Shown piece by piece: positions 1 through 58,710 of a stretch of DNA of 58,710 nt (position 1 is the first letter of the stretch; each line of letters begins with the position of its first letter). A program made the position numbers and the translations under genes. Under the pieces are notes generated by a model. That model worked only from the letters and a program-made list of their open reading frames with translations, was not told where the DNA came from and did no database searches. The stretch spans positions 7,517 to 66,226 of the forward strand of contig CAZUUQ010000004.1 of NCBI GenBank assembly GCA_964622625.1. Reading direction: 5' to 3'. Source of the stretch: an uncultured Phycisphaeraceae bacterium (GTDB lineage Bacteria > Planctomycetota > Phycisphaerae > Phycisphaerales > Phycisphaeraceae).

Positions 1-558
1 GTGGCCGCCCAGGGCGACGGCAAGAAGATCTCGATCAACAACGAGCAGCTCGACATCGAGATCATCCTCAACGACACGCGGTCGCAGACGGTGGGCAACA
101 ACAGCGTGCTCACCATCACCGGCGGCGGGGCCCGCTTCAACCTCGGCCCGGACGCCAACCTCAACAACCAGGTGGTCCTCGGCATCCGCAACGTCAACAC
201 CACGAACCTCGGCAGCCGCACCACGGCGTTCATCAACACGCTGGCTTCGGGTGGCGTCAACAACCTGCTGACCGGCGACATTGACACGGCTCAGCAGGCG
301 GTGAACGCGGCCATCGACCAGGTCAGCGGTCTGCGCGGGCGCCTGGGCGCGTTCCAGAAGAACACGGTGGGCGCGACGATCCGCACCCTGGGCGTGTCAC
401 TGGAGAACATCAGCGCGGCCGAGAGCGCCATCCGCGATACCGACTTCGCGGAGGCGACGGCCGAGCTGGCCCGCAACCAGATCCTGGTGCAGGCAGCCAG
501 CAGCATGCTGAATATCAGCAATGCCCAGTCGCAGAACGTGCTGTTCCTGCTGCAGTGA
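1..558 (+). CDS. fliC: Flagellin, C-terminal part (5' end truncated by the window edge)
   Basis: The ORF is open from the window edge. It carries the flagellin D1/D0 C-terminal signature LRGRLGAFQKNTVGATIR...AELARNQILVQAA and is paralogous to the two downstream flagellins. Confidence 0.9.
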   Translation: MAAQGDGKKISINNEQLDIEIILNDTRSQTVGNNSVLTITGGGARFNLGPDANLNNQVVLGIRNVNTTNLGSRTTAFINTLASGGVNNLLTGDIDTAQQAVNAAIDQVSGLRGRLGAFQKNTVGATIRTLGVSLENISAAESAIRDTDFAEATAELARNQILVQAASSMLNISNAQSQNVLFLLQ

Positions 559-630
559 ATTGACACGGCCTTCGGCGCCGGTGTGGGCCTGTTGCGTCCG
601 ACCGGCGAACCGCAACCAAGTCAGGCCAAG

Positions 631-660
631 AGGCGGTCGCGCAAGCGGCCGCCTTTTTTT
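631..660 (+). terminator. Rho-independent terminator after flagellin 1
   Basis: A 10-bp GC-rich stem aggcggtcgc/gcggccgcct (one mismatch) with a gcaa loop is followed by a T7 run. Confidence 0.6.
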
Positions 661-791
661 CTGTGCGTTACGCGGTTATCGGACGGTTCGCATGCCGCGG
701 CGGCTGCGGTGTCGGTCTGAATGGATTACAGCGGCCGCACGGTTTGGGGCGGGGGGGAAGACTTTTCGCGCTGGAATGTCTGTGGCGGACT

Positions 792-818
792 TAAGGCGCA
801 CGCGGCCTGCGCCGATGC
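792..818 (+). promoter_or_regulatory. Sigma-28 (FliA)-like promoter for flagellin 2
   Basis: TAAG-N15-GCCGATGC compares with the consensus TAAA-N15-GCCGATAA and lies about 70 nt upstream of the ATG at 890. Confidence 0.4.
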
Positions 819-889
819 TGCCGGTTGTAGGGATCCGCGAAAGGACCAACCAACCCGCACGTGACGTCGATCACGGAGGAGCCAGGACC

Positions 890-2392
890 ATGAGCCGCAT
901 CATCACGAACGTTCCGTCACTTCTGGCCCAGCGCGTTCTGGGGCAGAACAACCGCACCCTGAACCAGTCGCTCGAACGCCTGAGCACGGGTTTCCGCGTC
1001 AACCGCGGGGCCGATGACCCGGCCGGCCTGATCGCCAGCGAGAAGCTGCGGTCCGAGAAGGCGGCGATCACCGCCGCGATCGGCAATGCCGAGCGGGCCG
1101 ACCAGGTGGTCAACATCGCTGAGGGCGGGCTTCAGGAGATCAACAGCCTGCTGATCGAGCTGCAGGGACTGGTGGGCGGTTCGGCCAACGAGGCCGGCCT
1201 GTCTACTGAGGAGCTCGAGGCCAATCAGCTCCAGGTGGACTCGATCCTCCAGACCATAGACCGCATCGCCTCCACCACCAGTTTCCAGGGCATCAAGCTC
1301 CTCAACGGCACGTACGACTACGACATCACCAGTCAGCACGGTAAGGTTCTGGACTACCAGATCAACGCCGCGAAGCTGGAAAGCGGCGACACGCGCAATG
1401 TGTCGGTGGTCATCACGCAGTCGGCCCAGAACGGCGTGGTGTTCCTGTCCATGGGAGCCGCGTCGCTGGTGACCGGCGGCGAGAGCTTCCGCTTCGAGAT
1501 CGCCGGGGCCGACGGGGCCCGCGAGTTCAGCTTCGCCTCAGCCACCACGTTGACCAACATGGCTGACCAGATCAACACGTTCAAGAGCGTGACCGGTGTG
1601 TCGGCGACCGTCGTCGGCGGCACGAACATTCAATTGGCCAGCACGGAGTATGGCAGCACCAATTTCGTGAAGTTCAAGATGCTCGATGCCGGCACACAGG
1701 CGGGCAGCGTCCGCCTCGCCTCGTCGGTCAACCAGAACGCCATCGACACCTCCACCGGTGATACGTTTGTCAACCTGGAGGGTTCGAGCGAGGTTAAGGA
1801 TGACGGCCAGGACGTGGGGGCGACGATTAACGGTATCGCGGCCACGGGTGATGGCAACATCGCCCGGATCAACACCGACTTCCTGGATCTGTCGATCACG
1901 CTCAGCGCCAACGGGGCGCAGACACTGGCCAGCTTCGACGCCTTCACCGTCACCGGCGGGGGTGCGAAGTTCAACCTCGGGCCGAACGTGGACATCACCA
2001 ACCAGGTGAGCCTCGGCATCAAGGACGTGGCGACGCGCAAGCTGGGCCGCGTGGGCGTGGGCTACCTCGATGCTCTGGCCCAGGGCCGGGCGTCAAACGT
2101 GGTCAACGGGGCGCGCGAGACGGCCCAGAAGATCGTCAACGCGGCGATCGACCAGGTGTCAAGCCTTCGTGGTCGCCTGGGCGCGTTCCAGAAGAACACC
2201 GTCGGGGCGACAATCCGGTCGCTGGGCGTGGCGTTGGAGAACACCAGCGCGGCCGAAAGCACGATCCGCGACACGAATTTCGCCGCTGAGACGGCCGAAT
2301 TGACCCGCAACCAGATCCTGGTGCAGGCAGCGACCAACACCCTGGCCCTGGCCAACAGCCAGCCGCAATCGGTGCTGCAGTTGCTCGGATAG
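890..2392 (+). CDS. fliC: Flagellin (500 aa)
   Basis: The N-terminus MSRIITNVPSLLAQRVLGQNN..LSTGFRVNRGADDPAGL and the C-terminus LRGRLGAFQKNT..NQILVQAA are typical flagellin. The ATG at 890 is preceded by ggagga. The ORF-track start at 521 is an upstream read-through. Confidence 0.93.
   Translation: MSRIITNVPSLLAQRVLGQNNRTLNQSLERLSTGFRVNRGADDPAGLIASEKLRSEKAAITAAIGNAERADQVVNIAEGGLQEINSLLIELQGLVGGSANEAGLSTEELEANQLQVDSILQTIDRIASTTSFQGIKLLNGTYDYDITSQHGKVLDYQINAAKLESGDTRNVSVVITQSAQNGVVFLSMGAASLVTGGESFRFEIAGADGAREFSFASATTLTNMADQINTFKSVTGVSATVVGGTNIQLASTEYGSTNFVKFKMLDAGTQAGSVRLASSVNQNAIDTSTGDTFVNLEGSSEVKDDGQDVGATINGIAATGDGNIARINTDFLDLSITLSANGAQTLASFDAFTVTGGGAKFNLGPNVDITNQVSLGIKDVATRKLGRVGVGYLDALAQGRASNVVNGARETAQKIVNAAIDQVSSLRGRLGAFQKNTVGATIRSLGVALENTSAAESTIRDTNFAAETAELTRNQILVQAATNTLALANSQPQSVLQLLG
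1067..2344. repeat. Copy A of an apparently identical 1278-bp block shared by flagellins 2 and 3
   Basis: At an offset of 1848 nt I found no nucleotide differences in the lines compared. The proteins and the antisense shadow ORFs in the track are also identical across this span. Confidence 0.85.
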
Positions 2393-2429
2393 TTCGGCGA
2401 CAGAAAATCTCCCGGTTGGTTTGATCGCA

Positions 2430-2455
2430 AACCCCGCCCCCTCGGCGGGGTTTTT
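2430..2455 (+). terminator. Rho-independent terminator after flagellin 2
   Basis: The hairpin aaccccgcc-ccctc-ggcggggtt is followed by a T run. Confidence 0.6.
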
Positions 2456-2484
2456 GCATGTCCGCCGACTGTCGTTGCGGCCAG

Positions 2485-2511
2485 TAGTTGATTATCGGTC
2501 CGTTCCGATAA
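2485..2511 (+). promoter_or_regulatory. Possible sigma-28-like element / palindrome upstream of flagellin 3
   Basis: TAGT-N15-TCCGATAA is present. The -10-like box is one arm of the inverted repeat TTATCGG-N6-CCGATAA (2492-2511). It lies about 225 nt upstream of the ATG, so its role as a promoter is uncertain. Confidence 0.25.
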
Positions 2512-2737
2512 GCGGAAATCGGAAAAACTGTTACCTGCCGTACAGACTGAACACCGACAGTTCACGTGCGGAAGCTGTGCCGGACTTGCTGGTCGGCTGC
2601 CGCACCGAACCCCCAGACGCGAGGCGTGTGGCCTCGCGGCCCAAGCATCAGGGTTGGATCGGATTCTGGAGATACGGTTACAGGGGCAGGAGGCCCGAGT
2701 CCCTTTTTCGTGAGAAGCATCACGGAGGACCTTCACC

Positions 2738-4240
2738 ATGAGTCGCATCATCACCAACGTTCCGTCGCTCCTGGCCCAGCGCGTATTGGGGCAGAACAAC
2801 AGATCGCTCAACCAATCGCTGGAACGGTTGAGCACCGGCTACCGCATCAACCGCGGCGCCGATGATCCGGCCGGCCTGATCGCCAGCGAAAAGCTGCGAT
2901 CGGAGAAGGCCGCCATCACCGCCGCGATCGGCAATGCCGAGCGGGCCGACCAGGTGGTCAACATCGCTGAGGGCGGGCTTCAGGAGATCAACAGCCTGCT
3001 GATCGAGCTGCAGGGACTGGTGGGCGGTTCGGCCAACGAGGCCGGCCTGTCTACTGAGGAGCTCGAGGCCAATCAGCTCCAGGTGGACTCGATCCTCCAG
3101 ACCATAGACCGCATCGCCTCCACCACCAGTTTCCAGGGCATCAAGCTCCTCAACGGCACGTACGACTACGACATCACCAGTCAGCACGGTAAGGTTCTGG
3201 ACTACCAGATCAACGCCGCGAAGCTGGAAAGCGGCGACACGCGCAATGTGTCGGTGGTCATCACGCAGTCGGCCCAGAACGGCGTGGTGTTCCTGTCCAT
3301 GGGAGCCGCGTCGCTGGTGACCGGCGGCGAGAGCTTCCGCTTCGAGATCGCCGGGGCCGACGGGGCCCGCGAGTTCAGCTTCGCCTCAGCCACCACGTTG
3401 ACCAACATGGCTGACCAGATCAACACGTTCAAGAGCGTGACCGGTGTGTCGGCGACCGTCGTCGGCGGCACGAACATTCAATTGGCCAGCACGGAGTATG
3501 GCAGCACCAATTTCGTGAAGTTCAAGATGCTCGATGCCGGCACACAGGCGGGCAGCGTCCGCCTCGCCTCGTCGGTCAACCAGAACGCCATCGACACCTC
3601 CACCGGTGATACGTTTGTCAACCTGGAGGGTTCGAGCGAGGTTAAGGATGACGGCCAGGACGTGGGGGCGACGATTAACGGTATCGCGGCCACGGGTGAT
3701 GGCAACATCGCCCGGATCAACACCGACTTCCTGGATCTGTCGATCACGCTCAGCGCCAACGGGGCGCAGACACTGGCCAGCTTCGACGCCTTCACCGTCA
3801 CCGGCGGGGGTGCGAAGTTCAACCTCGGGCCGAACGTGGACATCACCAACCAGGTGAGCCTCGGCATCAAGGACGTGGCGACGCGCAAGCTGGGCCGCGT
3901 GGGCGTGGGCTACCTCGATGCTCTGGCCCAGGGCCGGGCGTCAAACGTGGTCAACGGGGCGCGCGAGACGGCCCAGAAGATCGTCAACGCGGCGATCGAC
4001 CAGGTGTCAAGCCTTCGTGGTCGCCTGGGCGCGTTCCAGAAGAACACCGTCGGGGCGACAATCCGGTCGCTGGGCGTGGCGTTGGAGAACACCAGCGCGG
4101 CCGAAAGCACGATCCGCGACACGAATTTCGCCGCTGAGACGGCCGAATTGACCCGCAACCAGATCCTGGTGCAGGCAGCGACCAACACCCTGTCCCTGGC
4201 CAACAGCCAGCCGCAATCGGTGTTGCAGCTTCTGGGATGA
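2738..4240 (+). CDS. fliC: Flagellin (500 aa), near-identical paralog of 890..2392
   Basis: It has the same length and the same termini. It differs from the previous copy only in about the first 60 and last 16 codons. Confidence 0.93.
   Translation: MSRIITNVPSLLAQRVLGQNNRSLNQSLERLSTGYRINRGADDPAGLIASEKLRSEKAAITAAIGNAERADQVVNIAEGGLQEINSLLIELQGLVGGSANEAGLSTEELEANQLQVDSILQTIDRIASTTSFQGIKLLNGTYDYDITSQHGKVLDYQINAAKLESGDTRNVSVVITQSAQNGVVFLSMGAASLVTGGESFRFEIAGADGAREFSFASATTLTNMADQINTFKSVTGVSATVVGGTNIQLASTEYGSTNFVKFKMLDAGTQAGSVRLASSVNQNAIDTSTGDTFVNLEGSSEVKDDGQDVGATINGIAATGDGNIARINTDFLDLSITLSANGAQTLASFDAFTVTGGGAKFNLGPNVDITNQVSLGIKDVATRKLGRVGVGYLDALAQGRASNVVNGARETAQKIVNAAIDQVSSLRGRLGAFQKNTVGATIRSLGVALENTSAAESTIRDTNFAAETAELTRNQILVQAATNTLSLANSQPQSVLQLLG
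2915..4192. repeat. Copy B of the 1278-bp identical flagellin block
   Basis: See copy A. The first mismatches flanking the block are at 1066/2914 and 2345/4193. Confidence 0.85.
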
Positions 4241-4312
4241 CGCAAGAGAACAGTGAATGATCGGATCAACGCTGGAGCGCCCGCGCAGGCGGGCATCCGA
4301 TCACTGATGCGG

Positions 4313-4348
4313 GGCGGCGGCCGTCAAGGTCGCCGCCTTTTTCCTTTT
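4313..4348 (+). terminator. Rho-independent terminator after flagellin 3
   Basis: The stem ggcggcggcc/ggtcgccgcc (one mismatch) with a gtcaa loop is followed by TTTTT. Confidence 0.55.
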
Positions 4349-4671
4349 GGGGGAAGTCCCAAGGCCGCAGAATCAAAAACAAAATGGGAATGTGATATTC
4401 AGGCCGTCGCACTGCGGACAAGGCGCGCTCGCTGAGACCGACTTTTGGCCCTCGCTCCAGTTTTCTTTCCTACCCGAGCTTCGAGATTGCACAGCCGGAC
4501 GCAGTGCGACGCCAGGAACCCAAGCTGGGTTTTCCGACGGAGCGACCTTGCACGGGTGTTCCGGGGCTGCGGGCCGGGACAGGGTGCAGGGTTGGTGGCG
4601 TAGCCAACCAGAGTCTGCTATAAAGGGACAAGTAAAGATATAAATGTCTCAACTGCTCGGAGGAAGGCCTC

Positions 4672-6084
4672 ATGCGGATCTCGACATTGTCAGGCGTGTC
4701 GTGTCTGATTTTTGCGTTGACAGTACTGCCCTCGCAGGGGCAGAGCATCGGCGTGAACGGCGTTGATGAGAGCATACGGGCAGAACTTGAAGCCCTTCGG
4801 ACTGTAGTCACAGCCCAGCAGCAGCAGCTTGACCAGCAGGCGGCCGAGATGGCCAGGATGCGCCAGCAGCAGCAGGCCGCCTGGTTCGACCAGAGCAGAC
4901 AGGCGGAGGTTGACCAGATCGCCGAAGACGTGCTCAGTGCAGCCGCGGACGTCGATCAGAACCAGCAATTGGCAGGGTGGGACAACGGCTTCTTTCTGCA
5001 GGCGGCCGACAACAGCTTCCGCCTCCAGTTGCTCGGCCAGATTCAGGTGCGTCACGTTTTCGCGGTTCAGCAGGACACCGCCGACCCCAGCAGCGACGAC
5101 GTGACCAACGGCTTTGAGATCTCTCGCTTCCGCCTGGGCGTCAAGGGCCACGTTGTCGATCCGAGCTGGCAGTTCTATTACTGGGGGGGCCACGGCTCCA
5201 GCGGCGACTATCTGCCCCTGGACGTATGGATCCGCAAGCAGATCAACGAGAACTGGTGGGTTCAGGCCGGCCAGTTCAAGGTGCCGCTGTGGAAGGAGTG
5301 GATCATCGGCGAGACCAGTCAGGCGTTCGTGGAGCGTTCGCTGCTGACCTATGAGTTCTGGGGCTTCTACACCGAGGGCGTGAACATCGGCTATCAGGAT
5401 GGGCCGTTTGCGGCCGTACTGTCGCTCAACGACGGCCTGAACGGCGCGGGCGCTCCGGCGGGTGTGGTCGGCGGCGGACACACCTCGCCATGGAACGAAG
5501 CCGACGTGGTGGGCACGGCCGTCACTGGCCGCGTCGACTATCTGGTGGCCGGCGACTGGAGCCGCAACAGCGACTTCCAGGCCTGGACCGGCTCCGGGCC
5601 TGACAGTGAGCTCCTGCTGGTGGTCGGCGGCGGCGGGCACTACCAGCACGGCGACTGGCACAGCAGCGGCGCCGATGAGGGCGAGGTTGTGCGCTGGACC
5701 GCCGATGTACTGACCAAGTACCGTGGTGTGAGCGTGTTCGCCGCGGTCATCGGCAACCATGTGAGCAACCTCGACCTCAGCCCCGATCTGAACCAATACG
5801 GGTTACTGCTGCAGGCCGGCTGGTTCGTGTGCGACGACCTGGAACTGCTGGCCCGCTACGAGTGGGGAGACTCCGACGTGGCCGGTGAAAGCGATCTGAG
5901 CATTATCACCGTGGGTTTCAACCGCTTCTTCGCCCGCCATCGGCTCAAGTGGAGTACAGACGTGGGTTTCGGACTCAACCCCGTCGCGGCGACGTGGGCG
6001 GCCCCGGGGGCTGGCTGGCGGGCCGACTCGCCGGGCGACAGCAGCCAGGTGGTGGTGCGATCGCAATTGCAGCTTCTGTTCTGA
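4672..6084 (+). CDS. Outer-membrane porin, OprO/P-like (Porin_O_P-type) with an N-terminal coiled coil
   Basis: It has a signal peptide MRISTLSGVSCLIFALTVLPSQGQS and a Q-rich coiled coil. The strand pattern DNGFFLQAADNSFRLQLLGQIQVRHVF is beta-barrel-like, and the C-terminal residue is Phe (..QLQLLF). An SD ggaggaagg precedes the ATG. Confidence 0.55.
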   Translation: MRISTLSGVSCLIFALTVLPSQGQSIGVNGVDESIRAELEALRTVVTAQQQQLDQQAAEMARMRQQQQAAWFDQSRQAEVDQIAEDVLSAAADVDQNQQLAGWDNGFFLQAADNSFRLQLLGQIQVRHVFAVQQDTADPSSDDVTNGFEISRFRLGVKGHVVDPSWQFYYWGGHGSSGDYLPLDVWIRKQINENWWVQAGQFKVPLWKEWIIGETSQAFVERSLLTYEFWGFYTEGVNIGYQDGPFAAVLSLNDGLNGAGAPAGVVGGGHTSPWNEADVVGTAVTGRVDYLVAGDWSRNSDFQAWTGSGPDSELLLVVGGGGHYQHGDWHSSGADEGEVVRWTADVLTKYRGVSVFAAVIGNHVSNLDLSPDLNQYGLLLQAGWFVCDDLELLARYEWGDSDVAGESDLSIITVGFNRFFARHRLKWSTDVGFGLNPVAATWAAPGAGWRADSPGDSSQVVVRSQLQLLF

Positions 6085-6177
6085 CGGCACGACTTCGCAT
6101 CGCGGTTCCATTCCTGTCCCCTGCACGGACCGCGAGCGGCGACAGATTCAACTCCTGTCTGGAAAGGAGCGTTTTTC

Positions 6178-7653
6178 ATGGACGCGACGGTGACGAGCGG
6201 AGGGACGCGCTATCGCGTGCTGCTGGGCGCGATCGTGGTGCAACTGATCCTGGGAACGGTGTATGGTTACAGCATCTTCTGGCCGCCGCTGGAGTCGGAA
6301 GTCGGCCTGCCGCAGCACATGGCCAACTGGGCCTTCGCCATCTGCGTGCTGGCATTCTCCGCCACCATGGTGATCGCCGGGCGGGTGCAGGACATCATGG
6401 GCCCGCGGGTTCCGGCCATCATCGGCGGCGTGCTGATGGGTACGGGCTTCCTGTTGGCCAGTTTCATGCACTCGCCGATGGTCTTTCTGCTGGCGCATGC
6501 GGCCTTCGTCGGCGTGGTGGGCATCGTGCTGCTGATGCTGTCGCATGCGCTGCTGGGCAAACTTGATCCCGAGCAGGTGCCCGCGGTCCGCTACGTCCCA
6601 CTGGGCATCATCGCCGCAGTCGTGACGGCCGGGGTCATGCTCGGCAACGAGTATGTCGGACGCATGCAGGAATTCGACCAGTTGTTCCTGCTGTGGGGCA
6701 CCGTCGGTTTCATGGCCGGCGCGGGCATCGGCTTCGCCTACGTCTGTCCTATCGCCGCTCTGGTCAAGTGGTTCCCCGGCCACAAGGGATTGATGGCTGG
6801 TCTGGCCGTGGCGGGCTTCGGTTTCGGCGCCTTCATCTTCAGCAATAAGGATCTGATCTTCAGTGCCGAGAGCTTCATCCATGACTACGGCATCGTGTCG
6901 CTGTTCCGCATTCACGGCCTGGTGTGCCTTGTGGCGGTGACGCTGGGGGCCATGATGCTCAGCAACCCGCCGGGCACCGCTCTGAAAGTTGCCGGCGCGG
7001 GCGAGTCGGTGTGGCAGGACACGCTGCGCCGGCCGGCGTTCTACGTGTTGTGGCTGATGTATTTCTCCGGCTCACTGGCGGGGCTGATGGTCATAGGCAT
7101 TCTCAAGCCGTTCGCTGGTACGCAGCTTGTGGACGCCGCCGGGGGTGCCGACGCCCTCGATGCGGCGACGCATGCGGATCTGCTGGCGCGCGGTGTGGCG
7201 ACCGTCTGGTGGCTGGCCATCTTCAATGCCGTGGGACGCATCGTATGGGGGTTCGTCTCTGACCGCGTCGGGCGTACCACTGCCTTCGTGGCCATGTTTG
7301 GTTTTCAGGCCGTCGTCATGTTCGTGCTCGTGGGGTTGAAGACAGAACTGACGCTGGCGGCGGGAGCGTCGCTGGTGGGTTTCAATTACGGCGGCTGCTT
7401 CGCCCTGTTTCCGTCGGCGACGGCGGATATGTTCGGCTCGAAGAATCTTGGAGCCAACTACGGCTGGCTTTTCACAAGCTACGGTATGGCGGGGGTGGTG
7501 GGGATCGCGGCCGGCAACGCGGCGATGACCATGACCGGCTCGTACGCGGCGGCGTTCGCGTTCGCGGCGGTTTTGTGCCTGATTTCGGCGGTTCTGGCAG
7601 CGGGTTTGGGGGCGCAGCGGCGGCGGGCGGTGCAGTCGGCCGGAGCCGGGTGA
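6178..7653 (+). CDS. MFS transporter, oxalate/formate antiporter (OFA)-like family
   Basis: About 12 hydrophobic helices are visible. The N-terminus RYRVLLGAIVVQLILGTVYGYSIFWPPLE is typical of OFA-type MFS proteins. An SD ggaaaggag is present. Confidence 0.75.
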   Translation: MDATVTSGGTRYRVLLGAIVVQLILGTVYGYSIFWPPLESEVGLPQHMANWAFAICVLAFSATMVIAGRVQDIMGPRVPAIIGGVLMGTGFLLASFMHSPMVFLLAHAAFVGVVGIVLLMLSHALLGKLDPEQVPAVRYVPLGIIAAVVTAGVMLGNEYVGRMQEFDQLFLLWGTVGFMAGAGIGFAYVCPIAALVKWFPGHKGLMAGLAVAGFGFGAFIFSNKDLIFSAESFIHDYGIVSLFRIHGLVCLVAVTLGAMMLSNPPGTALKVAGAGESVWQDTLRRPAFYVLWLMYFSGSLAGLMVIGILKPFAGTQLVDAAGGADALDAATHADLLARGVATVWWLAIFNAVGRIVWGFVSDRVGRTTAFVAMFGFQAVVMFVLVGLKTELTLAAGASLVGFNYGGCFALFPSATADMFGSKNLGANYGWLFTSYGMAGVVGIAAGNAAMTMTGSYAAAFAFAAVLCLISAVLAAGLGAQRRRAVQSAGAG

Positions 7654-7799
7654 TGGTATGATGACCCACCGTCCAGCGGCGATGTCCATCGCTGTGTCAT
7701 CTTGAGGCGTATCCAGCCGATCCCGCGACATCCGCGGGCGTCAGTTTGCGGCAGAGCGACAGCATATGAGTCAGGATTAAGTCAGAAGGAGCCAGACGC

Positions 7800-9785
7800 A
7801 TGAGTTCTCCCACCACCACCCACGGAAGCGCCAATGCCCAGGCGGCTGACGGCCGCGTCATCCCCCCGCCCCCGAGTTTCGCCGCCAAGGCCCACATTCC
7901 TTCGTTGCAGGATTACGAGCGCATGTACAACCGGTCGATCGACGACCCGGCGGGCTTCTGGTCGGAGATTGCGGAGGACTTCGTCTGGCAGAAGAAGTGG
8001 AGCAAGGTCCGCGAGTGGACCTTCCGCGACAGCGTGTCGATCAAGTGGTTCCTGGACGGCAAGACCAACATCACGGTCAACGCTTTGGATCGGCACCTGG
8101 AGAAGCGCGGCAACCAGACGGCGCTGATCTGGGAGGGCAACGAGCCGGGCGAGGACGGCAAGCTGACGTATCGCGAACTGCATGAGCAGGTGTGCAGGTT
8201 CGCCAACGTGCTCAAGAGCCTTGGGGTGGTCAAGGGTGACCGCGTCTGCCTGTACATGCAGATGATCCCGGAATTGGCGATCGCGATGCTGGCATGCGCC
8301 CGCATTGGGGCGATTCACTCGATCGTGTTCGGGGCTTTCAGCGAGGAGGCGCTGCGCGACCGCATCAACGACTCGGCGTGCAAGATTCTGGTGACGCAGG
8401 ACACGGCCCTGCGCGGCAAGAAGAATGACATCCCCATGAAGGCCAAGGCCGATCTGGGTGTCGATCACACGCCATCGATCCAGCACATCATCGTCGTCCG
8501 CCGCACGGCCCATCCGGTCGACATGACCCCCGGCCGCGATATCTGGTGGCACGAGGCGATGGCGAAGGCGGACGCGAAATGCGAGCCGGTCTGGATGGAT
8601 GCCGAGGACCCGCTTTTCATCCTGTACACCTCCGGCTCGACGGGCAAGCCCAAGGGTGTGCTGCACACCACGGGCGGGTACATGGTCTATGCCGCGACGA
8701 CCTTCAAGTATATTTTCGACTATCACGACGGCGACATCTGGTGGTGCACGGCCGACATCGGCTGGATCACGGGGCACAGCTACATCATCTACGGACCGCT
8801 GTGCAACGGAGCGACGTCGATCATGTTCGAGGGCGTGCCGACGTATCCCGACGCGGGGCGTTTCTGGGATGTGGTCGACAAGTACAAGGTCACGCAATTC
8901 TACACAGCTCCGACGGCGATCCGCGCCCTGATGCGCGAGGGCGAGGAGCACGTGACCAAGCGCGACCTGTCGAGTCTCAAACTGCTGGGCACCGTTGGCG
9001 AGCCGATCAACCCGGAAGTGTGGTTGTGGTATTGGCGCACCGTCGGCAAGGAGAAGACGCCGGTAGTCGACACGTGGTGGCAGACGGAGACCGGCGGGAT
9101 TCTTATCACGCCATTGCCGGGCGCGATGAACCTCAAGCCCGGCTCGGCGAGTCGGCCGTTCTTTGGCGTCCAGCCGGTGATCCTCGACGACAACGGCAAG
9201 GAGGTCGGCGCGGGTGAAAGCGGCAAGCTCTGCATCCGCGAGCCGTGGCCCGGCATCATGCGTACCACGTGGGGTGACCACGAGCGCTTCGTGCAGACCT
9301 ACTTCAGCACGTATGCCGGTTACTACTTCACCGGTGACGGCTGCCGCAAGGATGCCGACGGCGACTACTGGTTGCTGGGACGCGTGGACGACGTGATCAA
9401 CGTTTCGGGCCATCGGCTGGGCACGGCCGAGGTGGAAAGCGCGTTGGTGTCGCACCCGGCCGTCGCCGAGGCTGCGGTGGTCGGCTTCCCGCATGACATC
9501 AAGGGCCAGGGCATCTACGCCTACGTGACGCTCAAGGCCGACCAGCATCCCAGCGACGACCTGAAGAAGGATCTGGTCAAGCACGTGCGGCACGAGATCG
9601 GCCCGATCGCCACGCCGGATGTGATCCAGTGGGCCCCCGGCCTGCCGAAGACGCGATCGGGCAAGATCATGCGCCGTATCCTGCGCAAGATCGCCGAAAA
9701 CATGCCTGAGCAGGTTGGCGACACCTCGACCCTGGCCGATCCCACAGTGGTCGACAACCTCGTCGCCAATCGATCAAAGGCATAA
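7800..9785 (+). CDS. acs: Acetyl-CoA synthetase (AMP-forming)
   Basis: It carries the [15 protein letters not shown]-binding motif plus [19 protein letters not shown] and [11 protein letters not shown]. At 661 aa its length is typical of Acs. Confidence 0.95.
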
Positions 9786-9815
9786 ATCGTCAAGGCGGCA
9801 ATTGTTCAACCGATG

Positions 9816-9847
9816 CAGGCTGAGCGGTGAGTCGCTCAGCCTGTTTT
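9816..9847. terminator. Bidirectional terminator between the convergent acs and GH94-like genes
   Basis: A perfect 11-bp stem caggctgagcg/cgctcagcctg is followed by TTTT. It overlaps the stop codon of the minus-strand gene. Confidence 0.6.
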
Positions 9848-12175
9848 ATGTGTCAAACGAGCTGGTGTTGAAGAACGATGGCGCTCGGCCTTGAGCACGA
9901 CATGCACGTCATGTGCTTGGCCGTCGACAGGCAGCACAGCATGAGCGGGATGCTCCCGGCCGTTTATCGTGATGCTGCTGACCGCGGCCGCTTCGCGCTT
10001 GCCGGGGTTGATGATGTTCACTCGGTACGTCGTACCGCGGTAGGTGCGTGTGATGGCAGCACGGTCCCAGGCACCGGGCAGGCATGGCCGGACGCGCAGG
10101 CCGTCGTAGCCGCGGCGCAGGCCGAGCATGTGTTCGACCATGAGCATGAACATCCACGAAGCTGATCCGGTGACCCACATGTGCTCGGCCCGGCCGATCT
10201 CGATGTCGTTGTCCGGCCCGAAGTAGCCGTTGGCGAAGATGTTCGGCTGCGTGGCCGTAGGACGGACCGGGTTGCCGGGCGCGATGTCCTGCCAGATTCG
10301 CCAGGCCTCGTCGGCCATGCCGCGCTCAAGCAGGGCGAGGATCATGAACGCGTTGCCGTGCGTGTAGACGCTGCCGTTCTCACAGATGCCTGGCCGCAGA
10401 TACGAAAGCCGGCCGACGTTCGCCTGCGGCTTCGTGTAGGTCGGCCAGTTGAGCATCAATCCCCAGCCGCTGTCCAGATGCTCGCGGCAGGCGGTCCAGG
10501 CGGTGTTGAACCGCTCGTCATCCGCGACGCCGCCGAGTTGCGCCCAACTTTGCATGTTCAGGAAGAGCTTGCCCTCGGCGTTGTGCTGCGATCCGATGGG
10601 CTGACCGTCGTCGTCAAGGGCACAGACGTACCATCGGCCGTCCCACGCATGCGCGTTGATCGCGGCCGCCATCTCGCCGTGCCATGCCCGCATGCGCGCG
10701 GCATCGTCGCGGCGCCCCAGGTGATCGGCCAGTTCGGCCATCAGCAGTGCGGCACGGCAGAACGCCTGCGACAGCCACACGCTTTCGCCCTTGCCACGCC
10801 GGCCCGCGGCCGTCAGCGAGTCGTTCCAGTCCCCGAAGAAAATCAGGCAAAGCCCGTGCGCCCCGCGATCCTCGCGCAGCCGCTCCATCGCCTTCATCAG
10901 GTGGCCGTACACCGTGTCCGCGCCCGAATCAAAGTAGGGGACCACCTCGTCAACGAACGCCAGGTCGCCCGTCTCCTTGAGATACTCGGTCACAGCCCCG
11001 ACCATCCACTGCGCGCTGTCGGCATAGCGCATCGGGTCCACCGGGTTCCAGCCGCGCAGGGCGAATCCGTCCTGATACTGATGGGCGCAGGCATCGCGCA
11101 GATGCCGACGCGCCAGCGCCGGGTCCTGCGTGATGATGCCCTGGCACTGCTGCACGATGTCGCGGTAGCCGAACCAGCCCCAGCGGCACCACGCGGCCCC
11201 GAAGTGCACCTGCTGCTTGACCCATACGTTGATCATGTTGTCGAGCTGGGCGTCGGGCGTGGCGATCTGGATGTTAGACATCATGGCCGCCCGATCGGCT
11301 CGCAGCTTGTCGAAGACCGGATCGGCATCGAGATTCCCGCCCAGATAGCGCTCGCGATAGCGCGCGATGGTGTCCACGGTCTCACACGCTCCAACCACAT
11401 AACGCGTGTCGGCATGTCCGTCCGCCGCCACATCCATGCTCACATGCAGCGAAACCGTGGGCGTCTGCATCGATGCGTGGCTGTCCGTGCAGCGGCCCTG
11501 TTCGACCGCCAGGGGGTTGATGATGGTGCGGCGGGGGCCGACGAAGCGGCGCATGTTGGCGTCCCAGCTCGCAGCCCGCCGGTCCGCTGTGATGAAGCCG
11601 TTGTGCAGCGGAAAATCGATCTCCTCGAAACGCTGCGAACCCTGCCAGACATACACCGCGTTGATCGCCGGCTCATACCGCGCCAGCCGCGACAGCGACC
11701 CGGTGTACGTGTCCGTGCCGTCGCAGTGCATCTCGCCGTAGGTCAGCACACTCACCTTCCGCGGCCGCCCCGACACGTCGGCCACACGCACATCCCAGAC
11801 CTCGACCGGGTCCCGCCCGGCGGGCACATACAGCCGCCAGGTGACTTTCAGATCCAGCGTCTGGTTTTCGATGATGTGGTAGCACAATCCCGAGCCGCAG
11901 CGATAACTTTGATATGGCCGATACGTCGGCCAGAAGCCGACGGAGAAGTACTGGCCGCTTGCGTCGTCGCGGACGTAGACAATCCGCTCAGCCTTGAGCA
12001 CGTTGTTGGTGAAATAGCCCTTGTCGTGACGCTTGAGATGCTTGCCGGCCCCGCAGGCGAGCTGGTCGATCATGGTGAAGTAAGCGTCGTTGAAGAGCAT
12101 GTTGTGAAACGGCCGGGCCGGCTCGGGCGTATCGAGCCAGCACTCGCGTCCATCAGCGGAGAAGGTGTATGGCAT
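9836..12175 (-). CDS. GH94-like glycoside phosphorylase (cellobiose/chitobiose phosphorylase superfamily)
   Basis: It is 779 aa long. The motifs WCRWGWFGYRDIVQQ and FFGDWNDSL (a catalytic-Asp-type DWND motif) are as remembered for GH94 (formerly GT36). No signal peptide is visible. Confidence 0.7.
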   Translation of the reverse strand: MPYTFSADGRECWLDTPEPARPFHNMLFNDAYFTMIDQLACGAGKHLKRHDKGYFTNNVLKAERIVYVRDDASGQYFSVGFWPTYRPYQSYRCGSGLCYHIIENQTLDLKVTWRLYVPAGRDPVEVWDVRVADVSGRPRKVSVLTYGEMHCDGTDTYTGSLSRLARYEPAINAVYVWQGSQRFEEIDFPLHNGFITADRRAASWDANMRRFVGPRRTIINPLAVEQGRCTDSHASMQTPTVSLHVSMDVAADGHADTRYVVGACETVDTIARYRERYLGGNLDADPVFDKLRADRAAMMSNIQIATPDAQLDNMINVWVKQQVHFGAAWCRWGWFGYRDIVQQCQGIITQDPALARRHLRDACAHQYQDGFALRGWNPVDPMRYADSAQWMVGAVTEYLKETGDLAFVDEVVPYFDSGADTVYGHLMKAMERLREDRGAHGLCLIFFGDWNDSLTAAGRRGKGESVWLSQAFCRAALLMAELADHLGRRDDAARMRAWHGEMAAAINAHAWDGRWYVCALDDDGQPIGSQHNAEGKLFLNMQSWAQLGGVADDERFNTAWTACREHLDSGWGLMLNWPTYTKPQANVGRLSYLRPGICENGSVYTHGNAFMILALLERGMADEAWRIWQDIAPGNPVRPTATQPNIFANGYFGPDNDIEIGRAEHMWVTGSASWMFMLMVEHMLGLRRGYDGLRVRPCLPGAWDRAAITRTYRGTTYRVNIINPGKREAAAVSSITINGREHPAHAVLPVDGQAHDVHVVLKAERHRSSTPARLTHKTG

Positions 12176-12218
12176 GGTGGGGCGGGGCAGGCAAAGGGGG
12201 TTGGAATACGGAGAACCG

Positions 12219-13850
12219 TCAGTGCGTGCGTGCGGAGCCGTCAGCGGCTTCGATGATCAGTAACCAGTCGCGGATCTCCGGGGCGATCATCGAGCCGCGC
12301 CCGCTGGTCACGACCGCGTTCGGACCGTCACAGTGTAATGGCCCCAGGTCGACCTCGTCGCCGGTTTCAGGATGAACCAGCAGGCTGCGGTAGGCCACGT
12401 CGGGTTCCAGATGTCGCCACGTCCACGGCTTGTTCCAGAAGGCGTCTGGATCGAGGTAGGCGATGCGGACCTGTCGCGGGATGCCAGCCGTAGGCACGCG
12501 CGGCGTGAGCCAGTCGGTGCGCGGCTGGAACGCCTGCCAGCGATATCGCCGCAGCACGCGGCCACTGACCGCCACGTGCGCCGCACCGGGTTGGCAGCTC
12601 GCCTCGCGCCAGGGCTTCAAGCCGCCCCATTGCGCACCGTGCGGCGAAACATACGGGGCCTCATCTTCCCCCTGCATCTGCCACAGCCCGTTGACGCCGT
12701 AGGTGTACCCGGCCGCGCCGGCCAGGAAGCTCGACCAGACACTGGCACGCTGAATGTCCGGTCCGCACGTACCCATGATGTTCTCGTAGTTCAGTTCGCT
12801 CACGACCACGGGCATCACCGGGTCCAGGCCGCGCACCTCCCGCAGGCGGTTGACGGCATTGGCCACGCTGCCGAAGCCCGTGTGCCCCGCCTGGAGCATG
12901 TCGAAGTCCAGCAGGCTCGCATCTTCGATCTGGTAGCGGCCCACGTGCGTCGGGTGGATGGTCATAGGCCGATCGTAGGCTCCGCGGTTGACCTGGCGAA
13001 CGTACGCGGCGATCTGTGTCCAGCCGCGGCGAAGTTCCTGGCGATCGTGCTCGAAGGTCGACGACAGGTACCAGGGCATTTCACCCTCACCGGCCAGACA
13101 GAACACCACCGGATAGGCGCTGTACCGCGCCAGCAGGTAGCGCCAGTATTGCCGCATCTTCAGCGGTCCCATCATCAGCAGGTAGTAGCCCCAGCAGGCG
13201 AAGAGACACGGGACCAGACCCACTGCGACAAGCTTCTCGATGCGGCGATCCGCGGCCTCGAAATACGAGGGGTTCAGACGCCCGTAGGCGCCGGTCCACG
13301 GATAGCCCGTCTCGCCTGCGCCGCGCGGATCACCCAATGCCATGTCCGGGTGCAGACCAGTGGTAAGCTGAATCAGCGTGAAGCCCTGCTGCACACGTCG
13401 GGTCACCAGCTCGTCAAAGCCCGCGTCGTCCAGCCGGCTGCACAGCGCCATCCACCAGGTATCGCCCAGCCAGAAAAAGGGGGAACCGTCGGCATGTTCG
13501 AAATGGCGGCGACTGGCGCTGACCCCCAGCGGTCCGCGGCGAAGCAGGAGATTGGGTTCGTCGTTTGACGGCGTGACGGTGAAATTACCTTGCCTGCCGT
13601 GAAGCCCGCTGTCGCCGACGTCGGAGCACACGGTGCGGAACTGATGGCATCCCGGGATACGTCCACTGAGTCGGACAGCCCATCGGCGTCCGCCGCTCCA
13701 GAAGGCGGGCACGCAGCGCTGCCTGCCGTCCGGCTCGGTGACGATCACATCAAGTTCGATGACGGTCGGGGGATCGGCGTGATCGGCGCTGCTTTCGAAT
13801 GTGAAGGGCGCGACGTGGCTGGGAGCGAGGGTCGTCATGGCGGCGAGCAT
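12219..13850 (-). CDS. DUF4038/GH140-like glycoside hydrolase with a DUF5060-like N-terminal domain
   Basis: The motif HADGSPFFWLGDTWW is characteristic of DUF4038/GH140. The start is uncertain, with ATGs at 13916, 13850 and 13838. Codons upstream of 13850 have poor GC3. Confidence 0.6.
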   Translation of the reverse strand: MLAAMTTLAPSHVAPFTFESSADHADPPTVIELDVIVTEPDGRQRCVPAFWSGGRRWAVRLSGRIPGCHQFRTVCSDVGDSGLHGRQGNFTVTPSNDEPNLLLRRGPLGVSASRRHFEHADGSPFFWLGDTWWMALCSRLDDAGFDELVTRRVQQGFTLIQLTTGLHPDMALGDPRGAGETGYPWTGAYGRLNPSYFEAADRRIEKLVAVGLVPCLFACWGYYLLMMGPLKMRQYWRYLLARYSAYPVVFCLAGEGEMPWYLSSTFEHDRQELRRGWTQIAAYVRQVNRGAYDRPMTIHPTHVGRYQIEDASLLDFDMLQAGHTGFGSVANAVNRLREVRGLDPVMPVVVSELNYENIMGTCGPDIQRASVWSSFLAGAAGYTYGVNGLWQMQGEDEAPYVSPHGAQWGGLKPWREASCQPGAAHVAVSGRVLRRYRWQAFQPRTDWLTPRVPTAGIPRQVRIAYLDPDAFWNKPWTWRHLEPDVAYRSLLVHPETGDEVDLGPLHCDGPNAVVTSGRGSMIAPEIRDWLLIIEAADGSARTH

Positions 13851-14028
13851 TCCATGCGGGGTGGCGATTGGCAGCCACCTTATATTCGTGACCGTCGCGG
13901 TCAAAACCGTTTGCATTCCGCTTCCCGCGGCGGTAGCTTGCGCGGCCGATTTTGAGGCTGCCGGCTGGCGCCGCCAATTGGTGCTAACGGTCGGCGGCCC
14001 CGCCCGCCCGCCTTGGAGTGCATCACCT

Positions 14029-14529
14029 ATGAGTCAGGCAGTGATGGTCGAACGCGACATGCTCGTGACCCTCGGTCCGCAGGCGCAGGTGGTCCCCTTG
14101 GGCCGCGATGCCGAAGCGCGACCGGTCGAAGTGGTGGACCAGGCCGGGGCGGCAACTGCACCCTTTGCAGGTCCGGTTGTGTTCCGTCTGCCCCTCGTGC
14201 TGCCCAAGGCAGGGCGCTTGCAGAGCTGCGAGGCCACCCTGACCACAAGCCACGCCGGCCGCGTTGACTTCGCCGGTGCGGCCGGGCATGACGTTGCGGC
14301 CGGACGCGGGCATAGCGTGACGTTGGACATCGGCGACAAGGCGGTGACCGGGAGCGACTTCGTGATTGAAGAGCTGCCCTTCGCCGATTTCGCCCAGTTC
14401 GACCTCGCGGTGACCGTCGACGCCCCCGCCGGCCAGATCGCGCGACTGACGCTCAAGGCTGTCATCCACTACCGCCTGCCCGAAGAAAGCGCGGCCGACT
14501 ACCTCAACTACATCATGACCCAGGCGTGA
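14029..14529 (+). CDS. Hypothetical protein (166 aa), first gene of the plus-strand glycan operon
   Basis: The frame shows strong GC3 bias. I recognise no motif, signal peptide or TM segment. The ORF-track start at 13801 would overlap the divergent gene, so the ATG at 14029 is preferred. Confidence 0.45.
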   Translation: MSQAVMVERDMLVTLGPQAQVVPLGRDAEARPVEVVDQAGAATAPFAGPVVFRLPLVLPKAGRLQSCEATLTTSHAGRVDFAGAAGHDVAAGRGHSVTLDIGDKAVTGSDFVIEELPFADFAQFDLAVTVDAPAGQIARLTLKAVIHYRLPEESAADYLNYIMTQA

Positions 14530-14638
14530 TTCCCAGGCGGGATGATCGTCGAGTGGCCTCGGTCCATTCGGTTTCCTGACGTGGCGGGCAAGCCCGCCCG
14601 CTAAATCAAACCCCAGCCTCCAGACCCTAGACTCCACC

Positions 14639-17008
14639 ATGCCCACCACATCAGACGCCGAGCTCGCCACCAAACTCGCAGCCAGCCGCGACTGGTCCCA
14701 CTTCGGCCGCTTCGACGACGACCGCGACGAATTCGTCGTCACCACGCCGACTCCGCCGCTGCCCTGGGACAACTACATCTTCAACGACCGCTATCTCTCC
14801 GTGGTCGACCACCTCGGCCGCGGCTGGTCCAAGCTCCACACCCGCGAAGGCTATGTGACGTTCCTCTGGAACCTCACTGCCATGTACGAACGCGAAGACA
14901 ACCGCTACGTCTACCTCCGCGACGACGAGAGCGGCAAAGCCTGGTCGCTTGGCCCGTTCCCCATGCCCGGGGCTGAGCAGTTCGAATGCGCCCACGGCCT
15001 GGGCTACACCGAAATCCGCTCCAACACCGACGGCATCCGCGCCGCCCTGCGCATCACCGTCCCCATGGGCCAGGACCCCGTCGAGCTGTGGCAGGTCACC
15101 GTCTCCAACGAATCGGGCCGGCCACGGAAAATCAACGTCTTCACCTATGGCCGCGTCTCCCTGCGCGGCGCGGCGACGCATGGCTACATCCACTTCTGCC
15201 AGGCCGCCTGGCGCGACGACATCAAAGCCCTCTACTTCCAGAACAACGCCCCCGGCCTGCCGCACCCGCGCTACAAGGCCTTCCAGGCGGCCGACTTTAC
15301 ACCCGATTCCTTCGCCTGCTCGAAGGGCGGATTCACCGGCCCATACCGCGGCCTGCACAACCCGCTGGCGCTGGAGACCGGCTCGCTGCCCAACGCCCCG
15401 GCAAGCCGCGAACCCATGGCAGCGTGCTTCCATAAAGCGCTCACGCTCAAGGCCGGCGCATCGCAGACGCTGAGCCTGCTGGCCGGCATCGTCGGCTCAC
15501 CCGAAGAAGCGGGGCGGTTCATCGCTCAATACCTCAAGGCCGACGGGCCGAAGCAAGTCGAGAAGGGCGTCAGCGAACAGGCCGCCCGCATGCTCGCCTC
15601 CCCACGCATCCAGACGCCCGATGCCAAGCTCGACCGCCTCGTCAACGTCTGGACCAAGCAGCAGGTCGCCCTCGGCGCCGGCTGGGGACGCTGGGGCTGG
15701 CGCGGCTACCGCGACCTCGTCCAGCAGACCCACGGGGCCAACTATTTCGACCTGCCCCGCGTCAAGGCCAATCTCAGCGAGTCCATGACCTGGCAGATGC
15801 GAGACGGCTTCTGCGTCCGCGGCTGGGCCCCCTTCAGCCCCAAACGCTATGCCGACAGCGCCTTGTGGCTCTGCTACACCGCCAACGACTACGTCAAGGA
15901 GTCCGGCGACCGCGACTACATGCACCGCATCCTGCCCTACCGCGACGGCGGCGTCGGACCGGTCTGGGAGCACCTGATGCGCGGCTGCCACAAGGCCTTC
16001 ACCGACACCGGCCCGCACGGCCTGCCCCTGATCCACCAGGGCGACTGGAACGATTCGCTCTCCATGGTCGGCGAGAAGGGCATCGGTGAAAGCACGTGGA
16101 TCGCCATGGCCCTCTGCTGGTCGCTGCTTGAGCTGCGCGAGCTGTTCGCCGCCTGCGGCCTCGATGAACAGGCCGCCACCGTCATGCAGTGGCACAAGAC
16201 CATGGCCGACCGCGTCAACCAGCACGCGTGGGACGGCGGCTGGTATGTCCGCGGCTTCTGCGACAACGGCCATGCGTTCGGCTCGGCGAAGAACACCGAG
16301 GGCCGCATCTATCTCAACAGCCAGTCGTGGGCCATCCTCGGCGAGGTTGTGTCCGACGCGCGGCGGCAGACGATCATCGACGCGATGGAGAAGCACCTGC
16401 GCGTGCCCTATGGCTACCTGACGCTCGCGCCGGCCTACACGACGTTCGACTCCAACATCGGCCGCATCACCGGCATGCCGCCCGGCACCGGCGAAAACGC
16501 GGCCGTCTATGTCCACGCCAACGCCTTCATGTATGCCGCGCTGCTCAAGCTCCGCCAGGCCGACCGCGCCCTCGAACTGATGCAGACCATCCATCCCTGC
16601 AACAGCGTCAACCCCACAGAAAACAGCGGCGCCACGCCCTATGTGCTGCCCAACAGCTACTACGGCCCCGGGTACTTCAAGCCCGGCCGTATCGAAGGCA
16701 CGTGGGTCACCGGCTCGGCCGGCTGGTACATGCACCAGACCGTCGAGCACATGTGCGGCATCCACCGCATGCACGACGGCCTGAAGATCGACCCCTGCCT
16801 GCCGACAGCGTGGGACCACGTCAAGGTCCACCGCGTCTACCGCGGCCAGGTGTTCGACTTCGACATCCGCCGCGACAAGGCGGCCAAGGGCGTGAGCGTC
16901 ACCCTCGACGGCAGAAAGCTGGCCGAGCCGTTCATCCCCGTGGCCCTCAGCGCCGCGAAAGGCGCCACCGGCACCGGCCACAAGGTGGAAGTCCGTGTCG
17001 GTTCCTGA
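14639..17008 (+). CDS. GH94-like glycoside phosphorylase, paralog of 9836..12175
   Basis: It is 789 aa long and has the same motif set, GWGRWGWRGYRDLVQQ and HQGDWNDSL. By eye it is about 35-40% identical to the other copy. Confidence 0.7.
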   Translation: MPTTSDAELATKLAASRDWSHFGRFDDDRDEFVVTTPTPPLPWDNYIFNDRYLSVVDHLGRGWSKLHTREGYVTFLWNLTAMYEREDNRYVYLRDDESGKAWSLGPFPMPGAEQFECAHGLGYTEIRSNTDGIRAALRITVPMGQDPVELWQVTVSNESGRPRKINVFTYGRVSLRGAATHGYIHFCQAAWRDDIKALYFQNNAPGLPHPRYKAFQAADFTPDSFACSKGGFTGPYRGLHNPLALETGSLPNAPASREPMAACFHKALTLKAGASQTLSLLAGIVGSPEEAGRFIAQYLKADGPKQVEKGVSEQAARMLASPRIQTPDAKLDRLVNVWTKQQVALGAGWGRWGWRGYRDLVQQTHGANYFDLPRVKANLSESMTWQMRDGFCVRGWAPFSPKRYADSALWLCYTANDYVKESGDRDYMHRILPYRDGGVGPVWEHLMRGCHKAFTDTGPHGLPLIHQGDWNDSLSMVGEKGIGESTWIAMALCWSLLELRELFAACGLDEQAATVMQWHKTMADRVNQHAWDGGWYVRGFCDNGHAFGSAKNTEGRIYLNSQSWAILGEVVSDARRQTIIDAMEKHLRVPYGYLTLAPAYTTFDSNIGRITGMPPGTGENAAVYVHANAFMYAALLKLRQADRALELMQTIHPCNSVNPTENSGATPYVLPNSYYGPGYFKPGRIEGTWVTGSAGWYMHQTVEHMCGIHRMHDGLKIDPCLPTAWDHVKVHRVYRGQVFDFDIRRDKAAKGVSVTLDGRKLAEPFIPVALSAAKGATGTGHKVEVRVGS

Positions 17009-17044
17009 GCATGTCTGCGGATTTGGGGCGGCTGTGGTGTCACC

Positions 17045-18295
17045 ATGACCCTATGCACAGACAGGCCGACCCGTGATGCGGCGACGCCCCTCAGTGTCGG
17101 ACCCGCGCCGCTGTCGCGCCTGATCGTGCTGACGGTGCTTCAGTCGATGCTGGTCGTGTTCATCACCCGCGGCGTCTATTTCTTCACCGAGCAGCACTTC
17201 GGCTTCACCCGCGGGCAGAACCTGCTGCTGGCGGTGTGTCACGGCACGATCTACACCATCGGCGGACTTCTGAGCCATCGCATCGCGTCCATGGCGGACG
17301 AGCGCACCGTCCTGCGCTGCGTGACGCTGAGCTTGAGTATTTCAGCGCTGATCCCCGCCCTCTGGCCGCGCCCGGCCGTGGTGATCGTCTGTTACGTGGT
17401 CATGTCGCTGGTGTCCGGCTCCATGTGGGCCCTGATGCAGAGTTATGTCTCCGCCGGCCGCTCGACCCGCAACGCCTCGCGGGCCATCGGCCTGTTCAAC
17501 ATCACCTGGGCGGCCATGGTGCCCTTGAGCGTCGCCAGCGTCGGCCCGCTGCTGGCTCTGGAAGCGCTGCCCGGTTGGCCGCAGCTTCTGCCGCCGCTGA
17601 TGTTCGCCCTGCCCGCGGTCGCCGGTTTCGTCGCGCTCTGGCTGGCACGGCCGCTGCCCCTGCGGCCGGCCTATCTGCCCGACGACCACCCGGATAGGCT
17701 GCCCGCCGCCCTGACGCAGCGCTACGCGGCCCTCCTCCTGTCGAGCCGGGCTGTCATGTTCGTCGGTTGCGCCGTCATCTTCATCCTCGTGCCGCAGGTG
17801 CCCGTGATCTTCAAGCAGCGCTTCGACCTGCCCGTGCAACTCGCCTCACCCCTGGCAGCCCTGCTCGATCTGGCCCGCTGGCTGGCGTACGCGCTGTTCA
17901 TGGCCACGATGTTCTGGCATGGACGGCCGAGCGTGCTGATCTTCGCGATGGTCGCCCTGCCCGTCGGCCTGCTGGCGGCCCTGCTGGGCCAGCACTGGAC
18001 CATTGTGGCAGTCGGCGAACTGCTCTGCGGCGCGGGCGTGGGCGTCGCGGGAGCGGTCGCGATCTACTACGCCATGCAACTGAAGAACGCGGCCGTCCAG
18101 GCCGGCGGCTACCACGAAGCGGTGATCGGCCTGGGCTTCGCCTTCGGCCCGCTGGCGGGCCTCTTCGGCCTGGCGCTGCACGACGCCGTCGGCCAACCGA
18201 TGCTCGCCGACGCCATCGGCGTCAGCCCCGTCATCCTTGTCGGCCTGCTCGCCGGCCTGTACCCCCTGCGCCGCATTCTGCTGCGACGGACTTGA
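17045..18295 (+). CDS. MFS-type membrane transporter
   Basis: It is 416 aa long and hydrophobic throughout, with about 12 helices. It lies immediately downstream of the phosphorylase gene. Confidence 0.6.
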   Translation: MTLCTDRPTRDAATPLSVGPAPLSRLIVLTVLQSMLVVFITRGVYFFTEQHFGFTRGQNLLLAVCHGTIYTIGGLLSHRIASMADERTVLRCVTLSLSISALIPALWPRPAVVIVCYVVMSLVSGSMWALMQSYVSAGRSTRNASRAIGLFNITWAAMVPLSVASVGPLLALEALPGWPQLLPPLMFALPAVAGFVALWLARPLPLRPAYLPDDHPDRLPAALTQRYAALLLSSRAVMFVGCAVIFILVPQVPVIFKQRFDLPVQLASPLAALLDLARWLAYALFMATMFWHGRPSVLIFAMVALPVGLLAALLGQHWTIVAVGELLCGAGVGVAGAVAIYYAMQLKNAAVQAGGYHEAVIGLGFAFGPLAGLFGLALHDAVGQPMLADAIGVSPVILVGLLAGLYPLRRILLRRT

Positions 18296-18371
18296 TGCTG
18301 CATTGATCTGAGGCGATGCTTCGCTCTGTCGCCGAGGCGCGTCGGGATAGCGGCTTTCATAGAATGTCGCC

Positions 18372-18926
18372 ATGAAACAGCACGATTTTCACGCCACGAC
18401 AATTCTGTGCGTTCGCCGCGACGGCCGCGCGGCCATGGCCGGTGATGGACAGGTCACACTCGATCGCGTGGTGGCCAAGGCCGACGCGGTGAAAGTCCGC
18501 AAGCTTGAGCAGGGCGGGGCCGACAACGCCGGCGTGCTCGTCGGCTTCGCCGGCTCCGCGGCCGATGCCTTTGCATTGCTCGAGCGCTTCGAGGCCCGCC
18601 TCAAGGATTCACCAGCCAACATCAAGAAGGCGGCGATCGAACTGGCCAAGCAGTGGCGCACCGATCGCGTGCTGCGCCGGCTCGAAAGCCTGCTGATCGT
18701 GGCCGACCGGGCGTGCGGGTTGATTGTCTCAGGCAGCGGCGACGTGATCGAGCCGACCGACGGCATTCTGGGCATCGGCTCCGGGGGCGCGTACGCCGTC
18801 GCTGCCGCCCGCGCCCTGGTGCGCCACAGCAGCCTCACGCCGGCCGAGATTGTCCGCGAATCCATGCGCGTCGCCGGGGAGCTGTGCATCTACACCAACG
18901 AGCATCTGAGCGTGCTGGAGCTGTGA
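18372..18926 (+). CDS. hslV: ATP-dependent protease subunit HslV
   Basis: The N-terminus ..[23 protein letters not shown] carries a Thr nucleophile context. [10 protein letters not shown] and GIGSGG are present. The 184 aa length fits HslV. Confidence 0.9.
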
Positions 18927-19140
18927 GGCACGCGGAGTTGCCAGCGTCCTTCAGCTCAAAGAATCTCTCTGACACCTTGGCATGGATGACGGGTGGGATG
19001 CCCATCCCGCCGATGCAGGTGGCCGCTTCCTTACCGTCGCGGCTCGTCGCGGGTGTGGAGGGCATCGTCCGGACAATAATCATCTCGGCGGTTTCTTCTC
19101 CGTGGCCTCCGTGTCTCCGTGGTGAACTCTTTCCCGGCGC

Positions 19141-19719
19141 TCACGCCAGGGCGAGGAAGAGGGCGAACATGGCGAACCAGACGACGGCCAAGAAGTGCCA
19201 GTAGGCGGCGAGGCAGCGCACGGGGGCGTGGTGTTCGTGGTCGTACCGGCGTCGCCAGGCGTGGTGACCGATGACGGCCATGGGAATCAGACCGCCGATC
19301 ACGTGCAGAGCGTGCAGCAGCACCAGCATGAACAGCATGCCGTAAAGATGCATGTGTTCCTGCAGCAGCGACTCGTGGGTGCGCAGCAGTGTGGTCATCG
19401 CCGGTGTCTGCACGGCGATGAACAGGGCGGCCAGGGCGAGCGTGGCGAGCATGGAGAGGCGGAAGTGATTGAGCTTCTCGCGGCGGACGCAGACCAGGGC
19501 GTGCTGAAGTGTGATGCTGCTGACGAGAATGATGATGGTGCTGATCCACAGTGCGGCCGGCAGTTCGATTGCGCCGGTTGGTGGGCTGAGGCGGCCCTGG
19601 ATGCGGATAACGGCATAGGCGAGCATGGCCGCGAGAAACAGCACGGTCAGGGCGGCCAGGAACAGGGCCATGCCGACGGCGGCGGTGCGCGGCGGGTTGT
19701 GGATGTACCGGTCGTCCAT
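19141..19719 (-). CDS. Heme-copper oxidase subunit III family protein (second, short paralog)
   Basis: It has five predicted TM helices, the His-rich helix LLHALHVIGG and a C-terminal YWHFLAVVW motif as in CoxIII. Confidence 0.6.
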   Translation of the reverse strand: MDDRYIHNPPRTAAVGMALFLAALTVLFLAAMLAYAVIRIQGRLSPPTGAIELPAALWISTIIILVSSITLQHALVCVRREKLNHFRLSMLATLALAALFIAVQTPAMTTLLRTHESLLQEHMHLYGMLFMLVLLHALHVIGGLIPMAVIGHHAWRRRYDHEHHAPVRCLAAYWHFLAVVWFAMFALFLALA

Positions 19720-19725
19720 AGCGTG

Positions 19726-20139
19726 TCAATGGTTGGGCGAAGCCGGCTCGACTGGTGCGGCCGGCACGGCGGGCGGGCCGGGGGAGGTGGCGGCCTGGTA
19801 CGCGGCGCGGACCTTCGGCTCGTTCTGGGCCGTGTCCATGATCGAGATGCCGATGAACAGGATCACGAACAGGAAGGCGCACACGAGCACGACGCTGTAG
19901 AACATGCTGTCGTAGCGCAGGTGCATGAAGTAGAGGCAGACGAACGCGGCCTTGACCAGGGCGATGCCAAGGGCGATCCAGATGTTCAGCGACCCCAGAT
20001 CGACCCACGTGGCGGCGACGGTGGCGAAGGTCAGCAGCAGCAGCAGGGCGAAGACGCCGGCCAGCACGCGCAGCGGCACGGCATGCGGCTGATGGTCATG
20101 ATGCGCCTGACTGGCGGCGGTGCTGGTTGCGGCGGTCAT
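19726..20139 (-). CDS. Cytochrome c oxidase subunit IV (prokaryotic COX4_pro type)
   Basis: It is a small three-TM protein. The motif ALVKAAFVCLYFMHLRYD is typical of this family, and its position after coxIII also fits. Confidence 0.6.
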   Translation of the reverse strand: MTAATSTAASQAHHDHQPHAVPLRVLAGVFALLLLLTFATVAATWVDLGSLNIWIALGIALVKAAFVCLYFMHLRYDSMFYSVVLVCAFLFVILFIGISIMDTAQNEPKVRAAYQAATSPGPPAVPAAPVEPASPNH

Positions 20140-20170
20140 CGTAAGGCCTCCGGAGCGGGCGTGGGCGGCG

Positions 20171-21094
20171 TCAGTGGATCAGATAGAGCAGAGGGAACAG
20201 GAAGATCCAGATCAGATCGACCAGGTGCCAGTACAGGCCGACCAGGTCTACAGGCGTGAAATACGCGGGGCTGAATACGCCGCGGGCGGACTTCACGGCG
20301 ATCCACAGCAGCAGTCCCAGGCCGATGATGACGTGCAGCGTGTGCAGGCCGGTCATGAGAAAATATATCTGGAAGAACTGGTGCGTCCGCGCCTGGAGGT
20401 AGGTGGGAAGCTCTTCAAAGGCCACATGACGGGGCGCGGCCGTGTAATCGGGATCGTGTTGTCGGGCGAAACTTTCCTCCAGGCCGCCGGGTCCGGTCGG
20501 CGCGACGGGGATGAGGGAGCGCTCCGGGCCGGCAGCTTGACCTGGTGGCGCGTCCACAGTGGCGGGCGGCGCGGCCACGGGCGGCGTTGCGTCATCATCG
20601 TGTCCGTGGGCTTGCCCCTGGTACCGCGGGTGATAAAGGTTTCCCGCGCCGACCCAGAGGTTGTGGTCGTATTTCTCTGCGTATTCAAAGGTCTTGACCA
20701 CCAGGAAGCCGCAGCCGCCAAGGATCGTGGCCGCCAGCAGCGTCACGAGCAGGCGGCGGGCGCCGAGCTGGGCGGCGCGGACGGCCCAGGCCATGGTGAA
20801 GCTGCTGGTGATCAGCAGGACAGTGTTGACGGCTCCGAGCTTCCAGTTCAGATGCGTGTGGGCATACTGGAAAACCTCGGGGTGGTTGCTTCGCCAGACG
20901 GCATAGGCGCAGAACAGCCCGCCGAACATCAGGATTTCGGTGGCCAGGAAGATCCACATGCCGACCTTGGCGGTGTCGAACTGCTGTCGCGGGGAGTCGA
21001 AGTGGTGCGCCAGGTGCGGCGGATGATCGTGCCCGCCATGCGAGGCCACGGGGCGGTCGGGGGACGACGAACTGGCGTGGGGCGCCTGCATCAT
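20171..21094 (-). CDS. ctaE: Cytochrome c oxidase subunit III
   Basis: The motifs [32 protein letters not shown] and [11 protein letters not shown] are present. The start ATG at 21094 overlaps the ctaD stop codon (ATGA). Confidence 0.8.
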
Positions 21095-22887
21095 GGGTTG
21101 GCGTGCTCCTGGTTCGCGTCCCCGGCTGTGGCGGCAGGGCCGGCCGCCGCGACCGCGGCGACGCGCTGATAGGCCTGAGCGTCGTCGGACCATTGCCAGT
21201 CGCGATAGTCGTAGGGATCGCCGGCCCGGGGTGTGACGGGAAAGTTGTCATGCGGCGGGGGCGAGGGCGTGTGCCATTCCAGGGAGTTGGATCCCCACGG
21301 GTTGCCCGGCGCGCGACGGCCGGCGAGCAGCGAGTGGATCAGGTTGAACAGCACCAAAAACATGCCCGCGCCCATGATGAACGCCCCGACGGTAGAGACC
21401 TGGTGGTAGCCGATGTACTGGTCGGGATAGGTCGCGTAGCGTCGGGGCATGCCCTGCGAGCCGGCGACGAACTGCACGAAAAACGTGGCGTTGAACCCGA
21501 TGAAGGCGATGGCCGCGGCCCAGCGGGCCCCGTTCTCGTGGAACATGCGGCCCGTGATTTTGGGCCACCAGTAGTAAAGGCCCGCCAGGAAGCTGAAGAG
21601 CACCGTGCCCATCATCACATAGTGGAAGTGGGCGACGATGAAGTAAGTGTCGTGCAGGTGGATGTCGGTGGCCAGCGACCCGAGGAACATGCCGGTCAGC
21701 CCGCCGACGGTGAAGAGACAGATGGCATAGAGGGCGTAACACATCGGCGTGTTGAGGTGAATTTCGCCCTTGTACATCGTGGCCAGCCAGTTGAACGTCT
21801 TGATGGCCGAGGGCACGGCGACGCTGAAGGTCAGCAGGCTGAAGATGGCGTTGGCCAGCGGTGACTGGCCGCTGGTGAACATGTGATGGCCCCATACCAG
21901 GAAGCTGAGGAAGGCGATGGCCAGAGATGAAAGGGCGATGAACTTGTAGCCGAAGATGTGCTTGCGGCTGAAGACGCTGATGATCTCGCTGATAACGCCC
22001 ATGGCCGGCAGGACCATGATGTAGACGGCCGGATGGCTGTAGAACCAGAAGAAGTGCTGGTAGAGGACCGGGTCGCCGCCGAGAGCCGGATCGAAGATGC
22101 CGACCTGGAGCACCTTTTCAGCCGCCAGCAGCAGCAGCGTGATGCCCAGTACCGGCGTGGCGAGAATCTGGATGATCGCGGTGGCGTACAAGGCCCAGAG
22201 AAACAGGGGCATGCGGAACCAGGTCATGCCCCGCGGCCGCAGCATATGAATTGAGGCAATGAAGTTGACGCCGGTGAGGATGGACGAGAACCCGAGGATG
22301 AACGCGCCGAGTGTGGCTTCGACGACGGCGGAGTTGGCGGTGGTCGTCGAATACGGAGTGTAGAAAGTCCACCCGGTCTCCAGCCCGCCGCCGCCCCAGA
22401 ACTGCTGGAGTTGCGGGAACCATGCGTTCAGTACGCCCTTGAGCAGGACGAAGACGAAGAAAAGCCCGCCGCCGTACCAGAGATAGACGCTCAGCAGGTT
22501 GAGGCGGGGGAAGGCGACGTCCTTGGCGCCGAGCATCAGAGGCAGGGCGAAGTTGCCCAGGATCGCCGGGATGGCGGGGATCACGAACAGGAAGACCATC
22601 ACCGCGCCGTGCAGCGTGAACATGTGGTTGTAGAACCGCCATGCGTTCTGAGCGTCCCCCACGAACAGCGGGCTGGGGCCGAACAGCTCAAGGCGCAGGG
22701 CCAGGGCGAACAGCCCGCCGAGCAGGTAGCTGCCAAGTACCCCGACCAGATACATCACGGCGATGCGTTTGTGGTCGAGCGTCAGCACCCACGACAGGAT
22801 GCCGCGCGTGTGGTTGAGATAGTGGTCGCCGGCCCGGTGGGGGGCGTGGTTGGCGGGCATGCTGGCGGCGGTCGGTGTCGAAGGCAC
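21091..22887 (-). CDS. ctaD: Cytochrome c oxidase subunit I
   Basis: The motifs [25 protein letters not shown] and HFHYVMMG are present. It is 598 aa long. Confidence 0.95.
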
Positions 22888-22909
22888 GGAATATCAGCTC
22901 CTGCGATGG

Positions 22910-24010
22910 CTACGGCTGGGCGACGTCGGACGCGGCGCCTGCGGTGCCGGGTTCATCCGCGGATTCATCGTTCGTTGGGCCAGCCGGGGTGTTTTCTTCC
23001 AGCGTCTCAAGCGGCGGCGGGCCTTTGTCGCTGATGGACTTCATCCACTCGATCAGGGCGCGGATTTCGAGGTCACTGATGCGTCCCTGGTAGCTGGGCA
23101 TGACGTTGTCGAAGCCCGCGTGGATGCGGGCCCCGGGGTTCAGTATCGACTCGCGGATGTAGTTTTCGTCGGCCCGCGCTCGGCTGCCGTCGCGCATGGG
23201 CATTTCGTAGCCGAAGAGGTTCTGGAATGTCGGGCCGATGCCGGCGCTGCCGTCGGCGGTATGGCACTGGGCGCAGCCCTTGCTTGTGAACAGCCGTTTA
23301 CCGGCGTCGACCGGCGGCACGGTGGTGATCCACTCGGCCGCCTCCCGCACCCACTGCGCGAAGGCGGCCGGTTCGAGGACCACCACCTTCGTCCGCATCT
23401 CCGCGTGCAGCGTGCCGCAATACTCGGCGCAGTAAAGCTCGTATTCACCGGTTGCCGTCGCCTGGAACCACGCCTGGTTGAAACGATGGGGCACGGCATC
23501 CTTCTTCACGCGGAAAGCCGGAATGAAGAGGCTGTGAATCACGTCCTCGCTGGCCAGCACCAGGCGCACCGGCCGATCGCGCGGCACGACAAGTTCATTG
23601 CTCTCGGCCCCGTTGGGATAGGTGAACAGCCAGTTCCACTTCGAGGCCGTCACGTATACCTCGTATGCATAGTCTGGCGGAGTGGCCAGATCGACGTAGC
23701 CGCGGAAGCCGTAGTAGAAGATCATCAGCAGCGTCACGGCGGGGATGACCGTCCACGTCAGCTCCAGGGCGGTGGAGTGCGAAGGCGAGCGCTGGGCCTT
23801 GTGGCCGGGCCGGCGGCGGTAACGCAGGATGAAGAAGATCATCAGCGCCACCACCAGCGCCGACATGGCCACCGACACCCAGTAGATCAGGTAGAAAAGG
23901 AAATCGGTTCCCGGCGCGGAGGTTGACGCGGGGTCGGGCATCCAGAAGCGCTGTCCGATCTGGGCGAGGAAGGTGGGCATGGGCTGCGGGTCGATGTCCT
24001 GGGTGTTCAC
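22910..24010 (-). CDS. ctaC: Cytochrome c oxidase subunit II with fused C-terminal cytochrome c (caa3-type)
   Basis: It has the CuA motif HSLFIP...CAEYCGTLHAEM and the heme c motif CAQCH. Confidence 0.9.
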   Translation of the reverse strand: MNTQDIDPQPMPTFLAQIGQRFWMPDPASTSAPGTDFLFYLIYWVSVAMSALVVALMIFFILRYRRRPGHKAQRSPSHSTALELTWTVIPAVTLLMIFYYGFRGYVDLATPPDYAYEVYVTASKWNWLFTYPNGAESNELVVPRDRPVRLVLASEDVIHSLFIPAFRVKKDAVPHRFNQAWFQATATGEYELYCAEYCGTLHAEMRTKVVVLEPAAFAQWVREAAEWITTVPPVDAGKRLFTSKGCAQCHTADGSAGIGPTFQNLFGYEMPMRDGSRARADENYIRESILNPGARIHAGFDNVMPSYQGRISDLEIRALIEWMKSISDKGPPPLETLEENTPAGPTNDESADEPGTAGAASDVAQP

Positions 24011-24046
24011 GGGTATCGATGCCGGATGATTTATCGCAGGCCCGCC

Positions 24047-24913
24047 TCAGGCGGCCTGCTCACGTTTTCTTCGTCGCCCCTCACGCAGCAGGGCGGTGCC
24101 GATCACGGTGGCGACCACGACCACGGTCAGCGCACCGGCCAGGCGCATCAATCCCATCGCCGCCACGCGGTAGCTGCCCAGCTCGGGATCGAACTCGAAG
24201 CACGTCAGCAGCACGCGGTCCACAGTCGAGCCGACCTTTCCCTCGGCCGCTTCGACCAGCGACAGGCGCAATGTTCGTTCGGGATATGCGATGCCGTAAA
24301 GGTAACGCGACACGCGACCTTCGGGTGTGAGAATCACGAGCACAGCCGGGTGGACGTACTGGTTCTTGATCGCGTCGTAGCGGTAGCCGAAGCCCACGGC
24401 ATCGGCCACGGCCTGGCTGACGGCTTCGTCGGCCGTCAGGAAGTGCCAGCCCGCGGCTGCCTGGGCCTTGCCGAGGCTGTTGATGTAGTTGCGTTTCTTC
24501 TCGCGGGCCAGGCGCGGCGTCTCCTGCGGGTCGATGCTCAGCGAGATGATCGTGAACTGCTCGCCGGGGGTCCAGCCCATCGCCGCCACCGTTTTGGTCA
24601 GACCGTTGAGCACCAGTCCGCACAGCATCGGGCAGCCGTAGTAGCCCAGGTTCAGCACCACTGGTTTGCCCGGCAGGAGAAAGTCGTGCAGCGGCCGCTC
24701 CCGGCCGTCCTCGTCGCGCACGGGAAGATTCAACGGGACGGCGTCGCCCAGTTTCTCGGCGACGTTGACGCCTTCGAGCACGTCGGGCTGCCGGTCCGCG
24801 GGCATCGACGCCGGTCCGACGCCGCTGGCCATACCCGGCCCGCGTGGCGCCGCCGTCACGGGCAAAGCGAGCAGCGTCATGGCCAGCAGAATTGTGCGGA
24901 ACGTGTACTTCAT
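24047..24913 (-). CDS. SCO1/SenC copper chaperone
   Basis: It has a signal peptide MKYTFRTILLAMTLLALP and the CxxxC motif GYYGCPMLCG. The ATG at 24913 is chosen over the longer ORF-track start at 25042. Confidence 0.8.
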   Translation of the reverse strand: MKYTFRTILLAMTLLALPVTAAPRGPGMASGVGPASMPADRQPDVLEGVNVAEKLGDAVPLNLPVRDEDGRERPLHDFLLPGKPVVLNLGYYGCPMLCGLVLNGLTKTVAAMGWTPGEQFTIISLSIDPQETPRLAREKKRNYINSLGKAQAAAGWHFLTADEAVSQAVADAVGFGYRYDAIKNQYVHPAVLVILTPEGRVSRYLYGIAYPERTLRLSLVEAAEGKVGSTVDRVLLTCFEFDPELGSYRVAAMGLMRLAGALTVVVVATVIGTALLREGRRRKREQAA

Positions 24914-25007
24914 GGGTTCGTGTCGCCCGATGCGACCGCGGGCGCCGCCATTGTATGGCTCACAAACTGCATCTTCTTTCAGTGTTTCCTGTGATCTCCG
25001 CGGCGAA

Positions 25008-25337
25008 TCACTCCTGCACGTCCTGTTCCCGCTCCACCGCATAGCCTTCGACCGTCAGGGCCATCGCCCGGTCAATCGGAATGGCCGCGACGCCTGTGGC
25101 CTGGTCAACCCACCGATAGCCTTCAAGGTTCCGCAGTTGCTGTACCTGGCCGTCCACCAGAGCCGGATTGCGCACCGCCAGCGATTTGGTCAGCCGCTCC
25201 TGTTGCTGCTGGGCATAGAACCAGGCCTCGATGCCGACGATGACCACGAACACCAGGATCGTGCCAACCACGCCAATGGTGAGGATCAGCGGCAGGTTCA
25301 TGTCGCTGCCGAAAGTTCTGTCGTCGGACTCAGCCAT
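25008..25337 (-). CDS. Small single-TM protein between actF and SCO1 (function unknown)
   Basis: It is 109 aa long with one TM helix (LPLILTIGVVGTILVFVVIVGIEAWFY). Its coding bias is good and it sits inside the operon. Confidence 0.5.
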   Translation of the reverse strand: MAESDDRTFGSDMNLPLILTIGVVGTILVFVVIVGIEAWFYAQQQQERLTKSLAVRNPALVDGQVQQLRNLEGYRWVDQATGVAAIPIDRAMALTVEGYAVEREQDVQE

Positions 25338-25370
25338 ACGCGTTGTTTCCGTGCGGGGCGGTTATCAGCC

Positions 25371-26723
25371 TCAGAAATTGGTGAAGGCCAGCGACTCGGC
25401 CATCCGGGGGTCGTGCGTTGGTGCCAGACTGACTGTAGCGGCGCGGCGGAGCAGGCTCGCAGCATAGAGGGACGTCACGGCCAACAGCAGACCGATCTCA
25501 ATCGCGCCCAGCGTCAGATCAGGACCAAGCTCCGGCATCACCAGCCACAGCAGATCGATGTAGTGCATCGCCAGCATCCACGCCGCCCAGAGGCCCAGCA
25601 GCATCAGGCGGCGCTTGGCCCGCCGCGGCATCAGGCCCAGGAAGGGCAGCACGAAATGGCCGAAAAGCAGCAGCAGGGCGATCCACGTCCAGGCGTTGAT
25701 GTCCCGGCTCACCGTCGTTGCCCCGCGGATCACGTACCAGCCGGTGGTCTCCGGCATGTTCGCGTACCAGATGAGCATGAACTGGCTGAAGGCGATGTAG
25801 GCCCAGAACACCACGAAGGCGAACAGCAGCTTGCCCAGGTCATGGTAGTGCTCGCGGTTGACACTGACCGTCAGCACGCCCTGGCCGCGCAGCCACAACA
25901 GCGCCAGGATGATGGCCGCCAGGCTTCCCACCACCGCGCCGCTGAAGTAGTACACCCCGAAGATCGTGCTGTACCAGTGTGGGTTCAGCGACATCAGCAG
26001 ATCCCAGGCCGCGAACGTCACCGTCAGGCCGTAGACCACCAGCAGCGGACCGGCCCAGCGCTCCATGCGCATCGTCGCCGCGACGGGATCGGCGGCGTCG
26101 CGGGATTGTTGCAGATACCACCATGCGATCGCCGACCAGACGCCCAGGAACAACGCCCAGCGCAGCAGGAAAAAGGGGCGGTTGAGGTACGGCCGCTTCT
26201 TGAGCGTCATTGCGTCGAGCTGCTGATGCCCGTAGCCGGCGGGCGGTGCCGCGTCGGCCGCGTGCGATTCGTAGTGAGCCGCGGTCTCGGCATGCGGCTG
26301 GCTGTAGGTCACGGCCGCGCTGTCCGGCCTGGCCCAGGGGTAGATGTCGCCGCGGCCCATCGCCACGCTGGCGGCGATCGGCACAAACAGCAGGGCGAGA
26401 AGCGGTAGATTCGCTGCCATGATCTCCGCCGGGCGGCGCACGATCACCGACCAGCCGGCCCGTGTCAGATGCTGGATCAGCACGAAGAACATCGCACCCA
26501 GCGACAGGCTCAGCGCGAAGGAATAGGCGACCAGGTACGCCAGCATGAACCGTCGCAGCCCATCGGGACTCATGGCAGCCCCGATCATGGCCGCGAGCAG
26601 GCCGGCGGCCGCGGCGACCAGCAGTTTCGGCCTCAGGCCCGACGCCTGCGGCGACAACGCACTTTGGGCGCGTGGATTTGTCGACTCGGCCGGCTCAAGC
26701 TGGGGGTGGTGCTCACTGGACAC
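25371..26723 (-). CDS. actF: Alternative Complex III subunit ActF (polytopic membrane subunit)
   Basis: It is a 450 aa protein with about 10 TM helices. Its position after actE matches canonical ACIII operon order. Confidence 0.7.
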   Translation of the reverse strand: MSSEHHPQLEPAESTNPRAQSALSPQASGLRPKLLVAAAAGLLAAMIGAAMSPDGLRRFMLAYLVAYSFALSLSLGAMFFVLIQHLTRAGWSVIVRRPAEIMAANLPLLALLFVPIAASVAMGRGDIYPWARPDSAAVTYSQPHAETAAHYESHAADAAPPAGYGHQQLDAMTLKKRPYLNRPFFLLRWALFLGVWSAIAWWYLQQSRDAADPVAATMRMERWAGPLLVVYGLTVTFAAWDLLMSLNPHWYSTIFGVYYFSGAVVGSLAAIILALLWLRGQGVLTVSVNREHYHDLGKLLFAFVVFWAYIAFSQFMLIWYANMPETTGWYVIRGATTVSRDINAWTWIALLLLFGHFVLPFLGLMPRRAKRRLMLLGLWAAWMLAMHYIDLLWLVMPELGPDLTLGAIEIGLLLAVTSLYAASLLRRAATVSLAPTHDPRMAESLAFTNF

Positions 26724-26764
26724 GAGATTTTGTTCCCTTTGCAGACACCTTGCTTAACGGTTGC

Positions 26765-27514
26765 TCACTTCAGTCGGTCGCGTTGGTCCGGCGGCACATC
26801 GTCGAGCGTCGCGTGTTGCGATCGCTGCAGCGCCCGGATGTAGGCCACGATGGCCCAGCGGTCATCAACGTCAATCTGCGTCGCGTAAGCCGGCATGTTG
26901 CGGATGCCGTTGCGGATCGTGTTGTAAAGATGTCCGTCCGGGCGCTGGCGCACGTCGTCGGTGTGCAGGGACGTGGGTGGCACCCAGGCGGCATGCTGAT
27001 TGTCCATCGCCCGCCGGTTGATCGGCCCGTCGCCATAGCCGTCCAGGCCGTGACAGGGGGCGCAGTAGATGTTGAACCGCTCCTGGCCGCGCAGCAGGAA
27101 TTGCTGATCCGCGCGCAGGCGGGCGGGAAGGCCGTCGTGGTAACGCACCTGCCACTGCCCGGCCTCGTCGCGGACCAGGCTCAGGCCGCGGTGGTAGTGG
27201 TCGTCGAGGTCGGCCTGTCCGCGGGCGACCGTGCCGGGGACGGGCGGGCGCATGGCGCGGCCGTCGGCGAACAGCGGCGAAGCCGCCTGCGGGCCGAAAC
27301 GCGGCTGCTTGCCCATATCCTGAAAAATGTGCACCCGCGGCTCGTCCCCGGGCGTCACGCGCGCCTTGGCGATCAGCACCAGCGGCACCCACGAGAGCAC
27401 CACGAGGATCAGCAGCGCCGCCACCAGCCAGAACGGCGGGGGGCGCAGCATCAGCTCTTCGCGCACACGCGCGGGTGTGGGAATCGGAACGCGTTCTTGC
27501 TGGTAGTCGGACAC
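26765..27514 (-). CDS. actE: Alternative Complex III subunit ActE (monoheme cytochrome c)
   Basis: It has an N-terminal TM helix, a single CAPCH heme motif and the motif NMPAY..DRWAIVAYIRAL. Confidence 0.75.
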   Translation of the reverse strand: MSDYQQERVPIPTPARVREELMLRPPPFWLVAALLILVVLSWVPLVLIAKARVTPGDEPRVHIFQDMGKQPRFGPQAASPLFADGRAMRPPVPGTVARGQADLDDHYHRGLSLVRDEAGQWQVRYHDGLPARLRADQQFLLRGQERFNIYCAPCHGLDGYGDGPINRRAMDNQHAAWVPPTSLHTDDVRQRPDGHLYNTIRNGIRNMPAYATQIDVDDRWAIVAYIRALQRSQHATLDDVPPDQRDRLK

Positions 27515-27555
27515 GGTGAATCAGATTTCCGTGAGTGTGTTTGGATCAGGATCGG

Positions 27556-28269
27556 TCAGGTGTTGGGCACAGCCGCGGCCGCTTCGCGGTCGGGCAGGTC
27601 ATTCTCGACCTGCGGTTCAAGCCCCGGGCCGCCGGGGTCGGTAACGGCTTCGACGGCCGAGGCGCCCAGCTCGCGGAGCGTGGCGGTCGTCCGGTGGTAA
27701 TCGAACAGGGCGTCGTCGGCCAGCACCACGATGAAAAAGCGGTCATCGGTGGCGCGGCGGAAGCGGACGTTGCGGAACAGCGGGTTGTAGAGCATCGGCA
27801 GCTTGTTGAGGCCGAGCATGCCCAGCACCGCCGCGAAGGCCGCCAGCAGCACCGTGGTCTCGAAGATGATGGGGATGTTGGCCGCGAGACTGAAGACGGG
27901 CTTGCCGCTGATGAGGTAGGGGTAGCCCTGAAAAGCGGGTGGCACGGCCGTGAACTCGGTGGCGTTGGTCCACCAGACCAGCAGCAGGCCGCCGAAGAAA
28001 CCGGCTGCGGCGCCGCCGAGCGTCAGCCAGGGCATGATCGTGCGCGGAGCGCCGATGGCCTTGTCGATGCCGTGGATGGGGAACGGGCTGTGCACATCGA
28101 AGCGAACATAGCCGGCGTCACGCATCTGCCGGGCCGCCTGGACCACGGAGGCGACATCCTCGTACTGGGCCATGAGGCCGACCAGGTCGTCGGGAGGCGC
28201 GGCGGGCGTTGGTGGATGATGCTTGTCCATCGGCATGCTCTTGTGGCATCGGTCAGTGCGTGTGCTCAT
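27556..28269 (-). CDS. actD: Alternative Complex III subunit ActD (DUF3341-type)
   Basis: The motif [39 protein letters not shown] is typical of DUF3341, and two TM helices follow. The start is uncertain (28269, or 28236 at MPMDK). Confidence 0.7.
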
Positions 28270-29671
28270 GCGGCGGGTGGGCCTGGGGCATCACGGCCTT
28301 GACTTCCGCCATGGCCACCATGGGCAGGAAGCGGCAGAACAGCAGAAACAGTGTGAAGAACAGACCGAAGCTGCCGGCCAGCATGCCCAGGTCGACCCAT
28401 GTGGGCTTGAACATCCCCCAACTGCTGGGCAGGAAGTCGCGGTGCAGTGAGGTCACGATGATGACGAACCGCTCGAACCACATGCCCACGTTGATGCAAA
28501 GGGCGCAGAACATGACCACCGCCAGATTGGTGCGCATCTTCTTGAACCAAAGAAGCTGCGGCACGACCACGTTGCAGGCGACCATGACCCCGAAGGCCCA
28601 TGCATAGGGCCCCAGCGGACGGTTCATGAAGACGAACTGCTCATAGTGGTGGGCGCTGTACCAGGCGATGAAGAACTCGGCCGTGTAGGCGTAGGCGACG
28701 ATCAGCCCGGTGCCGAGCATGATCTTGCACATGTTGTCGATGTGTCGCAGGGTGATGAAGTCCTTGAGTCCGAACCACTGGCGGGCGGGGATCGCCAGGG
28801 TGAGCACCATGGCGAACCCGCCGAAGACGGCTCCGGCCACGAAGTAGGGCGGGAAGATTGTCGTATGCCAGCCCGGAAGCTGCGAGACGGCGAAGTCGAA
28901 CGACACGATGCTGTGCACGCTGAGCACCAGCGGCGTGGCCAGGGCGGCCAGCAGCAGGTAGGCCCGTTCGAAGCGGATCCAGTGACGGCTTGAGCCGGTC
29001 CAGCCGAGGGCGAAAATGCCGTAGGCGATCTGGGCTGCCCGGCCGCGGGCCCGGTCGCGCAGCGTCGCCAGGTCGGGGATCATGCCCACATACCAGAACA
29101 GGGCAGAGACCGTCGCGTAGGTGGAGACGGCAAAGACGTCCCAGAGCAGGGGGCTGCGCATCTGTGGCCACATGGCCATCTGGTTGGGGATGGGAAACAG
29201 CCAGTACGCCAGCCAGACGCGGCCGATGTGAATGGCCGGGAACAACCCGGCACACGTCACGGCGAAGATGGTCATCGCCTCGGCGAAGCGGTTGATGCTG
29301 GTGCGCCAGTTCTGGCGGAAGAGGAAGAGGATGGCTGAGATCAATGTGCCGGCGTGGCCGATGCCGACCCAGAAGACGAAGTTGGCAATATCGAAGGCCC
29401 AGGCCACCGGCTGGTTGTTGCCCCACACGCCGACGCCGGTGGTCAGCAGGTAGATGACGGTCACACCCAGGAGGCTCAGCAGGGCCAGCGAGCAGGCGAA
29501 GGCGACGTACCAGGCCCGCGGTGTCTGGCGCATGGCCAGACTGGTGACGGTGTCGGTGACGCTGGTGAAGTCGTGCTTGCCCAGGACCAGCGGGGCGCGT
29601 GACCGCGGGTCCTCGCTGGTGTTGTCCCTCGAGTGGGCGGCGGCCGGACTGGGGGCGTGCAGTGTGGTCAT
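28253..29671 (-). CDS. actC: Alternative Complex III subunit ActC (NrfD/PsrC-like quinol-interacting membrane subunit)
   Basis: It is a 472 aa polytopic NrfD-like protein. Its start overlaps the actB stop codon (ATGA at 29668-29671). Confidence 0.85.
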
Positions 29672-32600
29672 GATGCGTGCGTGGCGGCTTCGCCTTGAGT
29701 CGAAGTGGCAGCGGGGTTGCGCAACTTGGCCAGGTGCTTGGAGCGCGGGCGGGTGTTCAGTTCGTCGAGCACGGCATAGGCCCGCGGGCCGGCCGCGAGG
29801 CGCGAGACGCGGCTGTCGGGATCATTGAGGTCGCCGAAGACGATAGCCTGCGTGGGGCAGGCTTCCTGGCAGGCGCTGGTCACTTCGCCGTCGCGGACAA
29901 GGGCCGTATCGCGGCGGCCGTGGGCATGTTCGACGCGGGCGTGGATCTTCGCGGCGCTGATGCGCTGCGTGCAGTAGGTGCACTTCTCCATCACGCCGCG
30001 CATGCGCACCGTGACTTCCGGGTTGAACTGCAATTGCCGCAGGGGATCGATCTGCCGGGCCTGCTGCTGGTCGGGGATGCCCAGCCACGGCAGCGGCTTG
30101 CCGCGCGGATCCTGGCTGTGGAAGTCGAAGTAATTGAAACGACGGACCTTGTAGGGGCAGTTGTTGGAGCAGTACCGCGTGCCGACGCATCGGTTGTAGA
30201 CCATCGTGTTGAGACCTTCGGCGTCGTGCACGGTTGCGGCGACGGGGCAGACCTGCTCGCACGGGGCGTTTTCACAGTGAACACACATCATGGGCTGGTA
30301 GACGACCTGGGCGCTTTCGAGCGCCTGGTCGAAACGTTGCGCGCTTGCCTGAGCGGCGACCTCGGCCTTGAAGTAACGGTCGATGCGCAGCCAGTGCATC
30401 TCGCGGCCGCGGATCACCTGCTCTTTGCCGACGATGGGCACGTTGTTCTCGGCCTGGCAGGCCATGACGCATGCATTGCACCCGATGCAACTGTTCATGT
30501 CGATAGCCATGCCCCAGGCATGCGGCTCATTGAAGCTGCTGGGCGGCTCGAACAATTGCAGGTGTACGTTGCCGTGTTCGTCGCGGCGGAACAGTTGCGG
30601 GTCGTCCCTGTAGTCGGCGAAGGGAGCCTCGTGAATGGTGTACCCGCCGGCGCCGGGCTGGCCGACACGTTTCTCGCGGCCCCACATGCCCACGTCGTCG
30701 AGCAGATGATGCTCCTGTGTGCACGCCAGCTTGTACCGGCCGCCGGTCGCGCTGACCGTCACCCTCGCGCCGGGGACCGTGGTCATGGCCGCGGTGGTGC
30801 GCAGCGCGTAGGTGTTGAAGCCCACGCCGCGGCCGACGCGGCCGGTGACCTCGCGGCCGTAACCCAGCGGCAGCACGAGCGTGCCCCGGGCGACGCCCGG
30901 CTGCACATATGCGGCGATTTCAAGCCGGCGCCCTGCACCATCGGGGCCGGTGACGGTGATCGCGAGCATGTGGCCGGTGTCCACGCCCAGGCGGTCGGCG
31001 TCGGCCTTGCTCAGCAGAGCGGCGTTGTCCCAGGTCAGCTTTGTCAGCGGGTCGGGCATTTCCTGCAGCCAGCCGTTGTTGGCGAAGCGCCCGTCGTACA
31101 GGGAGTAGTCGGGGACGAACAGCAGTTCGACGGCGTCATCCGCGTCCTGGCCGGTCAGTGGGCCGGTGGGCGCGGCCGCGACACGCAGCGAAGTCAGGTG
31201 CGGCGATGCGCTGTCGGCGATGAAGCCGGCTTCGAGCACGCCGCGCCACGCCGACTCAAAACCGTCTTCGCCCAGCAGCGACGCGAACGTCTGACGCACC
31301 AGCGCGTCGCCGGCGGCGGGGCGACCGTCGAGCAGCAGGCTCAGCAGTTCGATGCTGGAGCGACCTTCGAAAAGCGGCAGAATTAACGGCTGGCCGACAG
31401 TGACTGTCCCGTCCCACGCCCGCCCGTCATTCCAGGCTTCGAGGTAATTCGCTTCGGGCAGCAGCCAGTCGGCGTGCTGGGAGGTTTCATTGGCTCCGAT
31501 GGTCAGATGCGCGACGACTCCATCGGCGGCGCGGACGCGGTCCATCGCGGCCGCGAAGTCCAGGTCGGCCGGCGCATCATAAGCTGGGTTGCCCCCGAGG
31601 ATCAGCAGCATCCGCACCTCGCCGCGGTGCATGGCCGCCGACAAGTCGCGCAGGCTGTCGGTCATGAGCGGGGCGTCGGCGTCCGGCTCATCGATGAACT
31701 GGAGCGTCGAACCGATGCAGCCGAGCTTCTGGTTGATCGCCCAGCCCAGGGCTTGCGCGGCGGCGGGTTGGTCGAAGCCGACGGTGAGCAGGGCACGGCG
31801 ACCATGCTGCTTCAGGTCGCCCGCAAGCATGTCGAGCTTGGCGCGGGCGTCGGCGTCGAGCGGCGTGACGCTGTCGGTCGGACCGGCGTGGACGCCCAGT
31901 TGTTCGGCAACATATGCCAGGGCCGAGCCGATCAGCGACGGCCGCAGGGGCAGGCGGTGATCCGCGGCCGCGCCGGTGATGCTGAGGGCGGACTCAACGG
32001 CGTACAAGCGGTTCATGCGGCCGTCGTCGGCGGCGCGGCGGCCGGCGGCCCAGTCGCGGGCGTGCAGGAGCTGGCCGGGGTGCAGGCCCAGCGGATCGTC
32101 GCCGAAGCAGGCGATGACATCGGCCTGGTCGAAGCGGTAGATCGGCCGCGTCCGGCGGCCCAGGGCGGTCCGTGCCGCCTGCGTGGTCTGGTCGCGATGC
32201 AACGGCTCCCAGGAGGCGACCCGGGCCTGCGGACAGCGGGCGGCTAGCTGTGCTTTGAGTCGCTGGAAGGTCGGGCCGTCGTCGGCCGTCGTGAGAATCG
32301 CCAAGCCCCGGCCGCCTTGCGGGGTGATGGCGGCGAAATGCTCGGCCGCGAAGCGATCGAAGGCCGCCCAGTCGGCGCGGATCAGTCGTTTGCCTTCGCG
32401 ACGCATCACGGAGCGCAGGCGATCGGGATCATAGAGACTGAGGATGCTGGCCTGGGCGAAGGCGTCGGTGGCGCCGCGGTTGATCGGGTGCAGGTCATTG
32501 CCCTCGATCTTTATGGGCCGGCCGTCGTAGCTGCGGGCCAGCAGACCCGCGGCCGCGCCGCCGAGGGACATCATCGTGGCGTAGTGCAGCGGCACGCCGG

Positions 32601-32874
32601 GCGTCGCGCCTTCCGGTTGTGCGGCATGGGGGCGGATCTGTTCTTTGGGCCAGCGGCGGCAGCCGGTGAACGTCAGACCCGCCAGGGCCATCGACGCGCT
32701 CATGATCTTCATGAAGCCGCGCCGCGACATGCCTGTGATTTCCCCGGGGTCATAGTCGGCGAACTCGGCGGCCGTCAGGGCCTCGAGCTCGGCGCGGACC
32801 TCGGCCGATTCCGCCAGCTCGCGCAGGCTTCGCCAGTACTGTCGGCCTTCGAGATGTTCGCTTATCGGTGGCAC
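29668..32874 (-). CDS. actB: Alternative Complex III subunit ActB (molybdopterin-oxidoreductase-like plus 4Fe-4S ferredoxin fusion)
   Basis: A Tat signal [17 protein letters not shown] is present. The C-terminal half carries the Cys clusters [25 protein letters not shown] and [12 protein letters not shown]. It is 1068 aa long. Confidence 0.85.
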
Positions 32875-33623
32875 GTGGAGCAGCTCGTCATGTAGGCCTG
32901 GTCATGGATGCCGTAGCGGGTCTTGAGCTCCGCGCCCAGTTCCTCCTGGGGGCGGCCGGTGTCCGCCAGGGCGCTGAAGGTCATGTTGGTCACCTGGTCG
33001 CGCGGGCGCAGATGCTTTTCCGGAGCGCGGTGGCAGTCAAGGCACCAGGCCATGCTCAGTGGTTCGGCCTGCTGGACAACCTCCATTTTGTCCACGCGGC
33101 CATGGCAGGTGGCACAGCCGATGCCCTGGCTCACGTGGGCGGCATGGTTGAAGTAGACGTAGTCGGGCAGGTCGTGGACCTTGACCCAGTCGATGGGCTT
33201 GCCGGTGGCATGGCTTTCGCGCACGGCCGCGAGGGTCGAGACGTCGGCGGAGATCGCCGCGTGGCAGTTCATGCACGTCTGCGTGGAAGGAATGGCGGCG
33301 AAGGCGGCGTTCTCGACGGTGCTGTGGCAGTAGCGGCAGTCCATGCCCAGTTCACCGACGTGCAGGGCATGACTGAAGGGCACGGGCTGCTGCGGCGCAT
33401 AGCCCACGGCGAGCGTCTGCGGCGACGCGCCCATGCCGATGAGCACGGGCAGATAGGTTGCCGCGCCCACGACAAGAATCAACGCGGCCGGGAACAGATA
33501 GTTGGCCGCAGGCGGGAAGACGAACTGGCTCTTGCTGGCGGAAATCGTCAAACCTACCGATTTGTATTGTGCTGGCTGGCGAGCGTCTCGCGGCGCGACC
33601 GTGTGCGTGCCGTGATCGACCAC
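32862..33623 (-). CDS. actA: Alternative Complex III subunit ActA (pentaheme cytochrome c)
   Basis: Five CxxCH motifs are present (CRYCH, CMNCH, CATCH, CLDCH, CSTCH) along with an N-terminal TM helix. The GTG start at 33623 is uncertain. Confidence 0.8.
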   Translation of the reverse strand: MVDHGTHTVAPRDARQPAQYKSVGLTISASKSQFVFPPAANYLFPAALILVVGAATYLPVLIGMGASPQTLAVGYAPQQPVPFSHALHVGELGMDCRYCHSTVENAAFAAIPSTQTCMNCHAAISADVSTLAAVRESHATGKPIDWVKVHDLPDYVYFNHAAHVSQGIGCATCHGRVDKMEVVQQAEPLSMAWCLDCHRAPEKHLRPRDQVTNMTFSALADTGRPQEELGAELKTRYGIHDQAYMTSCSTCHR

Positions 33624-33804
33624 GTGCCGTTGTCTGCATCGTTCCGCGTGTCGCCCCGTCGCGGGCTGGACATTATGGAGTTTTGCTCGCGGAAAGCAAA
33701 CGTGCGCGCATGCCGAAACGCCCGCATTGCGGATGGATCAAAAGACTGTACCCCGCATACCAGCGCGCACAATCAACTTCGCGAGAGCGATACCGCGTGG
33801 CGGC

Positions 33805-34317
33805 TTAACGCGGATGGCGGAACACTGAAGAATCGTCTTCAGCACCCACAGGTGTCGTCATCGCCGCGCCTGTCGGCCAAAGCGTCAGATAGAGCACGAA
33901 GGCGAACAGGCCGGGGATCAGGTCCGGCAGCAGAGTTCCGCTGACGAAGCATCCGACCAGGCTGATCAGACCGGCCGATTCGATCGACGCCCAGACGATC
34001 GTCATGCCAGCCAGATAGCGGCCAGGCTCGACGGTGCGACCCTGCCAGTAGTCCCTGAAAAGCCTCTCCCGAACGAAAAAAGCGAGCGGAATCGACAAAC
34101 CCGTCCACAGAATTGTGAAGATGAACCACTTGTGCGCCAGATCCGGCTGGGGCGTGATCGTGATGAAGATGGGCAGCGCGACAGCCGCCAGAAACACCAG
34201 GAAGGGAATCACAAGCATGGCCGCCCACAGTCGCCAGGCGATGCGCAGTGCGCCGCGGGGCGTCAATGGGGCGATGGTCGCAACGGAAGCCGGTGTGCTG
34301 GACATGAGAGGCTCCAT
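33805..34317 (-). CDS. Hypothetical four-TM membrane protein
   Basis: Four clear hydrophobic helices are visible. An alternative start ATG at 34305 has the better SD (GGAG). The competing ORF 33839..34672 translates as Arg-rich, non-protein-like sequence. Confidence 0.5.
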   Translation of the reverse strand: MEPLMSSTPASVATIAPLTPRGALRIAWRLWAAMLVIPFLVFLAAVALPIFITITPQPDLAHKWFIFTILWTGLSIPLAFFVRERLFRDYWQGRTVEPGRYLAGMTIVWASIESAGLISLVGCFVSGTLLPDLIPGLFAFVLYLTLWPTGAAMTTPVGAEDDSSVFRHPR

Positions 34318-34767
34318 GGTGCGGTCTGGTCAGGCTTTTGAACAAAAGACCGTGCCAGACCTGGTTCTTGACACAGATGCCGCACCCACGGGGCGAATGC
34401 CCCTGGCCTGGTGGGTAGCGAGCAGCCTGAACGTGAACAGCACAAGAAGGCCGTGACTGCCGCGTATCGCCGCCCACAAGGCGTGGGTGTTTCCGATAAG
34501 TAGTCTGCAATGTGAAGGGGTGGGGGTCAAGTCTTTTTATTCTGCCGGCCGCATGTCGGCCCACCCGGTGGGAGTGTGTCAGGCGGCGATGAGGTGGAAG
34601 GCAGGAATCTGATAACACATATCTGCGAATCTTGGCGGCGACGGCCCATCGCCTGATGCCGAGGCGCGCCACCGCAGAGAAGTGGTAAACGCCTGCGCCC
34701 TTTGAACCGATGTCAGTGACATCCGCCGCCCGTGGCGGCAGGCAAGGCGCATCACAGGATTCAGACC

Positions 34768-35148
34768 ATGCCCACGGTTCTGCTGGTAGACGACGAAATC
34801 CACCTGACGACGATGGTCGCGTCCCGCCTTCAGCGGGCGGGGGCGACGGTGCTGACGGCCGATAACGGCCGCGAGGCGCTCGACCTCGTGCGGCAGCAGT
34901 CGGTGGACCTGATCATCACCGACTACCAGATGCCCGAGATGGACGGCTTCGCGCTCTGCCAGGCGCTGCACGACGATCCCGGGACGACTCACATTCCCGT
35001 CATCATGCTCACCGGCCGGGGCCACAAGCTGCGGCCTGAGGAAGTGGCCCGCACGAGCATCCGCCAACTGATGGAAAAACCTTTCGCGATGCGCGAGCTG
35101 CTGGCGGCGGCAGGTGAAATTGTCGAACTCAATGCCCAGGCGGCGTGA
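34768..35148 (+). CDS. Single-domain response regulator (CheY-like REC)
   Basis: It has VLLVDDE, the phospho-acceptor context LIITDYQMPEMDG, then IMLTG and KPF. It is 126 aa long. Confidence 0.85.
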   Translation: MPTVLLVDDEIHLTTMVASRLQRAGATVLTADNGREALDLVRQQSVDLIITDYQMPEMDGFALCQALHDDPGTTHIPVIMLTGRGHKLRPEEVARTSIRQLMEKPFAMRELLAAAGEIVELNAQAA

Positions 35149-35194
35149 CGCGCCGCCGGCGTCCACAAAGGCACCCGATACAGAGGAATCGCCG

Positions 35195-36808
35195 ATGGCC
35201 CGCGCTGTGAACGATGAAGCGTTCAACGCCCTGGCGCAGCGTTGCAGCACGCTGGGCCTGCACCTCTGGCCGACGGATGAAACAGGCCGGCCCGTGGGCC
35301 AGCCCCAGGGACCGGCCGCGGAGCACCCCATCATCAGCCATCCCGTGTTGACGCGACGCCTTTCGGCCGCCATCGAACAGTTCTACGGGCACGACGGTGC
35401 CGCGGCGCAGCAGCCGGTGCCGCTGGATGAGCACGTCTGGCTGCTGGCGGCGCCCGATGGCCGCCCACGCGGCCGCGGCGTGGCGGCGTGGGCGCTGGCG
35501 ATGCCGGCTGACGCACTCGAAGGCGCGTTTTTGCGCGGCCTGTGCGCGGAGACAGGATCCGATGTGTCGGTGCTGGAGACGCTTCGGCCGCATCTGCCCG
35601 GCGGCCCGGTGAATGCCGGCCACCTGGCCGCCGCGCTGCGCTGGGCCGCGGCCGACCTGACACACCAGAGCCGCCAGCACATCGCCATCGAGCAGTTCGG
35701 TGACAAGCTCAGCCGTTCTTACGAGCAGATCACGCTGCTCTACCGCTTCGCCCGTCTGATGAACGCCACCAACGACGCTCGACAGGGCATGCAGATGCTC
35801 TGCGATCAGTTTCGAGCCGTCATGGAAATGGGCTGGGTCGTCATCGCCTTCGTGCCCGATCCGGCCATTCCCGACCTGGACGACGCGATATTCCTGGCCG
35901 GCGACCTGCCGTGCGAGCGGTCGCGATTCGAGCAGCTTGTCCGCGTGTATCTTCGCGGCTCGCACACCAATGACTGGACGCGCGTGCTCAACCCGGAGAA
36001 GGACGAACTGGCCGGGGTTGCCCGACGTGAGATCGCGGCCGAGCCGATCACGCATGACGGACGCGTTGTCGGCGTCATGCTGGCGGCCAATGCGCCTGGA
36101 CCGCAAAGCGACGTCGACAGCGAACTGACGCAATTCCTGGACGCCGCGGCCGACTACCTGGGCGTGTTTCACGAGAACCTGGCGAGGTTCGAGGAGCAGC
36201 GGGTGATGTTCTTGGGGACGCTCCAGGCACTGACAGCCGCGATCGACGCCAAGGACCGCTACACCTGCGGCCACACGGAGCGCGTGGCGATGCTGTCGGC
36301 CCAGTTGGCCGAGGCGCTGGGCATGTCGGCCCAGGAGGTCGAGCAGGTGCGCATCGCGGGTTTGGTGCACGATGTGGGCAAGATCGGCGTGCCCGAGGCG
36401 GTGCTGTGCAAGCCCGGCCGACTGAGCGACGAGGAGTTCGAGCAGATCAAGCGGCATCCGACCATCGGCTACAACATTCTCAAGGACATCCCGCCGCTGG
36501 AGCCGATGCTGCCGGGCGTGCTCTATCACCACGAACGCTGGGACGGGCGTGGGTATCCGGAAGGCCTTGCGGGTGAGGACATTCCCCTGCTGGGCCGCAT
36601 CATCGCCTGTGCCGACACCTTCGACGCAATGCGCTCGACGCGTTCTTATCGGTCCGCCCGCACGTCGACGGAAACACTGGTCGAGATGAACCGCTGCGCC
36701 GGCAGCCAGTTCGACCCGCGGTTGATCCCCGTCTTCGTGAAGCTGGACTTCACCACCTACGACCGCATGGTGGAGCGGCACGAACAACGGGTCAGCTTCG
36801 CGGCCTGA
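35195..36808 (+). CDS. HD-GYP domain protein (putative c-di-GMP phosphodiesterase) with an N-terminal unknown region and a GAF-like domain
   Basis: The motifs HTERVA..GLVHDVGKIGVPE and HHERWDGRGYPEGL (HD and GYP motifs both intact) are present. The ATG at 35195 is preceded by agaggaa. Confidence 0.85.
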   Translation: MARAVNDEAFNALAQRCSTLGLHLWPTDETGRPVGQPQGPAAEHPIISHPVLTRRLSAAIEQFYGHDGAAAQQPVPLDEHVWLLAAPDGRPRGRGVAAWALAMPADALEGAFLRGLCAETGSDVSVLETLRPHLPGGPVNAGHLAAALRWAAADLTHQSRQHIAIEQFGDKLSRSYEQITLLYRFARLMNATNDARQGMQMLCDQFRAVMEMGWVVIAFVPDPAIPDLDDAIFLAGDLPCERSRFEQLVRVYLRGSHTNDWTRVLNPEKDELAGVARREIAAEPITHDGRVVGVMLAANAPGPQSDVDSELTQFLDAAADYLGVFHENLARFEEQRVMFLGTLQALTAAIDAKDRYTCGHTERVAMLSAQLAEALGMSAQEVEQVRIAGLVHDVGKIGVPEAVLCKPGRLSDEEFEQIKRHPTIGYNILKDIPPLEPMLPGVLYHHERWDGRGYPEGLAGEDIPLLGRIIACADTFDAMRSTRSYRSARTSTETLVEMNRCAGSQFDPRLIPVFVKLDFTTYDRMVERHEQRVSFAA

Positions 36809-36934
36809 ACAACCGGATTGGTTTACCCAGCTTCAACTCCCGGCCGATCTGGCCGATAGCTCTTCCATGAAGGCGCCGGGGAAGCTACGCGCGCTGGCCG
36901 CGCCGGGGCGGTGGGCGATGGGAGGCTTGCGACA

Positions 36935-38437
36935 ATGACCAGGTCGTCGCTGATGCAGCTTGTTCACCCGGGCGCGACCCCCGCCGGCCGTATCGGACTC
37001 GCGCTGGCGGGCTGGCTGGTGGTGGGCCTCGCCGCCGCGGGCGCCGGCGCTGCCGGTGCCTGGTGGTGGATGGGCCTGGAAGTGGCCGCACCGTCTGACA
37101 GCGGGTCGATGCTGAGCCTGCTCCTGGTCGGCTTGGGTGCGATCGGACCGGCCCTGGCGGTGTGGGCGATCACCGGGCGCATTGTCGCCGGGCGCATGAC
37201 GGGCCTGAGCGTGCTGCTTGAAGCGCTGCGCTCGGTCCAGCAGGGGCGCGACGCGGCTGAAGACCTGAAACTCGATCCCTCCTACGGACCGGAAGCGGAG
37301 TTGTGGAACCGCCTGATCGACGAGCGCGAGGCCGCGCGGCGGGCGCAGGTGCAGCAGCAGACGCAGCAGGCGCATCAGGATCGGCGGCGAGGCGGTGGCG
37401 GCCGGCTCGACGAACTGTGCGACAGCCTGGCCACCGGCCTGGTGCTGCTGGACGATCAGGGAAATGTGACCTACTGCAACGGCGCGGCCGCGGTGCTGCT
37501 GGGCACGCGGCGTGACGATCTGCTGGGCACGCCGGTGTCACAGCGGATGGATGATCCGCGCCTGCTGGAAGGTCTGCAGGGAGCGCTGGACAAGACGCTG
37601 CGCCGCCGCACGACCGTCGAAGTCGATCGAGGCCAGCAGGAGCGCGGCGGCGTGCTGCGCTTCACGGTGCGACCGGCCCGGGAAAGCGACGCCGCACGAG
37701 CCGTGATGATCATCGAGGACATCACGCAGCAGCGCGTGGCCGAGCGCGCGCGGTATGCGTTTGTCGCCCACGCGACGCACGAGCTGCGCACGCCGCTGAC
37801 CAACATCCGCCTGTATGTCGAGAGCCTGGTCGATGAGCCGGACGCCGCCCCGGCCGAGCGCGGCCAGCGGCTGAACGTCATCAATCAGGAAGTACGCCGC
37901 CTGGAGAACCTGGTGGGCGACATGCTCTCGGTGGCGGAAATTGAATCGGGCGCGATGCGGGCCGACCGCGACGACGTGCCCATGGCCGCGCTCTTCGAGA
38001 GTCTGCAGAACGACTACCGCCAGCAGGCGGCCGACAAGAGCATCGCGATGCACTTCGATCTGCCCCCGAAACTGCCCACGCTTCAGGGCGATCGCGCCAA
38101 GCTGGTGCAGGCCCTGCACAACCTGGTGGGCAACGCGCTCAAGTACACGCCGGAAGGCGGCGAGGTGCGCGTCAAGGCCGAGTGGGACAACGGCCAGCTT
38201 GTCATCGATGTGGCCGACTCGGGCATCGGCATCGGCGAGCAGGACATGGCGAACCTGTTCCAGAAGTTCTATCGCGCCCGCGACGAGCGGGTGAGCAAGA
38301 TCATCGGGTCGGGACTGGGCCTGGCCCTGTCGCGCGAGATCATCCGCCTGCACGGCGGGGAGATCACGGTGCAGTCGCAGTTGAACAAGGGCAGCACATT
38401 CACGGTGAATCTGCCGGCCCCGGCGCAGGCGGCTTGA
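36935..38437 (+). CDS. Sensor histidine kinase (two TM helices, coiled coil, PAS, HisKA, HATPase_c)
   Basis: It has the H-box FVAHATHELRTPLTNI, the N-box LVGNALKYTP and the G-boxes DSGIGI and GSGLGLALSREI. A PAS-like stretch GLVLLDDQGNVTYCNGAAAVLLG is also present. Confidence 0.85.
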   Translation: MTRSSLMQLVHPGATPAGRIGLALAGWLVVGLAAAGAGAAGAWWWMGLEVAAPSDSGSMLSLLLVGLGAIGPALAVWAITGRIVAGRMTGLSVLLEALRSVQQGRDAAEDLKLDPSYGPEAELWNRLIDEREAARRAQVQQQTQQAHQDRRRGGGGRLDELCDSLATGLVLLDDQGNVTYCNGAAAVLLGTRRDDLLGTPVSQRMDDPRLLEGLQGALDKTLRRRTTVEVDRGQQERGGVLRFTVRPARESDAARAVMIIEDITQQRVAERARYAFVAHATHELRTPLTNIRLYVESLVDEPDAAPAERGQRLNVINQEVRRLENLVGDMLSVAEIESGAMRADRDDVPMAALFESLQNDYRQQAADKSIAMHFDLPPKLPTLQGDRAKLVQALHNLVGNALKYTPEGGEVRVKAEWDNGQLVIDVADSGIGIGEQDMANLFQKFYRARDERVSKIIGSGLGLALSREIIRLHGGEITVQSQLNKGSTFTVNLPAPAQAA

Positions 38438-38480
38438 GGCGGTTCGAACGACATGCGCCTGCATTGACACGGTTGAAGCC

Positions 38481-38816
38481 ATGCATATTCACGAGCAGCA
38501 GCAGGGAGCGGTGGCGGTCCTGAAGCCCGACGGGCCGATCAGCGGTGACGACGGCAAGGTGCTGCGCGAGCGCGCCAGCCGCGCGGCCGAGCAGAACATG
38601 GGACGCATTGTGTTGGACATGTCGGCCGTGCCTTTCGTGGACAGCGCGGGGCTGGAGGCGCTGTACGACGTCGGCCAGTCGCAGGGCGAATCGGGACGCG
38701 TGCTGTGCCTGGTGGCGGCCAACGCGACGCTGCGCGAGGTTTTCGAGCTGACGGGCATGGCGGCGCAGTACGAGTATTTCGAGGACGTGCAGGGCGCCAT
38801 CAGGAGCTTCCTGTGA
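38481..38816 (+). CDS. STAS-domain protein (anti-sigma-factor antagonist, SpoIIAA/RsbV-like)
   Basis: It is 111 aa long. The stretch VLDMSAVPFVDSAGLEAL holds the conserved DS(A/S)G phosphorylatable-Ser context. Confidence 0.8.
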   Translation: MHIHEQQQGAVAVLKPDGPISGDDGKVLRERASRAAEQNMGRIVLDMSAVPFVDSAGLEALYDVGQSQGESGRVLCLVAANATLREVFELTGMAAQYEYFEDVQGAIRSFL

Positions 38817-40582
38817 GCGAAAATGCCGGCAAATTGCGGATCGGCGACCTGCTGCTGGAAAAGCAGCTTGTCAATGAGCAGCAACTGCGCCAGGCTCTGG
38901 CTGAACAGGCCGGCAGCGGCAAGATGCTCGGCGAAGTGTTCGTCGAGCTGGGCCTCGTGCAGCCGGGCGTGCTGGTCAAGACGCTGGGCCAGCGCCTGGG
39001 CGTGCCGGCCGTGGTGCTGCGCCACGGGCTGATCGATCCGGCCCTGCTGCCGCTGATCGGCGCCGAGGAGGCCGAGAAGCTCGGCGTCATTCCGATGTTC
39101 AAGGTCCACGGCGAACTGACCGTGGCCATGGCCGAGCCGCAGTCGCTGCCGACGATCGACCGCCTCAAGGCCCTGTCGAACTGCCGCATCCGCCCGGTGC
39201 TGGCGCTCAAGAGCAACATCATCGAGTACGTGCGCAAGTACGCCGGCGGCGACGTCGATGTCGACGCGTTCCTCACCTCGCTGGCCGAGTCGGATGTCGA
39301 GGTCATAGAGCGGGAAGAGGTCGAGGAGATCTCGGCCACCAACCTCGACCGGATGGTGGAGGGCAGCCCGATCATCAACCTGGTGAACGTGGCGATGCTC
39401 TCGGCCGTGCGCGATGGGGCCAGCGACATCCACATCGAGCCGGATCATAAAGGCACGCGCATCCGCTACCGCATCGACGGCATGCTGCGCGACCTGATGA
39501 AGCCGCCGGCCGGCATGCACGCGGCCATCACCGCGCGCATGAAGGTCATCGGCAAGATGGACATCGCCGAGAAGCGCCTGCCGCAGGAGGGCCGCGTGCG
39601 CATCGTCGCCGAGGGTCGGCAGATCGACCTGCGCGTCTCGAGCATGCCGACGCTGCTGGGCGAGAAGATCGTGGTGCGCGTGCTGGACAAAGGCAATCTG
39701 CGCGTACGCATGGAAGACCTGGGAATGCGAGCCGAGGCGCTGACGTCGTTGCGGCACATGCTCGACAAGCCGCACGGGCTGGTGCTGGTCACCGGCCCGA
39801 CCGGCAGCGGCAAAACCACCACGCTCTACTCGGCCCTCGAACTGCTGCGCGGCACGGAGCGCAACATCGTCACCGTGGAAGATCCCGTGGAGTACCAGCT
39901 TGATCTGGTCAATCAGATCCAGGTGCACCCGGCGATCGGCATGACCTTCGCCCGCGCCCTTCGCAGCATCCTGCGCCAGGATCCGGACGTGATCATGGTC
40001 GGCGAGATCCGCGACGACGAAACGGCCAAGGTGGCGGTGCAGGCGGCCCTGACCGGGCACCTGGTGCTGGCGACGCTGCACACCAACGACGCGCCCAGTG
40101 CGGTGGCCCGCCTGCTGGACATGGGCGTCGAGTCGTACCTGCTGTCGGGCGCGCTCAACGGCGTGTGTGCCCAGCGGCTGGCGCGGACCATCTGTCCGTC
40201 GTGCGCCACCAAGTATTACCCCTCGGAGCAGGTGCTGCGCGATGCGGGCCTGAGTGACCGCGTCGGCCAGACGTTTCGCAAGGGCGACGGCTGCGCCAAC
40301 TGCCACAACAGCGGCTTCCAGGGCCGCTGCGGCATCTACGAAGTGATGGAAGTCACGCCTGATCTGCGGCCCATGATCCACGGGGCGGTGGCGGCACACG
40401 AGCTTCGTCGCGCCCACATACAGCATGGCGGTCTGACACTGCGGCAGGAGGGCGTGCTGCTGGCGCTGGAGGGGCGCACGAGCCTGGAGGAAGTGCTCCG
40501 CGTCACGCAGTCTGAGGATGAGCAGTCCGCCACGGTCGCCCCCAAGCCGGCCGCCAAGGAGGAGGCGAAACAGGCCGCATGA
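38813..40582 (+). CDS. Type II secretion / type IV pilus assembly ATPase (GspE/PilB family) with an MshEN-like N-terminal domain
   Basis: It has Walker A GPTGSGKTTT, the Asp box and Walker B VIMVGEIRD, a His box ATLHTND and a tetra-Cys CPSC..CANC. The GTG start overlaps the STAS stop codon (GTGA). Confidence 0.92.
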   Translation: MSENAGKLRIGDLLLEKQLVNEQQLRQALAEQAGSGKMLGEVFVELGLVQPGVLVKTLGQRLGVPAVVLRHGLIDPALLPLIGAEEAEKLGVIPMFKVHGELTVAMAEPQSLPTIDRLKALSNCRIRPVLALKSNIIEYVRKYAGGDVDVDAFLTSLAESDVEVIEREEVEEISATNLDRMVEGSPIINLVNVAMLSAVRDGASDIHIEPDHKGTRIRYRIDGMLRDLMKPPAGMHAAITARMKVIGKMDIAEKRLPQEGRVRIVAEGRQIDLRVSSMPTLLGEKIVVRVLDKGNLRVRMEDLGMRAEALTSLRHMLDKPHGLVLVTGPTGSGKTTTLYSALELLRGTERNIVTVEDPVEYQLDLVNQIQVHPAIGMTFARALRSILRQDPDVIMVGEIRDDETAKVAVQAALTGHLVLATLHTNDAPSAVARLLDMGVESYLLSGALNGVCAQRLARTICPSCATKYYPSEQVLRDAGLSDRVGQTFRKGDGCANCHNSGFQGRCGIYEVMEVTPDLRPMIHGAVAAHELRRAHIQHGGLTLRQEGVLLALEGRTSLEEVLRVTQSEDEQSATVAPKPAAKEEAKQAA

Positions 40583-41790
40583 AGCTCGCCTACCAGGCTT
40601 TCGACCGCCAGGGCCGCTCGATCAGCGACGTGATCGACGCGGCCAGTCTCGCCGAAGCGACCGAATCGCTTCGCCGCGAAGGTCTGTTCGTGGCCCAGCT
40701 CGCCCCCGCGAGTGCGGCCGCGACGGCGACGACCATGCCGAGCAAGGGCGGCATGCGCGATCTGGCGATCTTCACCAAGCAGCTTTATGTGCTGGCCTCG
40801 ACCGGTTCACCCGTGCCCGAAGCCCTGGCCGCTTTGCAGCGCCAGATGCGCAACCCCGCGTGGAAAGCCGTGCTGGCCGACATCATCGAGCGCGTCGAGG
40901 AGGGCGAGTCGCTCTCCGAGGCCATGGCCCAGCACCCCGGCTTCTTCGATGACATCTACCGCAGCCTGATCGCGGCTGGCGAAGCCAGCGGACAGCTTGT
41001 GTCGATGCTGCAACGGCTGTCGCTGCTGGTCAACAAACGCTGGCGCACGCAGAGCACGCTGCGCGGGGCGATGATCTATCCGATCGCCTTGACGGGCATC
41101 GCCGTTACGGTGCTGAATCTGGTCATGCTGTTCGTCGTGCCGCGGTTCATGGAACTGTTCGAGACGTTGGACGTCCCGCTGCCGGCCTCGACGCGGCTGC
41201 TGCTGGCCGCCAGCGAATTGTGCATGGGTTACTGGTGGGTCGGCGTGCTGGTGCTGGGCGGGGGCGGTTTCGCGGCGTGGCGGTATCTGCACACGCCGGC
41301 CGGTCAGCAATGGCGCGATGCGACCATCCTCCGCCTGCCGGTGTTCGGCAAGCTGGCCAAGGGATTTGCGGTGGCCCGCATCGCCCGCCTGCTGGGCAGC
41401 CTCGTGGAGAGCAACGTCACGCTGCTGGAGGCGCTGCAACTGACGCAGCGTGCGGCCGGCAACGTGCACTATGCCGCGCTGCTGGCCGACGCCGAACAGG
41501 CCGTCACCCAGGGCGAGCCGGTCAGCCGCACCTTCAACGACAACCCGCTGATTCCCGAGTCGTTTTACGAAGCACTGCGCAACGGCGAGCGTTCCGGCAA
41601 GATGGGTCTGCTGCTGGTCAACATCGCGGAGATGCTCGACGACGAGAACGAGACGACGCTGAAGGCGGCGCTGAGTCTGATCGAGCCGGCGATCCTCGTG
41701 GGCCTGGGCCTGCTGGTGGGCGCGGTCGCGGTGAGCATGTTCCTGCCGCTGTTCGATCTGACGGCGATGGCGTCGGGAGGAGGCGGCTGA
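40579..41790 (+). CDS. Type II secretion / type IV pilus platform protein (GspF/PilC family)
   Basis: It is 403 aa long with a duplicated T2SSF architecture and three TM helices. It has an ATGA overlap with the ATPase gene. Confidence 0.9.
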   Translation: MKLAYQAFDRQGRSISDVIDAASLAEATESLRREGLFVAQLAPASAAATATTMPSKGGMRDLAIFTKQLYVLASTGSPVPEALAALQRQMRNPAWKAVLADIIERVEEGESLSEAMAQHPGFFDDIYRSLIAAGEASGQLVSMLQRLSLLVNKRWRTQSTLRGAMIYPIALTGIAVTVLNLVMLFVVPRFMELFETLDVPLPASTRLLLAASELCMGYWWVGVLVLGGGGFAAWRYLHTPAGQQWRDATILRLPVFGKLAKGFAVARIARLLGSLVESNVTLLEALQLTQRAAGNVHYAALLADAEQAVTQGEPVSRTFNDNPLIPESFYEALRNGERSGKMGLLLVNIAEMLDDENETTLKAALSLIEPAILVGLGLLVGAVAVSMFLPLFDLTAMASGGGG

Positions 41791-42863
41791 TGGCCTGGTG
41801 GGGCCCCAGGAAGATGCCGATCGGTGTGGCGTGCGACGGCCGGCGCGTGCACGCGGTGCAGTGGCGGCTGGACCGCCAGGATCTGCGCCTGCACCGGGCG
41901 GCCTCGTGGCCGCTGCGCGATGCCTCGGAACTGTGGCCGCAAGCGGAGGTCGATCATCTGGCGGCGATGCTGTGTCGACGGCGGTTCGCGGGCGGACGGC
42001 TCGTGCTGGCTGCTCCCGCGGCGATCGCCAGCGCGCATCTGCTGCTGCTGCCGGACCGCGCCTCGGGCGCGCCATTGCCGCAGCTTGCCCGGATGGAGGC
42101 GGCTGCGGCGCGCAAGTGCGGCCCCGAACAACTGACGGTGGACCTGTGGGACGTGCCCGAGCCGGCCCGTGGGGGCGAAGGCTCGCACGTTCTGGCGGTC
42201 GCGTGTGACAACGGCGCGATCGAACCGGTGCTGGCGCGGTTTGATGCGGCCGGCCTCGATGTGGTCGCGATGGACTGGGCGGCCCTGGCGCTGCAGCGGA
42301 TGGCGGCGGCGCAACTGCCCGGCGGCGACGGAGCCCTGCTGCAACTGGACTGGACCGCCGGCCTGCTGGTGGTGGTGCATCGACACGTAGTGGTCTATGA
42401 GCGGCCGATACCGGAACTGGATCTGCGCCGGCTGCACGAGCAGGTGGTCAACCAGATGCACGTCAATGCGTCGCTGGCCGAATCGCTGATCGTGGGCGAC
42501 GAGTCGTTGGAGGTGCTTGGGCCGGAGGCCGCATCGACAGGCGAAGGCCGCCAGCCCCGACGCGAGCTGACGACCCTGATGCTTTCGCACCTGGCGGCGG
42601 CGGTGGGCGAGTTGCGGGCGGCGTTCGCGTTTGCCACGCATCGCTATCCCGACTGCCATCTCGATAAGTTGATGGTCAGCGGGCTGGGCACGACGGTGCC
42701 GGGGCTGGCCGATTATCTGGGGTCGGAACTGAAGGTGGACGTCATGGCGGCGGGGCGGGGTGGCACTGCACCGAGCCAGGTGCTGGCGGGTGGACTGGGC
42801 TGCTGGGCGTATCCGGAGGCGCCATGGGCGGCGGGATCCGTGCGACAGGAGGCTGCGGCATGA
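41790..42863 (+). CDS. PilM/GspL-like assembly protein (actin-like fold, cytoplasmic)
   Basis: Its position and size (357 aa) fit. It is PilM-like in having no TM helix and a C-terminal stretch LMVSGLGTTVPGLADYLGSEL. Its start overlaps the previous stop codon (TGATG). Confidence 0.6.
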   Translation: MAWWGPRKMPIGVACDGRRVHAVQWRLDRQDLRLHRAASWPLRDASELWPQAEVDHLAAMLCRRRFAGGRLVLAAPAAIASAHLLLLPDRASGAPLPQLARMEAAAARKCGPEQLTVDLWDVPEPARGGEGSHVLAVACDNGAIEPVLARFDAAGLDVVAMDWAALALQRMAAAQLPGGDGALLQLDWTAGLLVVVHRHVVVYERPIPELDLRRLHEQVVNQMHVNASLAESLIVGDESLEVLGPEAASTGEGRQPRRELTTLMLSHLAAAVGELRAAFAFATHRYPDCHLDKLMVSGLGTTVPGLADYLGSELKVDVMAAGRGGTAPSQVLAGGLGCWAYPEAPWAAGSVRQEAAA

Positions 42864-43513
42864 TCGGTCGCGTGAACCTCCTGCCCCCGTCGCGCATGCA
42901 CCAGCGGGCCGCGGCCGCGAGGCTGCGGTGCTGGGTCGTGATGGATCTGGCGGCCGTGGTGCTGGCGGCAGCGGCGATCGGTCTGGTCCTGGCGGCCCGG
43001 CCGGCGACGGCGCCGACGCGGTCAGCCTTGGCCGACGTCGAGGCGGATATCAAGGCTGCCCGCGGCGAACTGGCGGAGCTTCAGCCGCGGCTGCGCGTCC
43101 AGCGCCGCACGCTCGAAGCCATCGAGCACGTCCGTGACCAGCCCAACTGGGCCATTCTCCTGACGCTGCTGAGCCACCTGCGCGAACAGGAGGCGGTGCT
43201 GCGGTCGGTGCGCGTGGACACAGTCAGCGGCAACGGGGTCGGCGCATCGGTGCTGGAGGCGGCGATGGCCTCGCAGCGCGGCGGGGTGCAGCGGCCGACG
43301 GCGTTCAACGTCCACATCGAAGGTCTGGCAGCCTCGCAGGCGGATGTATCGCGGGTGGTGCTGGCGTGCGAGCAGACGGGCTTGTTCACGTCGGTGAAGC
43401 TCGTCACCACGTCGGCGCAGACGCTGCTGGATCGGCCGGTGACGCGCTTCGAACTTCAGGGCCGCATCAGCGGCGGGGCCGGGATCCGGGTAGAGGGGAG
43501 GATCCAGCCGTGA
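42860..43513 (+). CDS. PilN-like assembly protein
   Basis: The N-terminal motif MIGRVNLLP (the PilN INLLP motif) is followed by a single TM helix and a coiled coil. It has an ATGA overlap with the previous gene. Confidence 0.6.
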   Translation: MIGRVNLLPPSRMHQRAAAARLRCWVVMDLAAVVLAAAAIGLVLAARPATAPTRSALADVEADIKAARGELAELQPRLRVQRRTLEAIEHVRDQPNWAILLTLLSHLREQEAVLRSVRVDTVSGNGVGASVLEAAMASQRGGVQRPTAFNVHIEGLAASQADVSRVVLACEQTGLFTSVKLVTTSAQTLLDRPVTRFELQGRISGGAGIRVEGRIQP

Positions 43514-44136
43514 GCAGCCGCGGGGCGGGCACAACCCGGCAGGTGATGGTGCGCCACGCCGGCGGCGAGGCCGCGCATGGGGTCATGCATCTGGCAGGCC
43601 TGGGCGTGGTGCTGCTGGCGGCGGCGGCGGTGCACTGGTTGGGCCTGCGGCCGCTGGCGGCTGCCCGTGCGGAGGCTGGTGAGCTGCGGGCGGCGCTGGC
43701 GTCGCAGCAGCAGGTTCTGGACACGACGCAGGACCTATTGCAGCGCGGCCGCGGGCAGGTGGAGCAACTGAGCAGGCAACTGGAGCAGGCACCGCTGCAA
43801 CTCGACGACGTGTCGCATCTGAACCAGCGTCTGGCGGCTCTGACGGAGCTGGCGCGCGACGGGCAGTTGCTGATTCACCAGATGCAGCCGGGCGAGGCGA
43901 TCGCGGGGACGGACTACGAGATCGTGACCATCCGCCTTGCGGGCGAGGCGACGTACCAGACGTTCACGCGCTTCATCGATCGGCTGCACCGCGAGATGCC
44001 GGACATCGAGGTTCGGTCGCTGGACATCCGCGGCGGCGCGGCGACAGCCAACGGAGCGGCGGCGTTTCGCCTGGAGTGCCTCTGGTATGCGAGGCTGCGA
44101 TCGCCTGCCGGCGGGGGGCTTGCCACCGGAGAGTGA
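43510..44136 (+). CDS. PilO/GspM-like assembly protein
   Basis: It has a single TM helix (LAGLGVVLLAAAAV) followed by a coiled coil and a C-terminal alpha/beta region. The start is ambiguous (GTG 43510, ATG 43546 or ATG 43585). Confidence 0.45.
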   Translation: MSSRGAGTTRQVMVRHAGGEAAHGVMHLAGLGVVLLAAAAVHWLGLRPLAAARAEAGELRAALASQQQVLDTTQDLLQRGRGQVEQLSRQLEQAPLQLDDVSHLNQRLAALTELARDGQLLIHQMQPGEAIAGTDYEIVTIRLAGEATYQTFTRFIDRLHREMPDIEVRSLDIRGGAATANGAAAFRLECLWYARLRSPAGGGLATGE

Positions 44137-44222
44137 ATGAAGCAGGGGGGTGAGGAACCAAGGGTTCGGGGACCGATGGACCATAGGACCAAGGGACAGT
44201 GGGAGAAGTGACGGAGTTGGGC

Positions 44223-44795
44223 ATGACACGTGAGCGGAAAATCCTGGCGACCATCCTGACGGTTGGCGCAGGGGCGCTGCTGGTGGACCGCGCACTGCAG
44301 AGCGGTGAGCCGGCGGCGGCCGATGCCGCGGTGCTTGTCGCGCAGTCGGGTCCGGCGATGGATGCCGACACGATGACGCCGCCCGCAGCGGCGACGGTTG
44401 CCGCTTCGCCGGACCAAGGCCCCTCGGTGGCCCAGCGGCTGGCGCGGACGGCCGAACGGTTGGCGATCGATCCGGGCCAGGTGCAGGAAGCATTCAATCC
44501 GCCGGCGTCGTGGCTGCAGCAGACCGCCGAGGCCGCGAATGGGGCCGAGCAGCCGCTGTCGGCCCAGGCGCGCCAGTTCGCCCAGCGCCACCGGCTTGAG
44601 GCCGTGGTGCTCAGCGGTGACGCCAGCTTCGTGGTGATTAACGGCATGACGCTGCGGCGGGGCCAGTCGCTGGACGGTCTGTTGCTGGTGGATATTCAGT
44701 CGCGTTCGGTGGTGTTCGAGTCGCCGCAGATGCGGGTGACGCTGCGCCTGGCGGACGCCGGCAGCGAAGGCGGTGCGGGTGGCGAAGGCCGATAA
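44223..44795 (+). CDS. Hypothetical single-TM protein, possibly PilP/GspC-like
   Basis: It has an N-terminal TM helix, an Ala/Pro-rich linker and a C-terminal stretch VVLSGDASFVVINGMTLRRGQSLDGLLLVDIQSRSVVF that resembles PilP/GspC-type beta domains. The ATG at 44223 has a GGAG SD. Confidence 0.35.
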   Translation: MTRERKILATILTVGAGALLVDRALQSGEPAAADAAVLVAQSGPAMDADTMTPPAAATVAASPDQGPSVAQRLARTAERLAIDPGQVQEAFNPPASWLQQTAEAANGAEQPLSAQARQFAQRHRLEAVVLSGDASFVVINGMTLRRGQSLDGLLLVDIQSRSVVFESPQMRVTLRLADAGSEGGAGGEGR

Positions 44796-44972
44796 CCCGC
44801 GGCCGATGTGCTGCGGTGTCAGACCAGGCCGCAGTCAATGGCACACTCTTGCCAATCCGCCGCAGAGGGGACGATCCGGCGTCAAGTGCCGGGTGCGGCG
44901 CGCCGACGTGAAGAGTTGGAGCGCCGCAATTCGCGGCGATTTCGGGCCATCGGCCCGCCAAGGAGCACTGAC

Positions 44973-45449
44973 ATGCACGGGTACGCACGCAATCGTCACG
45001 CCGGGTTCAGCCTGATCGAGCTGGTCATCGTGGTGGTGATCATCGGGATCATCGGCGCCATCGCGATCCCGCGCATCAGCCGCGGCTCGGCGGGCGCGGC
45101 CGACTCGGCCACCATGGGCGACCTGGCGGTGCTGCGCAACGCCATCGACCTCTACGCCACCGAGCACGACGGCACCTATCCGACGCTGGCGGCGATCGAG
45201 GACCAGTTGACGCAGTACACCGATTCGGCCGGCAACGTCTCGGCCACGCGGGATGCGACGCACATCTATGGTCCATACGTGCGGCGGATCCCCCCGCTGA
45301 AGGTCGGCGTCGAAAAGGGCAGCACAGCCTTCACCGACACGGCAGGCACCGCCGACTCCGGCTGGGTCTACGACGAGGACACCGGCAACCTGGTGCCCAA
45401 CACCACCACCGAAGCCGACGCCACGGGCCGTCTCTACTCAGACTATTGA
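44973..45449 (+). CDS. Prepilin-type N-terminal methylation-domain protein (major pilin/pseudopilin candidate)
   Basis: The leader MHGYARNRHAG|FSLIELVIVVVIIGIIGAIAIP shows a G/F cleavage site with Glu at +5. A strong SD aaggag is present. Confidence 0.8.
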   Translation: MHGYARNRHAGFSLIELVIVVVIIGIIGAIAIPRISRGSAGAADSATMGDLAVLRNAIDLYATEHDGTYPTLAAIEDQLTQYTDSAGNVSATRDATHIYGPYVRRIPPLKVGVEKGSTAFTDTAGTADSGWVYDEDTGNLVPNTTTEADATGRLYSDY

Positions 45450-45514
45450 TCGCACCCCCAAACTGACATACGACCGCGCGTCGGCCGTGAGGGCGGCGGG
45501 GTGAAAGGAGAACG

Positions 45515-46027
45515 ATGATGGCCCGGGCCGCAGCGTTCTCTCTGCTTGAACTGGTCATGGTGATCGTGATCCTTGGCGTGGTGGCCGCCCTGGCGGTGCC
45601 ACGCCTGTCACGTGCCGGCAGGAACGCGTCCGTTGCCGCGCTGACCGCCGACCGGGCCGTGCTCCAGAGTGCCATCGATCGCTACGAGGCCGAGCACAAC
45701 AGCACGTTTCCCGCGGCAGCGACGATCGTCGATCAGTTGCTGAAGTTCACGGACATCGAGGGCAACGTCGCGGCCAGCGGCGACGCGGTGCATCTGTTCG
45801 GTCCGTACCTGCGGCGCATTCCCCCCCTGGCGCACGGGCCCAACGCCGGGGCGACGACGATCGCCACGGAACCGGCCGCGGTCGTGGGCTGGATCTATGT
45901 GCCATCCAGCGGCCGCATTTATCCCAACCTGTTCGAGAACGGGCAGATTGACGAGGAACTCAAGCCTCTGCTGGGCCTGTCGCCGCTGCAGTTGAAGCAG
46001 TTCGAGCAGGACGGGAGGCTGCCGTGA
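45515..46027 (+). CDS. Prepilin-type protein, paralog of 44973..45449
   Basis: The N-terminus is MMARAAA|FSLLELVMVIVILGVVAALAVP, and the core L(R/Q)(N/S)AID(L/R)Y(A/E)(T/A)EH is shared. Position -1 is Ala, not Gly. The SD is aaaggag. Confidence 0.7.
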   Translation: MMARAAAFSLLELVMVIVILGVVAALAVPRLSRAGRNASVAALTADRAVLQSAIDRYEAEHNSTFPAAATIVDQLLKFTDIEGNVAASGDAVHLFGPYLRRIPPLAHGPNAGATTIATEPAAVVGWIYVPSSGRIYPNLFENGQIDEELKPLLGLSPLQLKQFEQDGRLP

Positions 46028-46500
46028 CCCTGCCTGCGCGCTGTTCGTGGGCCGGGGGGTTCACGCTGGTGGAGCTGGTGCTCGTGGCGGCCATCGTGGC
46101 GATCATGTCGGCGATGGCCATTCCACGTTACGCCCGGGCCATGGAGCGATACCGTGTGCAGGCGGCCACGCAGCGCGTGATCAACGACCTGGCCCACGCG
46201 GCTGAGGTCGCACGCACCCGCAGCGCCCCGGCGGTGATCCGCTTTGATCCCGACGACGACTCGTACACCATCGAAGGGCTGGACGATCCGGACCGCGACG
46301 AGGCGGAGTACGTCGTGCGGCTCGACCAGTCGCCCTACGGTGTGCGGTTGTACCACGCGAACTTCAACGATGAGTCGTGGGTGCGATTCGACGGCTACGG
46401 CCAGCCGCAGACCGGCGGCTTGGTCATCATCGGCGGGCCGCTGAGCGGCATGCGGGTGATAGCGCTGGACGCGCAGACCGGAAAGGCGGTGGCGCAATGA
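46024..46500 (+). CDS. GspH/FimT-like minor pseudopilin
   Basis: The N-terminus ..WAGG|FTLVELVLVAAIVAIMSAMAIP is prepilin-type, and it is 158 aa long. Its GTG start overlaps the previous stop codon (GTGA). Confidence 0.65.
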   Translation: MTLPARCSWAGGFTLVELVLVAAIVAIMSAMAIPRYARAMERYRVQAATQRVINDLAHAAEVARTRSAPAVIRFDPDDDSYTIEGLDDPDRDEAEYVVRLDQSPYGVRLYHANFNDESWVRFDGYGQPQTGGLVIIGGPLSGMRVIALDAQTGKAVAQ

Positions 46501-48158
46501 GTCGCTGCGGCCGCAATGCGAGTCCCCGGCATGCACGTGCCGCCACCGGCGGCATGACGCTGGTGGAAGTCGTCGTCGCCCTGGCGATCAGCAGTCTGCT
46601 GATGGTGGCGGTGGGGTCGGCGGTGGTGATGGCGTCGCACGCCTTGCCGAGCCGCTCGAGTCCGACGCAGGCGGGCATTCATGGCGGACGGGCGCTGCAG
46701 CACATGGCGGCCGAGTTGGAAACCGCCCTTTACATGATCGAACGCGACGCCCGCGCTGTGAGCTTTACGGTGCCGGACCGTGATAACGACGGTCGGCCGG
46801 AGGTGGTGCGCTACACCTGGTCGGGCACGGCCGGGGATCCACTGGAGCGTCAATACAACGGTGGGCCGGCGGTCGCGGTGCTCGACGAAGTGGGGCTGCT
46901 GCATCTGACTTACGACATGCAGAGTGTCAGCGAGTCGATCCGCGGTCCGGGCGTCGAGGATGCGCAGGAACAGCTTCTGGCCGCGGTCGGCGACTGGGGC
47001 GGATTCAATGAACTGTCGGTGACCAGCGCCCGGTGGGCGGGACAGTATTTTCTGCCGGACCGCGCGCGGGTGGGCATGAGCTGGCGGCCGACGCGGGTGC
47101 TGGTGCGGGCGAGGCAGGCCTCGAGCCCAGGGGCGGTGTGGCTGGAACTGCACCGCGCCGACGCGAACATGCGGCCGTCGGGCACGGTGCTGGCCTCGAC
47201 GTCGCTGACCTCGGCCAGTCTGGTGTCGTGGTTCCATGTCTGGCGGGAACTGCCGATTACGGGGGTGCAGGGCCTGGCGCCGGATCAGGCGGTATGTTTC
47301 GTGGTCAGGCATCAGCAGGGCACCACCGGCGCGTACCTGGCTGGTGACGACAGCTCCGGTTCGGGTCTGCTGCGCACCACCGACAGCGGCGCGACCTGGC
47401 AGTATCACGCCACCCAGTCGCTGCACACGGAGCTGTACGGCCACGTCACAATGCCCGGGCCGGCGAAATCGGTGGCGCGGCACTATCTGGCGGGCGTGGG
47501 TGTGACGCTGGTGACGGGAGCCCAGGGCAAGCGGCTGTCCACCACGATGGCGGCGCTGAACCACCCGGAGCTGCTGCGAGGCCTGTGGGAGCTGGATTTC
47601 GAACGCAATCCCACAACGGTGGACCTCAATGGCGACAGCCTGGGTGACTGGGTGGTCGAGAACGGCAGCGCCTTTGCCATGTCATCGCTGTCGGACGGCG
47701 TCTGGCGCCCGACGCAGACACTCATGAGCCAGCCGCAGTCGGACTTCACCGGGCTGACCACCATCGAGCTGCGCTGGCGGGCCGTGAGCGTCGGCGGGCA
47801 GGGAGCGCTGATGGCGATCAACGCGGATCGCAGCGAAGGCCAGGCTGTGCAGCTTCTCAGTTCGCTGACGCGGCAAGCGGACGGCACGCAACTGCTGCGC
47901 ATCCATCGAATGACCAGCGGCGGAGAGATGCCGTTGCTGGCCCTGATCGGCGGACTTCCTGGCGAGATGATAGACCTGCGGTTGATGATCGATCCGGCGA
48001 CGCGCACCTTCAACCTGAACGTCAATGACACGGACCGCGGCAGCTTCGCTTATCAGCGTGACGCGGTCAACGGTCGGCAAGGGCGGGTGTGGCTGATGGC
48101 CTTGGGCGCGACGGCGGAGTTTGACCATGTGCGCATCCGCGAGGGAGGTGCGCCATGA
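46497..48158 (+). CDS. Large GspJ/PilW-like minor pseudopilin (553 aa)
   Basis: The N-terminus ..ATGG|MTLVEVVVALAISSLLMVAVG is prepilin-type, followed by a long C-terminal extension with no motif I recognise. It has an ATGA overlap with the previous gene. Confidence 0.6.
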   Translation: MSRCGRNASPRHARAATGGMTLVEVVVALAISSLLMVAVGSAVVMASHALPSRSSPTQAGIHGGRALQHMAAELETALYMIERDARAVSFTVPDRDNDGRPEVVRYTWSGTAGDPLERQYNGGPAVAVLDEVGLLHLTYDMQSVSESIRGPGVEDAQEQLLAAVGDWGGFNELSVTSARWAGQYFLPDRARVGMSWRPTRVLVRARQASSPGAVWLELHRADANMRPSGTVLASTSLTSASLVSWFHVWRELPITGVQGLAPDQAVCFVVRHQQGTTGAYLAGDDSSGSGLLRTTDSGATWQYHATQSLHTELYGHVTMPGPAKSVARHYLAGVGVTLVTGAQGKRLSTTMAALNHPELLRGLWELDFERNPTTVDLNGDSLGDWVVENGSAFAMSSLSDGVWRPTQTLMSQPQSDFTGLTTIELRWRAVSVGGQGALMAINADRSEGQAVQLLSSLTRQADGTQLLRIHRMTSGGEMPLLALIGGLPGEMIDLRLMIDPATRTFNLNVNDTDRGSFAYQRDAVNGRQGRVWLMALGATAEFDHVRIREGGAP

Positions 48159-48961
48159 GCGGATGCCGGCGGCTCTTGAGAGCGAGCGAATCGGGTTTCG
48201 CGCTGGTCGAGGCGGTGATTGCGTCGCTCCTGGTGGGGCTGCTGTTCGTGACGGCGATGAACGTCGTGGCCGCGTCCCGCACCAGCCAGGCGGTGACGCT
48301 TGATCGCGTCATCGGCCAGGAACTGGCGACCGATCTGCTCAATGAGATTCTTCGCCGCGCGTACATCGAGCCGTTCGATACTCCCCGTTTCGGCCGTGAG
48401 ACAGGCGAGTCGGCCGACCTGCGGGCGAACTACAACGACGTGGACGACTACCACGGTTGGTCGGCCACGCCGCCGCAGCAGGCCAACGGCACGGCGATCA
48501 CGGAGTACGAAGGCTGGCGTCGCAGTGTGCAGGTGGCGTGGGTCGACCCCGCCGCTCCGGACGTGGCGGTGGGCGAGGACCGCGGCGCCAAACGGATCAC
48601 GGTCACGGTCGAGCGTCACGGCAGGGTCGTCGCGCGGGCCGCGGCGATCCGCACGGCCGGGTGGAGCAATCCCATGCCCGAACCGGAGCGCGTCAGCGAC
48701 AACCGGGCGCCTGTGGCCGTGGCGCAAGGTGCTCCGTTGGTGGTCAGCCGCAACAGTCTGGTGAGTTTCAGCGCCGCTTCTTCCAGCGATCCCGACAGCG
48801 ACGCCCTGACGTATTACTGGAGTTTCGGCGATGGCAGCGGCGTCGGCGGTGTGAGCGCCGGCAAGCGCTACAGCCAGACGGGTTTCTACACCGTCACGCT
48901 TACCGTCTCCGACGGCCAGGCGATCGACACCGACCAGCTTGTGGTGGAGGTGCGGTGGTGA
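48155..48961 (+). CDS. GspI/PilV-like minor pseudopilin with a C-terminal PKD domain
   Basis: The N-terminus is ..SESG|FALVEAVIASLLVGLL. The PKD signature SFSAASSSDPDSDALTYYWSFGDGS...GFYTVTLTVSDG is present. It has an ATGA overlap with the previous gene. Confidence 0.65.
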   Translation: MSGCRRLLRASESGFALVEAVIASLLVGLLFVTAMNVVAASRTSQAVTLDRVIGQELATDLLNEILRRAYIEPFDTPRFGRETGESADLRANYNDVDDYHGWSATPPQQANGTAITEYEGWRRSVQVAWVDPAAPDVAVGEDRGAKRITVTVERHGRVVARAAAIRTAGWSNPMPEPERVSDNRAPVAVAQGAPLVVSRNSLVSFSAASSSDPDSDALTYYWSFGDGSGVGGVSAGKRYSQTGFYTVTLTVSDGQAIDTDQLVVEVRW

Positions 48962-50685
48962 GGGACGACCGGCGACGAATGCGGCAGCGTCAGCATGGCA
49001 GCATCTACCTGATGGTGCTGGGCAGTTCGCTGATCGTGACGGTCATCGGCCTGTCGGCCCTGGCGGCGGTGCGCGTCGAGCGCATGTCATCGCAGGTGAA
49101 CCGCGACCTCGCGCAGGCCCGGCTCCTGGCGCGGTCGGCCATCGACCTTGGCATGCTCCAGATCCGCGACGACCCGCGCTGGCGGCAGCGCGGCCCGGGC
49201 GTGTGGATCAGCGACCTGACGCTCGGCGCCGGCCTGCTGTCGCTCGAAGCCATTGATCCGCAGGCCGGCAACTTTCAGCAGCCCGACGGACCGGCCGTGC
49301 TGGTGGGCACCGGCCGCGTGGGCGCTGCCCGGTACGTGGTGCGGACGGAACTGACCACTGCCCGTGGCCTGCCCTGCCTCGAAAATGCCATGCACTCCGG
49401 CCGTGAGATCATCTTTGACGCGACGACCGTCGCCAACAACCAGATGGTGAGCGCCAACCGCGACATCGAGGCCAAAGGCGGTTCCACCGTGTACGGCGAC
49501 GTGGAGTCGGCCCACAATGTCCTGGGCGGCACGTACATGGGCCAGACCGCCTCAAGCGCGCCCGAACGCACCATCCCGGATGTCGCGACCGTACTGGCCT
49601 ACTACCTGGCCAACGGCACGGCCATTCAATACGCCGATCTGCCGACCACGGGACCGAATCTTCTGACAAATACCGGTATGGAGGACGGCATCGCGCCGTG
49701 GGTCGATCGCGGCTTCTGCAAACTTGATGTCTCAGCCGACCAGCCGCACGGCGGAAACGCCAGCCTGCGCGTCTCCGATCGAGCCGCGCCCTGGGCCGGA
49801 CCGTTGCAGGACATCCGCGATCAGGTCGTCAACGACGCCCAGTACACAGCCGAGGCCTGGGTACGGCTGGCCTACGTCCCCGAACAGATGAAGATCACCG
49901 TCTGGGTCCGCGACGACGATGGCGACCACTGGCATTCCGGCAATCTTCAGGCGGTGGGTACGGCCTGGACGAAGATCACCGCCCAGTTCCCGATCAACTG
50001 GAAAGGCGATTTGCAGCACTGCATGATCTATGTCGAGACAGGCGCGTCGAACCAGCGGTTCTACGTGGACGACATGTCGCTGCGCCGCATCGAACCCGGC
50101 GGGCCGGGCATCCGACGTGTGGTGCTCAGCCCGGCCCACAATCCCTTCGGCTCCGGCCAGACCAATGCCCAGGGCATCTATGTCATCAACTGCAACGCCA
50201 ACCGCATCGAGATCGCCGATGCCCGCATCGTCGGCACGCTGGTGCTGCTGAATCTGGGCAGTGGCTCACGAATTGGCGGGGCCGTCGCCTGGGAGCCGGC
50301 CCGGCCGAACTTCCCAGCCCTGCTGGTCAGCGGAAGTATGACCATCGCCCACGGATCGGCCGGCCTGAGCGAGGCGGACTTCGGCATCAACTTCAACCCC
50401 GCCGGCGCGGCCTTTCCCTTTCCCGAAGGCGAGAGCGACGGCGACAGCGACGACGGCTACCCATCGATCGTCCGCGGCCTGGTCTACGTCAGCGGCAACA
50501 TAGAACTGGCGAATCATCCCACGTTCGACGGCGTGGTGCTGGCGGGTCTGGACGTGATCGCCCGCGGACCGGGGCTGGACCTGCGCTACCGCCCGACGTT
50601 CCTCAACGATCCGCCGCCGGGCTTCGACCAGATGGTGCGCACCGTCGAACTTGTGGCCGGCTCGTGGCGGCGGATCGTGGACTGA
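48958..50685 (+). CDS. GspK/PilX-like protein with an internal CBM4_9-like carbohydrate-binding-type module
   Basis: It has an N-terminal hydrophobic anchor GSIYLMVLGSSLIVTVIG without a G/F cleavage site. The module NLLTNTGMEDGIAPW...ASLRVSDR...FYVDDMSLRRIE follows the NGGFE..W / ..DD.S. pattern. The GTG start overlaps the previous stop codon (GTGA), with an alternative ATG at 48979. Confidence 0.55.
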   Translation: MRDDRRRMRQRQHGSIYLMVLGSSLIVTVIGLSALAAVRVERMSSQVNRDLAQARLLARSAIDLGMLQIRDDPRWRQRGPGVWISDLTLGAGLLSLEAIDPQAGNFQQPDGPAVLVGTGRVGAARYVVRTELTTARGLPCLENAMHSGREIIFDATTVANNQMVSANRDIEAKGGSTVYGDVESAHNVLGGTYMGQTASSAPERTIPDVATVLAYYLANGTAIQYADLPTTGPNLLTNTGMEDGIAPWVDRGFCKLDVSADQPHGGNASLRVSDRAAPWAGPLQDIRDQVVNDAQYTAEAWVRLAYVPEQMKITVWVRDDDGDHWHSGNLQAVGTAWTKITAQFPINWKGDLQHCMIYVETGASNQRFYVDDMSLRRIEPGGPGIRRVVLSPAHNPFGSGQTNAQGIYVINCNANRIEIADARIVGTLVLLNLGSGSRIGGAVAWEPARPNFPALLVSGSMTIAHGSAGLSEADFGINFNPAGAAFPFPEGESDGDSDDGYPSIVRGLVYVSGNIELANHPTFDGVVLAGLDVIARGPGLDLRYRPTFLNDPPPGFDQMVRTVELVAGSWRRIVD

Positions 50686-50747
50686 CGCCGCGCCGCTGGA
50701 GCTGCCATTGGGCCGTTTGCGGGCCTTGAGCCGATAATGATGCGAGC

Positions 50748-51356
50748 ATGAACCATGCGACCGCGCCTGTTCCGCGCCCCGTGCAACGGCTGCTGGCTGA
50801 GCTGCCTGGCTGGATCTTTCTGCTGGGCGGGGCGGTGCTGGTCGCGGCCGTGGTACTGGGCCGCGGCCGCGTAGAGAACGCCCCGCTGATCTGGCAGCGC
50901 GATCTGCTCGAAGCCCAGGCCCGCCAACTCGATGCCCGACGTGACGCCTACCAGACGCTGCGAACAGCGCTCGATGAAGGTGACCCGGTACTCCTGGAAC
51001 GCCTGGCTTTCGAGTACCTGCGCCTCCAGCCCCGCGATCGCCTGCTCCTGGCCACCCCCGGCAGCACCACGCCTGGCCACGCGAGCCGATGGCCCAAGGC
51101 GATCGCCCCGGCCGCGGCCGCACACGCAGCCGACTTCACGCCGGCCATCGACCGCACCGTCGAGGCATCGCTCAACCGACCCCTCTCGCGCGAGGGCCTG
51201 GACGTGCCGCCCTTCGAGCCGGACCGCTCGCTGCTGGCCCGCCTGGCCCGGGGATGGTCCGCTCCCGGCCTTGTCGCTGTCGGCGGCATTCTCATCGTCG
51301 CGGGTCTCCTCTGGTCGCCGTCGTCCAATGGCCGCGGCATCCGGTCCGTGCAGTGA
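50748..51356 (+). CDS. Hypothetical membrane protein (N- and C-terminal TM helices with a coiled coil between)
   Basis: Its coding bias is good and the TM helices WIFLLGGAVLVAAVVL and LVAVGGILIVAGLLW are visible. It is the last co-directional gene of the pilus-like cluster. Confidence 0.4.
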   Translation: MNHATAPVPRPVQRLLAELPGWIFLLGGAVLVAAVVLGRGRVENAPLIWQRDLLEAQARQLDARRDAYQTLRTALDEGDPVLLERLAFEYLRLQPRDRLLLATPGSTTPGHASRWPKAIAPAAAAHAADFTPAIDRTVEASLNRPLSREGLDVPPFEPDRSLLARLARGWSAPGLVAVGGILIVAGLLWSPSSNGRGIRSVQ

Positions 51357-51447
51357 CGTAGGCGGCTGCAAAATGGCCATGCCTGCCTTCTGACGCTACG
51401 ATGAAGCCGTTCAATCCCCGCCTTGCACCCGCCTGGCCGCCTAGCCG

Positions 51448-51987
51448 ATGTCTGAGCCGATGTCCGAGTCCCAGCCCGAGCCGCCGCCGAGCGATCCACT
51501 GCGGAACGTCCGCCAGCTACGCGGCAGACTCAAGGCCCCGCCGGGCACCGAGGCGAGCATCGCGATCGTCGCAGCTCGCTTCAACGACTACATCACGGGG
51601 CACATGCTTCACGCGGCTGTGGAGGCGTTTGAGCAGTGCGGCGGGCGACGTGAGCAGTTGACGGTGGCGCACGTGCCCGGATCGCTGGAGCTGGCGGTGA
51701 CCGCCCGCAAGCTGGCGCAGACGGGGCGGTACGCGGCCATTGTCTGCCTGGGCTGCGTCATCCGCGGCGACACCGACCACTTCGAGCACGTGTGCGAACA
51801 GACGGCGAAGGGCATCCGCGAAGTGGGCACGCAGACCGGCGTGCCGTGCATCTTCGGCGTGCTGACCTGCGACACGGTGGAGCAGGCGCTGCAGCGGGCG
51901 GGCATCAAGATGGGCAACCACGGGCGGTCGGCGATGCTCGCGGCCCTCGAAATGGCCGACCTGTTGCAGCAGGTGGACGAGGCATGA
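51448..51987 (+). CDS. ribH: 6,7-dimethyl-8-ribityllumazine synthase
   Basis: The motifs IAIVAARFNDYIT, VPGSLELAV and CLGCVIRGDTDHFEHV are present. Confidence 0.9.
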   Translation: MSEPMSESQPEPPPSDPLRNVRQLRGRLKAPPGTEASIAIVAARFNDYITGHMLHAAVEAFEQCGGRREQLTVAHVPGSLELAVTARKLAQTGRYAAIVCLGCVIRGDTDHFEHVCEQTAKGIREVGTQTGVPCIFGVLTCDTVEQALQRAGIKMGNHGRSAMLAALEMADLLQQVDEA

Positions 51988-52050
51988 CATTCAGCCCCCG
52001 GCTCCGCCGGGGGATAGACAGGGAAAAGACCGGGGGATCAGGGAAGCATC

Positions 52051-52485
52051 ATGGTCAGTCGTCGTGAAGTGCGGACGTTGGCGATGCAGGTGCTCTACCA
52101 GATCGATATGCGCGGGATCGAGGACGCCGCACAGATTCGTGAAGGGATGGCCGGGGCGCCGGGCAACGACGAGGAGCACGAGCTGGCGTACAACCTGGCG
52201 CTGGCGGCCTGGGACGGCCGGGGCGAGGCCGACGCACACTGCGCCGAGCTGGCACCCGACTGGCCGACACACCGTCAGCCGCCGGTCGATCGCGCCATTC
52301 TGCGCCTGGCGTACCACGAAATGGCCAGCGGCCACGCACCCGTGAAGGTGGCCATCAACGAAGCCGTCGAGTTGGCCAAGAAATTCGGAGCGGAGAACTC
52401 GCCGTCGTTCATCAACGGCGTGTTGGACAAGCTGGGCAGACAGTTGAGCGGCGCGGCCGATGAGCCGGTCGAAACCACTGACTAA
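52051..52485 (+). CDS. nusB: Transcription antitermination factor NusB
   Basis: The motifs [17 protein letters not shown] and [23 protein letters not shown] are present, and it sits in the conserved ribH-nusB pair. Confidence 0.88.
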
Positions 52486-52553
52486 TCGACGTGCTCGAAC
52501 ATGTTGCACCGCTAAGTCCACTGCTGACTCGTAACCCGGGGTGTATGACGGAC

Positions 52554-52632
52554 GGCGGATTGCGCTTCGCTTTATCCGCCCTACAGGAAAAGCCGAAGGC
52601 CGTAGGGTGCGTAGAACGAAGTGAAACGCACC
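52554..52632. repeat. REP/REPIN-like doublet of inverted GTAGGG-headed hairpins
   Basis: Span 52554-52584 is the reverse complement of GTAGGGCGGAT..ATCCGCC, and 52602-52632 reads GTAGGGTGCGT..ACGCACC. The two have similar loops and compensatory changes in their stems. Confidence 0.4.
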
Positions 52633-52727
52633 ACCCGCGCCGGATTCGCCTCACGTCACACCGGCAGGTCAATCGCTGGCTGGCGGCCGTGGCTCACCGG
52701 CCGGGCGTCGAGTAAGCTTGCGGCTCT

Positions 52728-53648
52728 ATGGGCCTCTTTAAAGCGGTATTCGGGAAGATCAAGGACGGGCTGGCGCGGACGCGGCAGAGCGTGGGGCAGT
52801 TGCGCCACATGCTGCTGGGGCGCAAGCTCGACGCGGAACTTCTGGAGCAGCTCGAAGCGCGGATGATTCAGGCGGACTTCGGCGTCAAGGCGAGCGCGCA
52901 GCTCGTCTGCCGCGTGCGCGAGGCGTGGCAGGCCGGCGAAATCCGCGACGGCGACGGGGCGTGGGCCTTGTTGCGTCGGGAACTGGAAGATTACTGGCCG
53001 GCGGAGGACCGGGCGATTCGTTTCGCCGACGCCGGGCCGACGGTGATTCTGGTCGCGGGCATCAACGGCGCGGGCAAGACCACGAGCATCGCCAAGATCG
53101 CCAAGGCCCTGCGCGACGAAGGGCGCAGCGTCATGCTGGCCGCGGGCGACACGTTCCGGGCCGCGGCGGTCGAGCAACTGGAGATCTGGTCGCAGCGGCT
53201 GGGCGTGGAGGTCATCAAGGGCCAGCAGGGCGGCGACCCGGCGGCGGTGGCGTTCGACGCGTGTCAGGCGGCCAAGGCGCGCGGCGTGGACGTGCTGCTG
53301 ATCGACACGGCCGGGCGGCTGCACACGCAGAACCACCTGATGCGCCAGCTCGAAAAGATGCGCAACGTCGTGGCCCGGCAGATCGAAGGCGGCCCGCACG
53401 AGGTGATTCTCGTGCTCGATGCCACGACCGGCCAGAACGCGATCAACCAGGCCCGCGTGTTCACCGCGGCCATCGACGTAACCGGCATCTTCCTGGCCAA
53501 GCTCGACGGCACAGCCAAGGGGGGGATCGTCGTGGCGATCCGCCAGGAGCTGGGCATCCCTGTGAAGTTCATCGGTGTGGGTGAGACGCCCGACGACGTG
53601 GAGCCATTCGAGCCGGAGCAGTTCGTTGCGGCGCTGTTCGCGGAGTAA
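52728..53648 (+). CDS. ftsY: Signal recognition particle receptor FtsY (short form)
   Basis: The motifs GINGAGKTTSIAKIA, DTAGRLH and TKLDGTAKGG-type (AKLDGTAKGG) are present. Confidence 0.92.
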   Translation: MGLFKAVFGKIKDGLARTRQSVGQLRHMLLGRKLDAELLEQLEARMIQADFGVKASAQLVCRVREAWQAGEIRDGDGAWALLRRELEDYWPAEDRAIRFADAGPTVILVAGINGAGKTTSIAKIAKALRDEGRSVMLAAGDTFRAAAVEQLEIWSQRLGVEVIKGQQGGDPAAVAFDACQAAKARGVDVLLIDTAGRLHTQNHLMRQLEKMRNVVARQIEGGPHEVILVLDATTGQNAINQARVFTAAIDVTGIFLAKLDGTAKGGIVVAIRQELGIPVKFIGVGETPDDVEPFEPEQFVAALFAE

Positions 53649-53972
53649 GGCTGTTAGTCTGGGTAGTTCAGGGGGCTGTGGGAATTACGATGGCCGGATC
53701 ACGTGGATGGCGCCTGCAATTTTCCTGTGCGGAACGGCTTGGAGGCCTTGTTTTTCTTCTAGCGGGCCTTGGCAGCCGTCAGTGACATGGATATATTCGC
53801 TGTGGGTGGAGGTCCAGCCCGCGCAGCGGTTGCTACGCGGCGGGGGAGGGACGACGTCTTGACGTTTGCGGCCATTGAGGGGCATCGCCATGAGCGGTGT
53901 CGGGTTGCGGACGCGAACCCACCGGAACAGGCGCTTGGGCTTATTCGCAATGGATGCGATTGGGCGACTTGT

Positions 53973-54000
53973 TTGTGTAACGCTTGGTCGACCGTATACA
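53973..54000 (+). promoter_or_regulatory. Possible sigma-70-type promoter for the PEP-CTERM-like gene
   Basis: TTGTGT-N16-TATACA lies in a lower-GC intergenic stretch. Confidence 0.3.
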
Positions 54001-54026
54001 AAGGGATGACGCACATGAGGACGTGG

Positions 54027-54668
54027 ATGAGTAGGGTGTGTGGATGTGTGGCGGCGGCCGCGGTGTTCTGCGCGGCGGGCCATGCGCAGGCCGCGACCAT
54101 TTACGTGGTGGACGCGGGAGCGTCGTCGGTATCGGCACACGGTGTGGGCGACGGCCTGCTGCTGAGCACGGACATTGTGGTGGCCGACGGCTATACCTTT
54201 TCGCTGGACTTCGTGGGTGACTCCCACACGTTCAACTTCTTCAAGGTCTGGACGCCGGAAACATGGGTGAATGACGGCGAGGATACAGTGGCCAAGCCGA
54301 TCACGGCCACGTTGGCCTTCAGCACCCCCGCCAGCTCGGGCACGGTGGCGGGCGAGAGCGTCGGCATCAACATTTTCGCGGGCTTCTACCAGGCCGGACA
54401 GATCACCTGGGACGGGCCTGCCTACGTCAGCGCCGCGACGGGCGACTACACAATCGAACTCAGCGACGTGAGCTTCGGCGAAGGCGACTGGTGGCACGGT
54501 CTGTCATCCAAGTACGCCAAGGTCAAAGCCACCATCACGCAGGTCTCGGAGGCGGGATCGGGCGACCCGCAGATCATCGTGCCTCTGCCGGCCGCGGTCT
54601 GGGGCGGACTGGCACTGATGGGGATGGTGGTGGTGCGGCGTCTGGCGCGCAGCCGCGACGCGGCGTAA
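54027..54668 (+). CDS. Secreted protein with a PEP-CTERM-like C-terminal sorting signal
   Basis: It has a signal peptide MSRVCGCVAAAAVFCAAGHAQA. The C-terminus VPLPAAVWGGLALMGMVVVRRLARSR consists of a P-x-P motif, a TM helix and a basic tail. Alternative in-frame starts exist at 54006 and 54015. Confidence 0.55.
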   Translation: MSRVCGCVAAAAVFCAAGHAQAATIYVVDAGASSVSAHGVGDGLLLSTDIVVADGYTFSLDFVGDSHTFNFFKVWTPETWVNDGEDTVAKPITATLAFSTPASSGTVAGESVGINIFAGFYQAGQITWDGPAYVSAATGDYTIELSDVSFGEGDWWHGLSSKYAKVKATITQVSEAGSGDPQIIVPLPAAVWGGLALMGMVVVRRLARSRDAA

Positions 54669-54720
54669 GCGGATATCGCCCCTCGTGACGGCGCTCACCT
54701 GCTTGAACGGATCTGAACGC

Positions 54721-54754
54721 ACGCCTCGCCCTTCGCGGTGAGGCGTGTTTTTTT
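54721..54754 (+). terminator. Rho-independent terminator
   Basis: The stem acgcctc/gaggcgt is followed by gTTTTTTT. Confidence 0.6.
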
Positions 54755-54880
54755 GCTGTGGTTCCCGTTACGTCGCGGATCGCCAGTCGGCGCCCGTCAT
54801 GTGCAACTGACTGGCGGACGGCTGGGCGCATCGATCGATGCCGCCACCGTCGCCGTACGCTCGTCAGGAACGGATTGCCA

Positions 54881-55729
54881 TCAGCCGGCCGCGGAGCGCG
54901 TTTCACTCATGGCCGGCGGCAGGGCTTCCACGGCGGTGTCATAGCCCAGCTCTTCCATCAGCCTGCCGTTGTGGCGCAGGAACAATGCGAGATCTTCAGC
55001 CGAGAAGACCGCGCGCCATCGGCCTGACCCGCCGCCCAGTCCGCCGGCGAAAGGCTGTGATTCCGTGGTGGTGTAGTTCGCAAAAGAACGGTAAACCGTA
55101 CCCAGCGTCGAGCGGTCGATTGCCCGACGTACGATGGCGTCGTCAGCCTGTATGTGGAAGTGTGCCAGAACGCGGCGAAGCTGCGCTTTGGTATCGGCCA
55201 GCATGTCTTCGTAACGGATGATCAGCACATGCGGGTGGTCCCGCAGTTCCCACCAGCCGCGGACATTGTCCCGCCACGAACCGTAGCCCACTCGTCCCTT
55301 GACCATCAGCCGCAGAAACTGGCTGAAAGTCATGCCGTGGTAGCGGGGCTTGCTGGTCTTGTGCTTGTAATCGTAATACGACAAGGCGGCATCGCGCCCG
55401 TCGCGGACAATGTAGACCACGCGGCCTTGCGTGAGATACGGGATGCAGGGTTCGTGCAGCTTGAAAAAGCGGGGGCGTTGGTCGATGGGCCGGGAGAGCA
55501 GGGCTGGCAGATCCCCCCGATCGATGCCGGGCATGACCGCGTTGATCATCTCGCCGGTGATCTGGTCATGGTCCTGGTGCAGGACGTATGCCAGCAGAAA
55601 GCGCATCCATGTGTTGCCGGATCGAGGCCAGGAGCAGATGAAGCAGTCCGTGGGCTGCACGGGCGCGGGTGATCGCCCGAAAGCCCGGTAGGTCAGAGAT
55701 TCCATCGCACGGCACAACGCGTGTCGCAT
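54881..55729 (-). CDS. Sulfotransferase-domain protein (PAPS-dependent type)
   Basis: It has a 5'-PSB-like loop FICSWPRSGNTWMRFLL and a 3'-PB-like motif YIVRDGRDAALSYY. The start is uncertain (55729, 55705 or 55822). Confidence 0.7.
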   Translation of the reverse strand: MRHALCRAMESLTYRAFGRSPAPVQPTDCFICSWPRSGNTWMRFLLAYVLHQDHDQITGEMINAVMPGIDRGDLPALLSRPIDQRPRFFKLHEPCIPYLTQGRVVYIVRDGRDAALSYYDYKHKTSKPRYHGMTFSQFLRLMVKGRVGYGSWRDNVRGWWELRDHPHVLIIRYEDMLADTKAQLRRVLAHFHIQADDAIVRRAIDRSTLGTVYRSFANYTTTESQPFAGGLGGGSGRWRAVFSAEDLALFLRHNGRLMEELGYDTAVEALPPAMSETRSAAG

Positions 55730-55822
55730 AGCCCGTCCATTGTATGGTCTTGCGGTTGGTATGGCCTTTCCAGCTGAGTGTGCGAAACCGTCGCGTTGCC
55801 GCCGGATCCCGGGGGGAATCAA

Positions 55823-58687
<2,865 letters not shown>

Positions 58688-58710
58688 GGGGATACCTCTA
58701 CATTCTAAAC

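Follow-up and report, generated by a model that had tools for sequence, protein, structure and literature searches.

The system described here comprises 16 co-directional genes (positions 34768–50685, + strand) of the 58.7-kb window, that is, of the whole stretch of DNA analyzed, which belongs to a Planctomycetota genome. In total, 17 ORFs with coding-type GC3 were found at positions 34768–51356, all on the + strand. A first-pass annotation had assigned them to one regulated machine encoded by co-directional genes with short or negative spacers, a description borne out for 34768–50685 by the ORFs, the start codons, and independent gene calls. Neighboring genes are joined mainly by 4-nt overlaps. 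Start-codon analysis gave overlaps of 1–4 nt along two runs of genes, STAS-ATPase-PilC-PilM-PilN-PilO and pilin B-H-J-I-K, and the same overlaps were found in independent gene calls (Logan contigs). The remaining spacers are 43–177 nt long, including 126 nt between the HD-GYP and kinase genes, and no terminator-like sites were found in them. The machine part has the order B-C-M-N-O-P-pilins in a single operon. Nearly all of the domains named in the first-pass annotation were found in the 16 genes by HMM searches.

The seventeenth gene (50748–51356, +) encodes a hypothetical protein of 202 aa with hydrophobic segments near both termini. No Pfam or NCBIfam match was found for this protein, and no tblastn match was found in the first ten related loci or in the larger related set (E ≤ 1e-5). 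In two relatives (L012 and L013), the gene for the K-like pilin is followed by different, unrelated genes. With no homolog in the related loci compared, this trailing membrane protein, initially counted as a member, probably lies outside the system. The window also contains glycan-use genes, including those for GH94 phosphorylases, as well as β-glucan catabolic genes.

Four signaling genes open the cluster. The first encodes a stand-alone CheY-like receiver (REC; 126 aa, 34768–35148, +; Pfam Response_reg, 5.8e-25) having the acidic pocket, the phospho-acceptor Asp (ITDYQMP), and the Thr and Lys residues. The second encodes a predicted HD-GYP c-di-GMP phosphodiesterase (537 aa, 35195–36808, +; HD_5, 1.2e-40), in which the HD...HHERWDGRGYP motifs, of the HHExxDGxGYP type, are visible; an alternative start lies at 35132, and the source's gene caller takes the 537-aa start (P0102). 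The N-terminal ~345 aa of this protein are conserved, the last third being possibly a GAF domain. Thus, the initial description as a GAF-like HD-GYP phosphodiesterase stands for the catalytic part, whereas the GAF assignment is marginal (Pfam E 0.013; PDB profile E 0.2). At least 120 full-length homologs with 43–83% identity were found, and those with a named organism belong to Planctomycetota. In the relatives, the REC gene always adjoins the HD-GYP gene on its upstream side. The third gene encodes a membrane-anchored PAS histidine kinase (500 aa, 36935–38437, +; Pfam PAS, HisKA, and HATPase_c) with two hydrophobic N-terminal segments separated by a loop of ~10 residues and with the H-box HELRTPL. 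The fourth encodes a single-domain STAS protein (111 aa, 38481–38816, +; STAS, 2.7e-16). In an alignment of 19 orthologs, the Ser of the DSxGLE motif of this protein is invariant and the C-terminal AVRSFL is conserved; its nearest solved relatives are RsfB, TM1442, MlaB, and SpoIIAA. The receiver, kinase, and STAS assignments thus agree with those proposed from the sequence at first.

The assembly ATPase of the PilB/GspE family (589 aa, 38813–40582, +; T2SSE, 3.8e-136) carries an N-terminal MshEN domain (2e-15) and a tetra-Cys motif. The ORF begins with a GTG that shares bases with the STAS stop codon (GTGA), in agreement with an independent gene call. The NCBIfam scores for PilB and GspE (579 and 564 bits, respectively) are each under the equivalog cutoff, and the best full-length solved matches are the PilB proteins of Geobacter and Myxococcus. 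The NCBIfam model "c-di-GMP_motif" was matched with 53.1 bits at a cutoff of 38. The MshEN domain contains two 24-residue motifs, R9–Q32 and M38–R61, with a 5-residue spacer, in the register of Vibrio cholerae MshE. Because this domain departs from the conserved residues at two positions (Gly18 to Gln and Arg38 to Met), c-di-GMP binding by the ATPase stays a prediction. Within these terms, both elements noted at first, a putative c-di-GMP-binding N-terminus and a c-di-GMP-degrading enzyme encoded in the same cluster, were recovered. The adjoining platform protein (PilC/GspF, 403 aa, 40579–41790, +; T2SSF, 3.7e-51), also correctly named at first, has GspF as its best NCBIfam match (336 bits, under the cutoff of 424).

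The next three genes encode PilM-, PilN-, and PilO-like proteins, as had been suggested. PilM, an actin-like cytoplasmic protein (357 aa, 41790–42863, +), was only weakly recognizable from its single sequence and was identified by a family profile, A5, with full-length matches to the solved PilM structures 5eox, 3jc8, and 2ych (E 1e-25 to 5e-27). PilN (217 aa, 42860–43513, +; Pfam PilN, 27.2 bits at a cutoff of 22.8) has a VNLLP motif at the N-terminus followed by a transmembrane segment. PilM and PilN are encoded by separate genes, unlike the GspL fusion. The PilO-like protein (208 aa, 43510–44136, +), taken as a single sequence, gave weak matches to Pfam PilO and T2SSM_b, with GspM as the best NCBIfam match; its family profile, A9, matched the PilO proteins of Myxococcus xanthus (5.7e-16) and Pseudomonas aeruginosa (0.012) and gave no GspM match.

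The candidate for PilP/GspC is a bitopic inner-membrane protein (190 aa, 44223–44795, +), whose matches to Pfam T2SSB and NCBIfam GspC are both sub-threshold. The AF2 model has a C-terminal HR domain of the PilP/GspC/GspB type (residues 114–176, pLDDT 80–88), and the best four Foldseek matches, namely GspB (4wfw), GspC-HR (3oss_C), PilP (2lc4), and PulC-HR (6hcg_e), uphold the candidacy. On the basis of this model, the protein is predicted to be the link to a secretin N0 domain. No secretin, PilT, or PilD was found within the 58.7-kb window, and the machine had been called secretin-less. L012 and L017, both divergent relatives, have a secretin-TPR gene pair immediately next to the cluster, and this together with the HR fold makes a secretin encoded elsewhere the likelier case; the term is true of the locus and probably not of the machine. 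In a further locus (L093), an ORF located 5' of a secretin gene, the position held by PilP in pilMNOPQ operons, matches the C-terminus of the HR-domain protein.

The Pfam N_methyl model was matched on five proteins. Pilin A, the major pilin (158 aa, 44973–45449, +; N_methyl, 7e-8), has the leader ...RHAG|FSLIELV and a Cys-free, GspG-like globular part; its profile, A8, matched full-length PulG (5wda, 7.5e-14) as well as GspG/EpsG soluble domains. Pilin B (170 aa, 45515–46027, +; N_methyl, 3.5e-4) is a paralog of pilin A with Ala at position −1. N_methyl on both proteins is consistent with the two tandem major pilins proposed at first. A second copy of the pilin B type was otherwise found only in the closest relative (L024); L012 and L096 also have second pilin genes. 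The four minor pilins had been labeled H-, J-, I-, and K-like. The H label is supported for the GspH/FimU-like protein (158 aa, 46024–46500, +; N_methyl; Pfam GspH, 21.5 bits at a cutoff of 21; NCBIfam GspH, 1.6e-10, under its cutoff), whereas the J and I labels are mainly positional. The large J-like minor pilin (553 aa, 46497–48158, +) has N_methyl and a class III signal peptide (GG|MTLVEV), and its counterparts in the relatives alternate between a short version (~350 aa) and a long one (~550 aa). Its C-terminal domain of ~184 aa, for which no Pfam or PDB match was found, represents a large family (427 representative clusters, E ≤ 1e-3). The I/PilV-like minor pilin (268 aa, 48155–48961, +) has a weak PilV match (1.7e-4) and a C-terminal PKD domain (PKD_4, 3.3e-18).

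The largest minor pilin is the K/PilX/ComZ-like protein (575 aa, 48958–50685, +; CBM_4_9, 8.8e-20). It begins with a hydrophobic helix without Glu5, followed by a β-head and a β-solenoid with an inserted CBM4/9/22-type module (AF2 mean pLDDT 90.7). Foldseek matches include CBM22, CBM16, and CBM4 (best E 1.7e-11, target-normalized TM-score ≤0.85) as well as the Thermus competence pilin ComZ (6qvi, E 5e-7, TM-score 0.27–0.30). Thus, PKD and CBM-like modules are indeed present on two minor subunits. The CBM is carried by ~40% of the K-like homologs among the 96 matches listed; the PKD of the I-like pilin is missing from most relatives, which have forms of ~178 aa, and is present in L013, a distant lineage in which this PKD and the CBM were found again as a pair. 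Since both modules vary by lineage, glycan binding is not common to every member. Lectin-like minor pilins had been presented as an unfamiliar feature; the modules are real, but a lectin-bearing tip minor pilin has a precedent in Streptococcus sanguinis PilC (PMC9934059).

The core of the cluster, comprising the genes for the kinase, STAS, ATPase, PilC, PilM, PilN, PilO, the HR-domain protein, the pilin(s), and the four minor pilins, is syntenic in ~25 independent related planctomycete loci. The STAS gene lies directly 5' of the ATPase gene in all 17 informative loci, and the 4-nt overlap of the two is retained in L013, L095, and L097, with ATPase identities as low as 50%. The kinase gene was found 5' of STAS in 14 of the 14 orthologous loci with enough flank. 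The REC and HD-GYP genes occur in three topologies: upstream on the same strand (the window and L024), downstream and convergent (L002, L005, and L096), and upstream and divergent (L095 and L097). They were found within the flanks in five of 12 orthologous loci (≥5 kb of flank each) and next to the cluster for all three HD-GYP homologs looked up on megabase contigs. Among PilB loci with <41% identity, STAS was found in none of 23 and REC plus HD-GYP in none of 13. Synteny in relatives and HMM support for the domains, on which the first-pass annotation had staked the unity of signaling and filament genes, were therefore both found. The signaling module is not peculiar to this machine: a second type of planctomycete pilus locus, which has a secretin and PilT, contains the same four genes ahead of a paralogous PilB.

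We consider it somewhat favored that this Planctomycetota-specific type IV filament locus encodes a c-di-GMP-gated surface pilus with a glycan-binding tip. The mixture of T2SS and type IV pilus features reported at first is real: the T4aP side is represented by PilM, PilO, and the ATPase, and the T2SS side by a major pilin resembling GspG and by PilC, which is nearest to GspF. With the T4aP of M. xanthus, P. aeruginosa, and Thermus thermophilus the cluster shares an ATPase of PilB architecture with MshEN, the PilC platform, unfused PilM, PilN (with an NLLP-type N-terminus), and PilO, all three with matches among solved T4aP proteins, a PilP-like HR-domain protein, and four minor pilins (cf. 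FimU-PilVWX), one of them large and ComZ/PilX-like. It differs from them in the Cys-free GspG-like major pilin, the locus without PilQ, PilT, and PilD, the B-C-M-N-O-P-pilins arrangement in one operon, the CBM and PKD modules on minor pilins, and the STAS gene translationally coupled to the ATPase gene.

A planctomycete type II secretion system, in which a c-di-GMP-gated GspG-like endopilus would push folded exoproteins (e.g., CAZymes) through a secretin, is unlikely but the most serious competitor. Like the T2SS (GspC-M), the cluster has a GspG-like major (pseudo)pilin matched across its globular domain, a GspF-like platform, an H-type and three further minor pilins, a GspC/GspB-like HR-domain protein, and an operon without a retraction ATPase; the best NCBIfam matches of the platform, the PilO-like protein, and the HR-domain protein are T2SS components, and the ATPase reaches 564 bits with the GspE model. 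The major-pilin globular domain and the platform would suit a short periplasmic endopilus, and the lack of PilT, PilD, and a secretin in the window likewise counts against a surface pilus. T2SS-associated MshE-type ATPases are reported as c-di-GMP binders (PMC5013675). However, every T2SS equivalog score is under its cutoff, PilM is a separate full-length protein matching solved PilM and not GspL, the PilN N-terminus is of the PilM-binding type, and the PilO profile does not match GspM. The architecture of the ATPase is that of complete PilB, MshEN taking the place of the GspL-binding N1E, and neither GspD nor a PDZ-containing GspC was found in the locus. The ComZ-like CBM pilin and the PKD pilin suit an exposed tip, and such adhesive modules are hard to explain on an endopilus.

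It is less probable still that the filament is a retractile harvesting pilus, the CBM tip of which would bind soluble polysaccharide and reel chains via a secretin into the enlarged planctomycete periplasm, on the model of ComZ-tipped competence pili taking up DNA. The K-like pilin, which resembles the Thermus DNA-uptake tip pilin and bears a CBM, the secretin conduit implied by the HR-domain protein, and the β-glucan catabolic genes of the window would suit this reading. Gold-labeled dextran was observed on pili-like planctomycete fibers that project from crateriform structures, and some of the particles seemed to have been internalized; these fibers are, at 12 nm, thicker than typical T4P (Boedeker et al., 2017; PMC5394234). 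However, they came from Planctomycetia species, which may not carry the cluster, the locus is without a retraction ATPase, ~60% of the K-like homologs among the matches listed are without the CBM, and DNA is the sole known direct precedent for polymer uptake via a secretin.

A DNA-uptake (competence) pilus with the CBM and PKD as incidental decoration, suggested by the ComZ match and by weak Com-type NCBIfam matches on the pilins, is very improbable: the low ComZ TM-score reflects a generic pilin-plus-solenoid architecture, the window is without ComEA, ComEC, and DprA genes, and the inserted module has a carbohydrate-binding, not DNA-binding, fold. The notion that signaling and machine genes are separate units, merely neighbors in this genome, to which the 126-nt gap and the seven of 12 loci without REC plus HD-GYP in their flanks might point, retains hardly any credit and is largely refuted by synteny, given the invariant STAS-ATPase adjacency with its conserved overlap, the kinase in every locus with enough flank, the REC/HD-GYP linkage in three topologies and on megabase contigs, and the same four genes adjoining a paralogous PilB.

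The cluster parts are of known kinds, and their combination looks undescribed. The RpfC/RpfG pathway of Xanthomonas, which affects pilus functions, likewise joins a histidine kinase and a receiver to an HD-GYP phosphodiesterase. The set encoded here differs in having the receiver and HD-GYP as separate adjacent genes, an N-terminal region instead of REC on the HD-GYP protein, and a PAS kinase in place of the hybrid DSF sensor. With SpoIIAA/RsbV, P. aeruginosa HsbA, and Vibrio fischeri SypA, the STAS protein shares the single-domain form and the conserved phosphorylatable Ser, its nearest solved relatives being anti-sigma antagonists and MlaB. MlaB, as the STAS component of the ATPase MlaFEDB, is a precedent for such a protein in the role of accessory subunit. 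In contrast to STAS partner switches, the cluster has no sigma factor, and the partner here would be a PilB-type ATPase. Neither an RsbW-type kinase nor a PP2C phosphatase was found in the cluster, which speaks against the signaling chain, as do the loci without REC plus HD-GYP nearby. STAS and anti-sigma proteins are not mentioned in a 2024 review of PilB cofactors.

MshEN-type c-di-GMP control of PilB/MshE is already known, and the tandem 24-residue motif with the 5-residue spacer is shared with the ATPases of the MSHA pilus, M. xanthus (PilB), Clostridium perfringens (PilB2), and T. thermophilus (PilF) (PMC5013675; PMC11656802). As in these ATPases, c-di-GMP is the expected positive assembly signal; unlike in them, the kinase, receiver, HD-GYP, and STAS proteins are encoded together with the ATPase. 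The Gly18 and Arg38 deviations and the locus without a diguanylate cyclase count against the c-di-GMP step. The regulatory logic had been called unrecognized; MshEN control, an HD-GYP enzyme split from its receiver, and a PAS kinase are known, and what looks undescribed is limited to the coupling of STAS to the ATPase and to the combination of the four signaling parts. Binding modules grafted on pilins of a tip complex are known from S. sanguinis PilC (Ig-like and lectin modules) and PilB (vWA) (PMC9934059; PMC8179133), and T. thermophilus ComZ shares the pilin-plus-solenoid architecture. In contrast to these, the modules found here are a CAZy-type CBM4/9/22-like domain, which is a lineage-variable internal insertion in the K-like pilin, and PKD, in a diderm environmental bacterium.

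In the surface pilus proposed here, the PAS kinase would detect a cytoplasmic or membrane cue and phosphorylate the stand-alone receiver, which would control the adjoining HD-GYP protein, the pair acting as a split RpfG-type enzyme; we infer both the phosphotransfer and this control from adjacency only. The MshEN domain of the ATPase would read local c-di-GMP, which, as in MshE/PilB, would favor extension, so that the gating of assembly would be post-translational. The probable binding partner of the STAS protein, which keeps its phosphorylatable Ser, is the ATPase (or the kinase), and this binding may provide a second, phospho-dependent switch. The four minor pilins would prime the fiber and then remain at its tip, and the fiber would exit the outer membrane via a PilQ-type secretin encoded elsewhere, with the HR-domain protein as the contact. 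At the tip, the CBM and PKD modules would bind a β-glucan or xylan-type polysaccharide.

The co-directional genes at 34768-50685 (+ strand) encode a type IV filament machinery whose regulatory module is undescribed and phylum-wide and whose tip modules are of CAZy type. In the first-pass annotation, the region up to 51356 was proposed as an undescribed secretin-less type IV filament machine fused to a REC/HD-GYP/kinase/STAS module. Its domain calls were largely right, with Pfam and NCBIfam support for REC, HD_5/HD-GYP, PAS, HisKA, HATPase_c, STAS, T2SSE, MshEN, and T2SSF, and the feature itself is real and conserved, its gene order being kept in related loci compared by tblastn. The G+C content of the window is about 66%, and at 34.7-51.4 kb every long ORF with coding-type codon bias is located on the + strand. 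Gene boundaries were taken from start-codon analysis. Overlaps of 1-4 nt (ATGA or GTGA) connect the genes from STAS to PilO and from pilin B to the K-like minor pilin; the remaining intergenic gaps are 43-177 nt long, and no terminator-like site was found in them by the terminator scan. Third-party gene calls, made on short Logan contigs that carry this sequence, place the starts of PilC, PilM, and PilN and the STAS/ATPase overlap identically. The Rfam scan of the whole window, which might have revealed, for instance, a c-di-GMP riboswitch ahead of the operon, gave no matches, and promoter and terminator scans of the window gave nothing informative. A trailing 202-aa ORF (50748-51356, +), previously counted as a component, probably lies outside the system, because no counterpart was found by tblastn in the related loci compared. 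At the opposite end, a gap of about 1.1 kb (33624-34767) separates the REC gene from a divergent alternative complex III operon. The sole long ORF of this gap (33839-34672, minus strand) has no coding-type GC3 and no Pfam or NCBIfam match, and the gap has neither an Rfam match nor a sigma-70-like promoter match.

Conservation was analyzed by tblastn of all window proteins against two groups of loci. The first group comes from GTDB genomes, where the closest platform proteins are about 50% identical and belong to MAGs of Phycisphaeraceae, Tepidisphaerales, Isosphaeraceae, and Planctomycetaceae. The second group includes 13 orthologous metagenome loci with ATPases 69-89% identical to that of the window. 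The conserved order is kinase, STAS, ATPase, PilC, PilM, PilN, PilO, HR-domain protein, pilin, and H-, J-, I-, and K-like minor pilins. The STAS gene was counted immediately 5' of the ATPase gene in 16 of 17 loci; the single miss, in locus L009, is artefactual and stems from a frameshift in the ATPase gene, so the true figure is 17/17. Locus L009 comes from OY969783.1, the chromosome of a Tepidisphaeraceae MAG. At 8217-12466 of this locus, the genes for the ATPase, PilC, and PilM are each split between frames, and the downstream pilin block is missing; either the copy is decaying or frameshift errors were introduced by long-read sequencing. The kinase was found in all 14 of 14 orthologous loci. 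REC and HD-GYP genes were found in 5 of the 12 orthologous loci having at least 5 kb of flank, and all three HD-GYP homologues examined on megabase contigs adjoin the cluster, one of them in the isolate Phycisphaeraceae bacterium D3-23. This gene pair occurs in three topologies, namely upstream on the same strand, upstream and divergent, and downstream and convergent. A linkage kept through these rearrangements is good evidence that the genes are functionally coupled.

The motor consists of a PilB-type extension ATPase (38813-40582, +) and a PilC/GspF platform protein (40579-41790, +), matched by the Pfam families T2SSE and T2SSF, respectively. The best full-length PDB matches of the ATPase are PilB proteins; its score against the NCBIfam PilB equivalog is 579 bits, under the cutoff of 676. 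PilM (41790-42863, +), PilN (42860-43513, +), and PilO (43510-44136, +) are encoded by separate genes, in place of the fused GspL of T2SS type, and each is weakly matched as a single sequence. Profiles built from orthologues match a solved PilM over the full length (E 5e-27) and a solved PilO (5.7e-16), and no GspL or GspM structures were found among the matches of these two profiles. PilN exceeds the Pfam cutoff and contains a VNLLP motif. The NCBIfam GspM match is weak (40.6 bits vs. a cutoff of 60).

The cluster encodes two tandem pilins, pilin A (44973-45449, +) and pilin B (45515-46027, +). Both are Cys-free, so the D-region disulfide of T4a pilins is absent, and the globular domain matches GspG, not T4a pilins. 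The major pilin family profile aligns with full-length PulG and with the soluble domains of GspG/EpsG; the NCBIfam GspG score is 39.8 bits vs. a cutoff of 88.9. The H-like minor pilin (46024-46500, +) matches GspH at the Pfam threshold, and N_methyl was matched on five proteins by Pfam/NCBIfam. The labels I, J, and K are based on position, N_methyl matches, a weak PilV match, and a ComZ-like fold. The main rival explanation is a T2SS-type endopilus, favoured by the GspG-like pilin, by the GspF-like platform, and by the lack of PilT: of the window ORFs scanned, only one belongs to the T2SSE family, and no PilT was found in the examined flanks of orthologous loci. The PilB-type ATPase and the separate PilM, PilN, and PilO point the other way. 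The best-supported reading is that the cluster builds a c-di-GMP-gated, type IV pilus-like fibre whose tip binds glycans. Its hybrid make-up, a T4aP alignment complex with a GspG-like pilin, informs how T2SS and T4aP diverged.

No secretin was found among the ORFs scanned in the 58.7-kb window. Calling the machine secretin-less nevertheless overstated the case, since the cluster encodes an HR fold and a secretin-TPR pair lies beside the cluster in two divergent relatives. The HR-domain protein (44223-44795, +; 190 aa), a bitopic membrane protein, gave no matches in the PDB sequence-profile search, and its fold was resolved by structure prediction. Only five sequences were found in the homologue search, and for this reason the AF2 model is confident only at the C-terminal domain (pLDDT 80-88). 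The four best Foldseek matches of this domain are GspB, the GspC HR domain in complex with GspD, PilP, and the PulC HR domain. With so short a domain, the E-values of these matches are weak (0.02-0.4); the target-normalised TM-scores are 0.43-0.68, and the RMSD is 1.9-2.8 Å for GspB, GspC, and PulC and 7.7 Å for PilP. No PDZ domain is present. In T2SS and T4aP, the HR domain docks on secretin N0 domains. The place of PilP in pilMNOPQ operons is taken in L093, a secretin-containing planctomycete locus, by the ORF upstream of the secretin, which the HR domain of the window also matches. In one of the two relatives (L017), a 610-aa secretin (STN, Secretin_N, Secretin) and its TPR partner are divergent from the kinase gene, and in the other (L012) the pair is convergent and follows the K-like gene. 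The HR domain and these neighbouring pairs argue that the machine uses a secretin. In L012 (13978-15591 of the locus, which comes from CP070685.1), the secretin ORF has only 301 aa, corresponding to the C-terminal half, and abuts a truncated GatA-like amidase gene, suggesting a rearrangement or misassembly where the two meet.

The signalling genes encode a REC protein (34768-35148, +), an HD-GYP protein (35195-36808, with an alternative start at 35132, +), a histidine kinase (36935-38437, +), and a STAS protein (38481-38816, +). The HD-GYP protein matches HD_5 (1.2e-40) and has the signature residues HDVGK ... HHERWDGRGYPEGL. For a GAF domain in its N-terminus, only marginal matches were found. 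The N-domain of the ATPase is a putative c-di-GMP receptor, judged by its sequence motifs. It matches the NCBIfam c-di-GMP_motif model with 53.1 bits, over the curated cutoff of 38, and consists of two 24-residue MshEN motifs separated by a 5-residue spacer (R9-IGDLLLEKQLVNEQQLRQALAE-Q32, AGSGK, M38-LGEVFVELGLVQPGVLVKTLGQ-R61). Each copy deviates once from the relaxed motif (G18Q and R38M), and the two motifs share their register with those of Vibrio cholerae MshE. From gene adjacency and the known behaviour of these families, we infer a chain in which the kinase would signal to the receiver, the receiver to the HD-GYP protein, and the latter, through c-di-GMP, to the MshEN-ATPase. The regulatory logic, described earlier as unrecognisable, is more legible than was claimed. 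In the D3-23 isolate (locus L095), a protein with HDOD, GGDEF, and REC domains is encoded at 12667-14727, one gene past the HD-GYP gene, the intervening gene being metallophosphoesterase-like. This protein is a candidate for the cognate diguanylate cyclase of the signalling module.

The same four-gene signalling module was found in a second type of PilB loci (L028-L048, L059, L066, and L093; for example, L029 317-14163), with ATPases 41-46% identical to that of the window and PilC proteins about 30% identical. In the source records, proteins of this type are named Planctomycetia, Sedimentisphaerales, or Phycisphaerae. The gene order here is PilN, PilO, (PilP), secretin, TPR protein, PAS kinase, REC, GAF-HD-GYP, STAS, PilB, PilT, and PilC. 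STAS adjoins PilB in 17 of 35 such loci and REC with HD-GYP was found in 10 of 19, as compared with 0/23 and 0/13, respectively, for PilB loci under 41% identity. Being present in both types and absent from the distant loci, the module is a planctomycete-wide companion of PilB-type motors and not a peculiarity of the window. No paper describing it was found by full-text searches combining STAS, HD-GYP, and PilB terms, and neither STAS nor HD-GYP appears in a 2024 review of PilB cofactors. The window type was also considered as a rearranged orthologue of the secretin-containing T4aP-type locus, but the identity levels of the ATPase and PilC, together with MAG names that suggest both types in both Phycisphaerae and Planctomycetia, favour old paralogues. 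The kinase/receiver/HD-GYP/STAS module on PilB-type motors is a phylum-wide, testable candidate.

The STAS protein matches Pfam STAS (2.7e-16); the phosphorylatable Ser of its DSxGLE motif is unchanged in 19 of 19 sequences, and the C-terminal AVRSFL is conserved in the orthologue alignment. Its gene is translationally coupled to that of the ATPase. Neither a Ser kinase of the RsbW/SpoIIAB type nor a PP2C phosphatase was found in the cluster or its conserved flanks, and the HATPase_c domain of the kinase matches HATPase_c_2 only below threshold. The STAS protein would act directly on the motor or on the kinase, as a cofactor switched by phosphorylation, and its invariant coupling to the ATPase is a candidate for a new class of PilB cofactor. 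If confirmed, this coupling would add type IV filament motors to the processes controlled by partner-switching proteins. The end of the STAS protein (S/AVRSFL; 38781-38813) is near-invariant in both locus types and coincides with the overlap at the ATPase start; it is either a docking motif or constrained by the overlapping ribosome-binding site and start codon.

The H-, J- (46497-48158, +), and I-like (48155-48961, +) minor pilins each possess a class III signal peptide; position -1 is Gly and position +5 is Glu. The I-like protein (SESG/FALVEA) additionally carries a C-terminal PKD_4 domain. Glu5 is absent from the K-like protein (48958-50685, +), as it is from GspK and PilX. PDB sequence-profile searches with the K-like and J-like proteins gave no matches, and the K-like fold was resolved by structure prediction. 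The K-like AF2 model, built from a 46-sequence alignment (mean pLDDT 90.7), includes a 58-residue N-terminal helix (residues 15-72, pLDDT about 80-90), a beta-head, a beta-solenoid, and an inserted beta-sandwich. Pfam assigns an internal CBM_4_9 to this protein, and the insert matches CBM22, CBM16, and CBM4 in Foldseek (E 1.7e-11; target-normalised TM-score up to 0.85, for CBM22). The whole protein matches the Thermus competence tip pilin ComZ (E 5e-7), with a low TM-score. The CBM was found in about 40% of 96 K-like homologues among the matches listed, and the I-like PKD and K-like CBM also co-occur in the distant lineage of locus L013. Both proteins have the composition of modular pilins, a signal peptide or pilin helix with a grafted binding module. 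A minor-pilin tip complex with Ig-like and lectin modules was experimentally demonstrated in Streptococcus sanguinis (PMC9934059).

The C-terminal domain of the J-like protein (about 184 aa; 47604-48155) represents an unannotated domain family, as the domain and its homologues have no Pfam match and the domain has no PDB sequence match. It was found in 427 representative clusters at E<=1e-3. It forms the C-terminus of hundreds of pilin-like proteins of about 550 aa (269 representative clusters at E<=1e-10) and also occurs in a few far larger proteins. On its sequence pattern, a ConA/LamG-like jelly roll would be a guess that is not claimed here.

Other gene groups were found in the window. Three tandem flagellin paralogues are located at 1-4240 (+), the first being truncated at the edge of the window; DNA identity among them is 74-91% in the N- and C-terminal helical regions, and the central regions are divergent. 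Two GH94 genes (cellobiose/cellodextrin/chitobiose phosphorylase-type), an apiosidase-like glycosidase gene, and an MFS transporter gene are located at 9836-18295. These genes of beta-glucan-type catabolism thereby lie some 17 kb upstream of the genes for a pilus whose tip module is CBM4/9/22-like. A long respiratory cluster at 19141-33623 (-) encodes alternative complex III (multihaem cytochrome, FeS subunit, NrfD-like protein, and ActD), followed by SCO1 and a caa3-type cytochrome oxidase (COX1, COX2 with fused cytochrome c, COX3, and COX4).

Planctomycetes are major polysaccharide degraders, and to our knowledge the genes for their surface fibres are essentially uncharacterised. Dextran-binding planctomycete fibres were reported without assigned genes (Boedeker et al., 2017; PMC5394234), and the terms pilus, secretion system, and c-di-GMP are all absent from a 2025 review of the phylum. 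It is an improbable, though far-reaching, reading that the long-sought fibres with which planctomycetes bind polysaccharides are the product of this cluster. The fibre would then be a retractile, CBM-tipped pilus drawing glycan chains through a secretin into the periplasm, similarly to ComZ-tipped DNA uptake, with its motor under a hitherto unknown STAS-PilB partner switch atop c-di-GMP sensing. Such a harvesting pilus, if true, would explain the dextran-binding fibres (PMC5394234). The locus offers a testable candidate, a fibre with a CAZy-type CBM on its tip pilin, and it is of moderate to high importance, since it opens to direct tests what planctomycete fibres are and how they are controlled.
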